NCBI RefSeq assembly: GCF_023055435.1 | Contig: NW_025964372.1 | Coordinates: 49,414,001-49,478,000, forward strand | DNA from: Haliotis rufescens | Taxonomy: Eukaryota | Reading direction: 5' to 3' | DNA: 64,000 bases | Shown here: piece by piece, positions 1 through 64,000 of the stretch | How the letters are laid out: the number at the start of each line of letters is the position of its first letter | How positions within the stretch are numbered: the stretch's first letter is position 1 | The notes under the pieces: model-generated | Databases searched by the model: none | Seen by the model: the letters and a program-made list of their open reading frames with translations, nothing else | Told to the model about the DNA's origin: nothing | Position numbers and translations under genes: made by a program

Positions 1-2155
1 AATTGGACCCCTTTTAACTCTGTTGTGTATCATATTCTCTGTTTGATGTTTAATGACACACTCAGTAATATTCAAAATAATTAGTATAATTATATTACTG
101 TACATACCCTCCTACATATATAGTGTGAACATCATCGCCTATTGTACAATGTCATAACATTTTCATCCTGTGTTTCTGCGTATGAGAAGAATAATCAAAA
201 TAATCTTGGAAAAATAGCATAACACAAACATCATCATAGGAACTTGTATTATTACACTTATATCCCGTCCAATGAGTGGCATAACATCTTTAAAATATAT
301 AAATTAGAGAATAATTTTATTTTCATTTGGCTTTTGCTATTTCATAGGAAAACAATGTGTTCAGAAGTGGCCAAGATAGCTATTTAACAGAAAATTTACT
401 CTATTATTAAACATGTCACCACCTCACGAAAGTTATGATATGATAAAAGATCAAATAATACATTTGGGAGTGATATCATGGTTAGAAATTAAACATGGCA
501 ATGGGTAGTAAATACAGCTAACAAGCAACACGACCATTTTTATAGGAATTGCATTTTTTCATTAGCGATCTGTATAAGAAGAAGAAATTGTATTCCGCTT
601 TAGTTCCGCATTAGCACTTTTATGCTCTTCTATATTTAGCTAAAAATGGCGGATATCGAGTCACACAAAACAACTGTTGGCATGGATACAGAAAATACTA
701 TGCTAACTTACACAACACAAGCCCTGCCGACTCAATACAGTTTTGTTCACATATAACGCACAAATATATATGGGTCCTTCCAAGTCACCAATAATAACAT
801 CATAGACTGCTTATTTAATCATTAACATACAAAACAAGGGTTGGCAGGGATACGAGCAGTATCGGCGCAATTACACAACACAAGCACTGCCGACTCAATT
901 ATCAGCCAAGCAGAAAACAGTAGTCCGTTAGTTGGTGCGGCCTAATATTTTATGGAAACAAACAGACAGTAATAGCTTGGTTAGCCATCTGATGCCACTG
1001 AAATTATTTCCATTCAGAACCCATTCTTATTCAAATTATGTGGGCTGAACACTATCACGGCGGACGACCCTGTCACTCGTGGCATATAACAAGCACACAG
1101 TACACACATCTGTGAAAGAAGGATCTTACCTGGGCATGTGCAGGTGTGAACTGACAGGGAGAATATCCTTTATATCATGTGCCAGGCAACAACAGATTTT
1201 CTAAAAAGAGCCCATTTAATCAACAAATTGAAATCGGACAACAAATTGTCATTTTTATAGTGTAGGTCAGAAATAGAGTATTCTCATTCTTTGTAGAGAT
1301 GTCCATTGAAGGGTAAATGTCGACGCCATGTTGTCACGTTTTACAGTCATGTGTTCGCCTACGTATGTTTTATATATCAGTGTATTAGCTGTGAGGACGG
1401 GGTGGCAACTACAGGACCTTAAACATAATTGTGGATCTGATTTAACGTCAGGAGATACACGCGTTTTCAGCATTCACAAACGCAAGCACACACGTGCGCA
1501 ATAACCAATAAGGGTTGTCGGGTAATACCTTATGAAATGGAACTAAGAACCTCATGTGTGATATTCATCTGAAACAGCAGAGTTCATGACAATCGGATTA
1601 CAAGCCAAAATCAAATGTGAGACAATGGTAACTAAATAGTTACATAATTGGCGCTAGTTGACATTCGTTTCACTTTGAACCTGTATAGCACAGGGCATAG
1701 AATACAGCATGGGGTTTCTTCTTGGCTGCCCTGGTGTGATCTCGGTAAGCAAAGGGACACAACTCTGTTAGACTAACACTCAACACAAGCTGTGGTTCAT
1801 TCACAAAAACACGAGAACGGCCGATCACTGCCGAACACATGCAACTAGGGCTGTTATTGGACGCATAATGGTTCTGAATATAGCGGGAAGATCAACCGCG
1901 CCTGCTGCCGAATAGTTCCTCCTAAAGCTGTGTTACACTGTATTGATACGACTGACTTGCTGTTTAGACAGAAGCCGTGACATGTCCCACATATACATGT
2001 AAGGTTTCATTGTGATCCGTGTCGATATTGTCAGACACTATTTCCTGACGCACATGATACACACGACTTATCAATATGAACAGTTCAGTCTTAACTAGGC
2101 TGGTACAACAGTTCAAAACACAGAGAGCAGAGAGTGGGTTCGGTCGATGTTGTTA

Positions 2156-2270
2156 CCTGGGCCCACTTGCACAAAGCGATCTTAGTGCTAAGATGATCGT
2201 AACTCACATACTTTAACATAGGCTTACAATAGTCGTAGCGCTAAGATCGTTTTGTGCAAGTGGGCCCAGG
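2156..2270. mobile_element. Palindromic MITE
   Basis: Termini CCTGGGCCCACTTGCACAAA...TTTGTGCAAGTGGGCCCAGG with further internal inverted pairing. Confidence 0.75.
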
Positions 2271-2845
2271 AATTTTCGTGTTGCTTTTAAACGACTTCCG
2301 CACGCTCTGTCAGTATGTAATGAGCGAATCACTTCGTATATACCCGAGAGATTTTCTTGTTGTGACGACAATTAATCGTGCAGCTTTAGAGTGTTAACTT
2401 TGACAGAAGATATGCATGTGTACACATGGTAGCTCTATGCGTGCATGGCCTGATTGACAAGTAGAACGGAAAGAGTTGCCTCCCTTTGCAACAGCGACCC
2501 ATCATTGTTCGGCGAACTGAGCATACAAAACAGTTGACTCAACCTTGCCTTCTTAGGATGGACACAAAATAAAACAAAGAAAATGTTACAGGAGATATCA
2601 GAAAAATAGTGTGAGTCCTCGTGTTTACAAAACTAAAATGTTTTGCAGGCCTAGCGACGCATGTGTGTGTGTGTGTGGCTGCTTATGTACTAGACTTCTC
2701 CCAGTTTTATATACATAATACATATGCGTGCAAATATGGACGTTGCATGAACTGGTAAATACGGTCATAAATATTTGATCAATATTTTGCCTAAAATAGT
2801 TGACCCCTGTTTTCTCCTATCGATCCGCAGCAAGTATAGGAGTTG

Positions 2846-3115
2846 AGGTTAAATGGGGTTTAACATTGCATCCAAGAGAATTGCACATATTTAGCGACGT
2901 GCATGCACGTGTGCGGGTTTGTGGACTAATCCCGATTTAACATGTATGCCCCACACAGACACAGTATATTGACTCCTCACCGAACAGCCACCTTATGCCG
3001 AGCCTCAGACATGGTATCAACAAATATCAACTTTTGGTATGACGCGGCCGAGGATCGAACCCCAGAGCTTCCGCTCTCCGGGTGGACGCTCTACCACTAG
3101 ACCACGGAGGCGGTC
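2846..3115 (-). mobile_element. tRNA-derived V-SINE-like element (other copies about 38802-39110, 45170-45260, 53070-53360)
   Basis: tRNA-like A/B boxes on the minus strand; related copies carry GTCATACCAAAAGACGTTAAAAGATGGTAC...GGCGCTCGGCATTAA, which resembles the V domain. Confidence 0.7.
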
Positions 3116-3332
3116 ATCAAGCATAGGCAAGTATTTGTCGTCAGTGCAGACAGCTCTGTCAGTGGGACTGGAAATGTGGGCCTGCTAGGAATACATTTGG
3201 GTGTGTATGCACAGTTTGTTAAACTGTCAAATGTTTTGTGATGCAGTGTAACGTTTGAGCATTGGAAAAAACTACGCCATTTGCCAGCACACGCGAACCG
3301 TTAGGTTACATGACTGGCTTCAGGTCTCCTCT

Positions 3333-3507
3333 CGGGGCGATGGGTAGCCAAGTGGTTAAATCGTTCGCTTGTCACACCGAAGAACCGGGTTCGATTCCCC
3401 ACATGGGTACAATGCGTGAAGCCCATTTCTTGTGTCCCCGCCGTGTTGCTGCTGGAATATTGCTAACAGCGACGTAAAACCATACTCACTCACTCACTCA
3501 CTCACTA
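3333..3507 (+). mobile_element. SINE family 1 (tRNA-Asp-like head, (CACT)n tail)
   Basis: GGGGCG..GGTAGCC.AGTGGTTAAA...GGGTTCGATTCCC...GGAATATTGCTAA..GCGGCGTAAAAC(CACT)n; degenerate copy at about 3715-3845. Confidence 0.85.
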
Positions 3508-5217
3508 CTCAGGTCTCCTCTCATTTTTTTTCTCCAGACAGAGGCTGCAAGTAGCACAGCACAGCCGTATCTAATCACCTTTTTGAAAATTTCAGGCCCA
3601 GTTTTCTTTGAAAAGTGGATATCATTTTACCATTTTAAAACATAAATATAGGCAGAAAACCCTTTCCATAATCATACGGAATATCGTTTGTGTTTCAGAG
3701 GTGTAAAGGTGTCCAGGTGGTTAACTGTTTGTCATCGATTCCCCACATTGGTACAAATCGTGAAGCCCATTTCTGGTGTCTCTCTCCGTGGCATTGGTGG
3801 AACATTGCTAAAAGCGGCGTAAAATCAATCTCACTCACTCACTCATACGTTATTTTATTCCACGTCATTTCACATCACGCCTATAGTACGAGACTTAAAT
3901 GAGCACCGGGTGTCTGGACTCATTGACCTGGTTAACTGTGTGTCATCCTGCCCTGATGGCGTTGATCGTTGCCATTGCTTTAAGTCACCAGTCTGCCCTG
4001 AGCCGACTCGAGTACAGACAGATCGTCGTGACTGTAATGTTGCCGGGTGCCATGTTAAAACATACACTCAGTCAGTCACTCTAATGTTACTGGTGTGTTT
4101 TTATCATTGAAAAATATATTCCAACAATAATTGTAATGCTGTATAGGACTTTCATACACATTCACTCAAGAACAGCTGAGATGTTTTATGAAAGTGCACG
4201 TCGCTTCGGCCTCTTAGTGTTCAGTCTATGTGTCTAGGACGTCATGTGTTAGTCCTTTTCGTGAACACCTTATCATGGGTTTTCAGTGGTCCATTCATAT
4301 AATATTCACCGCTACTTTGGCATTTTTGTCCAATGGTGACTGTTTCGTCGTATGGTCGAGACTGGTTAATCTCTGACGTTGACGTGATATAAAACAATGT
4401 TACTGAATGTTTGAAATCAAACGTGCGCTATTGGAATACGATGACATGCCATCAACCAAGTCACCGAGCCTGTCACATTCAGTCGCCTCGTTAGACACTC
4501 ACAGGTTAGGGAGATATATACTTACTTGAAATCCGCACGTTTTTTACTTAGGTTATCAGTATATGTACAACAAAGTCTCATGTTTTAAATCTCTCTTGTT
4601 TTTTTGGGTCAAATATGACTAGGCTTTGTGTTTAGGTTGGCATATTTGTAGAACCATGTGGTGTTTATCCAGATATATTGCAAACTTACCTGCGTCCATG
4701 GAACTGACGCACTAACAACCGTGCTTGAAAATCACACTTAGTATATGAGACTTGCTTCATACTGTTTGACCCATTGGCAAGAAGTTCGCGTTAATTTCAA
4801 TTACAGAGAATACAACAAACACTTTAAACATTGACAATATGTAGATGTTAGTTGGTCAGGATATTCCCAGGTTTATAGGGTTTAACGTCACTTGAGTGAG
4901 TGAGTGAGTGACTGTTGTTTTATGCCTCAGGCAGCATTATTCCTGGTATATCACCGTGGCCAGTACACATTCAAGCTGTGGCTGTGGCCTCCTCATGGTA
5001 CTGTACACAATCAGCTGAGTCAGCCATGCTGAGCACTCGATCCCTGTGGTAGATGTCTGACAACGATCACAGGACACGGGTCAATATTTGTGTGTCAGGG
5101 AAACGTATGGGAGAAAGCATGTTCACTTCAAAAATCACACTGATACTTTTTAAATGAAAACAATTCCATCTTTAGATTTCTGTCTATTTTATTCTGTTTC
5201 ATGAGTGCTGCATGAGT

Positions 5218-5300
5218 ATTTCATGTCATTTCATCTCATTTCATGTCATTCATTTCATGTCATTTCATGTCATTTCATGTCATTTCACTTCATTTCATGA
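5218..5300. repeat. (CATTT/CATGT)n microsatellite
   Basis: Tandem 5/10-bp units. Confidence 0.85.
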
Positions 5301-6133
5301 TTGACTGCAAATAAAGCAAAAATACAATTACTCTAGATTGTAAATACAAATAAACTATACTCAAAAACATTCTTTGCAAAAGAACATTGATTTTAGGACA
5401 CATTAGGAAATTTACGGTAATTACAAAATGTTATTTACCAGAAGCAATGTAATTAATTCAAATACATAATATCACAATTATACATCCAAAACTAAAGATA
5501 TTAGTAAAAATGCTGTTGTATTTACCTAGTTGTTGACCACTTTTATCACATGTGGCTGCCTAGCCAGCTGCCATGTGGCTCTGTGCATGCCTTACATGCC
5601 TTGATTACATGCATCTGTAAATAGACTAGTGCACAGCGCACCCTATTGGGCTTAAGAAAATGAAAATAGTCTACCTTGAAACCAAACTGAAGCATCATAA
5701 AATGAAGACATCTTTTAAGTGTATGACCATTACAAAACAAGTTGATTTCCCTTCAATGTCTACCGGTACTGACTCGTGTCAGGATCCTTCAGAAATATGT
5801 CGACCTTGAGATAGTGATTTTGTGAGCGCGCACCAGGTTTGACGTTTATACCTCTTTAAACGCAAAAAAACCATATTCAAGCCACGTCTAGATAAATCAA
5901 CAATTATAACTCATAATAATCATAGTTAATACACCAAAAAACTGTAGACAGCAATACAAATCAGTGACATCGTTTGACTCGTGAAGATCTGGTGAGAATT
6001 TGTCTTCATCAACCAATGCTTGCCGTAAGACGCTACTGTGCTTGTTGTACGAGGCGACTAAAGGAGTCAGGGTTTTACCCGCTGACTTGGTTGATGCATG
6101 TCATAATAACCCAATTCCGTAGATCGAAGCTTA

Positions 6134-6551
6134 TGCAATATATTTACAACTTCTGCAATGTATTTACAACTTCTGCAATATATTTACAACTTCTGCAATA
6201 TATTTACAACTTCTGCAATATATTTACAACTTCTGCAATGTATTTACAACTTCTGCAATTTTTTTACAACTTCTGCAATGTATTTACAACTTCTGCAATA
6301 TATTTACAACTTCTGCACTATATTTACAACTTCTGCAATATATTTACAACTTCTGCAATGTATTTACAACTTCTGCAATGTATTTACAACTTCTGCAATA
6401 TATTTACAACTTCTGCAATACATTTACAACTTCTGCAATACATTTACAACTTCTGCAATATATTTACAACTTCTGCAATATATTTACAACTTCTGCAATA
6501 TATTTACAACTTCTGCAATACATTTACAACTTCTGCAATATATTTACAACT
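6134..6551. repeat. 20-bp minisatellite (TATTTACAACTTCTGCAATA), about 21 copies
   Basis: Direct tandem array that begins inside a degenerate family-2 element (5975-6135). Confidence 0.95.
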
Positions 6552-6654
6552 AAGACCGTGCAGGGAACTGTACATGTCCAAGTTTATTGACAAGCAGTTC
6601 GCACACACAGGAGCTTACAGCAAGGATCACACAACACTAGCTTATTATGATATA

Positions 6655-6813
6655 CAGTTAACTACGGTTATAACGAACTCAAAGGGACCACTAATTTTAG
6701 TTCGTTATAACCGTAGTTCGTTATAAGCATATATACAGCATATCTACAGCAAATTTTAGGGACAAAAAAGTAAGTTCGTTATATCCGTCAGTTCGTTATA
6801 ACCGTAGTTTACT
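6655..6813. mobile_element. Tc1/pogo-type MITE (second copy 27711-27887, fragment about 58030)
   Basis: TA-flanked CAGT(A/T)AACTACGGTTATAACGAAC terminal inverted repeats. Confidence 0.8.
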
Positions 6814-6849
6814 GTATACAATTAACATGTATACCGAGGAAGAAAATGA

Positions 6850-7990
6850 TTCATAAAACAGGGACCAGGAAATTGATTACCACAGCAGTTGTGAGTGACT
6901 TGGAGAAATCTTTATCACGACCTTCTTGCACTAAAGCATCAGTCACGAATCCAAACCACGAACAAAATGGCAAACTGCTGACGCCATTATGTTTGAAGCA
7001 GTGCAGGCAAACATCCAGGAAGAATAAGCTTAATTGTTTCTATCAAAATAAATACCAACATTTATCTCACACAATCAGGGCAAGGACTTTCAGAGCGACA
7101 AATACAAGGTGCATATAAATCCTCCGTTTTAAAGGAAATAATATAGTTATTTTTACAGATACTGCTAGCAAGCCATGATTGAGGTAAAGCACCACAATGT
7201 ACAACAAGATTAAACAACTTCCGGTATACAGGCATCATTACCTTGACACTGGACTTCATGTTCTCAGTGAATACTCATTCAAGCCCACAAGCTTTGTTAT
7301 AACGTAACCTGTTATGGCTGAGGTTATTTCATCTTCACAAATAAGCTTGATTCTGTAAAATAGTCCTACAATTGTTCAACAGGAACTAAGTTGTTCACAC
7401 AGATGTTCAACAAAACACATGTCCAGATGCAGGATGAAGATATCACTCTTCTCAGACTTTGTTGCTTCGCTTTCTTCCTTAGAATTACTCTCAACATCGT
7501 GTTCATGTCGAGTACTCTCAATATAACTAATGACACACATAAATGAAAACTGTAAAGTGACCAATGAATATCAGATAATGCAAGGTCAAACCCACGTGAA
7601 AAGGGAAACAGCTCAGCTCTTGCTGAACAGGTAGGCTTCAATGTTGTACAGGTAAGGGTCCCAGTGCCCTGTCTTCGTCTACTCTTCCATTGGCTGTATA
7701 TAGACCGGTAGCTTTACATATAACTAACAGTTTATGTTTATAAGAACTGGCTGTATATAGACCGGTAGTTTTACATATATCTAACAGTTCATATCTATAA
7801 GAATTGGCTGTGGTGTACTTTGAACTCCCGTCTATACCCACATTCAACTTGATTCAAATACCGTGATCCCTTCAAGTTTATCCTCTGTATATGGACCAAA
7901 AGTTTACATATATGTAACAGTTTATATTTATAAGAATTGGCCCTTGAACTCCTGTCTATACCCACGTTCAACGGAATTCAAATTCCGTGA
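6850..7990 (-). mobile_element. Decayed L2/CR1-like LINE fragment
   Basis: Broken frames with ELLDICKTTGLYTANGRV (endonuclease C-terminal region, internally duplicated) and KLFNLVVHCGALPQSW (start of RT). Confidence 0.6.
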
Positions 7991-8069
7991 TCCCTTCACG
8001 TTAATCCTCTGTGTATAGAAATATGAGCAATTTACTTTGCTTATTGGGGTGATTGAATGAAATCAGATT

Positions 8070-9925
8070 CTACCACATCGCCGCAGCAAGGCACACCGGA
8101 CACACTCCCTTTGACGGGCGACTGAATATCAAGCCAGGTATCTGTCCTTCGTGTCTTGATGTGTCTGTAGTAGACATTGGAGAGTCTGTAAATGTGAACT
8201 CTATTCCATCGACTGTTACTGTAGCAGATCCTCCCGCTCCAAAGGTAGTGCCAGGTCCCTTCATGTTCACATACAGAGTATAGGTCGCACCTGCTGTGAG
8301 GTAAAGAGGACTGTGAAACAGGAAGTCATTCAACACTTTACTGCCTTGAAGCAACATTCTGGTGTTCAGGAACGATTCATCAATCACCGCGTTGTTGGCG
8401 TCAAACACTCTGATTGTCACGGTATACTCTGCGTCTCCATTCCATCCACCAAACAGCTGACACCCCAGTAGGAGAATGCTCTGACTAGGTGAGAAGGAGA
8501 TAGCACTTTTCCCAGCTGGCAGAATAGGACCGCATTGAATAAATCTATTGGCCACACGTTTTTTGGAGGCCTTATATTTCCCTTCAATGATAGCGTCGAC
8601 CTTTCTCTGTGAGTGTTTAAACGGAGATATGTCCACAGTTGTGTCCATATCTCTGTCCATTATTCGTATTCTCTCATCCCCTGTCAGCAAACCTGATTTC
8701 CCTACAACCTTCACCAGATACTCCAGGGGGATGCTGGTAAACCGGATCTCATACCTCATCTCTCCCAGGACTCTACGTATGTTCTCAGGCGTGTCACTCA
8801 CACCTTCCTTCCGGCATCTTCTCTTTGTCCAGGACAGCACTGCGTCAAATACGTCTTCCTCTTTCAATCTCAAATTATCTGACCTGACAAACTGATCAAG
8901 ACAATCACGGCAAAGACTCACAAACCCCAGAGACTTGGCAACTCTGTTCCCTCCTCGTGTAAGAATCTTCAGCGCTCTCTGTTCCAGGTCCAGCTCCCCA
9001 TAACCATGACACTCCTCCAGGATCTGGCAGACATTGTCTTCTGATAGGAACTCTTCCAGGGACGTTACACAAAGATCGTACAATGCGTCCAGGGAATATT
9101 TCCTAGAGGTGTACATTAGTCCTGTGACTGTTTCACCATTGATAGTGGCCTTGTCTGTGTAAACATATCTACAACAATATGCAAGGAAAATGTTACATTG
9201 TTGAAAACAAAGGTATCTACAGTACCTTTGAAGATGAGTGTTACGATGGATTAATTTAGGTTTCGTTAGATTTCTCATCTTTATTCAAATCCAGATACAA
9301 GCACAGTCATGTGGGGTTATCTTTTTTTAAATGTTCACTTGTTCAGATATTTGTAGTTACTTTTAGAGGTTAACCTACATGATATTCCTTCTTCTCACTT
9401 GTCAGGTTAGCATCATATACAACAAACACAGCTACATGCCAGCATTCAGAACTCCCTTGATGCAGGACATGCTGACTGAGTTTTATTTGTTTGATATTGC
9501 CTTCGAGACTAAGAATCTATGTGTATACACTTAAGATTTAACCTGAGTATGGAGGAAGATATTTCTGTCGGCCCAGCAACTTCGCGACTTTGGTATAAAA
9601 TCAACATAGATTATGGAAGGTGTTATTTTCTCAGGGTAAAGGATGATTTGTAAAACCGCTAGAACTCTTTGAAGATGTCTGCCTCAATGTCAGGGATGGT
9701 TACCTCCCCTTTCTCCGCCAGGGGGCCACAGAACATGGCATGGAAGACACAGCTGCGACTGACGAGAACGTAGCGGTGAGCTCGGACCACCTGTTTCTCT
9801 GAGCCCAGACGGAAGGTGACGTCACAGAAGTCTTCCGTGTCGAGCATGCGTAGGTTACACTCTGTGACAGTCTTCCCCGACTGCCAGTTGTCGGCATATC
9901 CAGATTTTCGGCTTACGTGCGACAT
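8070..9925 (-). pseudogene. BTB/POZ-BACK-PHR domain gene (BTBD3/BTBD6-like); exons 9925-9657 and 9168-8070; in-frame TAG at 9661-9659
   Basis: Exon 1 encodes ADNWQ...DVTFRLG...RAHRYVLVSRSCVFHAMFCGPLAE...IPDIEADIFKEF*R (BTB). A phase-2 intron (CG|GTTTTA ... TTGTAG|A) joins it to YVYTD...AREA-like BACK segment (LSEDNVCQILE, LRLKEEDVFDAVLSW, YEIRF) and a PHR-type C-terminus (AISFSPSQSILLLGCQLFG, FTFTDSPMSTTDTSRHEGQIPGLIF). The stop sits where Leu of F-L-R-Y is expected. Confidence 0.85.
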
Positions 9926-10039
9926 TGTGGAACTTGGAACAAAAATCACGGACATTATAACCTTGAGTCGATGGCTTAAACTGTATCTGAAAACTTCGCG
10001 TGAGCGTAATTCGATTTTGAGCATTGGTAGGCAGACACT

Positions 10040-10327
10040 TACGGAAACCTTTTAGGGCCATTCGTTTGTTCTTTTTGTCTTGAAATTTCAAGATACTAAA
10101 TTGAGATTTTACCTTTAAGTTTCAAGATACTAAGTAGAAATTTCAGGTCATTATCCTGAAATTTCAAGATATTATCTTGAAATTTCAACTTAGTATCCTG
10201 AATTTTCAACTTATTATCTTGAAATTTCATGATATTACCCTTGAAATTTCAACTTAGTATCTTGAATTTTCAACTTATTATCTTATAAAAGTTAAAAAAC
10301 CACAAATGACCCTAAAAGGCTTCCGTA
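10040..10327. mobile_element. MITE with internal CTTGAAATTTCAAG palindromic repeats
   Basis: TIRs TACGGAAACCTTTTAGGGCCATT / AATGACCCTAAAAGGCTTCCGTA. Confidence 0.8.
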
Positions 10328-10537
10328 GACACTCGTTTATTCCAATTTAATACCATTGACTGTAACAACATGAACTTTACGTGCATGTGACACAAAGTCC
10401 GTGTGTGATGGTGGTCATGATCTGTAAAACGGTGTTTGAGCTTTAGCATTTTGACGCATTTCTCTGTGTTCCAATGGCCCGAAATCACATGTTTGAAGCT
10501 CGTAAATGACAAATTATTGTTAAGAGGGAGGAGGAAG

Positions 10538-11039
10538 TACTCACGGAAATGAAAAAAACTGTTTTTTAGACCTCAGATCTTAAATAAATGCAGTTAATAT
10601 ACAAAATATGTAAATATTCAAACAACTAAATTAGTACTAATTGGGCCATTGCACAAATACAGCGTATCAAAGGTTTTTATGCCCTTTTACACGTAAAAGT
10701 GTGTAAAAATGTGAATAAAACAGACTATTGTGAAACAGGGCATAACCAGGTGTAAGTAGATCAAGGTGTCATAGGTGCATAGGTGCATAGGTGCAACAGG
10801 TGCATAATGCCTATAGTCTGTTTCTGCTATGTCAATTTGGACTTAGTTTTATTTTTGAATGTTGAAAGTGCCGACAAATTACCTCCTGTAAAGTACATTT
10901 TGTATTGTTCACTGAGATCAAACTAGCAAATCCAGACTAGTACTTTTCGAGTTGTTTTGTTATTTCGTATTTACAGCTACGTAACACTTTGTGTCGATTT
11001 TTAAATTGAGAAAAACAGTTTTTTTCATTTCCGTGAGTA
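10538..11039. mobile_element. TA-flanked MITE (Tc1/mariner-type)
   Basis: TIR TACTCACGGAAATGAAAAAAACTGTTTTT and its exact reverse complement at the right end. Confidence 0.8.
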
Positions 11040-11647
11040 CTTTTAAGACAGATCGCGACACACATGATTGTGTGTCATAGTATTGTCAGTAGGTTTGAAG
11101 GTAATAATGGACAGATCCCTGCCCCACACACTGCGGTCTTGACCCATTGAATATTTCACTCTACTCGGGCGTGGGGCAACGGTATTTATTAAGCCCCCTG
11201 GTGATTATAAAAGCTTATTCTTGTAAGTTGACAAGGCAACCTTATCTTCAAGTATTCGATGAAAGAATTTAGAAAATCGCCATTAGAATCTGGAGTATGG
11301 GTGACTTTTGTTTTAATTTGACGGGATCCCCACTCTCTTCTGTAATCTACACAACCTACTGTGAAGAAGTGGCTTTGCAGAGATCCATGTTAACTCCATG
11401 TGATAGTGCGGGACACCATTGTCTTGTTACAGGTCAAGATTGCGCCAACATGACAATACCAATGAAAAGCGCACCACTTGCTTGATAACGATACCACGCT
11501 TGCTTTTGCTTAATCAGATTGGTTCGAGATTGCAGATTAACATAAAGATACCCAAAGTCCCGCTTGCGTTCTCACTAACCTCATCACGTGACAGTTGAAA
11601 TGAAATTCAAATTGACCAACTCATAAAGTTGACATAACATTTACATT

Positions 11648-14600
11648 TACATACATCCCTCCATCCACCACACACATCTCTCCATCAACCACACACATCC
11701 CTCCGGCCACCACACACATCCCTCCGGCCACCACACACATCCCTCCATCCACCACACACATCCCTCCATCCACCACACACATCCCTCTATCCACCACACA
11801 CATCTCTCCATCAACCACACACATCCCTCCATGCACCACACACATCCCTCCGGCCACCACACACATCCCTCCATCCACCACACACATCCCTCCATCCACC
11901 ACACACATCCCTCTATCCACCACACACATCCCTCTATCCACCACACACATCCCTCCGGCCACCACACACATCCCTCCATCCACCACACACATCCCTCCAT
12001 CCACCACACACATACCTCTATCCGCCACACACATCCCTCCATCCACCACACACATCCATCTATCCACCACACACATCCCTCCATCCACCATACACATCCC
12101 TCCATGCACCACACACATCCCTCCGGCCACCACACACATCCCTCCATCCACCACACACATCCCTCCGTCCACCACACACATCCCTCCCTCAACCACTCAC
12201 ATCCCTCCATCAACCACTCACATCCCTTCGTCCCCCCTCCATTCACCACACACATCCCTCCATCAACCCCCCACACATCCCTCCATCACCCCACACACAC
12301 CCCTCCATCCATCACACACATCCCTCCATCCACCACAGACATCCCTCCGTCCACCACACACATCCCTGCATCCACCCCCCACACATCCCTCCATCACCCC
12401 ACACACATCCCTTCGTCCACCACACACACCCCTCCATCCACCACACTCATCCCTCCGTCCACCACACACATCCCTCTATCCACCACACACATCCCTCTAT
12501 CCACCACACACATCCCTTCATCCACCACACACATCCCTCTATCCACCACACACATCCCTGCATCCACCACACACATTCCTCTATCCACCACACACACCCC
12601 TCCATCCACCACACACATCCCTCTATCCACCACACACATCCCTCCGTCCACCACACACATCCCTCTATCCACCACACTCATCCCTCCGTCCACCACACTC
12701 ATCCCTCCATCCACCACACACATCCCTCCATCCACCACACACATCCCTCTATCCACCACACACATCTCTCCATCAACCACACACATCCCTCCATGCACCA
12801 CACACATCCCTCCGGCCACCACACACATCCCTCCATCCACCACACACATCCCTCCATCCACCACACACATCCCTCTATCCACCACACACATCCCTCTATC
12901 CACCACACACATCCCTCCGGCCACCACACACATCCCTCCATCCACCACACACATCCCTCCATCCACCACACACATACCTCTATCCGCCACACACATCCCT
13001 CCATCCACCACACACATCCATCTATCCACCACACACATCCCTCCATCCACCATACACATCCCTCCATGCACCACACACATCCCTCCGGCCACCACACACA
13101 TCCCTCCATCCACCACACACATCCCTCCGTCCACCACACACATCCCTCCCTCAACCACTCACATCCCTCCATCAACCACTCACATCCCTTCGTCCCCCCT
13201 CCATTCACCACACACATCCCTCCATCAACCCCCCACACATCCCTCCATCACCCCACACACACCCCTCCATCCATCACACACATCCCTCCATCCACCACAG
13301 ACATCCCTCCGTCCACCACACACATCCCTGCATCCACCCCCCACACATCCCTCCATCACCCCACACACATCCCTTCGTCCACCACACACACCCCTCCATC
13401 CACCACACTCATCCCTCCGTCCACCACACACATCCCTCTATCCACCACACACATCCCTCTATCCACCACACACATCCCTTCATCCACCACACACATCCCT
13501 CTATCCACCACACACATCCCTGCATCCACCACACACATTCCTCTATCCACCACACACACCCCTCCATCCACCACACACATCCCTCTATCCACCACACACA
13601 TCCCTCCGTCCACCACACACATCCCTCTATCCACCACACTCATCCCTCCGTCCACCACACTCATCCCTCCGTCCACCACACACATCCCTCTATCCACCAC
13701 ACTCATCCCTCCGTCCACCACACTCATCCCTCCGTCCACCACACACATCCCTCTATCCACCACACTCATCCCTCCGTCCACCACACACATCTCTCCGTCC
13801 ACCACACACATCCCTCTATCCACCACACACATCCCTCCGTCCACCACACACATCCCTCCATCCACCACACACATCCCTCCATCCACCACACACATACCTC
13901 TATCCGCCACACACATCCCTCTATCCACCACACACATCCCTCTATCCACCACACACATCCCTCTATCCACCACACACATCCCTCCATCCACCACACACAT
14001 CCCTCTATCCACTACACACTATCCTCCGTCCACCACACACATCCCTCTATCCACCACACACATCCCTGTATCCACCACACACATCCCTCTATCCACCACA
14101 CACATCCCTGCATCCACCACACACATCCCTCTATCCACAAAACTCATCCCTCCGTCCACCAGACACATCCCTTCATCCACCAAACACATCCCTCTATCCA
14201 CCACACACATCCCTCCATCCACCACACACATCCCTCCATCCACCACACACATCCCTCCATCCACCACACACATCCCTCCATGCACCACACACATCCCTCC
14301 GGCCACCACACACATCCCTCTATCCACCACACTCATCCCTCCGTCCACCACACACCCCCTCCATCCACCACACACATCCCTCTATCCACCACACACATCC
14401 CTCCGTCCACCACACACATCCCTCCATCCACCACACACATCCCTCTATCCACCACACACATCCCTCCGTCCACCACACACCCCCTCCATCCACCACACAC
14501 ATCCCTCTATCCACCACACACATCCCTCTATCCACCACACTCATCCCTCCATCCACCACACACATCCCTCCGTCCACCACACACCCCCTCCATCCACCAC

Positions 14601-16990
14601 ACACATCCCTCTATCCACCACACACATCCCTCTATCCACCACATACATCCCTCTATCCACCACATACATCCCTCTATCCACCACACACATCCCTCTATCC
14701 ACCACACACATCCCTCTATCCACCACACACATCCCTCCATCCACCACACACATCCCTTCATCCACCACACACATCCCTCTATCCACCACACACATCCCTC
14801 CATCCACCACACTCATCCCTCCGTCCACCACACACATCCCTCTATCCACCACACACATCCCTTTGTCCACCACACACATTCCTCTATCCACCACACACAT
14901 CCTCTATCCACCACACACATCCCTCCGTCCACCACACTCATCCCTCTATCCACCACACACATCCCTCTATCCACCACACACATCCCTCCATCCACCACAC
15001 TCATCCCTCCGTCCACCACACACTATCCTCCGTCCACCACACATATCCCTCTATCCACCACACACATCCCTCTATCCACCACACACATCCCTTCATCCAC
15101 CACACACACCCCTCCATCCACCACACTCATCCCTCTATCCACCACACACATCCCTCTATCCACCACACACATCCCTTCATCCACCACACACATCCCTCCA
15201 TCCACCACACTCATCCCTCTATCCACCACACACATCCCTCTATCCACCACACACATACCTCTATCCACCACACACATCCCTCTATCCACCACACACATCC
15301 CTCTATCCACCACACACATCCCTCCGTCCACCACACACATCCCTCTATCCACCACACACATCCCTCTATCCACCACACACATCCCTCTATCCACCACACA
15401 CATCCCTCTATCCACCACACACATCCCTACGTCCACCACACACATCCCTCTATCCACCACACAGACACCCTATCCACCACACACATCCCTCCATCCACCA
15501 CACACATCTCTCCGTCCACCACACACATCCCTCCATCCACCACACACATCCATCTATCCACCACACACATCCCTCCGTCCACCACACACATCCCTGCATC
15601 CACCACACACATCCCTCTATCCACCACACACATCCCTCTATCCACCACACACATCCCTCTATCCACCACACACATCCCTACGTCCACCACACACATCCCT
15701 CTATTCACCACACAGACACCCTATCCACCACACACATCCCTCCATCCACCACACACATCTCTCCGTCCACCACACACATCCCTCCATCCACCACACACAT
15801 CCATCTATCCACCACACACATCCCTCTATCCACCACACACATCCCTCTATCCACCACACACATTCCTCCATCCACCACACACATCCCTCCATCCACCACA
15901 CACATCCCTCTATCCACCACACACATCCCTCTATCCACCACACACATCCCTCCATCCACCACACACATCCCTCTATCCACTACACACTATCCTCCGTCCA
16001 CCACACACATCCCTCTATCCACCACACACATTCCTCTATCCACCACACACATCCTCTATCCACCACACACATCCCTCCGTCCACCACACACATCCCTCTA
16101 TCCACCACACACATCCCTCTATCCACCACACACATCCCTCTGTCCACCACATACATCCCTCTATCCACCACACACATCCCTCCATCCACCACACACATCC
16201 CTCTATCCACCACACACTATCCTCTATCCACCACACACATCCTTCTCTCAACCACACACATTCCTCTATCCACCACACACATCCTCTATCCACCACACAC
16301 ATCCCTCCGTCCACCACACACATCCCTCTATCCACCACACACATACCTCTATCCACCACACACATCCCTCTATCCACCACACACATCCCTCTATCCACCA
16401 CACACATCCCTCTGTCCACCACATACATCCCTCTATCCACCACACACATACCTCCATCCACCACACACATCCCTCTATCCACCACCCACTATCCTCTATC
16501 CACCACACACATCCCTCTCTCCACCACACACATTCCTCTATCCACCACACACATCCCTCTATCCACCACACACATCCCTCTGTCCACCACACACATCCCT
16601 CTATCCACCACACACATCCCTCTATCCACCACACACATCCCTCTATCCACCACACACATCCCTCTATCCACCACACACATACCTCCATCCACCACACACA
16701 TCCGTCTATCCACCACACACATCCCTCTATCCACCACACACATCCCTTCATCCACCACACACATCCCTCTATCCACTACACACTATCCTCCGTCCACCAC
16801 ACATATCCCTCCATCCACCACACACATCCCACCATCCACCACACACACCCCTCCATCCACCACACACATCCCTTCGTCCACGACACACCCCCCTCCATCC
16901 ACCACACACATCCCTTCGCCCACCACACACATCCCTCCATCACCTCACACACATCCCTTCGTCCTCCACACACATCCTTCCATCCACCCC
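11648..16990. repeat. 5.3-kb 21-bp minisatellite (CCACCACACACATCCCTC[C/T]AT) with a 962-bp higher-order duplication
   Basis: Tandem array; variant blocks recur exactly 962 nt apart (e.g. 11831 and 12793). Confidence 0.97.
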
Positions 16991-17639
16991 AAAAGAAAAC
17001 AGCCTTGAGATTTCCCATCACCTCAAGGTGATAAGTCGTTGCATAACCAAAGCACAGTTCAGACTGTTCTGATGTAATAAGAGGAGTTTACTTGAAATGG
17101 CATAGAAAAATTATTACTATGACAATTTATTACAGTTGTCATGGAACATACACAAAGAATGTCATAACATCTACTTACCATTCCCTAAAGATGTCCCACA
17201 TTACACTTCACTATTAAACACGTTACCTCTGGCATATTAAACACAAAGTCGTTGCACATGAACAGTAAGAGCTTACCTTAGAACAAAAGCTTGAAAAACG
17301 GCGAGCGCGAAAGGGTGTGTGATCGATGTCACCTGTTATTCCAGTTGAAACAACTTCCGCGTTCGCTATCTGTATACGTATGTGATCACGTGATGATAAC
17401 TGTCCTTTTTTTTATCTCCTGATAGGGCGGTAGGGTACACGTAGTGTTTTAGTTAAGTTTGTTCTGCTCACCGAGTGTCCGGGTTCAATCCTCAAAATGG
17501 GTACAATAAGTATCTGTGACTTCAAGGAAAAGGGTCGGTTAGCCTCTGTGACTTATGGAGAAGGATAAAGTCAGTTCTGATAAAATTGTACTCATGAACA
17601 GTGTCTGGTAGGTACATCGACGAAATGACTGGACTTATT

Positions 17640-17960
17640 TATGGCACGGGCAGAAATACATCTCCAGTCTTTGATTACTGATTGATTTCGAAAGCATTTG
17701 ACACTGTTGACTGGATATTTAATTTCAAATTAGTGTTCCTATACGAAGATACTTTAAAAAATTTCATCGGGGAATTCAATCTAATTTGTGTGTAAATGGC
17801 CAAGGTTATGCCATGTTTAATATATCTGGAGGGTGTCGCCAAGGTGACCCCCTTTCGCCGTATATATTTATCTTATCTGCCGAAAAACTCGCAACACTGA
17901 CAAGAAATAATAAAAACATAAAAGGCATAAATATTGAATATTTGCTTGCCTATGATCCTA
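17640..17960 (+). mobile_element. L1/Tx1-like RT fragment (duplicate at about 24590-24900)
   Basis: LIDFE.AFDTVDW and GCRQGDPLSPYIFILSAEKLA...IKGINI motifs. Confidence 0.7.
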
Positions 17961-17965
17961 CTTGT

Positions 17966-20900
17966 AACCCCGGGGCACTCGTGAAGAGCAACCTCCCCGT
18001 GGTGAGTGTTGTGGGTAACGGTCTTCTCCCGTTTGGGCCCGTGGTGGAATGTGTCCACAGCACCCCATTGCTTGTCGTATGAGGCGTAATTGGGCAACCG
18101 TTTGCCGTGGGTTGCATCCCTGTGTCAGTGTAAGAAGGGATTGTTGTGTTTGAGGGCACTGAGCCAGGAACAGTGTTCCTTTTGCCCAACACACCACTTT
18201 GACCCTAACTTCACCTAGATGGTTGTAGAATGGGTTTTATCAATCGGACGCCATGCCCTGAGCATGGTCCACTTTGATTTTGAATATATATACTTACATT
18301 CCACAAAATAATTATGGAAAACATCAAAATTTGTATGTGTTATTAATCTGCCTAGAGTCCCATGCCTGAAGGCGGTGGCTCATGGGCCAATCTGGCATTA
18401 TTGACCTCCGGGTTCTATTTGTCTTCAGAAAATTGCCAAGGGCGGAACCAGCCTGACTTTATTTCTGTTTGACTCTCTTAGCTACCCGTGTCTGTATTGC
18501 TCGAGTATAGCATGCCTTGTGTTTGTAGTCGGCTCCCACTATAGCACCGTCCTTGTTGACACTCCATGGTGGGTGGGGAGCAGGAGTGTCGAATATCCTT
18601 TTTTCATTATTGCTTCCCCACAGATCACTGGTTCTCGACAAAAAAATAAAAGAAGGCATATTGATACAGATCCTGCAATATCTTCTGATGAGGATTCTGT
18701 ACAAACTATTGATTCTTGGCCACGATTTCTGGTAGTTGAAGGGGTTGATGGTGAACCTCTCAAACTCAATCCCTTTGTAGTTTCAAAATCAGTAGAAGGT
18801 ATTTGTGGTACTGTGAAGAATGTTACTCGTTTCCGATCCGGTTCACTGCTTGTAGAGTGTGCAAGGAGACAGCAATCTCTGAATTTGCACATACAGAGAT
18901 TCATGTAGAGGCATTGTACGTGGCTGTGCAAAGTGCCTCTCAGACATGTCTGTAGAAGAGATTGTTGCAGAGTTGATGTCTCAAGGTGTATCTTCGATGA
19001 AACGGTTTACAAGTAAAGATGGTTACACCATCATAAAAACAACTACTTACCTTTTCACTTTTAACCTCACTAAGCTTCCTTCCTCAAATTTAAGCCGGTT
19101 ATTTCAACATCGGAGTAGATGTTTATATTGCAAATCCGCTCCGTTGTTTTAAATGTCAACAGAGCAATATCCTGTCGCCATACTCAAGTTTGCTCCCGCT
19201 GCAGTAAGACCCCTGATAGCACTGACTGCACAGATACCATAAAATGTGCAAACTGCAGCGGTGATCACATGTCCACTTCTAAATCATGTCCCTCTTTTGT
19301 GACACAAACTATAGTTCTAAAACTGAAATACACAAATGATGTCTCATTTACAGACGCGAAGAAGTTGGTTACAAGTGAATCAACCACTGCCACTTCTTCA
19401 CGGAACTATTCTGCTGCAATCTCCTCTTCTCCAATCAAGGCTGATAATAGCTGTCAAACAGCTCTTAGCTGGGTGGGGGCACGGGTGGCCCAGTCGTCTA
19501 AGGTGCTGTGATTCGCTGTGCAGAGTTGCGTCCCTTGGGCACGCCAGAAACCCATGATTGTGGGTTCGAATTCTGGTTCACCCCGATTATGTTTCTAGGA
19601 TTGTCAGCACCGTGCTCGTGGGTTTCACCGAAGTGGTAAACGTCTGAGACCTGCATCACTTCGGGCTTTTCTCCCACATTAAGCTGACACGCCACAATAT
19701 AACTGCAATACTGTTAAAAGCGGCGTCAAACCCAACTCACTCACTCACTCACTTAGCTGGGTATCCACTGACCAGAAAATTTTAAATCCAATAGATACTG
19801 TCATCTGCACTTAATCTTCTTCAGCGTCACAAACTGAACCGCTGCCGGAAGCTGTACCTTTACCAGAACCTGCCATTCACCCAGGGTTTTGTAGCTGACC
19901 TCAAAACTAATAGATATCTCACGAACAAAGAAAGAGAATAATGACGAGAAGAAGCAAGTGCCCTTAAACATGTTGGTTCACAGCTATATACCTAAATTTC
20001 AAAGATACCAAAAGCAGCAGGAAAAGTATTAGTTTTAATTCAGATAACTGGGAAGATTATAATGAAGTCTTTTCCATTCATGAGCTTCATACTGCCATTG
20101 GGCCAGCTCATGATACTGCTTCAGGGGCTGATATTGAAAGTTGTTTCAAACTCAATGTGGGGAGGGGAGGGGCTTGTAAAGTAATTTAAAATTATTAGAT
20201 ACTACACATCATCAAGGCCTGAGGCTTTGCCTTGGCGATTTCAGAACTTCGCCTATTGATAGTTTGTACGAAGAAGCTGATGAAACGTCCCATATACCGT
20301 CTCATTAAATAATCTTTACAGTATATCACAAACTTACGTTCTAATAACTCGAATCCAGAATATGACTGTATTTTAATCCCCTTTATGAAAATCTCTACAA
20401 TTAAAAAAATCATTTCTCCCTCCACTTGGAATAAGGCTACGTTCTGATATTTCTGCTGCTGAAATAAATCTTGATACTGTAGCCTCCACTCAGCTTTTGT
20501 CTTCTTCGCCATGGCAGTTAGTGAAACCAGGGGTGGATCTAACATTAACTCAACTTAAGAAATCTGAAACAAATCAGCTAATTTATCAACAACAATATAA
20601 CGAATTAAGAAACACATATGATACTTACAAATCTATATTTACAGATGGATCCAAGGATGGTGACGCTGTTGCCAGCGCCAGTGTCATTGAATCCAGGACT
20701 ATGTCATCCCGATTACCAGATAATTGTTCTATTTTTACAGCAGAAGCAAATGCTATTTTTAACAGATCGTCCATTTTGTATCCCTTGTGATGAAATAATC
20801 ACAGTCAAACACGCCTCTGCTTGACTGTGTTGATTTTTCCATCATAAGGTATAAATATTTCAAATCATCATCAATAAGGATCTTTTAATACTATCAATTC

Positions 20901-21455
20901 TCATTTAGTTAAAGTTTTTAAAAAAGAAATTGAACTTATTGATACATTCTAAATTGTGTAGATAGCTATATTTTATAATGGTAATGTATAATTTGTAACT
21001 TATATGGTCAGTGGCTGTATCCTCAAAGGGGGTTAAAGTAGCGTAAAATTAGTGTCCCCTGAGAGGATATGTAGGGCTGTATCAGTACATTATTCATACC
21101 TCAGTTTCAAACGTAGAATATTTGTATATTTTAACTAATCGATTCATTGCGTACCATCATCAGCAACTGAAGGGAAGGTGTAAATCCTGCTGGGGAACTG
21201 TGCAGGTAGCTGAAGTATTGTAAGTCCCCACGGTCCCTAGTAAGGTTGCTGGTGATCTACAGCCCATTTTTATATTGTATTGTTGATTGAAAATATATTC
21301 TTTTCAACGTTCTCAACTAGGTTTAAAACCGAAACTGTTATACCCTAGTTATTTTACTGTCCTCCGTTTTTATTCCATATAAATCTATGTATTATGTGTC
21401 AGTTCTCATGACGATATGGCTGAAATATTGCCGATGTGACGTTAAATTTTATTCA
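17966..21455 (+). mobile_element. Internally deleted I/Nimb-clade LINE (5' UTR, ORF1 remnant, RNase H remnant, 3' UTR)
   Basis: ORF1 motifs WPRFLVVE...LNPFVVSK...RSGSLLVEC and zinc knuckles (CSRCSK, CANCSGDH); RNase H IFTDGSK...SIFTAEA. A second 3' end is at about 51905-52380. Confidence 0.85.
19476..19752 (+). mobile_element. SINE family 3 (tRNA head with long variable region; copies about 30852-31097, 31127-31400, 36230-36490, 50350-50592, 57918-57972)
   Basis: GGTGGCCCAGTCGTCTAAGG A box, GGGTTCGAAT B box, (CACT)n tail; flanked by CTTAGCTGGGT target duplication. Confidence 0.8.
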
Positions 21456-21518
21456 CGTGTTCCGGTTCAACCCTTAACATGGGTACAATACGTATCTGTG
21501 ACTTCAAGGAGAAGGTCA

Positions 21519-21763
21519 ATCCATGAAGATCCGGGGTAGAATAAGTCTTTAGCAACCCATGCTTGTTGTAAAGATGACTAACGGGATCGGGTGGTCAGAT
21601 TCGCTGACTTGGTTGATGCATGTAATCGTATCCAAATTGCGTGAATAGATGCTCATGACATAACTGGAGTGTCTGGTCCAGACTTGATTATTGACAGACA
21701 GCCGTCATATAGCTGGAAAATTGCTGAGTGCGGCGTTAAACAACAAACAGACAAACAAACAAA
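21519..21763 (+). mobile_element. Family-2 headless SINE-like element
   Basis: GAAGATCCGGGGTAGAATA...GCGGCGTTAAAC(AAAC)n with GAGAAGGTC target duplication. Confidence 0.8.
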
Positions 21764-21794
21764 TGAGAAGGTCCGGTTAGTCTCTGTGACTTAT

Positions 21795-21958
21795 GGGGGC
21801 GGCCGGGTAGCCTAATGGTTAAAGCGTTCGCTCGTCACGCCGGAGACCCGGGTTCGATTCCCGACATGGGCACAATGTGTGAAGCACATTTCTGGTGTCC
21901 CCCGCCGTGATATTGCTGGAATATTGCTTAATGCGACGTAAAACCATATTCACTCACT
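21795..21958 (+). mobile_element. SINE family 1
   Basis: Full copy with TCTGTGACTTATGG target duplication. Confidence 0.9.
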
Positions 21959-22079
21959 CTGTGACTTATGGAGAAGGATAAAGTTAGTTCTAATGTGATT
22001 GTACTCATAAACGGTGACCAAAAGGGATTTATGTGTGGTAGGTACATCGGCAAAATGACTAGAATGACTCCGCTGTAAG

Positions 22080-24580
22080 TATACTTACTGCAGCAATTTG
22101 TATGTCAGCTGACAGTATGAAAAAACATATATACACACAAAATGTATCCCAGCCATGGTTTGATAAGGAATGTATAGGATGGAGAGAAATAGACTTTTAA
22201 AGACATTTAGACATTTTAAAGCTGGTAAAGATCTAGAGAACTTCATTGCAGCACGCAATATGTACACTGGGGTTATCAGGAAGTAAAAACCGTGTGTGTC
22301 GAAATGTTCAAATTGTTAACGATACCAGGTACTTTTGAAGGACGTTGAAACACTGTACATCAACAACCAAAAATAAATCGCCTATACGTATTGACACTTG
22401 GTACGAGCACTTTAAAAAATTGTTTTATATTTCTGATAAGCAACATATGGTTGATGATGATGAGGATAATAATGTATATGAAGCTGTTCATGAACTTGAT
22501 GATATATCTACCTCTATCTTGGACTCTCGTATTTCACAAGAAGAAATATTAAAAGCAATATCACAGCTAAAATGTTCAAAATCTGCTGGATTGGATAATA
22601 TAATCCCAGAGTTTTGTAGCTGCTCAAGATATTCTGGTCTATCGAACTTGTGTTTTTGATATTATTTTTTTGATACTGGTAAATTGCCAAAGGCCTGGTG
22701 TTCAGGTATTTTGATCCCTTTGTATAAAACGGATGATGTATCCTCTCCCAATAATCATAGAGGAAAAACTCCATTAAGCGCATTTAGTAAACTCTACACA
22801 GCAGTATTAAATAATAGATTGTCATATTGGGCCAGCGCCTATGAGAAAATAGTTGAATCACAAGCTGGTTTTCGCAAGGGGTATAGTACAACAGACAATA
22901 TATACATACCACAAGCAGTTATTCAACGTTACGTATGAAACAGTCATGGCAAGATTTATGCACTATTTACAGATTTTCAGTAAGCTTTTGATCTTGTAAA
23001 TAGATCTAAATTATGGGCAATCTTATTACAGCAAGGAGTCTCACCTAAATTTGTGAAGTCTATACAATATATCAATGAACGTTTCAAGGCCAGTGTCAGA
23101 TCCAATAACATCTTTTCGGAGGAATGTAATTGTACTCTTGGTTCAAGACAAGGTTGTGTATTAAGCCCAATGTTGTTTTCTATGTTCATCAATGATCTGG
23201 CAAGAGATATAGAATTATCATATTCGCATGGAATACAACTACATCCCGATCTTGTTCAACTTTTTTTTGTTATTATTTGTTTATATTAGTTTCTGATAGT
23301 GTGTATGGACTTCAGCAACGTATTAATACATTGAAATTGTTTTGCGATGAAAATTATTTATATGTAAATTTAGAGAAAACCAAGGTTGTTGTTTTTAAAA
23401 GAGGTGGTATATTATCAAGGCATGAGAAATGTTTTTTTTAATGGAGTCAACCTCGATTGTGAAAACTCCTATAAATATTTAGGCCTAACATTTACCAGGT
23501 CTTTATCATGGGGTAAGGGGCGGTCGGGTAGCCTAGTGGTTAAAGCGTTCGCTCGTCACGCCGAAATTCCGGGTTCGATTCCCGACATGGGTACAATGTG
23601 TGATGCCAATTTCTGGTGTCCCCCGCCGTGATATTGCTGGAATATTGCTAAAAGCGGCGTAAAACCATACTCAATTACAAAAAAAATCATGGGGTAAACA
23701 TGTAAAGGATGCAGCGTTAGAAGCAAAGAAAGTGTTATTTGGAGTACTTAAATTTTTACCTGAAGCCGTTATCCTTACTCAACCTCAAATCATGTTGTGA
23801 GAGGTGAATGTGTACGTTATCCGCTGTATACTTATGCGTTTTAAAGAGCTGTTACATACTGGTGTAATATTTTGAAAATGACAGACTCACGATATGTCAA
23901 ACGATGTTATAACATGCAACGTTAGGAGCCCCATAATGTTAAAATTAATTGGGCTTCAAAATTAGAACGAATTATTCAGGTGACAGGTTTTGGCCTTGTT
24001 GGGGAGCACCGATGTATTACGAATATCCCCATCTTTATAAAGGAATTTCAATGTAGATTAAAATCTTCATATGAACAAGACTGGCAAGCAACTCTTTCAG
24101 AAAGCTCAAAATCATATAACTATTCGTTGTATAAGCAAACTTTTGGCCTGGAAATATATATTACTTTATGTTACCACAAGAGAAATTTAGACATGCTCTG
24201 GCTAGATGACGTTGTAGTTCCCATCACTTTCGGATAGAATCTGGTAGACACAAAATGGAACCTAGAGTGGAACGAGTTTGCAAAGCATGTAAATACAATT
24301 ATGTTGAAGATGAGTACCATTTTATTCTAATATGCAAATGTTTCCAGATTCTTGGGGCAGAATTTATACCAAGAAAATATTATGAATTGCCAACAAGTTC
24401 AACATCCTAATGGCATCTGTCCATCGAGCAACTGTACAAAGTCCTCCTTTGTTTATTGTTAAAGCCATGTATCTTATAAAATCATTGTTAAATACATAAA
24501 TGTGCTCCTCGAACTTCCACTGTACATTTACCGTTTGTATCATGGGCATGTGGTCTACAATACACTTGAATAAAAACTAC
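22080..24580 (+). mobile_element. Decayed L2/CR1-like LINE ORF2 (RT) with nested SINE at 23517-23672
   Basis: KSAGLDNI, ESQAGFRKGYSTTDNI, KAFDLV, GSRQGCVLSPMLFSMFINDL, YKYLG, C-terminal VEDEYHFILIC; AATAAA at the 3' end; many stops and frameshifts. Confidence 0.85.
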
Positions 24581-25771
24581 ATGTAGAGTAGAATAATTTA
24601 TGGCATTTGCAGAAACACACCTCCGATCTTTCATTTCTGATTTATTTGAAAAAACATTTGGCACCGTTGACTGGATATTTAGTTGTTAAATTTTGTGTTC
24701 CTATATGTAGATAGTTTAAAATTGTGTATCGGGAGAATAAAATCTATTGTGTTTGTAAATGACCAAGGTTCTGCCATGTTTATATTTTAGGGGGGTGTCG
24801 CCAAGGTGACACGAATATTTGCTTGCCTATGATAGTACTAGTAGCCTCGGCGGATCTGAATGTTATCATTTTTCTGTATTACATATCCTTGCAAAATGCT
24901 CAGATTTAAAACCATTACATACATTTATCATATAATGGGTAGGTTTCTCGGCAGGATAAAGCCAACGGATAAAAACGATATCCGTTGGGATCATATGCGG
25001 ATAGAGATGCAAATATCAAAGGTCAAGTAGGGACTACTTTCAGTGTTTATAAACAAACATGGCGCCGCACTTGTCATTCGGCGATCGAGTCATAATTTAC
25101 CATCCTGAATATGGATAAACTACAGGGATAATTGCTATAATTATAACAAAAAAACAGTCTTATATACTGAAAATCAGTGTCTATCTGCGACGTAACTAAG
25201 GCATTTTATAAGTTTGGGCAACTTTGGAGATATAAATTTCGAAACAATTTTGCGAGGGCACTAGGCCTAGTCAAGCGGGATCAGTAGCCATATCTGTGCT
25301 TGTAGACCATTGCGGCTTGAAACCTTTTCCACAAATAAAAATAGTTGGATTTAGGCGAAATATGTATGAATTGTTACCTCGTTTCGTTTTGGCGCGGTGT
25401 GTACATCTGACTGAACTTCTTAACATTTTGACAGAACAGGCCGACTGCCAACAACGTCTGAACATGGCCGTGACGTCTCATAGACTAGGGTTAGAGTAGC
25501 TTCCCTTTGACAAAGGGCAGTTACACTAGCGGACAAACCGATGCATTGTCGCGAAAGGCAAGTAAAAACAATTGTTGTTTTGCGTATATGTTGCTTCGCC
25601 AATGTATAAGAAACAGATTTCACTTGGAACTATATTGACTACTGTCATTGTCCGACTGACACATCACTTACCCTGTGACGCACATTCCAGGAAAACTCGC
25701 AAAGTTTAGGTAATGTTTGTGAGTGAGGGGAAGCGATTTTCAAGCACAGAATTGAAGAATGACATTATATG

Positions 25772-25933
25772 ATAAAGAGGTTATCACGCTTGTGTGTTTA
25801 GGGGTGGTAAATATCCTGTATTAGGAATAAACACTATGTATTTAGCTCGCCAAGGCTCGCTAAATACAACGTTTATTCCTAATGCAGGATATTTACCATC
25901 CCCAAACACACTCGCGTGATAACCTCTATTTAT
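25772..25933. mobile_element. Hairpin (palindromic) non-autonomous DNA element
   Basis: Roughly 65-bp arms AGAGGTTATCACGC...AGGAATAAAC / GTTTATTCCT...GCGTGATAACCTCT around a CTCGCCAAGGCTCG core. Confidence 0.7.
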
Positions 25934-26844
25934 CGGTTATAATTCAAAAACTACTGGTCTGACTGGCAGAGGATGGTCATTGGTTGTTTCAGTGTTGTTG
26001 AGGCGGTTAATGGTTGCCCTGCACTAAGAGCCCGCGTCCAGTTTACCTGAAGCCCATTCACGTTGATTTGTGATAGTCATGGCATCTACTGTTTTAAAGC
26101 GTTCGCTCATCACGCCGAAGACCCGGGTTCGATTCCCGACATGGGCACAATGTGTGAAGCCCATTTCTGGTGTCCCCCGCCGTGATATTGCTGGAATATT
26201 GCTAAAAGCGGCATAGAACCATATTGACACCCGCACTACCCACGGGGTGACGATACACTTGGTGAGATATTAACTTTATCCCATCAGTACTTCACAAGTG
26301 TGTTGTACAAGGTTCAGGTCTCCGTGGCCTCTGACCATGGAGACTCCACTCGTTTCCTCAAGAATATAACGAGAATGAGTGTAGTTTAATGCTGGTAGTT
26401 AAATACAAGATACTTCAAAATAGGGGTAGTAGTCATTTTCTTGGAATTCTAAAATTCTAAGAGGAATAATTTTATTAATAATGTAATGTAATAATTCCTC
26501 ATTGATGATATCTCTGCGAAAATTGGGAATTGGACATGTAGGGCAATGGGCACCAATCGTACCCCCCTTCGTGCTAATCCGTCTCTTTGTGCATATGAAT
26601 CGCGAAAGAACTGTACCGTTTGGTGTCTACATTTCAAAATTGTCAGGGCACAGTCGAGCTTGCTCGTTCTACGAAACTTTCGAAGGCGTCTTGCAACTCT
26701 TTGTTAAAAAGTAGGTTGGGTTACTGTGGATCACTGTGGATCACTGTGAACGGATCAGCTTTACCAAGCATATCAATGTAACACTTCAAGCACAGAGCGG
26801 TCTATATAGACCACAACGACTATACCCTTGTGTTCAAGCGTTTC

Positions 26845-28485
26845 TCATTTCCGTTTTGTCAAAGTAACTTCGTCTTTGGCATCAAGGAAAACCACAAACC
26901 GATGACGACCTCCACCCGACTGTATGACGTATTCATGACCCTGGAGGCCATAGAACGACACCCTCGCATCCTTCCACAAGGCAGGCTTGTGATGCTCCAG
27001 GTTAGAGATGCAGGCTTGGATCTGTCGCCGTAGATACGTCCCCTCCTCGTCTGTCTCTGTACCTTCGTGGCCGACAGTCTTGATGATCAGCTTCCCCAGC
27101 GTCCTCTTGTTCACGTCCTCAACTTCCAGCTGAAACAAACCCGTGAAGATCCGGGGTAGAATAGGTCTTCAGCAACCCATGTTGCCGTGAAAGGCGACTA
27201 TGTTTGTCCTCTACTTCCAGCTGAAGAGTGGTAACATGAAGGAGAGACTGGGCCTGACATTCCTGGCATAACCTTCCCACCAAGCAGTCACACACAGATG
27301 CAGAGGAGGCCTTACTTAAAGATCGGTAAAACACTTTGGATTCTCTACGGTATATTTTACGTTATTCTTTAAAACGAAAATGTCTATTTTTGAACGTACC
27401 AAATACTTTCTTCTTGAGACAATAGAACGATACCCTTTGAACAATACCAAAGCCCTATTTTGTAAAATAATATTCGGAATAGAACACGATCAAGCTGTAC
27501 AACCTACCAAAACCGAGGGTTCGTGAGCGGACAGCTTTTCACCATGTCCTGTCTGAAAGGGAAATAGTTCTAGGATATGGAAGACAGCAATGTTCAACGT
27601 AACTTGTGTACAACGTGGCCATTCTGGCAATTTCCAATAACAAGCCTTACCTCAATTGCAGCAATGTACTGGTGTTTCATCGTCACGTCTGTCGTCAGGG
27701 AATGGAAATACAGTTATTAAACTACGGTTATAACGAACTGAAAGGGACCACTAATTTGAATTCGTTATTACCGTAGTTCGTTATATCATATGTACGACAG
27801 TTATACAGGAAATGGACAGGACCAAGAAATAGTTCGTTATATCCGTCAGTTCGTTATAAGCGCATTCGTTACAAATGCAGTTTACTGTAACCTATTTTCA
27901 TTAACAAATAATCAAACTGGAAATTTAACAGCAGTTAATTCCATACTTTCTTCTCTATTTTAAACCCGTCACGCCGAAAACCCGGGTTCGATTCCCGACA
28001 TGGGTACAATGTGTGAAGCCCATTTCTGGTGTCCCCCGCTGTGATATTGCTGGAATATATAAGGCGGCGTACCCTACCCCTGTAGATGGTATACCTTATT
28101 GTTGAGACGAACCTCCATGCGTCACGTGTCAACACGCGGAAATCAATACCTCTAACTGATGGACGGATCTCGTAGACGTTAAACACTGCATGTGATGCCA
28201 GTCGAAATATAATAATATATATGTTGATATTATTTTAGCGTTTATCGTAATGTGTAGCTCTGTTATTTTTGTGATCTGTCAAAACCGAATTTTCGCAAAT
28301 TTTTTTTAACCATATACAAAATATACAGACTAAATACATTAGCCTGAAACGTTCAGTATTGAATCTAGACAGCATATAGTTCATTAATGTTTCGTTAAAG
28401 GCTACATGTAGTTCATACAGTTTTAGACACGTGCGCGCTTGTGGAATATTTGATTATATAAACGCTCACGTACCGTGTTGCCCAT
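26845..28485 (-). CDS. Gene A1: uncharacterised 113-aa protein, putative N-myristoylated; exons 28485-28474, 27552-27508, 27129-26845
   Basis: ATGGGCAACACG|GTACGT; TTTCAG|45 nt (TGHGEKLSAHEPSVL)|GTAGGT; TTTCAG|LEVEDVNKRTLGKLIIKTVGHEG...KRK*. All introns are phase 0 and the exon sizes are identical in three paralogues. Confidence 0.8.
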
Positions 28486-28704
28486 GTTGATGCCGCTAGA
28501 ACGTATTGACTGATGGCTTCCCTCCCCTGCGTCAGTTGTGGGAGGACGGGTGGGTTTACCCAGATCCCGGGTGGGGAACTCCAGTCACGTGATCACCCAT
28601 TGTCCACAAAAACACTGCGCAGTTCCACAGACGGGAGCGGGAGTGTTCTGGGCAGTATTTTCAATTCTGACGTCATTTAAGAAGTGTTACCTCCACAAAC
28701 CAGC
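28486..28704. promoter_or_regulatory. Putative bidirectional promoter A1/B1
   Basis: 219 nt between divergent ATGs; GGGGAACTCC (kB consensus, 28573-28582), GTCACGTGAT (E-box, 28584-28593), TGACGTCA (CRE, 28668-28675); conserved blocks shared with 39388-39654. Confidence 0.6.
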
Positions 28705-31700
28705 ATGTTCAGAGTAAGTGGCCTTTGATGCATGTATTGATTACAATGTAGAACATTTCTTATTTATGCGTGATTCCAATGTGCTTAGGGTATTTCAGAC
28801 AGCTCTCCTCCAGTTCGATATCAGTCAGGGATGACTTCTCTGTATGTAAATATAAGGAACTACAAGTATAATGATAGTGAAGTCGGGATATAATGATAGT
28901 GAAGTCGGGATATAATGATAGGATGGTCGGGGTAATATGACACTGTGAAGTCGGGGTATAATGACAGTGAAGTTCAGGTATAATGATAGTGAAGTCTGAT
29001 ATTATGACAGTTAACTCTGGGTATTGTGGCAGTGAAATCTGGGTATAATGATAGTGAAGTCTGATATTATGACAGTTAACTCTGGGTATTGTGACAGTGA
29101 AGTCCTGGAATAATGATAGTGAAGTCGGGTATTATGACAGTTAACTCTGGGTATTATGACAGTGAAGTCCAGGTATAATGATAGTGAAGTCGGGTATTAT
29201 GACAGTTAACTCTGGGTATTGTGACAGTGAAGTCCAGGTATAATGATAGTGAAGTCTGATATTATGACAGTTAACTCTTGGTATTATGACAGTGAAGTCC
29301 AGGTATAATGATAGTGAAGTCGGGTATTATGACAGTTAACTCTGGATATTGTGACAGTGAAGTCTGGGTATTATGACAGTTAACTCTGGGTATTGTGACA
29401 GTGAAGTCCAGGTATAATGACAGTGAAGTCGGGTATTATGACAGTTAACTCTGGGTATTATGACAGTGAACCCTGGGTATAATGATAGTGAAGTCGGGTA
29501 TTATGACAGTTAACTCTGGGTATTATGACAGTGAAGTCCAGGTATAATGATAGTGAAGTCGGGTATTATGACAGTTAACTCTGGGTATTGTGACAGTGAA
29601 GTCCAGGTATAATGATAGTGAAGTCGGGTATTATGATAGTTAACTCTGGGTATTATGACAGTGAAGTCCAGGTATAATGACAGTGAAGTCGGGTATTATG
29701 ACAGTTAACTCTGGGTATTGTGACAGTGAAGTCTGGGTATTATGACAGTTATCTCTGGGTATTGTGACAGTGAAGTCCAGGTATAATGACAGTGAAGTCG
29801 GGTATTATGACAGTTAACTCTGGGTATTGTGACAGTGAACCCTGGGTATAATGATAGTGAAGTCGGATATTATGACAGTTAACTCTGGGTATTGTGACAG
29901 TGAAGTCCAGGTATAATGATTGTGAAGTCGGGTATTGTTACAGTTAACTCTGCGTATTATGACAGTGAAGTTGGGGTACAATGACTGCCAAGTCCTTGTA
30001 TAAACACAATCAAGTAGGAATATGGCGACCGTAAGATCTGGGTATATTGACAGTGAACTCTGGGAATGAAGAAAGAGAAACTCCGTGAAAGATGACAGTG
30101 AAGTTAGAGTATGATGACAGTCGTGACCCGGTATTACTACAATGAACTCGACCCGTGAGGATCCTGGGTAGAATAGGTCTTCAGCTACCCATGCTTGCCG
30201 TAAAAGGCGACTATGCTTGTCGTAAAAGGCGACTAACGGGATCGGGTGGTCATAACGCGAACAGGTTGAGGTACGTGTCATCGTATTCCAATTGCGTGGA
30301 TCGATTCTCAGACTCGATTATTTACAGACCGCGGTCAACTAACAAACAAACAAGGAACTCCGTCTCAAGTTTCAGTTTCAAACACAAACTTTCACACTTA
30401 CGACAATGTGGATATATATAACCTGCATCTGAACTGATGAGGACATTGTTTCGTAGATAAATGTTCTGTTTTAAATGTAGAGCTGTTCTCCGCGACAAAC
30501 ACGAACACGAATTCTTTTCTCTTTATCCGTACATTTTACCATCTTCTGTCAGTGTTATACTTGATATTCAGCAAGGTTCTCTGTGTTCAGAATGGGTAAG
30601 ACACGATGACGTCAGTTACAGTATTTAAAACTAAATTCTCCATTCTGCGAACTTATGCACTTAAGATTTAAACGGTGAAAATATGAGATAATTTGACAGT
30701 AAAATTTACTGCAAGTGGACGTGTGCGTTTGCGTGTGGCAGCCGTTGGTTATGAATTATGATTAATCTTTTCTTTTCAGGGTTCAACAAAGTCATTCCCG
30801 TTGTATTTGAGTATAAAGAATACACTAAAACAAATATACACCGTGGCTGTATGAGTGAGTGAGTTGGGTTTTAACGCCACTTTGAACAGCTTGTCAGCTC
30901 AATGTGGGAGGAAAGGCTGAAGTGATGCAGGTCTCAGACGTTTACCACTTCGGCGAAACCCACGAGCACGGGTATGGTGCTGACAAACCTAGAAACATAA
31001 TTGGGGCGAACCGGGATTCGAACCCACAATCATAGGTTTCGGAGGGACGCAACTCTGCACAGCGAATCGCGGCGCCTTAGACGACTGGGCCACCCCCGGC
31101 TACATGAAAACTACAGTTGTAATGAATGAGTGAGTGAGTTGGGTTGCACGCCGCTTTGAACAGTTTTCCAGTTATATCACGATGTGTCAGTTTAGTGTGG
31201 GAGGAAAGCCCGAAGTGATGCAGGTCTGAGATGTTTACCACATAGGTGGTACCCACGAGCACGTGTATGGTGCTGACAAACCTAGAAACATAATCGGGGC
31301 GAACCGGGATTCGAGCCCAAGATCACAGGTTTCTGGCGTGCCCAAGGGAGGCAACTCTGCACAGCGGATTGCGGCACCTTAGATGACTGTGCCCCTGTGC
31401 CCCTGTAATATATGATCACTTAGGTACAATAGCAAATAGACTACAGTTAATTCTGAACTTAATTATGATTTACAACCATTCTTAATTCAGTCATGTCAAA
31501 AGGTCATGTCTTTGGATTATGATTGCATAACACTTGATCCTACACTGGACCCTCATTCATAAAGGATTAGTAGCTTACGGTAACTGATATACTTAGTTAC
31601 TTACGTGAGGAGAATGATACCACTCTGCAAGAAACATCGCGCTGTGAATAGATCGGTTTTATCATGCACATCTATGTTAAACACCTCCTATGTTTCTGAC

Positions 31701-32016
31701 ACATCGGCTTTACCATGCATATAAGTGTTATACGTGTTATACTGGGGCGGTCGGGTAGCCTAGTGGTTTAAGCGTTCGCTCGTCACGCCGAAGACCCGGG
31801 TTCAATTCCCGACATGGGTTCAGTGTGTGAAGCCAATTTCTGGTGACCCCCGCCGTGATATTGCTGGAATATTGCTAAAAGCGGCGTAAAACCATACTCA
31901 CTCACTCACTCTGACATAACTGATCTGTTGACATATGATGTTTACTACAGGTGTATAGCATCACGTGACCACTCAGGATCAATGAATACTCAGGAAAATT
32001 ACACAGTATGTATGTA

Positions 32017-32073
<57 letters not shown>

Positions 32074-32857
32074 CTGTCAAGGTACCCAAAACACAGATGA
32101 TAAGCCTTATCTACTTATTGCGGATTTGAATAGTAGTAAACACATTCCAAGAGCCCAATTCTTTTCCTTGCAGAAGGATGACGACGATATGGTGTCTGGG
32201 GTAGGTACAAGTTCATTTTATAATTAATTAATCTCATTACAAACATACCAGCATGCGCTCATTGTTAACGTAAAAACAAAGGAGTGACTATCTGTATGTA
32301 AATCAATAGGACACCTGTTACACTAAATGGCAATGTGTAAACACCTTGCGTCATAGCCAAACTTGTTATTAATAATTAATTACTTTTGAATTGCATTCAA
32401 CGCATCTGGAGAAAGAACTGCTGATTCGTTCTTATTTAATCTTTCCTAAAGTGACATCCAGTGTGTATTGCAGATCGTGAACTGTGGCCCTTACATTGAC
32501 TTTCCCGACATCTCCGATTTCATCCAAGAGAAGCAGCACCGTCTGCTGGGCGTGGACCGGAAGGTGCTCCAGTGCTGCTACTCTGTGCTAGGGGGCGAGC
32601 CTGACTGGGTGTGGAGGAATGCCAGCATGGAGGTCTACGGGAGATTCCTCACTGTCAAGTTCTACGCCAGAAGTCAGTGCAACAAATATGTTGTGTCCAT
32701 CAACAACGAGGAAGTGACCTCACAGTGTGTCCACAGAGGGCTGCGTCTCAAGCTCAGAGATGGCTTCCGGTCGGTGTTCAGCTGGATTGCGGACACGGCT
32801 CAAACTGTTCTGGGAGCAGTGGCTGGAGGTGGCATGGGGATGCTGACCTTTCATTAA
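28705..32857 (+). CDS. Gene B1: uncharacterised 139-148 aa protein; exons 28705-28713, (30780-30806, donor mutated), 32174-32200, 32474-32857
   Basis: ATGTTCAGA|GTAAGT; TTTCAG|GSTKSFPLY|TTGAGT; TTGCAG|KDDDDMVSG|GTAGGT; TTGCAG|IVNCGPYIDF...MLTFH*. The terminal exon is GC3-rich and coding-like and aligns with the A proteins. Confidence 0.7.
28866..29980. repeat. 21-bp-based minisatellite (GGGTATTATGACAGTGAAGTC variants, about 63-bp higher-order unit) in B1 intron 1
   Basis: Direct tandem array. Confidence 0.92.
30150..30352 (+). mobile_element. Family-2 headless SINE-like element
   Basis: Starts GACCCGTGAGGATCC; AAC-rich tail; internally deleted. Confidence 0.8.
31744..31911 (+). mobile_element. 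SINE family 1, near-consensus (others: 26093-26228, 27965-28070, 33101-33263, 33620-33785, 40660-40762, 40800-40905, 43073-43205, 46237-46392)
   Basis: tRNA-like head and (CACT)n tail. Confidence 0.9.
32020..32071. repeat. (TG)n microsatellite
   Basis: Perfect dinucleotide run; a (CA)n run is also present at about 54249-54306. Confidence 0.95.
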
Positions 32858-33319
32858 TCGTAATTACATCTTTGTACTGAGAGTGATATGCAGTTACTTT
32901 GAATGTATTTTCACCTTTGAACGTACTGGGGTATCTCTTCATGTCTGGAGCCAGACCTTTTGATGTAACCCTCTGACACTCACCACAGTGATCGCGCATC
33001 AATACAATTGATTGTAATTACATCATGTCGACTACCTGCATGAAAGTGTATACCAGCTTCATGTATTCACGTTTGCTTTACTCACTAAAATTGAACATAT
33101 GAGTGAGAGAGTATGGTTTTACGCCCCTTTTAGCAATATTCCAGCAATATCACGGCGGGGGACACCAGAAATGGGCTTCACACATTGTACCCATGTCGGG
33201 AATCGAACCCGGGTCTTCGGCGTGACGAGCGAACGCTTTAACCACTAGGCTACCCGACCGCCCTGAAAAGAACACATTAATTTATGTAAATAAAGCTTGT
33301 GGGCCTCCAATTGTTACAT

Positions 33320-34185
33320 GAGATGGTTGATGGTTCTGTACTGCTGGACGGTACATAAATGAGTGTCAACCAAGCGAAGTGCCATATCAAATCGGCCCAG
33401 TTGTTCAAGGAGAGGTTTTCTGAACGACCACTGCATCGAGTTTATGTGCAGTGTGTTGAAAAGATCAGCAATCCTGCAGAGTCCTTCACTTGGGTGAAGT
33501 TGTCTGGCCTGAAAAGGGAAACAGAAGGCTTTCTGTTTGCTGCCCAGGACAAGTCACTTCCAGCTTGAAACCGTCAATGTGTGATTTTGCATCAAAATGT
33601 AAATATGAAATGTAGAAATGTGAGTGAGTGAGTATGGTTTTACGCCCCTTTTAGCAATATTCCAGCAATATGACGGCGGGAGACACCAGAAATGGGCTTC
33701 ACACATTGTACCCATGTCGGGAATCGAACCCGGGTCTTCGGCGTGTCGAGCGAACGCCTTAACCACTAGGCTACCCGACCGCCCCTTGACAGTAATGTGA
33801 TTGACAAGATTTCGGTGCCTTAGGTCTTGTACCTCCTAATCTGTTGACTGACATTGGGAGAGTACCCGGGTTTGCTACCAGGAATACAGCCCTTTTGACA
33901 ATCTGGGTAATGCAGAAGACTGCAGTGTTGGGGAGTCTTTACATTCTCCGAAAAGTTCTGGATGGGTTTGACTAGGCAGCGTTTCCTGGGAAAAGTCCCA
34001 TTCGCTGTCTGGGCTGCGTGTAGAGGGAGCAAGGGCCCTGAGCTGATGATGACCCTAACCAGCCTGACTGATCACCCAGACCCTCTTTGCTGCATTTTAT
34101 TTTAATTTGTAAAAAAAAAAAAAAAAATAAATAAATAAAAAAAAAAAAAAAAAATAAATAATAAAAATAATAATAATAATAATCC
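33320..34185 (+). mobile_element. 3' fragment of R4/Dong-like non-LTR retrotransposon
   Basis: SFTWVKLSGLKRETEGFLFAAQDKSL and MQKTAVLGS motifs followed by an A-rich/(TAA)n tail; SINE nested inside. Confidence 0.6.
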
Positions 34186-35620
34186 TCTCGTCCCTGCCAG
34201 ATGGTGGTGGATGTGTACCTTGTGTTTCCCTTGTCTTCACCTTATATGACATGACATGAGACATGAGATATGAGACATGGCATGAGACATGAGACATGAG
34301 ATTTTATTTTGGTACTTGGAGGCCAGTGGCCCATGGTACAATAGACATAACAATTCCTCTTGCCACGGTGAGAGGTTACACGATTTAGACACCAAGTGTC
34401 TAAAGTCACAGATATACATTAGCTAGAGCAATAGAGTAATAAATCGTATTATGGTGTGAGTTGAGACGACATAAATGTTGCATGTACCTTAAACAGGTGT
34501 AGTAATAGATATGTAGCTGTTCTTTGAACATGGTAAATATTGTCATTATTCAATAAGTTAATTTCCACATGTTCAAATTTTAATATTCCCCTTCCTTACT
34601 TTAATCTAAGGTTAATATACAATGGACAGACTGCAACTTGATTGTTCTGAAAAGAAAAACACACGGGAACGTCTCAAGTTCATTGTTCTCCACATGTCTA
34701 CCAAGACACTTTTTTGAAAGTTTTACTGAGGCCTTTGATTGTTTGCGCGGTGTACTACTACCAATTTATTACAGTTGAAACTACCGACAAAATCTGACCT
34801 CTTCCAAACAAGGGCGGATCCAACGTTTTTAAAAGGGAGGGGTCCAACATATCAAAATCCTTTCTCAGATAATTTTACTGCCTTTCACATAGCACATTTG
34901 GGCCTTCTTGTGCACACATGACCACGTCTTGACCTACCGGACAACCAGTGTCCCTTTTGACCAAGCAAAAATAACCAGACAGTGTCAGATACGCTCTATT
35001 ACAGTGCTCACTTCTCTCAGAGACCATATAATAGATCTATTATATGGTCTCTGCTTCTCTGCACCGTCCAGATGAATATACACATGTCCTTGTGTACTAT
35101 AACGACTTCGAAAAGATGCTTGTATTTGTTTCTTTAATCGTCATAAACCCGTAGTACAAAAAGGGTAAAAAACCTGTACATGTCAGCACTTGAGTAATGG
35201 TGATAAGACCTTTGAGTAGGCGTCGAAACCACTGATTTGAAACACGTGCTTTTTCCGGAAGTTTGAAAAAAGGGTAAGAAAAGATAACTCTTATTGACTT
35301 AGATAGAAAGAGAAGCGTCCGTAAAATATTGCCTCGTAGGGGGCAAGACATGTACAGTAAGAAAAGAAGTCGTTCACTTTGAGTCAGCTTCGTTTTTTAA
35401 TTTGCTAACACAAGTGATAACAAGTGCTAGCCTCATTACCGTACATCCATGGCAAACAGCCACTTGTCAGATAAGATATTCATTTCAGTGAATATGGTGT
35501 GTGTTTATAGCTAATACAGACATGACGCGAATCAACATGTGCATTCAAACAGAAACGTCTTGACAGAATACCGCATATGCATATTCAGTTAAAATGTTTT
35601 TGTGTGTTCTTGTATAGACC

Positions 35621-38600
35621 CTATATCCGTTTTGTCAAAGTAACTTCGTCTTTGGCATCAAGGAAAACCACAAACCGATGACGACCTCCACCCGACTGTA
35701 TGACGTATTCATGACCCTGGAGGCCATAGAACGACACCCTCGCATCCTTCCACAAGGCAGGCTTGTGATGCTCCAGGTTAGAGATGCAGGCTTGGATCTG
35801 TCGTCGTAGATACGTCCCCTCCTCGTCTGTCTCTGTACCTTCGTGGCCGACAGTCTTGATGATCAGCTTCCCCAGCGTCCTCTTGTTCACGTCCTCAACT
35901 TCCAGCTGAAACAGACCCGTGAAGATCCGGGTTAGAATACGTCTTCAGCAACCCATGCTTGTCGTAAAAGGCTACTATGTTTGTCGTAAGAGGTGACTTA
36001 CGGGATCGGGTGGTCAGGCTCGCTGACTTCATGTCATCGTATTCCATTTGCGTAAATCGATGCTTATGATCTCAATCACTGGATTTATGTACTCAAACTT
36101 TTAGATCTTAAACAATCTCAAGAATGGAATAAGTTTAGGGTGTGAAACGTACCAAAACCGAGGGTTTGTGAGCCGACTTCATGTCGCCGTGTCCTGTCTG
36201 AAAATAGAGAGAGGACATTGAGGAGACCAAGTAAACAGTTAATTAGTAAAATCAGTTATATCCCGGCGTGCCATCTTGATGTGGGAGAAAGTGATTCAGC
36301 TCTTGGACATTTACAACTTTGGTGAAACCCACGAGCACGGGCATGGTGCTGACAAACATAGACACATAATCAGGGCCAACTGGGATTCGAACCTACGACC
36401 ATAGGTTTCTGGCACACCTAAGGGGCGCAACTCGAATTGCTCTGCGAATTGCTCAAAGGCCTCAGGACGTTAGCCATGCGTACCCCCAATTATACGTCTG
36501 AAAGAAGATAGGCACTACTAGTTTATTTTCACATGTTATGAACTGTCACATTGGGAAGCATTTACAGTTGACGTTGATCTGATTTAATATATGTCTGAGA
36601 TAATACGTAAATTGAAAACTTGGTACAGGGTCGCTGTATTTTCTATATAGACATGTACTAGTTCACATCACATGTTAGAAAACATCAGTGGAAGACCCTG
36701 AAAGGGTACCAAAATAACTACTGCCACGAAACATAAAATCTCGTTGTTAGAATCGATTTCGGTTTTCGTATTTCAACATGACTACAATATGTTGACATTA
36801 GGAAGAAAAACAAACGTGTTTCTTCAGAAAATGAATAATACGATTCTAAAATAACATAGTTTATACAGAAATATATGGTTAGCGGTGCTTATTTCAGAGA
36901 AAGATATCTACTTTTACCTCACGTGTTCATCATACAGATGTTTAGGCGAGCCCTTCGGAATTTAAGTATGCCAAAGAAAATACTTTTGACCTATATTCAA
37001 ACTTGGTGATTTCATCTCACCAAAAGCCAGATAATAACTGGCTGTAATTTAAAAAAATCCCTGGCGCCTTTTCATTGATATTGGTAGCATCATTTCTGAA
37101 TACCCAGGATTGTTTTATGAATCATGATGCGCAGGGGAATTACCTCACGAGAAAGTATCAAAATGCTCTGTTTAATTCACGACTGCATTTTCTGCGTATT
37201 TAGTATTTATTTTATCATTTAACGGTGCTAAACCAACCAAACCCCGAACGTCAATTATGCAATGCTCCACCTGAACCATGGTATACCTCAGATAAATCAG
37301 TTAAGAATTACGCTCACTGCAGTATTTGCTCAATATTTAGCAGTTTCAAATCTCAAGTTAACATGGCCCTGAACTGGAGACGAAGTGAGTTTGATTATTA
37401 TATGTGTTCCGCAACAATTTGTCAAGTTTACTTAAGCTTATTCTGCCTTCCTTGCATTGTCAAACACATAAAATTTTATCCATGATTGTTTAAATACCTG
37501 ACGTTATTTTCGTTTTTAAACCTAGCAGTAGTTTCTGTCCTGACAATGTTGTAAATGCGAGTGATTTCGAATATTTCATTTTAAATTTTAGCATTATGCG
37601 AACAGTGAATAAAAATTCATCGTGTGTACAATTAGACCGATTTAGACAAATGTAGTGATATGGTTTGATGTGCCGAATCCAATTATTAATCATATTCCCA
37701 AACAAACCAATTTTCTAAAATTATATGAAATTCATTAAGATCGTACTTCATTGGAATCACACTGAATGAAACAGTTTTGATGCAGGATAAAAATCTTAAA
37801 TACTTAGGTTTAGGGATAGTGGTGTGGGTGGGTGTGGTGTGGGAATAATGGCCCCGCAAAATTTATATCCGACAAAATCATATTTTCGATTTCTCAATAA
37901 TTTATATAGTAACTGAACTGAACCAGTCCTATTTTCATTATATATGCTGATGGGAGTTGTCATTAAATACACGTCTTCCATAAGGTGGGGTTTTATCGTC
38001 GCCGATAGTCCATCTAGTGCAGTGCGTAATATATGATGATTTTTATTTATATAAACCCGTCAAATGATTGTCAGCAACTGGTAAATAAACTTCATTCGAT
38101 AAACGTTCTGAAAAAGCTTAGAGAAACACGAGAAAAAACACGTGACAAAACAGGACAATAGACTAGAAAATCCAACATTAAAGGGCCACCCCATACACCC
38201 CCCAAAAAACAACAACAACAACAACAACAACAACAAACAAACCCCCAAACCCAAACAAACAATAAACAAACAAAACAAAAACAACAAAAAACAAACTCAA
38301 TTCTGAAAATGTCAGGAATGAGTTATTTTATCCGACATAGAACTTTTCAACTGGTTTTCAACACGTATTTAGTACTTTCACAATAGTTATCCGAGTTTCA
38401 TAAACCTCGCGATTAACCTCGTTCTTACATCTCTGTTTCGTGTTTGATGTCAATTGGAAACTTCCCCGTTGACAAAATGAGGGGGGCTGTTCGTCTGCTT
38501 AGTAAATAGACAAAAAACGATACTCCATTGTCCAAGACAGAGAGTCATATGTCAAAGAAACAGTTCAAGTGACTACAAATTCATATTTATTGAAGAGATC

Positions 38601-39387
38601 AACGGAGACGCCAAAGCCTCCAAAGACTCCAATAACGTACCACATGATGTTTGCGACATTTCAACAAGACAACGAAGAACAACAAACTAATGGACGTATA
38701 TATTGATTGCAACACAATCTGTAACAAGAGCGTTGCGCGTTGAGGCGTGAACTGTTTTTTGTTGTGGTTAGCTTAAACTCGCATGGCCTTGAAACGTTAT
38801 AGGTGAGGTGAGGTGAAATTGGGTTTAACGTCGCGTCCAAGATTATTGCACTTATATAGCGACGTGCATGCACGTGTGTGTGTGTGTGGCTGCTTGTACT
38901 AGTCCGGACTGATGCCGATTTATAGTGCTAGCTCACTGAGATACCATGCCGCAGTTTAACATGAATACCCCACTCAGACACAGTATACTGACTCCGAGCC
39001 GACCAGTCCTTGTTTTAGCCCCTTAATGTCGAGCGCCAGACAGGGTAACAACAAGTACCATCTTTTAACGTCTTTTGGTATGACGCAGCCGGGGATCGAA
39101 CCCCGGACCTTGAAACGTAATACCCTGCTGTCACAGAATACCTTGTTTGTGAACACATATCAAGTAAGACCGCGAATTCCTGGCATGCCTCGTCGGTTTA
39201 TAACCCTGCGTGTGCTGCTGTGAAAATACGCTACTCTGAAACGTAGATGGTACCATCTTGAAATAAGTCTTATGTACTCGTTTGTTGTTTAACTATAGGA
39301 GCTTATATTAGTTCAAACATTTGTGGACACATATGTTTGTGAATAGTTGATAAGGTGATATAAACGCTTACGTACCGTGTTGCCCAT
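35621..39387 (-). CDS. Gene A2: 113-aa paralogue; exons 39387-39376, 36197-36153, 35905-35621
   Basis: MGNT|TGHGDMKSAHKPSVL|LEVEDVNKR...KRI*; canonical GT-AG sites; exon 3 nearly identical to A1. Confidence 0.8.
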
Positions 39388-39654
39388 GTTGGCGCTGCCA
39401 GAACGGAATGACGGTGTTTTTTTCCAGTCCAGCTTCAGTAGTGGAATGACGGTGGTTTTCCCAGCCCTTCTTCATTTGTGGAATGACGGGTGGGTTTTAC
39501 CATGACATGGGATCCATGACTCCAGTCACGTGATTCCCCCCATACAGAGATACTACGCAGTTCCACAGACTGGACTCTGAACAGTGTCCTGGACATTTTG
39601 TTTTATTTCTCAGTTCATTAAAGAAGTTTTACCGACACAAGCCAACATATCAAA
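39388..39654. promoter_or_regulatory. Putative bidirectional promoter A2/B2
   Basis: 267 nt; shares GACGGGTGGGTTT, CTCCAGTCACGTGAT (E-box 39525-39534) and CGCAGTTCCACAGAC with the A1/B1 spacer; overlapping kB-like GTGATTCCCC. Confidence 0.6.
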
Positions 39655-40124
39655 ATGTTCGGAGTAAGTGGCCTTTTAGTTGTTATCTGTTTCAGTTTCT
39701 TTGTGTATTGATCTGTCATTTCAATGAGTACAAGCGAGTCATGTTCTGATCTCTTTCAGTATACATGTATGTTCTAAATACTTGATACAAAAAAAAAATT
39801 ATTTTGAATTCCTGGTATATTTCCTAGTTTACCTCTAAGAACCAGTGTATACAACAGTCATGTCACCAAGTACCTCTCAGTGTTCGGAGCATGAATCTCT
39901 TTTGCCCAACATGTTGCCTTTATTTCAATAATTATCTAGATAAGTGAGTGAGTGAGTTGGTTTAACGCCACTTGTAACAATATTCCAGTTATATCACGGC
40001 ATGTTGTGGGAGGGAAGTCGGACGCGATGCAGGCCTCAGACTTTTACCACGGGGGTAAAAGTTTTTTGATGCACTAATGTACTGAAATAATGACCCTCCC
40101 CTAATACATGTTATATTTGTGGAT

Positions 40125-40281
40125 ATAGAGAATCTCACCCGATTCTCTTTTGATATCAAACATATCAACACGAGTTGATAAAAGTGGGGAAACTCCGAGG
40201 CTTGCCGAGGTTTTTTTCCACTTTTATCAACGAATGTTGATATATTTGATATCAAAAGACACGAGGGTGAGATTTTTTTAT
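40125..40281. mobile_element. Hairpin palindromic DNA element
   Basis: AATCTCACCC...GATAAAAGTGG / CCACTTTTATC...GGGTGAGATT arms around CCGAGGCTTGCCGAGG. Confidence 0.7.
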
Positions 40282-42104
40282 CATCCAACATTTTTCTTCC
40301 ACCTTTTACAGTTTGTAGAAAGTAATCAGCAGTGTCTTAAGTGTAAAAAGTACTCCTAACAGCTTCAGTAGCAGAGCCATTAGTGAAGTCATTTGATTGT
40401 GACGTCATGGTAACCAATGACGTCACAATGGTCTGCAAAGCATTGTGATGCGATGTCATTGCAGCGATATCTACCGTGGGAGACAGTTTTGGATGATAAA
40501 AGTCTCTCTTGGCCCTAGTACTCATTTTTATGACCTTCTCTGAAAAGACATAATGCAAATTAAAACACTTTATATTTTATTATGAAATGCCATGTTTTTC
40601 ATGACCCTCCACAAATATAAGACTTAGTATAATTATTATAAACCTCCGTCCCTTGACAGACGACACAAATGGTCTTCACATATGGTACCCATGTCGGGAA
40701 TCGAACCCGGGTCTTCGGCGTGACGTGCGAACGCTTTAACCACAAGGCTACCCGACCGCCCCAACAAATAAGTATATCAAGTGGCAGTTCGAAGCAGAAG
40801 GGGCGGTGGGGTAGTGGTTAAAGCGTTCGCTCGTCTCGCATTTCTGGTGTCCCCCGTCGTGATCTTGCTGGAATGTTGCTAAAAGCTGCGTAAAACCATC
40901 CTCAATCACGTCAAAGAAGCAGAAGTGTGGCTGAAGACAGGGCTGACTTATTTATTTCAGCAATCCTTATTAAAAAAATACCAAGCAGATTCTTGATAAA
41001 GGTCCCAGCATCTGTATTTATATTACCATATCAGGACGGCAGATACGAACAATGGGTTTAAACTAGGACTGAATATATGCATGAAAAATCTTTGTCACAG
41101 CTTGTAACCTAAAATGATACATCCACGAAGCTCCATATTTTTAATATAGATCGCGATTTCCTGCTTAAAACGTTCAGAATAACACGATTTAACCAAAATA
41201 TTTCGTAAAAATCTTAAATTCATCGTACACGAGGATTTGTAATTTGATTGCCTGCCTCAAGTCACGTGCTCAAATTTGACCAATCATTAACCTTGTAGCA
41301 GATTTCGGCAAGAAAGCGTCGTTAGAAACAATTTGTTATCCAATGAAATCTGATGTTATAGCAACGAAAAGACTCCAGGCAATGTTACGAGCGTGTAGAT
41401 GAACAAACAAGCTTTCTTCGACGAACGTGTTATTCATACGAAGCTTTCGAAAACGGAGGTATCTCTTCATGTTACTGAGCGGACAGCCGCTGTTATCCGG
41501 AAATGGGTGATAACAGATACTATTCATAATTCTTTTTTAAATAATTTTTCAATAACGTAAATAATGAAAATAAAAAAAGAAATGATAAGTAGATCTTTTG
41601 AAATCTTATATTTGCCCCAAATCGTCAAATTTTCGTTTTTTTGGTCCTTAATTTGGACGTTATGAATGTGTTAGCTCACATTTTTATAATTTACAACGAA
41701 CGTAATTAAGTTGTCAATGCATTATTTAAATAATGTGATAAACACAACTTTCATATTTATAAACACTAGGATAAGACCTTTCAAATGTTGTATAACATGG
41801 CTGTTGCTATAATTGTTTTTAATTGTTTTTTGCCTTAATACATGAAAATGGCAAATCATTAGTTACTGGACACTGGTACATTTAGTATTTACTCCTACCA
41901 TCTAGTCACAACTCACAAATATGTAGGACTGTTACTTTTGTGTTTGCTAGCCATTACATGGAAATGGCAGATGATTTATTAAGTTAAATTACTCATTACA
42001 GTGTATATTTTATGACTCATGAACATTCATTCACTTTCATTTAATTTTTCATTTTAATAAACAAAGTTATATTCATTTATCTCTTGTCTTCTCTTGTCAC
42101 AATA

Positions 42105-42196
42105 TGTATCGTAGCGTATCGAGATACGTATCGATTCGTGATGTAAGTATCGAGATACGTATCGTGTCGTGACTTAGGTGTATCGTTGCAGCCCTA
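42105..42196. mobile_element. hAT-like transposon terminus
   Basis: Subterminal GTATCG repeats ending in ...GTATCGTTGCAGCCCTA (TAGGGCTG-type TIR). Confidence 0.5.
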
Positions 42197-45100
42197 AACT
42201 GTATACATTGGATACACTGAGCCCATGGTGATGCAGGGGAAGATTAGAGTGTGACTTGAGCTCAGTTGTCTCCTCAACGTCCAAATCCTATCCAGCTATG
42301 CGGAAGGTTACCTTCAAGAAGGAATGGGTATCAACCGAGACGAAGTCACTGTCAGCCAGTATATCGATTATCGAATTACAGACAATGCCTGGTGTAAACG
42401 TGTCGTGAAGTTTCTATTCCACTGTGGTGAACAGGCAATATGCTACAGTAGCGCCAAAAAAACGTTTGAATAAATAAAAGGTTATCGACGTGAATACCCC
42501 ATATATGTCCATATATCACAGGTAGCAAGGAATTAGCCGACTGTTGTCTGACATGAGCGCTGCCAATGTGGTTAACATGAAAAATACACAACCTTGTCAA
42601 TTAATTGATTCAATTTTGTCTTTTCAGAGGTCCTACAAATCCTTCCCGTTGTATGTAAGTATAAGGATCGATCTGATTGGATCATTATAATCTTACATAT
42701 TAATATGAATTTAATAAACAGAAACTACAATTTATGATTCAATGCGGTTTAAAATATCATTTTGAATATTACAAATATCCGCACTATACAGATAGTCTTA
42801 CAGCTGATTCATATATTTCATTTGATGAAGAATATATATACATGATTATCAATATTTAGGACCTTTCTTAGCACAACCCACAGATCAAGAAAACAAGCAG
42901 ATTTGCATATCATGCACATGCATGTAAACCGAGAACCCCTAGATGTGTGCTGTAAAGATACTGAGATAAACACATACTGTCGGGTTGTTCCTGTTGTTAC
43001 GCAGTGGATTAAAGGAAAAGTGGATTGGAGAATAACTGTTAAACTTTGCAGTTGCATTACATGCACGTTTAGAGTGAGTGAGAATGGTTTTACGCCGCTT
43101 TCAGCAATATTCCAGCAATATCACACTTGTACCCATGTCGGGAATCGAAACCGGATCTCCGGCGTGTTGAGCGAACGCTTTAACCACTAGGCTACCCGAC
43201 CGACCCACATGTTTAGAGAGGAGACTGGCATACACATGTGCACATGTAACGGTGTACTCATGCTCCAGTTGCAGTCTCATTATATTGGTTAACTGTGATC
43301 TATAAAGATTTCGACAAAGGGCGCATGTTAATTAATTTCTTCAGCCTGAAAACAAACAGACAAAAAGAACAAGGGAGCTCATCGGATGTCGTCATTTGGA
43401 AATATCCCAGACGGTTATAGTTTAATAATAAAAACAAGTATCCATGCTGTGAAAGCATGTTCGAATTTCGGATTGCGTCGATAATACGATTACTACTCCC
43501 TTGTTGTCATCCACGTTTTCTGGTATAACCCTACACTTGTGTATTTGTCATCATTCACTTGATGCTCAGTTAATGAATTTATTACTGGTACAATTAGTGG
43601 TAGCACCACTTAGATTACCTGACAAAGGTTCCCATTTGGCATTTATTGTGTCTGGGGTAATTATCCAATCTAAATGCAGGTTTGAAGTGAGGTGAAATGG
43701 GTTTTATGTAATATACACGTGGCAGCCCAGCAAGAGGTAAATGATCAGTTGATTTGCTTTTTTTGTAAATCAGCGGATCGTTCCTAGTCATCAAAGGATG
43801 ATTAATCACTGTTATCTTGCACAGTGGATATGTCAAAAGTGAGTGTTTACATGTCTAGGTTTACTAAAACAAAGGGAATACACTCATATCATGGCGTGAA
43901 GTGCCAATGTAAAAACAACATACTTTGTTCAAAGGGTTAACTGATAATACGTTGATTGGTTGCTCATTGTTATCTATCACTCAATGGATTTTTTTATGAA
44001 CCGTGGACGCTTTGAAAATAATTGTCACGTGGGCTTTCTCAGCCGACCCTTGAGTCTTGACACCTATGTGAAACACCTGAAACAATCTAAGTCATCAGTT
44101 GAGAAACGAACACGGGTTATAATATCCCGAAACGATATATATCTTTTAAAATATTTGATTGTTACAGAGACACGTGACATCGATCGCGAATAAGTTTCTT
44201 TGTACAGCTGCAGACGAGTGGGATACTGTTCCTTTGTGTGGATATTCACGGATACATTACTCGAATAAGGAAGCTGCCTAAAATTTATATACATAAATTT
44301 GGTAGGTTGTAATTATGGTATTTGAATTTTGTTTTGCTTCATTTGCTGTAGCATTGAACTGATTCGTTCTTGTTCCTCTACGTCTTGGTTAGGGAAATTC
44401 TTCAATGCGCGATAGACGTTGTTTTCACAGGTCTTTTCCTTTGTCAGCGTGTACATATTACCGCCAATTTGTAAAATGTGATTCTCTCAGGCAATTTAAC
44501 AAATGTGTAAGTATTTCAGTCATTTTGACAGAAAAATCGGCCCAGATTGACTAAAATTGATAAAGACAATCAAAAGGGCCTAAAAACATCACAGCAAAGG
44601 ATTAGAAGCCCAACAACATAGAAATGTACTTTTCAATGTAACATATTCAGTCTCTTGGTGATGACATTAAACATCAAAATGTTTGGAATTCGTTATCATA
44701 ATAATACAGATGGAAATGTTTTTCAGTCACTTTGTAAAATAACTGAATATTTAGGCGTTTAATAAATTTGAAAATGTTACACATTTTGACAGTAAACAAA
44801 TATACACACTATAAAAAAAGCAATGCTCAAGTGAAATATTTACTTTGTGTTGCAAGTCAAAACAGTGTAGACGAAAATCCCAAAATTACCAAGCAAGTGA
44901 CTTCTCAAAACTTCGTCACCATTACCGATGCTACCCACAAAGGTACCTACATTTCCTTATTATCTCGAAAACTGTATTTTATTTTGTTGATCAATGTGAC
45001 CATACGCCCTTATTACTACCCATAAAAGTGACTAATGCGCTTACGAATGGCGCAGCAGAGGTCGCGAACTAGTCTTGATTTCTGCTATACATCCAGGTAT

Positions 45101-46392
45101 TCCCTGGGAAAAAACAATAACAAAGGCAACAACCAGTCCCGGGGAATTGCTTAAGATCAGTGCCCCTTTAACACGAACACCCCACTCAAACACAGTATTA
45201 CTGACTCAACCCGACCTGTCCTTGCTCCTGAATGCCGAGCGCCAGTCAACGTAACAACAAAGGCAGGAAACGTAACATTGCGAAGTGTAGGTTTACCGAA
45301 ATGCGTGCCCTGGAGATATAGTGGATGAGGCTCCTAGCATGATCAAACAACCTAAGCTGGTCGTTAAAGGCGACCAATTATTTGGAAAATAGTTCCAACA
45401 AAGTCCCCCCCCACCTCCCCCCCCCCCCCCCCCCCCCCCCCTATACATCATGTGAGGGCCATGTGATACGAGTGAAATATATTCATGGCTTACAATGATT
45501 ACGAGTCACCAAAAGTCTATTTTCAGTGAAAAAGGTCGATCGTGTCCATGGTGGGTCAGTTGGTTTTGTGGAAAAGCCATTAAAAGCATGAGGGCAGTAA
45601 GCTACGTTCTATTCGTCTGACAAAGCGTTCATTCGACATGTATTCCTTGCAAATCATCTTTACGTTACATATCAAGCGGCGGTTATCACCTGGAGTAGGT
45701 GACCCGTGAAGATCTCGGTTAGAATGGTTCTAAGCTTGTCGTAAGTCTAACGGGAACGGGTGGTCAGGCTCGCTGACTTGGTTGATGCATGTCATCGATC
45801 CCGTCTGTCACTGGATTGTCTGGTCCAGACTCGATTATTTACAGGCCGCTGTCATGTAGCTGGAATATTGCTGAGAGCGGCGTTAAACAACAAACAAACC
45901 TGAAGCAGGTAGCGAGGCTGTCGCCAATATCTCGGAAAAATCAACGTTATTAATACTAGTGACCAAACGTACTTTATTATATGACAGTTATCTCATGTTC
46001 AAAGATAAAATAATTATTATCACTATTTAGGACCTTTCTTAGCACAACACCCAGATCAAGAAAACATGCAAATTTGCATATCATGCACATGCATGTAAAC
46101 CGAGAACCCCTAGATGTGTGCTGTAAAGATACTGAGATAAACACATACTGTCGGGTTGTTCCTGTTGTTACGCAGTGGATTAAAGGAAAAGTAGATTGGA
46201 GAATAACTGCTGTTTAACTTTGCATTTGCACGTTTAGAGTGAGTGAGTATGGTTTTACGCCGCTTTTAGCAATATTCCAGCAATATCACGGGGGAGGACA
46301 CCAAAAAATGGGCTTCACACTTGTACCCATGTCGGGAATCGACCCGGGGTCTTCGGCGTGACGGCGTGACGGCGTGACGGCGTGACGGCGTG

Positions 46393-49300
46393 TTATTTCA
46401 TTTTTGAAAAGGTTATTTCGTCTCGAGCATCAAGGTGGACCATGAATCTGTAGCGTCCGCGGCCAGAGGATACCACATATTCATGACCCTGTAAGCCAAT
46501 GAACGTCACTGTAGCATCCCGCCACACTGCAGGCTTGTAATGTTCCAGGTAAGAGATGCAGACTTGGATCTGTCGCCGTAGATACGTCCCCTTCTCGTCT
46601 GTCTCTGTACCTTCGTGGCCGACTGTCTTGATGATCAGCTTTCCCAGCGTCCTCTTGTTGACTTCCTGCACTTGAAGCTGAAACAGGAAATACGCATCGA
46701 TAAATGACTTTCGTTAACTTCAACCTGCATAAGCGACATCGACATGAGTGTTTGTTTGTTTTGTTTGGTTGTTGTAAACAATCGAGTCTGTACCAGACAA
46801 TCCAGTGATTGATATCATGAGCATCAGTTATTTGGGATACGATGACCTGCATCAACCAGGTCAGCCTGTCTGACCACCCGATCCCGTCAGTCGCCTCTTA
46901 GGACAAGCATAGTCGTCTTTTACGGCAAGCGTGGGTTGCTGAAGACCTATTCTACTCCGGAATCTTCACGGGTCTGACCAAGTTCAGTTTATGTTGTGGT
47001 GCTTCCATACAATGATTATGTTCTTTAAGGTCGTGTCAGTGGGAAGAACTACGAACTACAAAAGAAAAGTTAGGAATACAAAATAAAAGATGAAACTAAC
47101 TGCATACGGCGAGCTGCGAAGTAATTTCTCCTTGCTCATTAAATGAAGTATAAACTTGACACATAATGCTTGAAATCCATCTGTGCGTGTAAATTTAATA
47201 TTCTCCTGAGGCGTTACTGCTTCGTTTTCATTATAAATCATAAAATTTTATATAAACCTGAGAAAGGTGAATAATTGCGTGGATCGATGCTCATGATATC
47301 AATCACTAGAGACTCGATTATTTACAGAGTGTCGACATAGCTGGAATATTGCTGAGTGCGGCGTTAAACAACAAACCAACCAACCAACTAAACTTGGTCT
47401 AAGTGACATATCAAATGATGTCACTGTCACTTGGTCGAAAACCAGTCTAGTCACGGCCTGGTGATCACACCGCTCCTCCGCTTAATTTGCCCGGCTTCCG
47501 TCACCATTCGGAAAAGTCCGGCAGTCATCGTCATCCAGTGTTTTTGATTTCCTTGTCAGAGAACAAGTGACCTTAAGTAAGGATAAGATATATGGATGAA
47601 CAATTTCTTTATTACAAATATGAGCGACGTTTCGGTGTAGGTTATAACTCCGTTATCAACCAAGTGATGTTCAGAGTTTAGTTGACAAGTATTTATACGG
47701 GATAGGAGGCAGTGTTTCTTCATTTGAGTAGGTTGAAGATGCAGGTACACTGGCGTGGGGAAGCCTGTTATGTACACAGAAGGATAGAACATATTTCCCG
47801 GTGTAGCCTGTTGTATGGTTTGTTTGTTGTTTAACGCCGCACTCAGCAATTTTCCAGCTATATGACGGCGGTCTGTAAATAATCGAGTCTGGACCAGACA
47901 ATCCAGTGATTGACAGCATGAACATCGATCCACGCAATTGGGATCGACGACATGTATCAACCAAGTCAGCGTGCCTGACCACCTTTTACGACAAGCATAG
48001 TCACCTTTTACGACAAGGATGGGTTGCTGAAGACCTATTCTATCTCGGAATCTTCACTGGTCGCCTGTGATATGAATCAAATGGGGAAGCCAGTAATGTA
48101 AACAGTAAAAAGGATTGTGGCTGATTGGGGTCTTCGATGAGTTGGTGGTACACCGGTGGTATGTCGTAGCCTTGGTCACGATTGATTGGTGGTTGGAGTT
48201 GGAGTCTTTTGATGTTGATGGCTTCTTGTAGTTTTCTGATTTTGAAGTCTTTGAGGTTGGTATGGCCTCAACTGCGATGGAGAGATGTCTGATTCAGCGA
48301 CGAATCAAGATTTCTCCTCCGTCGAGAGGTTGGAAGACCACGTCGGGGAGAACGTTATGCCGGAAACTGCGTACAGGAAGTGGACATGTTTGGTGGGGGT
48401 AGCGTTATTATGTGGGCGACTATCTCTCATCTTGGCAGGACAGGTCTGGTCCATATCCAGGTCAATTTTACGGCTCAACGATACAACAACGAAATTCTCC
48501 TACCACACGTCCTCCCAATTGCAGCAGACGGCAACGGTGTATTCAAGCAGGACAACGCTCTACCGCATACGCAACGGATCACAAGAGCCTGTCCACATTT
48601 TTCTCCCCTGGTCCTCCAGATCCCTGGATTTGAATCCCGTGAGCACCTGTGGGAAGAATTGGATAGACGGCTACGCCGACGTCGACCACAACGGCAGACG
48701 TTGCAGCAGTTGGCTTTTGCGTTGCAGGCCGAGTGGGCGACCATTCCCCAGGATGTGATTCGCATACTCGTCTCTGTCATGGACAGGAGATGTCAGGACG
48801 CTATCGATTCCAACGGGGGACATATGCGTTATTGATGGTAGCTGACCTTCATCATGGACATTTCCTATGTACCGATAACTGAGATGACTACAATCATCAA
48901 GTGTTCTCTCTTCAATATCTTTGCTGAATACCTTGTACTGTTCCTCGTTTAAATATATTTTCCTACCTTTACGCTACGTGATTTTTTAAGAGTACATTAT
49001 GACAGGACAGAAGTACTCACCAAAACAGTTGGAGCATGCGCTGACGATTTCTTTTGATATTCAACCTGAAATAAGGGTGAAAGTAAACTGCATTGTTTAT
49101 CTATGACATGATTTGTTGTTGAGGTGGATGCAGAAATACATCGCCCGGGGTTCAAATATACTCTTTAGGGAGTAGGGAGTCATGAACTAGAAATGTTAAT
49201 ACCAAGTATTAGAACAAAGATAAGTGTTGCAACAAACATCCTATGCATGAACGTTAATGTCACACGTTTCACTGTGTTTTTGTGTTCTTATATTTGGGTC

Positions 49301-49852
49301 GTTGCCAATGAGAAGGCCACAAACAAATGTAAACATATCTCCTCCGCGTTTGCCATATTGGGAAAGGGGTCTTACGAAAACTATTTTACACTGCGCTGTT
49401 TCAATGAAATGTGTTCTATGTTTTGCATGACCAGATACTTGAAATGGTGTACGCGACATTACAGTCATGTTTATCAGAATGGCGACCAGTCACCAATTTA
49501 TTGCAAATGTTCATTTGCCCCACCTACCATCACAACTGTAATGTCCGGACGAACCTATAGCGTTCTCATTCAGAGGGCATGAGGTAAACCACAATATATT
49601 ATGCCTTTCACAACTTGAATGAATGAACCATCCACGAAATAATCTTGTCGAAATGAGAATAAATATACCTACTTAAGGAACATATTAAAGAACACCGCAA
49701 ACCCCTTTCACGGTCAAAAGAAAGTCGACTGTACGATTCTGACTGTATTATAAACGTGTGTTTATGAAACACTTTCAAATGGGGATGATACTAGGTGTTC
49801 GCGTCATGAAACAACAGACAACATTACAGAATCTACTTACCGTGTTGCCCAT
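46393..49852 (-). CDS. Gene A3: 113-aa divergent paralogue; exons 49852-49841, 49065-49021, 46677-46393
   Basis: ATGGGCAACACG|GTAAGT; TTTCAG|VEYQKKSSAHAPTVL|GTGAGT; TTTCAG|LQVQEVNKRTLGKLIIKTVGHEG...KMK*. Many substitutions relative to A1/A2 are synonymous or conservative and the frame is preserved. Confidence 0.82.
47560..48260 (-). mobile_element. Penelope-like fragment with degenerate hammerhead motif, interrupted by a family-2 element (47818-48062)
   Basis: Minus strand TTGATAA-CGGAGT-TATAACCT-ACACC-GAAAC-GTC at about 47659-47626. Confidence 0.4.
48270..48835 (+). mobile_element. Tc1 transposase remnant in A3 intron 2
   Basis: FGGGSVIMWATIS, FKQDNALPH, LPWSSRSLDLNP / EHLWEEL (frameshifted DDE domain). 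Confidence 0.9.
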
Positions 49853-50024
49853 GTTCACGTCGGATCAGGTAGATGTGGTGAGCGGCCGAGTCACTGTGCT
49901 CAACAGACATCAATAAACCTTTCGTGGAAAAATATTTATAGAATTAGTGCTTCCCGGAATCGATCAATAAGCCATACTCGAGAGTACCCTGCAAACGTCA
50001 TCCGAACAAGCTCAACGCGTGAAG
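49853..50024. promoter_or_regulatory. Putative bidirectional promoter A3/B3
   Basis: 172 nt between divergent ATGs; TTCCCGGAA (GAS/STAT consensus, 49951-49959) and TTCGTGGAA (49921-49929). Confidence 0.5.
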
Positions 50025-53000
50025 ATGGGAAACGTAAGTAATCATTTCTGTCTTAATTAGAAATGTTCCAGGATTCTTTGTGAAATATTGCTGGGTAATG
50101 AAACCCAGTTAGCCATGACCTCGTTTGTCTGGAAACTCCAGGTTCCGGAAAATTGCTGTTATGAAACTTCACAAAAATACAAGGACTAACTCCGTATCCA
50201 TGGTTCGTTTCGCCCAGAAAGTTCAAACAACAGTTAGGGTCATGAAAACCTCTTCGAAAAAGGGAAACGGTATAATCAGTACAAATATTATTTTATGATG
50301 AAACTAGAATTATTGTGGCATCCATAAATTCTCTTCCTTATTTACTGAGGGGGCGCGATTCGCTGTGCAGAGTTGCGTCCCTTGACCACGCCAGAAACCT
50401 ATGATTGTGGGTTCGTATCCCGGTTCGCCCAAATCATGTTTCTAGGTTTGTCAATACCATACTCGTGCTCGTGGGTTTCGCCGAAGTGGTAAATGTCCGA
50501 GACCTGCATCACTTCGGGCTTTCCTCCCACTTTGAGCTGACTGTATAACTGTAATACGGTTAAAAGCGGTGTTAAACCCAACTCACTCACTCCTTATGCA
50601 CTGCCCAGGTTTATATAACACGGTTGCAATGCTCCAGGCTTGACTTGATTTTTCGTGTTCTTTTTCTTATCTGTTGTTGTGACATACAGCGGTATGTGGC
50701 GCTCAAGGGCTTTTTACTTCTAGTCCCTGTGTAATGTTATCAACACTTGTGGCAAGCCGATATCTAAATGCAAAAGATCCCTCCGCTCCTCCTAAATGAA
50801 TATCCTCTGTAATCTTAAGGTGACAACCCACACGCCTCTAACACACGGCGCAACGACTTGACAAACGTACCGGGCGGAGGGGTGGGCTGGGGTGGGGTGG
50901 GGTGGGATGGGATGGGATGGGTCGGGATGGGGTGGGGTGGGGTGGGGTGAGGGGAGAGCAGTGGCACACAGTTCACCCAACCTTTGTCAAAGAATGACAA
51001 CATATGGTATGCCATGTGTAGCGCGGTGCGACAGATTGTGAAGCTGTTCCTGGACCTAAGGGTGACCAGGCCATGTCACACAATGAGACTTGCAGAATCT
51101 ATTCACCAACGTGAACAGTTTTAGAAGCACTTTATCACTATGCATGTGGCGTCAGAATACACAACTGCTTGTCGGGGCTTTAATTTTTCACACTGGAAGG
51201 TAACAGAGTCGACTTTCTAAACAAGCTGCCCAGGAAAATATGTTGACAGGTGTGGTCATATCTGATTTTTTTACGTATTTTGAAGAATAGTAGGCGTGAT
51301 CGGTAAAATCTGTGCTAGAGTTTACCTTTTAGTCTCCAAACGCCTCTCTGTGTCATCCCAGGGACCAGTCTGTGAGAGGACTCTAGTCCTGCGTCGACGT
51401 GCACTATGCTTATGATATTCAGTTGATTAGAAAGACCAGAAACGCAATATATCTCAACACAGCAAGACCCGTGAAGATCCGGGGTAGAATAGGTCTTCAG
51501 CAACCCATACTTGCCGTAAAAGGCGACTATGTTTGTCGTTAGAGGCGACTAACGGGTTCCGGTGGTCAGGCTCGCTGACTTGGTTGATGCATGTCATCGT
51601 AACTCTATTACGTTGATCGATGCTCATGATGTCAATACCTGGATTGTCTGGTCCAGACTCGATTATTTACAGACCGCCGTCATATAGCTGGAATATTGCT
51701 GAGTGCGGCGTTAAACAACAAACAAACAAACAAAAATATGCAGGCAGGGGAGATAATCCATATCGCAGACAAAATTGGATGTTGCACTTTGACATTTCCC
51801 TTGGCGCTCACTGCATTAGCGATTTGTTTGCAATTTAAAAAAAAATCTAAATAGTTGAAGTCTGCAGCCACTGGTCCTGTAAGAACAAAATGATTTCATG
51901 TCGCGTAAGGGGTTGAAGTAGCGTAAAATTATTGTCCCCCTAACAGGGTATGTCAGTCCCACATCATTCAATGTATTGTTATGCATACCAGAATTTTAAA
52001 ACGTAGTATTTTTGTCATTTTAATCTAAGGCTTAACTGGTAAACTATCGCCAGTGACTGAAGGGATGATATAAATTAAATCCAGCCAGGGCCCATGCAGG
52101 AAGAAAAGGCACTGTAAGTCCCCATTGTCCCAGGTATGGTGATCTCCCTTTAGTTACACACGATCTCTAGCCCATTTTTATATTGTGTTGTAAATTCTTT
52201 CTGCTTTTATATGTTCCTCAACTAGCTTTAATACACTCTGTGATATTCTAGTTATTGTACTGTCCTTTGATGACAGGTTTTTATAAAGTATATATACTTA
52301 TATGTTATTAATGTATTAATTCTCGTCACTATATTGCTGAAATATTGCCGATGTGACGTTAAATTCTCACTCACTCACTCATGTCGCGTAAGAACGAATA
52401 ATTGGTATAGTTGACAGCCACATCCCGTTTTGTCGATCAGGTTATCTGACACCTGGAATATGTCGCACTGAAAGCTTAACACTGTGTCCAGGAGGCTAAC
52501 CAACACAGTCAGGCTATAGACCGAAACAGGCTATAACGTCACGGTTGAGTGATTTCTATATTTGAACAATATAGACTTTTCATTTCTTAGTAGCTAACAT
52601 TTGTTGAAGTGTTGCCAACATCTGGCCATAGATATGCCTGCTCGCTCTTGATTGGACGTAGGCATGACAACCCATGTAAACCTTCCGGGTACATTCTGCG
52701 TATTATTGTCGGTCAGGTCAAGTTCAAGTGTATCCTCATAAATCACAACATGTGATACAGAGAGGATATAAATACATCTGTACACATATACAGACATAGA
52801 TTTGTTCAGTGAGAATTCGTAGATTGTAATAATAAAGCTTGGAGTTGATTGCTTAACTCTAAGTATACGCTTGAAATATTTCAAATGGATTCTTTCAATC
52901 ATAACTGACATTACAAGGCCCCGCAGTTCAGAGGCGTATAATATTGGTTGAATGGTGTGGTATGGTTATCGAATTATGTTAATAGACTAAACGTATGCAT

Positions 53001-54268
53001 CATGCATTTTGAATCTCTGTCCGAGTCATTATTAAGATAATTAGCAACTCTATCACATCGATTCAAGTAGATGAGGTGAATTGGGTTTAACGTCGCGTCC
53101 AAGATGATTGCACTTATATAGCGACGTGCATGTACGTGTGTGTGTTTGTGTGGCTGCTTGTACTAGTCCGGGCTGATGCCGATTTATAGTGCTAGCTCAA
53201 TGAGATACCATGCCGCAGTTTAACATGAATACCCCACTCAGACACAGTATACTGACTCCGAGCAGTCCTTGTTTTAGCCCCTTAATGCCGAGCGCCAGAC
53301 AGGGTAACAACACGTACCATCTTTTAACGTCTTTTGGTATGACGCGGTCGGGGATCGAATAGCGATCCTGCGATAGACGATGTGCAATTTTGTTCACTAG
53401 GATGGGTCGTATCGAGGATATTCGTGAACGATCATCAGTCAAACTCTCTGACCTTTCTCAATGCATTCTCAATGTATTCTCAATGTTCAAGATTAAAGCG
53501 TCTAAATGATCAGATGTTTGTGACAACAGGGGCGTGATTAAGACACCAAGACGTTCGTGCATAGCGGGAGTAAACCCCCCAATCAGACTACAGATTGGTG
53601 GCTGCTACTATTTTGCTACATTGGCTATGTATAGTTCGAGAAAGATAAAATAAGCCCAACATATGTGGAATACACTATAAACTATCAAATGATATCACAC
53701 ATACAGTCAGACGCCGTACAACTTGCTCACAGTGATCACAGTCCAGGAACAAACTAAAACGCCCCAACCCTAACCCCCTTATCCTCCTGAATTATATTTT
53801 TGGGCTGGCTGGGAAACCCATGCAGCTGTAAGAAAACAATTCGCCGAAACCATCACAGTTACTGTCACAACAATTAAAATACTGAGTGAACTCAGACATT
53901 AAGTATTAATATTTCTCCAGTGTTATCCACTCAGTGTATCAGTCGATATAGTTCTAAGTGAACGGTTGTCAATGTATCATTATTATAAGTGGACACACCT
54001 GACAGCACTGTGTTAACTGGGGGCGAGATATCTACAAATAACGAATCAATATCATGCAACGACACCTGAATATGGAAACTTTAAGTGTCGGCCACACGCG
54101 AAGAGACTATAACGTCATTATTTTATAGTCCCACGATGTTACAATATGAAATGACATCATTTGCAAATTAACAAATGCAGCCTGGTCAAAGTCCGAAGAT
54201 TCTGTTTGTGATACAATAAGCAGTGTAAATATTTTCCAAACTCCCATGCACACACACACGCAAACACA

Positions 54269-54308
<40 letters not shown>

Positions 54309-55223
54309 ATCAATCTCTTACCTTATGCACAGAGGGAAACGCTAGATCGGTACTTGTTCAAGTCATAATTAAAAATAATAGGTCAAAATATACAAACGAC
54401 AGTAGGAGTATTCGAAAGTAACAGAGGATTACAGAAATACAATAAGGTAAACAACCAAGAAAGACGACATGGGTGTATAGTTAAAAAATAAATGTTTGGG
54501 ATGGCGTGGTTCGAATCAATCTTCCAATGACAATTTGAGCGAGTCTTGTTCATTTTGTAGTCCCTGGCCTTGTTTGACTAACGTAGCAGGTTCCCTTTGA
54601 CGTCGGCGTACACTTCTCCCGATGATATCCCAGCGTGCGCTATGGTGTTTGTTTGTTTGTTGTTTAACGCCGCACTCAGCAATATTCCAGCTATATGACG
54701 GCGGTCTGTAAATCATCGGGTTTGGACCAGACATTCCAGTGATTAACATCATGAGCATCGATCAACGCAATTTGGATCGATGACATGCATCAACCAAGTC
54801 AGCGAGCCTGACCCCCCGATCCCGTTAGTCGCCTCTAACGACAAGCAGAGTCGCCTCTTACGGCAAGCATGCGTTGCTGAAGACCTATTCTATCCCGGAT
54901 TGCATTCACGCAAAGTGGAGACGTTACGTGTTACTGTAAATAATGAAAATCAACAATACCAACGGCTCGGCCCGATTTTGTTGACCTTTCAGCGTATGGT
55001 CATAAGTAAGCATGACCTCGCTGTAACCCACACGGAGGAAGTGCATAGTGTATGTGCAATGATTTGGGTGTGTTGGTGCGTCAGGTGGTTGTCCCCAAGC
55101 CGTTATATCTGTGGCAGAGAATGACCAGACTAGAATATTAGAAATTATTTAATCTTTGTGAATTTGTAATTCCCTCTATTTCCTTTTCAGGGTGCCACAA
55201 CACAACTTCCGGGACACCTGGAT
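50025..55223 (+). CDS. Gene B3 (partial): exons 50025-50033 (MGN) and 55191-55223 (GATTQLPGHLD); downstream exons not found in window
   Basis: ATGGGAAAC|GTAAGT lies 172 nt from the A3 ATG, the same geometry as B1/B2. A strong acceptor TTTCCTTTTCAG precedes a 33-nt phase-0 exon ending in GTGAGT, and GATTQLP resembles GSTKSFP. Confidence 0.55.
51466..51731 (+). mobile_element. Family-2 headless SINE-like element, full length (others: 27138-27208, 35914-36085, 45701-45900, 46750-46974, 54645-54900, 62800-63021)
   Basis: GACCCGTGAAGATCCGGGGTAGAATAGGTCTTC 5' end; ATATAGCTGGAATATTGCTGAGTGCGGCGTTAAAC(AAAC)n 3' end; no A/B boxes seen. Confidence 0.85.
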
Positions 55224-55544
55224 GTGAGTATGAAGCCAAAACAATGCTTTTGGGGCTATCAAGTATCTTCTTTCATCACTAACGTTGCACTTAATCATAA
55301 TATTCCAAAACATGAACGCATGCATTGGTTTATGTGGGGGTCCAAAGAGTTCTCTATATTTGAAGTTAACACGTCCCATTTTAATTCTGGAAACCCAAAA
55401 GTCCAGAAACTCTGCGGTCTTTGCCCAGTCTCGGTTAAAGGTATTTACAAAATTAAACATGCTGTTTTCATGGGAAAATACCAAGGAAGAAAAGATGAAA
55501 AAAAAATTGTTCAAAAACCCAATATTTACACTATGTCGCCCACG

Positions 55545-56400
55545 GGCCTGCCAATGGGCGAAGACTGGCCCATGGGTAGGCCCATGGGCAGGCCCATGGG
55601 CGAGAATATGTTCCTTTACCCAAAACTCATGTTTTTGTTTCGCAAATACATTAAATGTATTTATTCAAGTATCATGACACAAAATTTAACTCATTTTAAC
55701 TTAATTCAACGATTTTATAGCGATATTGAAATATTCTCGCCAATGGGCGAGAAAAAGGTTTGGCCCATGGGCGAGAAAATGTTCCTTTACTCAAAACTCA
55801 TGTTTTTGTTTCGCAAATACATTAAATGTATTTATTCAAGTATCATGACACAAAATGTAACAAAATTAAACTCATTTTAACTTAATTCAACTATTTTATA
55901 GCGATATTGAAATATTTCGCCCATGGGCGAGAAAAAGGTTTGGCCCATGGGCGAGAATATTTTCCTTTACTCAAAACTCATGTTTTTGTTTCGCAAATAC
56001 ATGCGGGTGTTCTTACCATTTTCATGGCACATAATGTAACACAATTTTACTTAATTCAGCTATTTTATGGCGTTATTGAAATATTTAGCCCATGGGCGAG
56101 AAAAGGTTTGGCCCATGGGCGAGAATATTTCCCTTTGCTCAAAACTCATGTTTTAGTGTCGCATATACATAAAGGTGTTCTTAGAAGTTTCATGTCACAT
56201 AATTTAACAAATTTTAACTTAATTCAACTATTTTACGGCGTTATTGAAATATTTCGCTCTGGACGAAAAAGATTGGCCCATGGGCGAGAATATTTTCCTT
56301 TGCTCAAAAGTTTTAGTTTCGCAAATACATAAAGGTGTGTCAACAAGCATGACACATGATTCTACTATTTTACGGCGTTATTAAAATATTTCGCCCATGT
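55545..56400. repeat. About 175-bp tandem repeat (GCCCATGGGCGAG-containing), about 4.5 units
   Basis: Recurring CCCATGGGCGAGAA...CAAAACTCATGTTTT...CGCAAATACAT...TTAATTCAAC blocks. Confidence 0.85.
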
Positions 56401-56924
56401 TTTCATCAGTCCCTTTAAAGCATCAACTAACCGTGTGCAAAGTATATTGTATCGTGTTAAATATACTTTATATTATATCATTACATTACTATTTAAAGAT
56501 ATACCTGCTGTCGGTCAATTATGATCTACCACACCACACGTGAATAAACAGTTATGCAGGTGTTGCCGTGGGGAAAAAAAACCTAGCCTGAAAATGTTTA
56601 TTTTTTTTGTGGATACATGTTTTACAAATGTTCGTTAATATGTGGATATATTAAGCACAAAGACAAACAAATGTTTATGAAAGATGAATTAGTGCCTTGA
56701 AATATTCATCAAGATGTGTATCATCGTTTAATGGGGTAGGTATGAAATATACAGGTACGCGTGCGCGTATTTTAATGAAAAAAACTATTCGTCTTTTATT
56801 GCATAACGTTTGGCTGAATATCTTACATTCTAACGAAATCTCGAAATAATTATTTAATTACATGCGGTGGCGAACTGACCAGTGGGAATTTTGTTTCAAT
56901 GCGATTGAGGAAAACGTGAGTGAA

Positions 56925-57905
56925 TATTGTGACACAATCGACTTTAAACCGCACAGATGTATCTTCAAATCTGTAACATCTATAGATTAGTATTATATCT
57001 ACCTATATACCACTTTATAATGTCACGGTACATCAGTATTTAAAGAAAACAAGGGGCTCAAAGTGAAGCACTTTTACCGTATTTTCTTATGAAAATCCAA
57101 GTCAGAAGTGTTCGGTCCGACTTGGCCCGTGCTGTCAAAATCAAATTAAACCTCACAGATGTGTCATCAAATGGATTCACATCTATAGATTAGTATTATA
57201 TCCACCTAAATACCACTTTATAGTGTCTCAGATGGCTGTACTTAAAGAAAACAAGGGGCTCAAAGTGAAGCCCTTTCCCCTCTATATTCTCAACATAGTC
57301 TCTATCAGAAGTGTTTGGCTTGTGTTGGGTCCGACTTGGCCCGGGCGGTGAAAATCGACTTTAAACACACAGATGTATCTTCAAACGTATTTACATCTAT
57401 AGAATAGTATTACATCTACCTATACACTACTTTATAATGTCCCAGTGTATCGCATTTAAAGAAATCTGAGCCGTTAAAGTCAAGCACTTTTACTATATTT
57501 TCTTAATACAAAATGTCAAAATCAAATTAAACCTCACAGATGTATCATCAAATGGATTCACATCTATAGCTAAGTATTATATCTACCTATATACCACTTT
57601 ATAATGTCACGGTACATCGTATTTAAAGAAAACAAGGGGCTCAAAGTGAAGCCCTTTCCCCTCTACATTCTCAACATAGTCTCGATCAGAAGTGTTTGGC
57701 TTGTGTTGGGTCCGACTTGGCCCGGGCTGTCAAAATCGACTTTAAACACACAGATGTATCTTCAAATGAGTTTACATCTATAGATTAGTATTAAATCTAC
57801 CTATGTACCACTTTATAATGTCACGGTACATCGTATTTAAAGAAAACAAGGTGCTCAAGGTGAAGCCCTTTCCCCTCTACAATCTCAACATAGTCTCTAT
57901 CAGAA
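56925..57905 (+). repeat. Satellite-like array, 175-190 bp units
   Basis: Units contain ATCTATAGATTAGTATTATATCTACC...AAGAAAACAAGGGGCTCAAAGTGAAGC. Confidence 0.85.
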
Positions 57906-59079
57906 GCTTGTATCTTCAACTCTGCACAGCGAAATCGCGGCGTCTTAGACGACTGGGCCACCCGTGCCCCCCGACACACAAGAGACTAAGTAACATTCAC
58001 GCACCATTGGGAATATCAAAGTAAGTTTATACAGCAAACTACGGTTATAACGAATTCAAATGGAACATTAATTGTAGATCGTAATGATTTAGTTCGCAAG
58101 ACAATGGGCAATGGGCAAGCATTGTGTCCTGGAGATGATGGAATCAAATTTCACACCAACCGTTAACTATGGCAAAACTCAACGATCGTGTCAATTATGC
58201 AAAGTGTCATTAATTTGACTTGGGGTGTGTTATTCATGATGCAGTGTAATATGATCTGGACAGTAAAGCAGTAGAATAACGTGAAACAAATTATTCATGA
58301 TAATTTCCGTCGTTGTGTTCATGGCTATTCACAGTGACAAACATAAACAGACGGCAGACTATCGTTGTCACAACATAATATCCCCTTGTTCAAGTTGGCG
58401 ATATAATTTATTCATCTGGAAGATATTGGAATTCAAACCACAGTGAATTACGCTACGCTTCAGTGCATTTTTACAAAATAAATCATATGAAACCCATACC
58501 TATTGCTGATGTGATCTCTGCTGTCACGTTGTCATTTCCAGTTTGGTTGTCTCAAACAACAATCAGTAACGTAATCAGTGGCGTTGCTTTTCAGAGGCCT
58601 ATTCGGGTGCTATTGTGGCCTTACAGTAATAGTGATCGCTAAGCACGCCGCAGACTCGAGTTCCATTTCAAATGTGTATCTTACTCATTCCAGAGAAAAA
58701 GTGTGTCAATGTAAACACAACAGGTTCTCAGGATTCAGATTTAAGTCCCAAAAGGAACAGAGGCTGTGTGTGTTTTGACTAAACACGTTATGCCATATAA
58801 CACAAGGCGGGATCTAAATATCCCCAAATCTAAAAAAATCAACAACAAAATTGTATTTATGTTAATGTTTTAATTCTTTAGTTACCGCGTCCCTTTCGCG
58901 CGTCAATGCGTTTATAGCAATTCCACTGTTGTAACAATTGTTATATCAACTGGTGCAGAGTCTTGGGGAAATGTAATGACTGCAATACAATCAAGCATGT
59001 CAGAAGAGATATGTCGTTCCTTTTGTGAAACCATTAAGGTCTGTAAGTGATCAATCACATATTCTTATTTGATAATATT

Positions 59080-61250
59080 TCTTAAGAAAATACAGTAAAA
59101 GAGCTTGACTTTAACGGCCCAGTTTTCTTTAAATGCCATACACTGTGACATTATAAAGTGGTATATAGGTAGATATAACACTAATCTATAGATGTAAACA
59201 CATTTGAAGATACATCTGTGTGTTTAAAGTAGATTTTTACCGCCCGGGCCAAGTCGGACCCAACACAAACAAGCCAAACACTTCTGATAAGAGACTATGT
59301 TGAGAATGTAGAGGGAAAAGGGCTTCACTTTGAGCCCCTTGTTTTCTCTAAATACCGCGATCTGACACACTATAAAGTGGTATTTAGGTAGATATAACAA
59401 TAGTCTATAGATGTAAACACATCTGAAGATACATCTGTGCGGTTTAATTTGATTTTGACAGCCCGGGCCAAGTCGGAACGAACACTTCTGACATAGATTG
59501 TCTTAAGAAAATACAGTAAAATGCTTCACTTTGAGCCCCTTGTTTTCTTTAAATACGATGTACTGTTACATTATAAAGTGGTATATACGTAGATATAATA
59601 CTAGTCTCTAGATGTCAAGACATTTGAAGATACATCTGTGTGTTTGAAGTTGATTTTGACAGTCTGGGCCAAGTTGGACCCAACACAATCACTTCTGATA
59701 GAGACTATGATGAGAGTGAGAGTGTAGAGGGAAAAGGGCTTCACATTGAGCCCCTTGTTTTCTATAAATACTGCGATCTGTGACATTATAAAGTGGTATA
59801 TAGGTAGATTTAATACTAATCTATAGATGTAAACACATTTGAAGATACATCTGTGTGTTTAAAGTTGATTTTGACCGCCCGGGCCAAGTCGGACCCAACA
59901 CAAGCCAAACACTTCTGATAGAGACTATGTTGAGAATGTAGAGGGAAAAGGGCTTCACTTTGAGCCCCTTGTTTTCTTTAAATACCGCGATCTGAGACAC
60001 TATAATGTGGTATTTAGGTAGATATAATACTAATCTATAGATGTGAATCCATTTGATGATACATCTGTGCGGTTTAATTTGATTTTGACAGCCCGGGCCA
60101 AGTCGGACCGAACACTTCTGACATAGATTTTCTTAAGAAAATAAAATAAAAATGCTTCACTTTGAGCCCCTTGTTTTCTTTCAATACGATGTACCGTGAC
60201 ATTATTAAGTGGTATATAGGTTGATTAAATACTAATCTATAGATGTAAACACATTTGATGATATATCTGTGTGTTTAAAGTAGATTTTGACAGCCCGGGC
60301 CAAGTCGGACCCAACACAAGCCAAACACTTCTGATAGAGACTATGTTGAGAATGTAGAGGGAAAAGGGCTTCACTTTGAACCCCTTGTTTTCTCTAAATA
60401 CCGCGATCTGAGACACTATAATGTGGTATTTAGGTAGATATAATACTAATCTATAGATGTGAATCCATTTGATAATACATCTGTGAGGTTTAAGTTGATT
60501 TTGACAGCCCGGGCCAAGTCGGACTGAACACTTCTGAAATAGATTTTCTTAAGAAAATACAATAAAAATGCTTCACTTTGAGCCCCTTGTTTTCTTTCAA
60601 TACGATGTACCGTGACATTATAAAGTGGTGTATAGGTAAATATAACACTATTCTATAGATGTAAACACATTTGAAGATACATCTGTGTGTTTAAAGTTGA
60701 TTTTGACCGCCCGGGCCAAGTCGGACCCAACACAAGCCAAACACTTCTGATAGAGACTATGTTGAGAATGTAGAGGGAAAAGGGCTTCACTTTGAACACC
60801 TTGTGTTCGTTAATTACAGCGATCTGAGACACTATAAAGTGGTAGTTTGGTGGATATAATATTAATTACTCAAGTGAATCCATTTGATGATACATCTGTG
60901 AGGTTTAAGTTGCTTTTGAGAGCCCGGGCCAAGTCGGACCGAACACTTCTGACATAGATTTTCTTAAGAAAATACAGTAAAAATACTTCACTTTGAGCCC
61001 CTTGTTTTCTTTAAATACGATGTACCGTGACATTATAAAGTGTTATATAGGTAGATATAACACTAATCTATAGATGTGAATCCATTTGATGATACATCTG
61101 TGAGGTTTAAGTTGATTTTGACAGCCCGGGCCGAACACTTGTGTGACTGTTGAGAGTATAGGGAGAAGAGGTCTACTTTAACCAACGTGTCTGCTTTAAA
61201 TACGACGAACAGTGACATTATAAAGTGGTATTTATTGAGATATAGTACGT
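59080..61250 (-). repeat. Same satellite in inverted orientation, about 12 units of alternating subtypes
   Basis: GCTTCACTTTGAGCCCCTTGTTTTCTTT...AATCTATAGAT is the reverse complement of the 56925-57905 units. Confidence 0.88.
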
Positions 61251-61584
61251 TCCTATAAATATAAACGCTATGCCGACAGATGGAAATTTGTATCACGATA
61301 GCTAGAAGTATTTGATACGTTTTAAATCTTATTTCGGTTAACGATTGCTCTTTTACAGGTTAGCTAGAACAGCGACGCTTACACACAGCTCCACTTTCTG
61401 GTTTTCAAGCGATTTACTCCGAATTACTTAATTATGGTGCACTTTTTTGTTTGGTGATTGTTCATTCATGTCATGTGTTTATATTGCATCAATTATATGA
61501 AGGTATGATCGCCGATAATCAAGTAATTAGCAAATAACACTTTGGCCCGTCTTGGTCCGGCCCGACGTTTAGGCAATGCCCTGT

Positions 61585-63861
61585 ACATGTATATTTTTTG
61601 TGGATACATGTATTACATATTTTCGTTGATATGTGGATATATTAAGCACAAAGGCACAAAAAGTTTATGAAAGATGAATTGGTGCCTTGATATATATATA
61701 TTCAACGAGAACGAATCTTGTATTTTCTCCGCGATCCTGATGTGTATCATCGTTTAATGGGTCATTCATTAAAAGTATGTTGTGAGGCGATATTAAAGGA
61801 GCCGCTCAATTTACACAGTGTCGTCCATTTCGCGTGAACTACCACCCCACCCTGTCAGTAAGAGTAATGTATCGGTACACAAATATATTTGGTGCGATGT
61901 CAGTGTGGAAGGAGTTTGAATTACGTCCGCCACTGGCCACAGAAATCCTCAAAGTAGAGTAACAATCAACAAGGCCAATGCCGTACTAATAACCTAGTGA
62001 CTCACGTAACAACGGCTGTCAATCTGTCTGCTACAGCTACCATACCATCATCCCTGTCACAACTGGCGTATTAACGGCTTATTCAAAATATTAATTGTAG
62101 AAACGTCGTTAACAGACTAAAGTACGTCGTATTCAGTCCTCATGATCAACTGGATGTTACCTTCCTTATATCATCTAACAGCCCTGTTTGTGAAAATATG
62201 TACAAGACATAAGATTTAAGCACTAATTAAATCAATTGTAAGACCGCATAGACCATAAAACCGAATAAAATATGTCTTGGTATCATCTCTTGTGTATTAG
62301 ATGATAGTAATGACCTGAAATGTTATAACGTGAGATTAAGAAGGAGAAACACTGAAGTGTTTTACAATACTTGGAAACATGAGCAATAACATGTAGCAGC
62401 ATAAACATGCATGGAATAGGGAAAATGGTGCAAACAAATTGAAAAGGATTTTAATACAAAATTATCAAACTAAATAAGTTGCCTGAACAGAAGGGGTACC
62501 CAAACTTGTTTGACAGTTATTCGTGTGTTGTAGACAGTCGAATGGGACTCATGTGTGTACGCAGGGTACGCATATCTATTGCCAGTTTTAGTACTCATAC
62601 ACTTTCTCTTTTTGTGTTGATATGATTTCTATTTTCGTACATGATATGATTTCATTTTTATCTTTGGCTGCTATGTTTATATATGTTCGAGTAGCTGTCT
62701 GTCCCTCATAAATTGACATTGCTGCCTCGGTATTGCATCTCTTGACTACAGGAGATCTACAGCATACAGGGGATCTAACTGCAATTCTGGGTTTGACACT
62801 TAGCAATATTTCAGCTGTATGACGGCGGTCTGTAAATAATCGAGTCTGGACCAGACAATCCAGTGATTGACATCATGTGCATCGATCCACGAAACTGGGA
62901 TATGATGACATGCATCAACCAAGTCAGCGAGCTTGACCACCCGATCCCGGTAGTCGCCTCTTACGACAAGCACTGTCGCCCTTTCACGCCAAGAATGGGT
63001 TGTTGAAGATCTTCACGGGTCTATTGACGCAGGGATATCTGTCGGAGACCTACCAAACTACCAAATTACCAAGTTTTATCATTAATATATTTTTTTTACA
63101 ATGCAAATACTTTAGTGATACATTTTTCAGAGGAGAGGGCATACAAACAAGTATATTGCTTCCATGTGTGAATGCAGGTTGTACTTGGCATCTCAGTTCT
63201 CAGTTTCATACCGGTTGTATATCTGAATTTGTATATTGAACCATGCGTACAGCATGACAATTACATGCTATTCGTCAGTCTACAACACACATAACATGGT
63301 CAAACAATTTTGGGCACCGCTTTTGCAAGTTATTTAGTACAATAATGTTTTATTAAAATCTACTTCAATTTGTTTTCATCATTTTCCCTATTGGCAGTCG
63401 TTGTTACGTGCGTCACTAGGTAATTAGTACGGCATTGACCTTGTTGATTGTTACTGTACTTTGAGGATTTCTGTGTCCAGTGGCGGACGTAATTCAAACT
63501 CCTTCCACACTGACATCGCATCAAATATATTTGTGTACCGATTACATAACTCTTATGGACAGGGTGGGGTGGTAGTTCACCGGACGACACTGTGTATATT
63601 GGGCGGCTCCTTTGATTGTTTATTGAATGACCCCCTTTAACGATGATACTCATCTTGATGAATATATCAAGGCACTAATTCATCTTTCATAAACATTTGT
63701 TTGTCTTTGTGCTTAATATATCCACATATCAACGAACATTTGTAAAATATGTATCCACAAAAAAAAAAAAAATTCAGGCTAGGTGTTTGCCCACAGCAAC
63801 ACCTGCATAACTGTTTATTCACGCGTGGTGTGGTAGATCGTAATTGACCGACAGCAGGTAT
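61585..63861. repeat. Large imperfect inverted duplication
   Basis: 61595-62015 is the reverse complement of about 63395-63750; 62415-62570 is the reverse complement of about 63235-63392; 63649-63861 is also inverted relative to 56501-56717. Confidence 0.75.
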
Positions 63862-64000
63862 TGTAGAATCACTTGTAAATAACGCCGACACTGTAATTAG
63901 ATACAACGTCCTAATGAGAATATGAGAATTATCATAAGAAGGCTGTTGTTTTTTTCTGAACTGTTACCATTTTCATACCCCAAGTGGCAATTCAGTTAAA

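What the first reader, a model, noticed from the sequence alone, without database searches (positions are those of the whole stretch)
28474..28485. N-myristoylation signal isolated on a 9-12 nt first coding exon, and lost in B1/B2
All three A genes keep the 12-nt MGNT exon identical at nucleotide level while exon 2 diverges (MGNTTG, MGNTTG, MGNTVE). B3 starts MGNGAT, a good fit to the M-G-x-x-x-S/T NMT consensus. B1 (MFRGST) and B2 (MFGRSY) have lost Gly2. Established: NMT requires Gly2 and tolerates Asn3 well. Inference: these are membrane-anchored proteins and paralogues differ in lipid anchoring through a tiny exon. A3 (Glu6) is the weakest candidate.
Basis: partly seen in the sequence, partly recalled or inferred. 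Interest (0 to 1): 0.7.

Follow-up and report, generated by a model that had tools for sequence, protein, structure and literature searches.

The report
Paired abalone proteins, swappable lipid anchors
These are head-to-head pairs of small abalone genes from an unnamed animal protein family whose 'A' members likely attach to membranes through a fatty acid on their first glycine, while relatives in oysters and crinoids carry a tail-end lipid signal instead; the short first coding exon itself is ordinary.

Summary
Three A genes share an identical 12-nt coding end of exon 1 (MGNT); B1 and B2 start MF, B3 starts MGN. Contigs from three studies confirm A1's splicing and start codon. The exon is not tiny (at least 121 nt with UTR), the NMT site (residues 2-7) spans exons 1 and 2, and the 12-nt identity is near chance against exon 3 (about 0.13). 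Myristoylation of A is strongly supported by relatives: of 62 A-type homologues, 8 start MG and 30 end in a CaaX box, none both; 0 of 45 B-type have CaaX. A and B share one domain (HHalign 98.5%) with no Pfam family and no clear structural match. They sit head-to-head in abalone and adjacent in amphioxus, where B is fused to CARD, TIR or zinc-ribbon domains. B's Gly2 loss is an old point change in one lineage, not an exon swap; B2 and probably B3 look broken. Best reading: A is a likely lipid-tethered partner in an uncharacterised, possibly immune, membrane module. Lipidation and function are untested.

The parts
28474..28594 (-). A1 exon 1: at least 109 nt of 5' UTR plus 12 coding nt (MGNT, 28485-28474); predicted N-myristoylation site Gly2-Asn3
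   Evidence: (contig covers 28594-28474, joined to exon 2)
27508..27552 (-). A1 exon 2 (15 codons; supplies residues 5-7 of the NMT site)
26845..27129 (-). A1 exon 3, coding part: the folded domain (A1 = 113 aa, RefSeq-type model P0011)
28486..28704 (.). 219-bp interval between the A1 and B1 start codons: both UTRs and a likely shared bidirectional promoter
   Evidence: promoter role inferred
28705..28713 (+). B1 exon 1, coding part (MFR; no Gly2)
   Evidence: (P0005)
30780..30806 (+). B1 exon-2 homologue with TT in place of the GT donor; skipped in model P0005
32174..32200 (+). B1 exon 3 (acidic, 9 codons)
32474..32857 (+). B1 terminal exon: same domain as A plus a C-terminal helix of about 30 residues
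39376..39387 (-). A2 exon 1, coding part (MGNT)
36153..36197 (-). A2 exon 2
35621..35905 (-). A2 exon 3 (281/285 identical to A1 exon 3)
39655..39663 (+). B2 exon 1, coding part (MFG; no Gly2); 267 bp from the A2 start
42628..42654 (+). B2 exon 2; no exon 3 or terminal exon found downstream, so B2 is probably truncated
49841..49852 (-). A3 exon 1, coding part (MGNT)
49021..49065 (-). A3 exon 2 (gives Glu6)
46393..46677 (-). A3 exon 3
50025..50033 (+). B3 exon 1, coding part (MGN); 172 bp from the A3 start
55191..55223 (+). B3 exon 2 (gives MGNGAT); no terminal exon in the window

Best explanation
A1-A3 are spliced, head-to-head partners of B genes and encode a 113-residue protein of an unnamed animal domain family that is likely N-myristoylated on Gly2 and so likely tethered to a cytoplasmic membrane, where it would act as the anchored partner of the B protein made from the same short promoter. 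Shown: gene structure and start of A1; A and B share one domain; MG or CaaX ends across A-type homologues; CARD, TIR, B-box and zinc-ribbon fusions of B-type homologues; Gly2 loss in one B lineage shared by two abalone species. Inferred: Met removal and NMT action, with Asn3 making up for the missing Ser/Thr6; weak, reversible binding helped by the basic C-terminal end of A; B reaching the membrane through its amphipathic C-terminal helix and/or A once Gly2 is lost; a role in innate-immune or cell-death signalling. The short coding part of exon 1 is ordinary gene structure, not a regulatory device.
For: Splice joints and 109-nt UTR with in-frame stop. Residues 1-12 of A are predicted unstructured, as an NMT substrate needs (pLDDT under 50). 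Of 10 A first exons found in the fetched stretches, 9 give Gly2-Asn3 (8 MGNT, 1 MGNQ) and 1 MWDQ. Of 62 A-type homologues: 8 MG, 30 with Cys at -4 (at most 5 at any other of the last 15 positions; 28 of 30 with aliphatic a2), none both; 7 of the 8 MG starts have Ser6 or Asn3. In a second search 68 of 93 new proteins end in Cxxx. MG-type: octocoral, two hemichordates, amphioxus, abalone; CaaX-type: bivalves and crinoids. A/B homology 98.5% probability. Amphioxus gene models 82398 (zinc-ribbon B), 82399 (MG-type A) and 82402 (CARD-B) are near-consecutive. dN/dS about 0.25 for A1-A3. PMC4736023 (passages) states that Asn3/Gln3 facilitates myristoylation without Ser/Thr6.
Against: No direct evidence of lipidation, localisation or function. 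A1-A3 lack Ser/Thr6 and Lys7 (Gly6-His7, Gly6-His7, Glu6-Tyr7); Lys7 is important for selectivity (PMC7048800, passages). 24 of 62 A-type homologues show neither signal (12 have short or incomplete N-termini by my motif test, 12 have full-looking ones), and one abalone A gene starts MWDQ. MG and CaaX cluster on the tree (2 changes each), so counts are not independent events. One oyster protein has both MG and CaaX (P0153, MGEF). Only 3 of 45 B-type homologues start MG. The C-terminal helix of B beat shuffles at p under 0.05 in only 5 of 19 proteins. The immune link rests on fusions in amphioxus and on family expansion, not on abalone data.
Confidence: 0.62

Rival explanations
1. A is myristoylated and membrane-bound, but works alone or outside immunity (for example in trafficking, development or the mantle); the A/B pairing only reflects an old inverted duplication kept by a shared promoter.
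For: A and B are homologous, so one inverted duplication explains the arrangement; the C13 pair has drifted to 4 kb apart; many B copies are broken while A copies stay intact; no abalone member carries an immune domain.
Against: Adjacency also holds in amphioxus gene models; B-type fusions found are CARD, TIR, B-box and zinc ribbon; tandem expansion with many broken copies is typical of immune gene families (own knowledge).
Confidence: 0.22
2. Gly2-Asn3 is kept for another reason (N-terminal acetylation, N-degron protection, or splice-site and Kozak constraint) and the A proteins of this window are not myristoylated.
For: No Ser/Thr6 or Lys7 in A1-A3; G after ATG is also the favoured Kozak +4 base (own knowledge); nucleotide identity of the 12-mer is near chance against exon 3 (0.13).
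Against: Distant MG homologues add Ser6, often Lys7, or Asn3 (7 of 8); the C557 paralogue reads MGNQIS; homologues without MG carry a second, unrelated lipid signal.
Confidence: 0.12
3. One reading: a tiny first exon isolates the signal and acts as a module by which paralogues or isoforms gain or lose the anchor.
For: All A and B first exons found code only 3-4 residues, phase 0, including the distant C13 and C557 pairs; one RefSeq isoform joins an A3-type start to an A1-type domain (P0002).
Against: Exon 1 is at least 121 nt; residues 4/5-7 are on exon 2; losses are codon changes in place (MF in B1/B2, MW in C13 A); in three B copies a deletion removed the start codon altogether. The P0002 isoform still starts MGNT.
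Confidence: 0.04

Closest known systems
N-myristoylated proteins with Gly2-Asn3 and no Ser/Thr6 (PKA catalytic subunit; sperm hexokinase HK1S with Gln3)
   Same: Gly2 plus Asn3/Gln3 without Ser/Thr6; in HK1S the signal also lies on its own first exons (PMC4736023, passages).
   Different: No sequence or fold relation; no Cys for palmitoylation near the A N-terminus; no evidence of alternative first exons here.
OAS1 p46 (CaaX prenylation) and OAS2 (N-myristoylation)
   Same: One protein family reaching membranes by either lipid signal (PMC13372824, passages).
   Different: OAS are nucleotidyltransferases; this domain is about 95 residues with no known family, the anchor differs between lineages, and the genes come as A/B pairs.
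ARF-family GTPases with lineage-specific loss or gain of N-myristoylation
   Same: Paralogues differ in Gly2; loss in some lineages (bioRxiv 10.1101/2020.10.31.363457, passages).
   Different: No GTPase domain; no homology.
CARD- and TIR-fused invertebrate immune proteins
   Same: B-type domain is fused C-terminal to CARD (P0021, P0088), TIR (P0043, P0125) or a zinc ribbon (P0026, P0141) in amphioxus.
   Different: Abalone A and B are stand-alone; the shared domain matches no Pfam family at its cut-off and no solved structure clearly (best Z 3.9).

Membership tests
N-myristoyltransferase substrates | Gly at position 2 of the true start | tested here: met
   A1-A3 and B3 have Gly2; in-frame stops upstream exclude extensions; A1 start lies in a spliced contig. 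Not met for B1 and B2.
N-myristoyltransferase substrates | Ser/Thr at position 6 (MGxxxS/T consensus) | tested here: not met
   Gly6, Gly6, Glu6 in A1-A3. Met in B3 (Thr6) and the C557 pair. Not a strict requirement (PMC4736023).
N-myristoyltransferase substrates | Asn/Gln at position 3 when Ser/Thr6 is missing | tested here: met
   Asn3 in all three A genes and in 9 of 10 A first exons found.
N-myristoyltransferase substrates | Lys at position 7 | tested here: not met
   His7, His7, Tyr7 in A1-A3, Thr7 in B3.
N-myristoyltransferase substrates | Unstructured N-terminus without signal peptide | tested here: met
   Residues 1-12 pLDDT under 50, no helix or strand; polar sequence; no signal-peptide predictor was run.
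N-myristoyltransferase substrates | Myristate covalently attached | not testable with these tools
   Needs labelling or mass spectrometry; no dedicated predictor on hand.
Microexons | Whole exon of a few tens of bases at most, bounded by two splice sites (definition recalled) | tested here: not met
   A1 exon 1 is a first exon of at least 121 nt.
CaaX-prenylated proteins | C-terminal Cys-aliphatic-aliphatic-X | tested here: not met
   Window proteins end KRK, KRI, KMK, TFH. Met in 30 of 62 and 68 of 93 homologues.
RelE/ParE-like small alpha/beta toxin fold (considered from the order of strands and helices; recalled) | Structural match to solved members | tested here: inconclusive
   No row at Z 5 or more for either model; Foldseek no E under 0.001.
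Any Pfam family | Score above the curated cut-off for the shared domain | tested here: not met
   Best: UPF0270, 15.9 bits against 25.6; 6 of 68 A members reach it weakly.

The most novel reading that the evidence does not exclude
A and B define an undescribed, possibly new-fold, two-part membrane module of invertebrate innate immunity, at least as old as cnidarians: a lipid-anchored A subunit (myristoyl in abalone, amphioxus, hemichordates, octocoral; prenyl in bivalves and crinoids) recruits a B subunit whose C-terminal amphipathic helix acts on the membrane, with CARD or TIR domains wiring B to upstream sensors, and tandem arrays of the domain in a hemichordate hinting at polymer formation.
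Probability: 0.25. Interest if true: 0.85.

Novelty: new variant of a known kind. Interest (0 to 1): 0.55.

Why it matters
The exon detail is ordinary, but it led to an unnamed domain family spread over cnidarians, molluscs, echinoderms, hemichordates and amphioxus, expanded in abalone and oysters, whose members appear to keep a lipid anchor while switching which end carries it. That switch is good indirect proof that membrane location is central to its function. With CARD and TIR fusions on the partner, it is a testable candidate for a missing membrane step in invertebrate immunity, relevant to farmed shellfish. It also flags an annotation trap: gene models that miss the 3-4-codon first exon lose the anchor signal.

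Tried and rejected
Complex prediction of A (13-113) with B1 (8-131): no answer, score 0.00, alignments not used, partner fold uncertain; neither for nor against binding. Fold searches: Foldseek PDB for both models and viral library for A gave no E under 0.001; VIA-align against 48,161 chains gave best Z 3.9 (A; rmsd 5.7, 82 aligned) and 3.4 (B), which shows neither a new fold nor a different one. PDB sequence searches: best E 0.65 and 0.16. ESM Atlas: best 0.88 for A, none for B. NCBIfam (A alignment) and PADLOC (B alignment): no family shared by more than 2 members. Sequencing-run search listed no holder on record as RNA; the 20-kb lay was swamped by repeats and showed no gene joints, so splicing of A2, A3 and B1-B3 rests on splice signals and RefSeq models; B1 exon 1 was covered only in run X1. 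Promoter motifs (kB-like and CRE in A1/B1, STAT-like in A3/B3) were found after the fact among 7 patterns in 7 intervals and are not shared by all pairs; not used as evidence. Literature: no main-text hit for 12 locus ids; topic searches (listings only) showed no paper on this family; supplements were not searched and expression tables there may list these genes. Earlier scan findings: none. Rejected: upstream start codon, microexon, exon-swap mechanism, MFRGST as B1's main product. P0061 and P0080 are probably false hits but were left among the 45 B-type rows.

Full report
Observation. The 12 nt at 28485-28474 (- strand) read MGNT and end at a GT donor; identical 12-mers stand at 39387 and 49852. 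Each A gene has a 45-nt exon 2 and a 285-nt terminal coding exon and gives 113 residues. Each faces a B gene on the + strand, with 219, 267 and 172 bp between start codons. B1 starts MFR, B2 MFG, B3 MGN. The closest named records are Haliotis proteins, all 'uncharacterized'; the B1 terminal exon is 100% identical to H. rufescens P0005, and P0011 and P0009 match A1 and A2 at both ends.

Transcript check. In 4 of 4 runs laid (3 studies; RNA status is the tool's guess) a contig joins 28474 to 27552 and 27508 to 27129 at GT-AG introns, and the X1 contig runs to 28594. Exon 1 of A1 is therefore at least 121 nt, with 109 nt of UTR that holds an in-frame stop 34 codons upstream; all six genes have such a stop 5-34 codons upstream. 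The start is right and the exon is not a microexon. NMT reads residues 2-7 (PMC7048800, passages), so exon 2 supplies part of the site. Exon-1 identity is 12/12, against 21-37 of 45 in exon 2 and 226-281 of 285 in exon 3; at 80% background the chance of nine identical non-ATG bases is 0.13. Conservation is real against the flanks but unremarkable against exon 3.

State of the B genes. B1's exon-2 homologue ends in TT and model P0005 skips it, so B1 most likely reads MFRKDD. B2 has exons 1 and 2 only; no terminal exon lies before the A3 gene. B3 has exons 1 and 2; the next B terminal exon, about 24 kb on and outside the window, lacks its first 15 codons behind a repeat, and the next intact one is about 39 kb on. 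An intact MG-type B lies at G000:C594:52064924. A tree of 24 B cores groups the two MF proteins (H. rufescens, H. rubra; 97/93) as sister to the canonical MG genes (95/94), with the MG-type C13 and C557 genes outside them (abalone group 93/95, its inner order open). Gly2 was thus most likely lost once, before these species split, by codon change, and the gene stayed intact (dN 0.32 against a near-saturated dS of 2.5).

Family in the genome. G000 holds 14 A and 11 B terminal-exon matches, several partial or broken, in two clusters on C594 and as single pairs on C13 and C557. In the stretches fetched (500 bases missing), 9 of 10 A first exons give Gly2-Asn3; the C13 A starts MWDQ with an amphipathic stretch while its B starts MGV. 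The C557 pair, 198 bp apart, both have Gly2 and Ser6. In every pair with both first exons present at least one partner has Gly2.

Family elsewhere. A profile of the 8 abalone proteins found 109 proteins at E up to 0.001, 107 new, which I split into 62 A-type and 45 B-type, two of the latter probably false. A and B profiles align over 65 columns at 98.5% probability. A-type: 8 start MG, 30 have Cys at -4, none both; no other of the last 15 positions has more than 5 Cys; 28 of the 30 have an aliphatic a2. Among 34 with a long enough N-terminus, MG occurs in 8 of 20 without CaaX and 0 of 14 with it. Seven of the 8 MG starts have Ser6 or Asn3, matching the rule that Asn3/Gln3 helps where Ser/Thr6 is absent (PMC4736023, passages, citing Utsumi 2001, which I did not see). 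A second search added 93 proteins, 68 ending in Cxxx and 1 starting MG (that one has both). Named MG-type members come from an octocoral, two hemichordates, amphioxus and abalone; named CaaX-type members from oysters, Tegillarca, Mya and two crinoids. Against this: 24 of 62 show neither signal, and both labels cluster on the tree (2 changes each), so the switch happened few times. B-type: 0 of 45 CaaX, 3 of 45 MG; fusions to CARD, TIR, B-box and zinc ribbons, and tandem arrays of up to 10 domains (P0018 is from Ptychodera). In B. floridae, models 82398 (zinc-ribbon B), 82399 (MG-type A) and 82402 (CARD-B) are near-consecutive; their orientation was not checked.

Structure. Both models are confident (mean pLDDT 82.8 and 81.4): strand, two helices, a short helix, four strands; A has an unstructured N-terminus, B a C-terminal helix at 102-130 of lower confidence. 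That tail is amphipathic in the canonical abalone B proteins (p 0.017 against shuffles), borderline in B1 (0.067), and significant in 5 of 19 tested. No Pfam family reaches its cut-off for the domain.

Mechanism. Shown: structure and start of A1, pairing, homology, terminal motifs, fusions, Gly2 loss. Inferred: A is myristoylated after Met removal and binds a cytoplasmic membrane; A and B are co-expressed from the short shared interval; B reaches the membrane by its own myristate (canonical), its tail, or A (B1 lineage); the module serves immune or death signalling. I put myristoylation of A at about 0.85, membrane location as central to the family at about 0.9, and the partner-plus-immune reading at about 0.3 in full; 0.62 is for the core statement of an anchored A working with B.

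Comparison and verdict. The closest parallel for one family using either lipid is OAS1/OAS2 (PMC13372824, passages); Gly2 loss among paralogues is known in ARF GTPases (bioRxiv 10.1101/2020.10.31.363457, passages). The lipid signals are of known kinds and the short first coding segment is ordinary (own knowledge). The domain family, its pairing and its anchor switch were not found in the searches run (main texts of an open-access library only). Interest 0.55: low for the exon as framed, higher for the family it exposed.

Noticed in passing
window 8070-10051 (-): BTB-BACK-PHR gene (BTBD1/2/3/6-like architecture), at least two exons.
   Followed up: no
window 11620-17030: 5.4-kb C/A-rich tandem repeat with extreme GC skew (about -0.95) and open frames in all three + frames.
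   Followed up: no
window 28860-30000: Minisatellite of about 1.1 kb inside B1 intron 1.
   Followed up: no
window 49921-49959: Two STAT-type palindromes (one TTCCCGGAA) between the A3 and B3 starts; the optimal one is absent from the intact canonical pair. Between A1 and B1: a kB-like 10-mer, an E-box shared with A2/B2, and a CRE.
   Followed up: partly
G000:C594:49504177, 51946471, 51987842: Three A3-type copies share a deletion that removes the B start codon and most of B exon 1 while leaving its donor.
   Followed up: partly
G000:C594:49.44-49.53 Mb and 51.93-52.07 Mb: Two clusters of the family about 2.4 Mb apart in opposite orientation with near-identical copies: recent segmental duplication or uncollapsed haplotype.
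   Followed up: no
P0002 (RefSeq isoform X1 of the A1 locus): Joins A3-type exons 1-2 to an A1-type terminal exon, which would need a roughly 22-kb intron across A2: read-through splicing or annotation artefact.
   Followed up: no
P0144-P0148, P0153, P0223, P0228: Oyster and crinoid CaaX-type homologues carry an N-terminal region of about 180-200 residues with no Pfam match, duplicated in P0146 and P0177.
   Followed up: partly
window 55590-61270: Satellite-like repeat arrays just downstream of B3 exon 2, where related genes have their terminal exon about 0.9 kb after exon 2.
   Followed up: partly
window 27139-27208 and 35914-36085: A dispersed repeat sits immediately upstream of the exon-3 acceptor in A1 and A2.
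   Followed up: no

Follow-up and report, generated by a model that had tools for sequence, protein, structure and literature searches.

Divergent, repeatedly copied pairs of two small expressed genes, one conserved and one hypervariable, in Haliotis rufescens

Two small genes, here called A and B, face each other in repeated cassettes within a 64-kb stretch of the Haliotis rufescens genome (C594:49414001-49478000, hereafter the window). They are real, expressed genes, and they are transcribed divergently from a common region of 170-270 bp. We lean towards a reading in which A and B are expressed paralogues of an ancient domain family, divergent and duplicated together, that act as a membrane-tethered pair with a variable B.

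Organization of the A and B genes

The 14-mer ACCGTGTTGCCCAT, the reverse complement of ATGGGCAACACG followed by GT, has exactly three occurrences in the 64 kb, with ends at 28485, 39387 and 49852. Opposite each of these A starts lies a 9-nt ATG exon on the plus strand, with GTAAGT directly after it (28705, 39655 and 50025). Between the facing ATGs there are gaps of 219, 267 and 172 nt in cassettes 1, 2 and 3. An earlier note, made by reading this DNA alone, had described these facing minus- and plus-strand exons with the same gaps, and our own sequence read found all of them again. Its count of three cassettes stands for the facing A/B starts. It does not stand for complete genes: a whole B gene, and with it an intact A/B pair, lies inside the window in cassette 1 only, and B2 and B3 consist of two 5' exons each (Table 1). 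Window exons were searched individually, and the full-length searches used RefSeq proteins.

Gene A, on the minus strand, has exons of 12, 45 and 285 nt in all three window copies and encodes 113 aa with an MGNT start. The note had proposed these exon sizes and this length; the 113-aa RefSeq proteins P0001-P0004 present the same layout. A2 is 97.5% identical to A1 across exon 3 and about 80 nt of intron, and A3 is 98% identical to P0003.

Gene B uses a 9-nt first exon and phase-0 microexons of 27 nt (32174-32200, 42628-42654) or 33 nt (55191-55223). This part of the earlier description was borne out by the sequence read and by the RefSeq models P0005 and P0009, which include B microexons. Taken together, RefSeq proteins P0001-P0015 and the RNA contigs described below back the A and B gene models. 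P0005 (H. rufescens LOC125376919) has 100% identity to the B1 large exon. The B1 region also contains a decayed optional microexon (30780-30806), with TT as donor, not GT. Between 42654 and A3 we found no DDDD microexon and no large or terminal exon for B2. The next B1-type exons on its strand lie beyond the window, at window-equivalent 78585 and 79701, and the large exon found there has its 5' side cut by a SINE-like insertion. P0009 (LOC124123680) extends B3 with exons 23-45 kb downstream (window-equivalent 78585, 93927 and 94824-95201). This model reaches 45 kb past the window end and joins exons of three units.

Table 1. Position of the A and B genes, their spacers and the duplicated segment in the window
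Feature	Position	Strand	Description
A1 coding span	26845..28485	-	Exons 28474-28485 (MGNT), 27508-27552 (45 nt), 26845-27129 (285 nt including stop); sequence read, tblastn with RefSeq proteins
A2	35621..39387	-	Exons 39376-39387, 36153-36197, 35621-35905; 113 aa; sequence read, tblastn
A3	46393..49852	-	Exons 49841-49852, 49021-49065 (VEYQKKSSAHAPTVL), 46393-46677; 113 aa; sequence read, tblastn
Cassette 1 divergent promoter and 5' UTR region	28486..28704	.	219 nt; CACGTG E-box 28586-28591 in block conserved with cassette 2
Cassette 2 divergent promoter region	39388..39654	.	267 nt; CACGTG 39527-39532
Cassette 3 divergent promoter region	49853..50024	.	172 nt; no E-box; no alignment with cassettes 1 and 2
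B1	28705..32857	+	Exons 28705-28713 (MFR), 32174-32200 (KDDDDMVSG), 32474-32857; 139 aa
B2, 5' part only	39655..42654	+	Exon 39655-39663 (MFG), microexon 42628-42654 (RSYKSFPLY; intact AG/GTAAGT)
B3, 5' part	50025..55223	+	Exon 50025-50033 (MGN), microexon 55191-55223 (GATTQLPGHLD)
Segmental duplication	45167..55316	.	Cassette 3 96-98% identical to cassette 4, window-equivalent 85121-94060

A duplicated segment with A and the 5' part of B was inserted into the B2 gene, which rearranged cassettes 2 and 3. The copied segment of cassettes 3 and 4 stops at 55316, upstream of the position of the B large exon in cassette 4. Cassette 4 lacks the 73-bp piece bearing B exon 1, and its A copy (A4) has an in-frame TGA. 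In our census of the species' own genome, many array copies are broken; they show 5'-truncated B exons, stop codons or A fragments spanning only residues 34-113. The region is rich in SINE-like and tandem repeats. A suspected Tc1/mariner remnant at 48380-48832 had no Pfam match and was set aside.

Shared promoter and transcription

The predicted junctions of A1, and both the donor and acceptor of B1, are confirmed by spliced RNA contigs. In record 1 of run X1, the A1 segment 28594..28474 is joined, via 45 unaligned letters, to 27129..26860. B1 is matched by X1 record 6 and X2 record 10. At its 5' end, the A1 contig extends to 28594 or further, and B1 begins near 28635 (about 70 nt of 5' UTR before 28705). 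The 5' ends of the two genes are about 40 nt apart in the RNA contigs. Exons of A1 and B1 are present in all four RNA runs, both highest in X2, although contig depth cannot rank expression.

The spacers of cassettes 1 and 2 are 71% identical (28518-28726 against 39458-39676). The third is diverged while the geometry is kept, as the note had it. Both in the window and on C557, the two genes are on opposite strands with facing 5' ends and less than 1 kb between starts, the usual definition of a bidirectional pair.

Conservation and duplication of the pair

The own-genome census placed head-to-head A/B pairs in two C594 arrays, and C13 and C557 each carry a single further pair that is old and diverged. 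The second C594 array (51.93-52.07 Mb) was sampled as 3-kb loci around terminal exons. The C557 pair consists of B on the minus strand (MGS, 33 nt, large exon) and A on the plus strand (MGNQ, 45 nt, large exon), with an ATG gap of 198 nt. It keeps the tight geometry and the exon plan despite saturated synonymous sites. The two genes also face each other on C13, where the B exons correspond to P0013. In this pair, 4.7 kb separates the B start from that of the RefSeq A model (P0016), which does not begin with MG; an A first exon was not found beside the B start. In H. rubra, synteny is suggested by the consecutive gene numbers of the A and B proteins on one contig.

Identity matrices give 71, 63 and 50-54% for A and 52-60, 46 and 25-33% for B, for the same groupings of copies. 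The recurrence of pairs on C594, C13 and C557 and the agreement of both matrices support the note's idea that the genes were duplicated as a unit. The A/B pairing is old. The A+B unit was copied several times in Haliotis: anciently to C13 and C557, later in the two C594 arrays, and recently in cassettes 3 and 4.

An uncharacterised domain family

A and B align with each other in hhalign (E 8e-5 over 53 columns), and outgroup proteins of the A family are hit by the B profile at 20-31 bits. Hemichordate repeat proteins reach 44 bits with the B profile versus 12-19 bits with the A profile. By these profile comparisons, A and B are paralogues sharing one uncharacterised, ancient metazoan domain. 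The family comprises 107 cluster representatives (E<=1e-3); its members come from bivalves, a crinoid, hemichordates, amphioxus and an octocoral, and 13 of the homologues start with MG, mostly MGxxxS. This distribution indicates a family that is not restricted to abalone and is found in several marine invertebrate phyla.

The earlier note did not recognise the family, and we matched no Pfam family or PDB relative. Pfam gave nothing above threshold on the A and B exons, 40 homologues and 10 longer homologues; the top match, UPF0270, stayed below the cut-off (18 versus 25.6 bits). The PDB sequence profile search returned no relative (E=2). Structure searches gave no match in PDB with Foldseek (best E 0.25), in VIA-align wide (best Z 4.2) or in BFVD (best E 0.14), and no usable match in the ESM Atlas. 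For B, the AF2 model was poor (pLDDT 45). A stefin/cystatin-like fold, a helix on a five-stranded sheet with a QxVxG loop, was considered and rejected: there was no Pfam Cystatin match and no cystatin among the fold matches. A literature search by locus names found no paper that mentions these loci. Several Haliotis RefSeq models named "uncharacterized protein" (LOC125376919, LOC124123680, LOC124123685, LOC125376908 and others) represent the same genes, with 97-100% identity across the large exons. None of them is annotated with a family, a connection between A and B or the paired layout.

Start exons and protein ends

The start codons of A and B are on an exon of 9-12 nt, which in most copies encodes Met-Gly. 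A Met-Gly start is the first requirement for N-myristoylation, and the PROSITE pattern PS00008 is G-{EDRKHPFYW}-x(2)-[STAGCN]-{P}. The pattern fits A1/A2 (GNTTGH), C557 A (GNQISD), B3 (GNGATT), P0008 (GSGATK), C13 B (GVANSS) and C557 B (GSASSR). It fails at position 5 in the A3 type (GNTVEY; MGNTVE start). The putative lipidation would not be universal, because B1 and B2 (MFR, MFG) lack Gly2 and the A3 type misses the pattern.

N-myristoylated small membrane-tethered proteins have an MGxxxS/T start. Similarly, MG and a small residue at position 6 are found in A1/A2, C557 A, the B proteins of the B3/B4 type and of C13 and C557, and numerous outgroup homologues, and none of these A/B-family proteins has a signal peptide. 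They differ from such families in that no sequence or fold relation was found, B1 and B2 have lost Gly2, and the A3 type has Glu at position 6.

The C-terminal tail of B (e.g. WIGNAAGAILGAVGGAG) is Gly/Ala-rich and amphipathic, and is the same in copies with a varying core. It scores low for hydropathy (Kyte-Doolittle maximum of 0.65-1.07 in 19-residue windows). In the B proteins of C13 and C557, which are older, the tail is different and charged. Gene A has no tail of the Gly/Ala-rich B type.

Selection on A and B

The values of dN/dS for A are 0.25 (A1 vs A3) and 0.18 (C557 vs C13). In recent copies, the A exon is 98.2-98.6% identical versus 77-98% in the flanks. Gene A evolves under purifying selection, with a dN/dS of about 0.25.

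In B, the core domain is hypervariable among recent copies. It shows 32-42 differences in 285 nt versus 5-19 in 397 nt of the 3' flank (Fisher p 1e-8 to 2e-5), and so has diverged 3-9 times more than flanking DNA. In the same comparisons, the tail has 0-5 differences in 90 nt. The dN/dS values of B are 1.3-2.0 between recent copies, with marginal bootstrap support for dN>dS (dN-dS <= 0 in 5-19% of replicates). The synonymous sites of B are also above the flank rate; therefore, patchy gene conversion from other copies could give the same excess.

Possible roles of the pair and alternative explanations

A conserved A and a fast-varying B on a shared promoter suggest that the two work together. 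The common promoter would deliver both proteins at the same time, and the lipid anchor would tether them to membranes, where B adds its tail. The two related domains might then function jointly, B being the diversified subunit that gives specificity and A the constant one. Such a constant plus diversified layout would be typical of recognition or defence-type systems. More speculatively, and with little confidence, lipid-anchored A and B could be a two-subunit intracellular recognition system, in which a conserved A and a diversifying B share one bidirectional promoter in co-amplified arrays, and phase-0 microexons allow partial units to be spliced into new B isoforms (compare the 45-kb RefSeq model).

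A less probable explanation, though one we take seriously, is that the layout is a historical by-product. An inverted duplication around one promoter, followed by segmental copies, would have left A and B independent, and the fast change of B would reflect relaxed constraint and decay. The broken copies (truncated B exons, the A4 TGA, the A fragments), the rearrangement of cassettes 2 and 3 and the loose C13 pair, with its distant starts, speak for it. A complex prediction of A(16-113) with B(20-139) lent no support to a joint complex; its score of 0.00 ("no answer") is neither for nor against binding. However, the geometry of 172-267 nt between ATGs persists to C557 over saturated synonymous sites, and the B open reading frames are intact in RefSeq models. 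Relaxed constraint also predicts a dN/dS near 1 and equal divergence of exon and flank, yet the observed core exceeds its flank several-fold beside a fully conserved tail.

An effector/inhibitor pair, an analogy drawn in the earlier note, seems improbable. Here B would act on membranes through a Gly-zipper-like tail, and the conserved A would restrain it. The invariant tail next to a varying core, its absence from A and the tight co-orientation of the genes agree with this. Against it, the tail has low hydropathy and is replaced by a charged one in C13 and C557, and A hardly varies, whereas both sides of an arms race tend to change together. There is also no signal peptide and no similarity to known toxin families, and Pfam gave no toxin or inhibitor domain. 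We give almost no credence to cassettes that are transposon-borne or viral ORFs amplified by element mobility. Repeats are abundant and the copy number is high, but no transposase, integrase, capsid or viral family was matched (Pfam, BFVD). Spliceosomal introns and exon phases are kept in copies with saturated synonymous sites, several phyla have homologues as ordinary nuclear genes, and the duplicated segments have differing end points without terminal repeats. The note had named a characterised family or a transposon ORF as evidence against its proposal; we looked for both and matched neither.

Returning to a pair that acts jointly, divergent histone H2A/H2B pairs are head-to-head genes on a common promoter. 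Like them, A and B are divergent with starts less than 1 kb apart, the whole unit is duplicated and joint production is expected. Unlike them, A and B are mutual paralogues with no known function, very different rates and a first coding exon of 9-12 nt. The note also compared the pair with the sensor/helper arrangement of plant NLRs. The likeness is one of layout only: divergent, tandemly amplified, one variable partner (B) and one conserved (A), the last of these lending the comparison a single point of support. The proteins are of 113-170 aa, and Pfam found no NB-ARC, LRR, TIR, NACHT or other NLR domain in A, B and 50 homologues.

Implications

The domain family spans cnidarians to amphioxus, with no Pfam entry, solved relative or literature found. 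A conserved, closely linked pair of paralogues, one constant and one hypervariable, gives a first functional handle on it. The start exons of 9-12 nt and the microexons of 27-33 nt are a useful stress test of gene predictors. Abalone are farmed and threatened, and little is known about their genes for immunity and stress. A putative membrane-tethered, diversifying pair is a candidate to follow in infection and stress transcriptomes.

Organization and transcription of the paired genes

The window covers bases 49414001-49478000 of Haliotis rufescens contig C594. The motif ATGGGCAACACG, followed by GT, occurs exactly three times on its minus strand, with its ATG at 28485, 39387 and 49852. Each site faces a plus-strand 9-nt ATG exon, as the earlier note had described. 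The ATG-to-ATG gaps it gave (219, 267 and 172 nt) were found again in cassettes 1, 2 and 3. We call the minus-strand gene A, the plus-strand gene B, and one head-to-head pair a cassette. The note counted three cassettes. Three start-exon pairs are indeed present, but only cassette 1 is whole within the window. The genes are already in the RefSeq annotation, as anonymous models. Four Haliotis species have RefSeq "uncharacterized protein" models with this 113-aa layout of A (P0001-P0004).

Exons of the A and B genes. Positions past 64000 continue the window numbering (window-equivalent).
Feature	Position	Strand	Description
A1	28474-28485, 27508-27552, 26845-27129	-	exons of 12/45/285 nt, 113 aa
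A2	39376-39387, 36153-36197, 35621-35905	-	exons of 12/45/285 nt, 113 aa
A3	49841-49852, 49021-49065, 46393-46677	-	exons of 12/45/285 nt, 113 aa
B1	28705-28713, 32174-32200, 32474-32857	+	MFR, KDDDDMVSG, large exon; from sequence and P0005
B1 exon 1	28705	+	9-nt ATG exon (MFR), then GTAAGT
B2 exon 1	39655	+	9-nt ATG exon (MFG), then GTAAGT
B2 microexon	42628-42654	+	intact, RSYKSFPLY; follows B2 exon 1
B3 exon 1	50025	+	9-nt ATG exon (MGN), then GTAAGT
B3 microexon	55191-55223	+	33 nt, GATTQLPGHLD; follows B3 exon 1
Next B1-type microexon	78585	+	GDDDDMVSA
Next B1-type large exon	79701	+	5' part replaced by SINE-like insertion

The junctions predicted for cassette 1 were checked against RNA contigs, and they agree. 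One contig of run X1 aligns at 28594..28474 and 27129..26860, and exactly 45 of its letters lie unaligned between the two segments. It spans the 12-nt to the 285-nt exon and is the spliced A1 message, whose 5'UTR extends to at least 28594. For B1, a second X1 contig (record 6) ends at the 32474 acceptor and carries 106 more letters upstream, which fits 27 + 9 nt and a 5'UTR of about 70 nt. A contig of run X2, from another Haliotis species (record 10), runs to 28713, continues with 28 letters and resumes at 32175. So, the donor of the 9-nt exon is used, together with an additional 27-nt microexon. The B1 large exon is 100% identical to the RefSeq protein P0005 (LOC125376919, 139 aa).

In the window, the additional B1 microexon (GSTKSFPLY) lies at 30780-30806 and is decayed, with TT as donor and not GT. 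Its counterpart is used in the H. rubra orthologue P0006 and in the X2 record 10 contig, and is intact in B2. A tandem repeat of 21-22-nt subunits occupies much of B1 intron 1 (28866-29985; TRF periods 43, 65 and 369). Another stretch, 11649-16988, consists of about 255 copies of a 21-bp minisatellite (ACACACATCCCTCCATCCACC, 88% matches).

Transcription is divergent from one short region. Messages of A and B were found in the same RNA runs, in contigs that carry no expression level or strand. The promoters of cassettes 1 and 2 have just one well-conserved block, and it contains the palindromic E-box CACGTG (GTCACGTGAT) at 28586-28591 and 39527-39532, in cassette 1 right at the 5' terminus of the A1 RNA contig. 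The E-box also occurs upstream of the B gene on contig C13, but neither the cassette 3 promoter nor the C557 pair has it. Over exon 3 and about 80 nt of upstream intron (26847-27208 and 35623-35985), A1 and A2 are 97.5% identical. Of the 15 residues encoded by the 45-nt exon, 4 differ, and promoter identity is only about 71%. The pattern resembles that of a recent gene-conversion tract.

Rearranged B genes

The window presents no more B exons between 42654 and the 3' end of A3. We also examined the next 54 kb of contig C594, where the following B1-type exons lie. A SINE-like insertion with a tRNA-type head (79500-79700; loci L037/L019) replaces the 5' part of the large exon. The identical truncated form is found again in two second-array copies (L020 and L021), so the broken unit was duplicated too.

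Cassette 3 (45167-55316) is 96-98% identical to a fourth cassette (85121-94060). The cassette 3 copy stops short of the B large exon. In cassette 4, the 73 bp with B exon 1 are missing, and an in-frame TGA interrupts the A copy. A duplicated segment, consisting of A and the 5' part of B, was probably inserted within B2. A 168-bp repeat (55591-56338) lies near the breakpoint at 55316, and satellite-like arrays in both orientations (56944-61132, period ~214/416 bp) lie directly beyond the point where the cassette 3 duplication stops.

The RefSeq model of B3 (P0009, LOC124123680) is 45 kb long (C594:49464025-49509201) and crosses the fourth A gene. It reads MGN, GATTQLPGHLD, GDDDDMVSA, GATKQLPGHMD and the large exon, at 50025, 55191, 78585, 93927 and 94824-95201. 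It joins phase-0 exons of three partial B units over an antisense A pseudogene. This model may be a genuine chimeric transcript or a gene-prediction artefact.

Duplication as a unit and asymmetric evolution

In the genome census, terminal exons numbered 14 of A type and 11 of B type. They form arrays on C594 at 49.44-49.53 Mb and, in inverted order, at 51.93-52.07 Mb (known through 3-kb loci), with single pairs on C13 and C557. On C557, the ATGs are separated by 198 nt; the minus strand carries B, built of MGS, a 33-nt exon and the large exon, and the plus strand carries A, built of MGNQ, a 45-nt exon and the large exon. These copies share only ~51% (A) and ~26% (B) identity with the window pair, and their synonymous sites are saturated. 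The C13 pair is head to head as well. Its B exons match the RefSeq protein P0013, and its A start lies 4.7 kb off, without MG.

Types 1 and 3 are 71% identical in A and 52-60% in B; C13 and C557, 63% and 46%. Between these two sets, identity is 50-54% for A and 25-33% for B. Both matrices group the copies alike, as expected under co-duplication. The A and B proteins of H. rubra and of H. rufescens have consecutive gene numbers on one contig, which hints at adjacency.

The A genes are under purifying selection, with DN/DS values of 0.25 (A1 vs A3) and 0.18 (C557 vs C13). Among recent A copies, exon identity is 98.2-98.6% and flank identity 77-98%. Conversely, three MGN-type B copies (B4, L022 and L023) present DN/DS of 1.3-2.0. 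Over the 285 nt of their core (codons 1-95 of the large exon), 32-42 differences were counted, against 5-19 over 397 nt of the 3' flank (Fisher p 1e-8 to 2e-5); the Gly/Ala-rich tail has 0-5 in 90 nt. At L038:2824-3201, L022:1501-1875 and L023:1501-1875, the core is hypervariable, the flanking DNA 95-99% identical and the C-terminal Gly/Ala-rich tail invariant. However, the bootstrap support for DN>DS in B is marginal, and B DS is likewise higher than the rate in the flanks. The excess change in the B core may therefore reflect either positive selection or gene conversion from diverged copies.

The linked two-component pair proposed earlier is backed at the level of genome organization and evolution. 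A and B were duplicated as a unit, a conserved A next to a variable B.

An unnamed domain family and its possible role

A profile-profile comparison aligned 53 columns of A and B, covering the LRRQIQxCI helix and the next strands (E 8e-5, probability 60%). In a full HMMER scan, the A profile matched 107 cluster representatives at E<=1e-3, 67 of them at E<=1e-10. The named matches belong to Branchiostoma, Saccoglossus, Ptychodera, Glandiceps, Anneissia, Mercenaria, Saccostrea, Ruditapes, Crassostrea and Dendronephthya. Only one of them, a Branchiostoma protein auto-named collagen alpha-1(XIX) chain-like, bears a label other than "uncharacterized". The B profile, built from Haliotis sequences only, gave 20-31 bits on most A-family matches. 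It reached 44 bits, over 8-9 repeats, on Ptychodera proteins weakly matched by the A profile. These scores close the A-B link: A and B are paralogues of one unnamed family. The searches used single window exons and RefSeq proteins, not joined spliced window models.

In three Ptychodera flava proteins of 795-1503 aa (P0078, P0082 and P0092), the B-type domain is repeated in tandem 4-9 times. So, in this hemichordate the domain exists as a repeat protein and not as a small single-domain gene. Neither Pfam families nor PDB sequences matched the family, and the literature search found no paper on these loci. The AF2 model of A is confident (pLDDT 78.5, pTM 0.70), with a strand, three helices and a four-strand meander; that of B is poor. 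Fold searches with the A model gave no match (Foldseek E>=0.25, VIA Z<=4.2, BFVD E>=0.14). The family is uncharacterised yet widespread.

An MG start is present in 13 of the 103 Met-starting matches, mostly as MGxxxS. In most copies, the Met-Gly start exons would direct N-myristoylation, a signal lost in B1 and B2 and doubtful in the A3 type. Such a modification would place both A and B on membranes. The two related domains would work jointly, with B as the specificity subunit.

Follow-up and report, generated by a model that had tools for sequence, protein, structure and literature searches.

Two small genes, designated A and B, diverge from a short intergenic region in the abalone Haliotis rufescens, within the 64,000-nucleotide window analysed here (positions 49414001-49478000 of contig C594). 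The locus raises the question of whether these divergent partners are ancient paralogues built on one hidden domain, as was claimed in an original prediction made from peptides aligned by eye. These peptides are all encoded in the frames given, that of the B gene B1 (RKVLQCCYSVLGGEPDWVWRNASMEVYG) at 32558-32641 on the plus strand, the A1-type peptide at both 26947-27030 and 35723-35806 on the minus strand, and the A3-type peptide at 46495-46578, also on the minus strand. The resemblance of A and B in the window is confirmed as real. Taken as a whole, the data are probably best explained if A and B are paralogous small proteins, built on a single compact alpha/beta domain and arranged head-to-head in Haliotis.

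Exons were handled singly, whilst full-length A and B sequences were those of database proteins. B1 has three coding exons on the plus strand. The first (MFR, ATGTTCAGA), followed by a gtaagt donor, was located by pattern search at 28705-28713 and corresponds to the start of model P0005; the second (KDDDDMVSG, 27 nt, phase 0), delimited by its acceptor and donor, lies at 32174-32200 and encodes P0005 residues 4-12. The terminal exon, an open reading frame behind a cag acceptor, occupies 32474-32857 (coding 32474-32854, TAA 32855-32857) and holds the whole domain together with a C-terminal tail. Since 32474 is the first base past the acceptor, the interval 32474-32760 singled out in the original prediction is the first three quarters of this terminal coding exon. 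Within it, the segment homologous to A, from GVDRKVLQ to NNEEVT and comprising helix alpha-2 and a beta-meander, spans 32549-32719 according to the hhalign columns. The B-specific C-terminal extension (GLRLKLRDGF.SV.SW, then a Gly/Ala-rich hydrophobic end) follows at 32720-32854; it is conserved from Haliotis to amphioxus and is absent from A. B1, as translated, shows 100% identity both to H. rufescens LOC125376919 and to the H. rufescens model P0005.

The A gene of this first pair is read from the minus strand. Coding exon 1 (MGNT, ATGGGCAACACG), a candidate N-myristoylation signal matching the start of P0001/P0002, lies at 28474-28485; exon 2 (45 nt, phase 0), identified from its splice sites and comparable with P0001 residues 5-19, at 27508-27552; and the terminal exon, with the whole A domain, at 26848-27129. 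The segment aligned with B by hhalign (GTYLRRQIQ ... DAKDEVT) is at 26863-27042. The A translation has 97-99% identity to proteins of H. rufescens and H. cracherodii. Two further A genes follow on the minus strand, one with a second A1-type terminal exon at 35624-35905 (shared segment 35639-35818, exon 1 at 39376-39387), the other with an A3-type terminal exon at 46396-46677 (shared segment 46411-46590, exon 1 at 49841-49852). Each faces a B-like first coding exon on the plus strand, MFG (ATGTTCGGA) at 39655-39663 for the second A copy and MGN (ATGGGAAAC) at 50025-50033 for the A3 copy. No B terminal exon matching the MFG exon was found in the window, which holds three A terminal exons against one of B, that of B1.

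A and B follow a common plan of three coding exons: the first has 9-12 nt, the second 27-45 nt and the third encodes the domain, with all introns in phase 0. A proteins have about 113 residues and B proteins 139-149, B1 itself having 139. In the first pair, 219 bp separate the two start codons on opposite strands, a true head-to-head arrangement, and the interval (28486-28704) is a candidate bidirectional promoter with the 5' UTRs. It contains GTCACGTGA at 28584-28592 and TGACGTCA at 28668-28675, and has both an E-box of GTCACGTGA type and a CRE-like site.

The case for a shared domain cannot be made from the window by pairwise comparison. When A and B exons of the window are compared by tblastn, each is the best non-self match of the other, with 32% identity over 28 residues and E 0.1-0.2, which taken alone is no better than chance. 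A six-frame search of the 1.33-Gb Haliotis assembly yielded 11 B-type and 14 A-type terminal exons, with A and B exons clustering together on C594 (49.44-49.53 and 51.93-52.07 Mb), C13 and C557. When eight A and nine B genomic copies were compared as profiles, hhalign aligned 53 columns with E 7e-5. Once A was enlarged to 13 proteins, among them the bivalve Ruditapes philippinarum LOC132752745 (P0016, from the P0013 cluster) as well as P0014, P0015 and P0017, the match to B covered 60 columns with 88% probability and E 2.9e-6, in the register of the original prediction down to the pairing of NKYVV with HRFVV. Against a B-superfamily profile of 154 domains, from which A sequences were absent, the A profile gave 98.2% and E 4e-14. 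At the level of families the match is significant, and its signal grows with profile depth (E 7e-5, 3e-6, 4e-14).

Controls and wider searches agree. The true score was 41.2, whereas 250 gap-free column shuffles scored 11.8 +/- 2.4 and never rose above 20.9; a reversed B alignment scored 10.5. The gap-free null replaced naive column shuffles of the gappy B alignment, one of 400 of which had returned a spurious score of 132.9; this is treated as a software artefact, the alignment at the end of the template being full of inserts and the realignment empty. A profile of B sequences only (31 proteins), run in six frames against the whole 1.33-Gb genome, found the 11 B exons and, after them, eight exons of A at E 2e-4 to 5e-3; there were no other matches. 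Three weak genomic matches, L014, L015 and L031, are retroelement reverse transcriptase or simple repeats and not family members. Among 1.84 billion representative proteins, a HMMER search with the B profile returned 64 at E <= 1e-3. An A-only HMM matches such B-profile proteins in one register (HMM positions ~53-110), its best single domains being in P0052 (35 bits) and amphioxus P0036 (32.5 bits), whilst a Ptychodera protein with ten repeats totals 82 bits. In five matches of the HMMER search, P0049, P0050, P0054, P0067 and P0070, a short stretch of the profile was matched repeatedly, and these are probably artefacts of repeats or composition.

The profile-profile comparison proposed with the original prediction was therefore passed, establishing the homology of A and B, and their membership of one family is very highly probable. 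The relationship is nevertheless a distant one. Against the B profile, whose core domain has about 80 positions, B1 reaches 219 bits, whereas A sequences score 13-21 bits against the B-defined family by HMM, in the right register, and about 30 bits in the genome search. Only some 60 columns can be aligned by sequence, and the N-terminal strand and helix are not among them. Chance or convergence between unrelated small proteins, each with a helix and amphipathic strands, might appeal to the weak pairwise match, the unaligned N-terminal thirds and the misbehaviour of hhalign on gappy input, but it is essentially refuted and exceedingly improbable given E-values that fall with profile depth, controls far below the true score, A exons as the only non-B matches genome-wide, bridging proteins which score with both HMMs in one register, and a gene structure and predicted secondary structure common to A and B.

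The domain comprises about 60-80 residues, with the signature R-R-x-[IL]-Q ... W-[KR]-[DN]-A-x-[VI] ... S-G-x3-[NR]-x-[FY]-V-V-x-L-[DN]; the core pattern of the B profile is DRRLLQ ... WVWKNA ... SGxxxNKFVV. An AlphaFold model of A from the 13-sequence alignment (mean pLDDT 78.9, pTM 0.73) has a strand at 18-22, a helix at 27-37, a long helix at 47-65 continuing to 68-73, and strands at 74-79, 85-90, 95-101 and 107-112. As modelled, the shared motif is thus a long helix followed by a four-strand meander, much as had been guessed. The B model, built from nine sequences only, has the A-like order of elements and an additional C-terminal helix, but with pLDDT 52 it is too low in confidence for superposition, so that the predicted fold of one helix then strands is borne out in A and, for B, in the order of elements.

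No match to the domain was found in Pfam, NCBIfam or PADLOC for the A and B exons or for 31 diverse members, the only Pfam-type matches being to N-terminal zinc-ribbon, CARD, TIR, SAM and B-box modules of fused relatives. A profile search of PDB sequences likewise gave no match to the domain. Foldseek searches of the PDB and VIA-align wide with the A model gave no clear fold match, the best structural neighbours, again short of a clear match, being REDD1 and HORMA/ATG101-like alpha/beta sandwiches. The ESM Atlas returned no usable match for the B1 exon or P0036, and searches of the literature by accession, LOC number and keywords found no paper on the A or B proteins.

As judged from sequence profiles, the domain defines an undescribed and unannotated bilaterian family, present in molluscs, cephalochordates and hemichordates. 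Four species of Haliotis have both A and B forms, and the bivalve Ruditapes has the A type. Branchiostoma has single-domain proteins alongside fusions to CARD (P0020), CARD and B-box (P0063), TIR (P0040/P0088) and a zinc ribbon (P0027/P0033/P0034). In the hemichordates Ptychodera and Glandiceps, 3-10 domains occur in tandem, and P0069 is a SAM fusion. The CARD, TIR and SAM fusions, seen in computational gene models of other phyla, have little bearing on the domain-only mollusc proteins. None of the named family matches is from a vertebrate or an arthropod, and no A-type sequence was found outside the named molluscs. The family is patchy in its spread; it has expanded in particular lineages, has been repeated in tandem and has been shuffled with CARD, TIR, SAM and B-box modules. 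Such a patchy, shuffled pattern is typical of invertebrate immune and death networks (PMC8195603, PMC2575513).

Within this family, B appears to be the typical form, in which the domain is followed by a conserved tail. In B1, amphioxus and other members the tail consists of the motif GW[RK]L.[RK]DG....W and an end that is either rich in Gly and Ala or plainly hydrophobic. It invariably closes the protein, as it does in the CARD-fused P0020, and in a two-domain CARD protein it follows the last domain only. A, on the other hand, ends directly after the last strand, and an invariant NKR..GK..GHEG block precedes its shared part. A lacks the GW[RK]L.[RK]DG....W tail and therefore forms a separate tail-less subfamily, which would represent a strongly diverged branch found in gastropods and bivalves. 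The specialisation expected by the original prediction is seen here, in the absence of the tail from A and in its separate N-terminal motif, and also in the rate at which A evolves, about half that of B. Its claim of great age holds as well, because A-type sequences occur in Ruditapes and B-type domains in amphioxus and hemichordates. The shared domain is in fact far older and wider-spread than the A/B pair itself.

As to the origin of the pair, all four Haliotis loci preserve the head-to-head orientation, and every Haliotis A has an adjoining B; on C557 the A start codon is within about 1 kb of the 5' exons of B, and the C13 genes are also head-to-head. The unit has been copied to at least four Haliotis loci. 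The internal branching of A mirrors that of B, ((C594 type 1, type 2),(C13, C557)), and from these matching topologies and the kept order it follows that the pair predates old, dS-saturated duplications. Like typical head-to-head paralogues with a bidirectional promoter, A and B1 start close together on opposite strands, in an order kept in every copy. Unlike typical inverted tandem duplicates, they agree at only about 25% of 60 residues and have different domain accessories, and the pair must therefore be much older than these.

In phylogenetic trees A forms one clade (100/100) and Haliotis B another, the backbone between them not being settled. This leaves some room for an alternative in which A has its roots in another, older lineage within the family and was brought head-to-head with B by juxtaposition, the unit then being copied, rather than by local inverted duplication. 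In free trees A does not lie beside Haliotis B and has a very long stem, of 1.66-1.74 substitutions per site; the presence of the A type in bivalves makes the split older than Haliotis, and the domain family predates molluscs. However, a tree in which A and Haliotis B are held as a clade is not rejected (p-AU 0.81) and lies 15 log-likelihood units above the quick free tree. Moreover, A and B share the micro-exon plan with an MG first exon, A-type sequences are found only in molluscs among the named organisms, and each Haliotis A adjoins a B. The juxtaposition of separate branches is accordingly rather doubtful, though it is a rival of some standing. An inverted duplication, as originally proposed, is plausible and consistent with the data; the conserved head-to-head order speaks for it, whilst the free tree leaves the sister group of A open. 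The core of that interpretation, a hidden shared domain, ancient paralogy and subsequent specialisation, is supported.

The two partners have evolved at different rates. Between C13 and C557, dN is 0.24 for A and 0.47 for B, A being the slower. Older splits in both families have dN/dS of 0.12-0.25, indicating purifying selection. The three recent copies of B type 2 differ from one another with pN/pS of 1.3-1.95; their domains have changed and their tails hardly vary. Diversifying selection on B type 2 is no more than hinted at, the excess resting on few synonymous changes and not being significant for individual pairs. Within C594, pS is about 0.4 between A1 and A3 but about 0.7 between B1 and B type 2, and therefore either the joint duplication there was not clean or A has undergone gene conversion or homogenisation.

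Signals for membrane attachment recur across the family in different guises. The consensus for N-myristoylation consists of Gly at position 2, a small uncharged residue at position 3 and preferably Ser or Thr at position 6. Proteins P0001-4, P0007/8, P0010-12, P0022, P0035 and P0045 all start with MG, a candidate signal which A and the majority of B proteins have. Judged by eye, B type 2 (MGSGAS), P0022 (MGVANS), P0035 and P0045 fit the consensus fully, A1 (MGNTTG) fits in part, A3 (MGNTVE) fits poorly, and B1 (MFR...) fails. Glu at position 6, as in A3, is poor for N-myristoyltransferase. A proteins of the bivalve type have CAAX-like ends, CIIM or CLLM in P0013, P0014 and P0017, and the full-length Ruditapes P0016 ends in CILA. 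Hydrophobic C-termini resembling tail-anchors, in which one hydrophobic segment at least some 18 residues long lies among roughly the last 30 residues, are clear in P0058, P0064 and P0069. The end of B1 (TVLGAVAGGGMGMLTFH) is a short, Gly-rich hydrophobic stretch, which could equally be an in-plane amphipathic helix. Family members thus usually appear to bear a membrane anchor, whether a predicted N-myristoyl signal, CAAX box or hydrophobic tail, and the tethering of A and B themselves to membranes is a prediction somewhat better than even.

Together these features suggest how the pair may function. A and B would be co-transcribed from a common bidirectional promoter and would act on the cytosolic face of a membrane, held there by lipid or hydrophobic anchors. 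The domain may serve as a protein-protein interaction or oligomerisation module in signalling of the innate-immune or cell-death type, a reading put forward because of the tandem repeats in hemichordates and the CARD, CARD plus B-box, TIR, SAM and zinc-ribbon fusions. A could then be a tail-less partner or regulator of B, working through the domain which they share. An immune-type adaptor role for A and B is a tentative suggestion, with the balance of probability somewhat against it. Direct heteromerisation of A and B is a weaker proposition still, to be held with considerable doubt; a complex prediction with P0007 residues 20-149 (B) and P0004 residues 14-113 (A) gave a score of 0.00, but as the alignments were unused and the partner fold is uncertain this weighs neither way.

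Small N-myristoylated alpha/beta proteins are commonly scaffold subunits, and A and B could be housekeeping components of this kind, for example in a trafficking or lysosome-associated complex, with the amphioxus CARD and TIR fusions representing lineage-specific co-options or artefacts of gene modelling. The E-box and CRE-like site between the genes, and the steady purifying selection on A, would suit such a role. Against it, a family so patchy, expanded by lineage, repeated in tandem and joined to CARD, TIR, SAM and B-box modules has the pattern of an immune or death network, unlike that of core machinery (PMC8195603, PMC2575513). A housekeeping function is on this evidence unlikely.

A third functional reading is yet less probable, and can be given little weight. 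Here B would be an effector which disturbs or permeabilises membranes through a conserved amphipathic, Gly-rich C-terminal helix, and A its co-expressed, tail-less inhibitor or chaperone, in the manner of a toxin and its antidote. The conservation of the tail across phyla, always at the extreme C-terminus and even in the CARD-fused P0020, is in keeping with this, as are the tight head-to-head linkage and the fast-changing domain and constant tail of recent B type-2 copies. Several tails also have GxxxG-like spacing, and a Pfam family of antimicrobial peptides is weakly matched by one member (E 0.05). A glycine-zipper-like pattern is confined to 6 of 36 tails, however, the pN/pS excess has the frailty already described, and a plain tail-anchor accounts for the same conservation.

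The preferred reading, of A and B as membrane-attached members of a domain family associated with signalling modules, can be set beside known systems. Adaptors of the MAVS type have an N-terminal CARD and a C-terminal tail-anchor. Amphioxus P0020 and P0063 likewise have an N-terminal CARD, and P0020 ends in the hydrophobic or amphipathic tail of the family, so that in overall logic a death-fold module would likewise be held at a membrane. There is no relation to MAVS in sequence or fold, however; the Haliotis A and B proteins lack a CARD, and MAVS lacks the alpha/beta domain. A further parallel lies with TRADD-N and other modules associated with death folds in marine invertebrates, which are likewise small two-layer alpha+beta domains with a four-strand antiparallel sheet, and are similarly patchy across molluscs, hemichordates and cephalochordates, having undergone large expansions in single lineages and shuffling with Death-like, TIR and further adaptor domains (PMC8195603). 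The TRADD-N order is RRM-like, with a strand, a helix, two strands, a helix and a strand (Kaur et al. 2021, PMC8195603), whereas the predicted order in A and B is a strand, two helices and four strands. None of the 34 distinct proteins scanned singly matched the Pfam TRADD_N family, and the portion of PMC8195603 available describes no domain such as that of A and B. The boldest version of the scheme is a long shot: domain and tail together would be a membrane-acting executioner or adaptor module of bilaterian immunity and cell death, recruited by CARD and TIR in amphioxus, and the abalone genes a cassette in which a slow, tail-less A controls a fast, tailed B.

The immediate consequence is that two 'uncharacterized LOC' proteins of abalone become members of one definable domain family. 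Were A and B ordinary membrane scaffolds after all, the gain would be one of annotation only. If the signalling reading is correct, the family would be a new building block of the innate-immune and cell-death networks which marine invertebrates have assembled by domain shuffling, and A and B, as two small, linked and probably lipid-anchored proteins, offer a simple experimental entry. Since abalone are farmed and subject to bacterial and viral disease, an immune-type family with a rapidly evolving partner would, if true, also be of practical interest.

Contig C594 carries two A/B clusters, at 49.44-49.53 Mb and 51.93-52.07 Mb, separated by approximately 2.5 Mb and oppositely oriented: at 49.44-49.53 Mb the A genes lie on the minus strand and the B genes on the plus strand, and at 51.93-52.07 Mb the reverse holds. 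Either a large segment was duplicated in inverted orientation, or one of the two clusters is an assembly duplicate. Three terminal exons of the second B subtype were compared: L007 (G000:C594 52058632-52059012, minus strand), L008 (51932737-51933117, minus strand) and L009 (49508821-49509201, plus strand). Nonsynonymous differences (28-41) outnumber synonymous ones (4-8.5), giving pN/pS ratios of 1.3-1.95. The changes cluster within the domain; hardly any fall in the C-terminal tail. Judged from sequence, B may be under diversifying selection, with A meanwhile remaining constant.

The array contains A pseudogenes, since in-frame stop codons interrupt some A copies and the exon's first 14 codons are absent from some. 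An in-frame TGA is found in L024 (G000:C594:49500657-49500917, minus strand) and an in-frame TAG in L027 and L028, whilst the missing codons are a feature of L025-L028. Upstream of the A terminal exon in the window are two near-identical acceptor-plus-CTGGAAGT(A/T)GAGGAC blocks (27130-27240, minus strand), spaced by about 90 bp; the second exon of A also varies between the NCBI isoforms P0001 and P0002. The paired blocks and the isoform second exons would fit with gene conversion.

Some B copies are probably defective too. In the B1-type exon copies L004, L005 and L006, the B part begins at residue 18: a tRNA-like SINE (ggggcggtcgggtagcctagtggt...) stands in place of the terminal exon's 5' portion and directly adjoins the IQEKQ codon; these copies are probably truncated or pseudogenised. 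The genomic match L003/L012 has a frameshift-like break at the same position as this junction. Opposite the second A copy lies a B-like first exon (MFG; window 39655-39663), with no B terminal exon downstream before the next A gene (39.7-46.3 kb), and this B partner has apparently been decapitated or lost.

Several tRNA-derived SINE copies both flank and interrupt the A/B genes in the window (31745-31850, plus strand; 27960-28080, 33110-33265 and 33625-33790, minus strand), and a (GT)n microsatellite occupies the B1 intron (~32016-32072). The 219-bp A/B1 intergenic region contains an E-box of the GTCACGTGA type (28584-28592), also retained at the second A/B-remnant copy (39525-39533), and a CRE-like palindrome, TGACGTCA (28668-28675).

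The A-type database proteins P0013, P0014 and P0017 have no MG start and end in CAAX-like C-termini (CIIM, CLLM) after a basic stretch. P0013 clusters with the full-length Ruditapes protein P0016, the C-terminus of which is CILA. These termini suggest that, from one lineage to another, A-type proteins exchanged an N-terminal lipid anchor for a C-terminal one.
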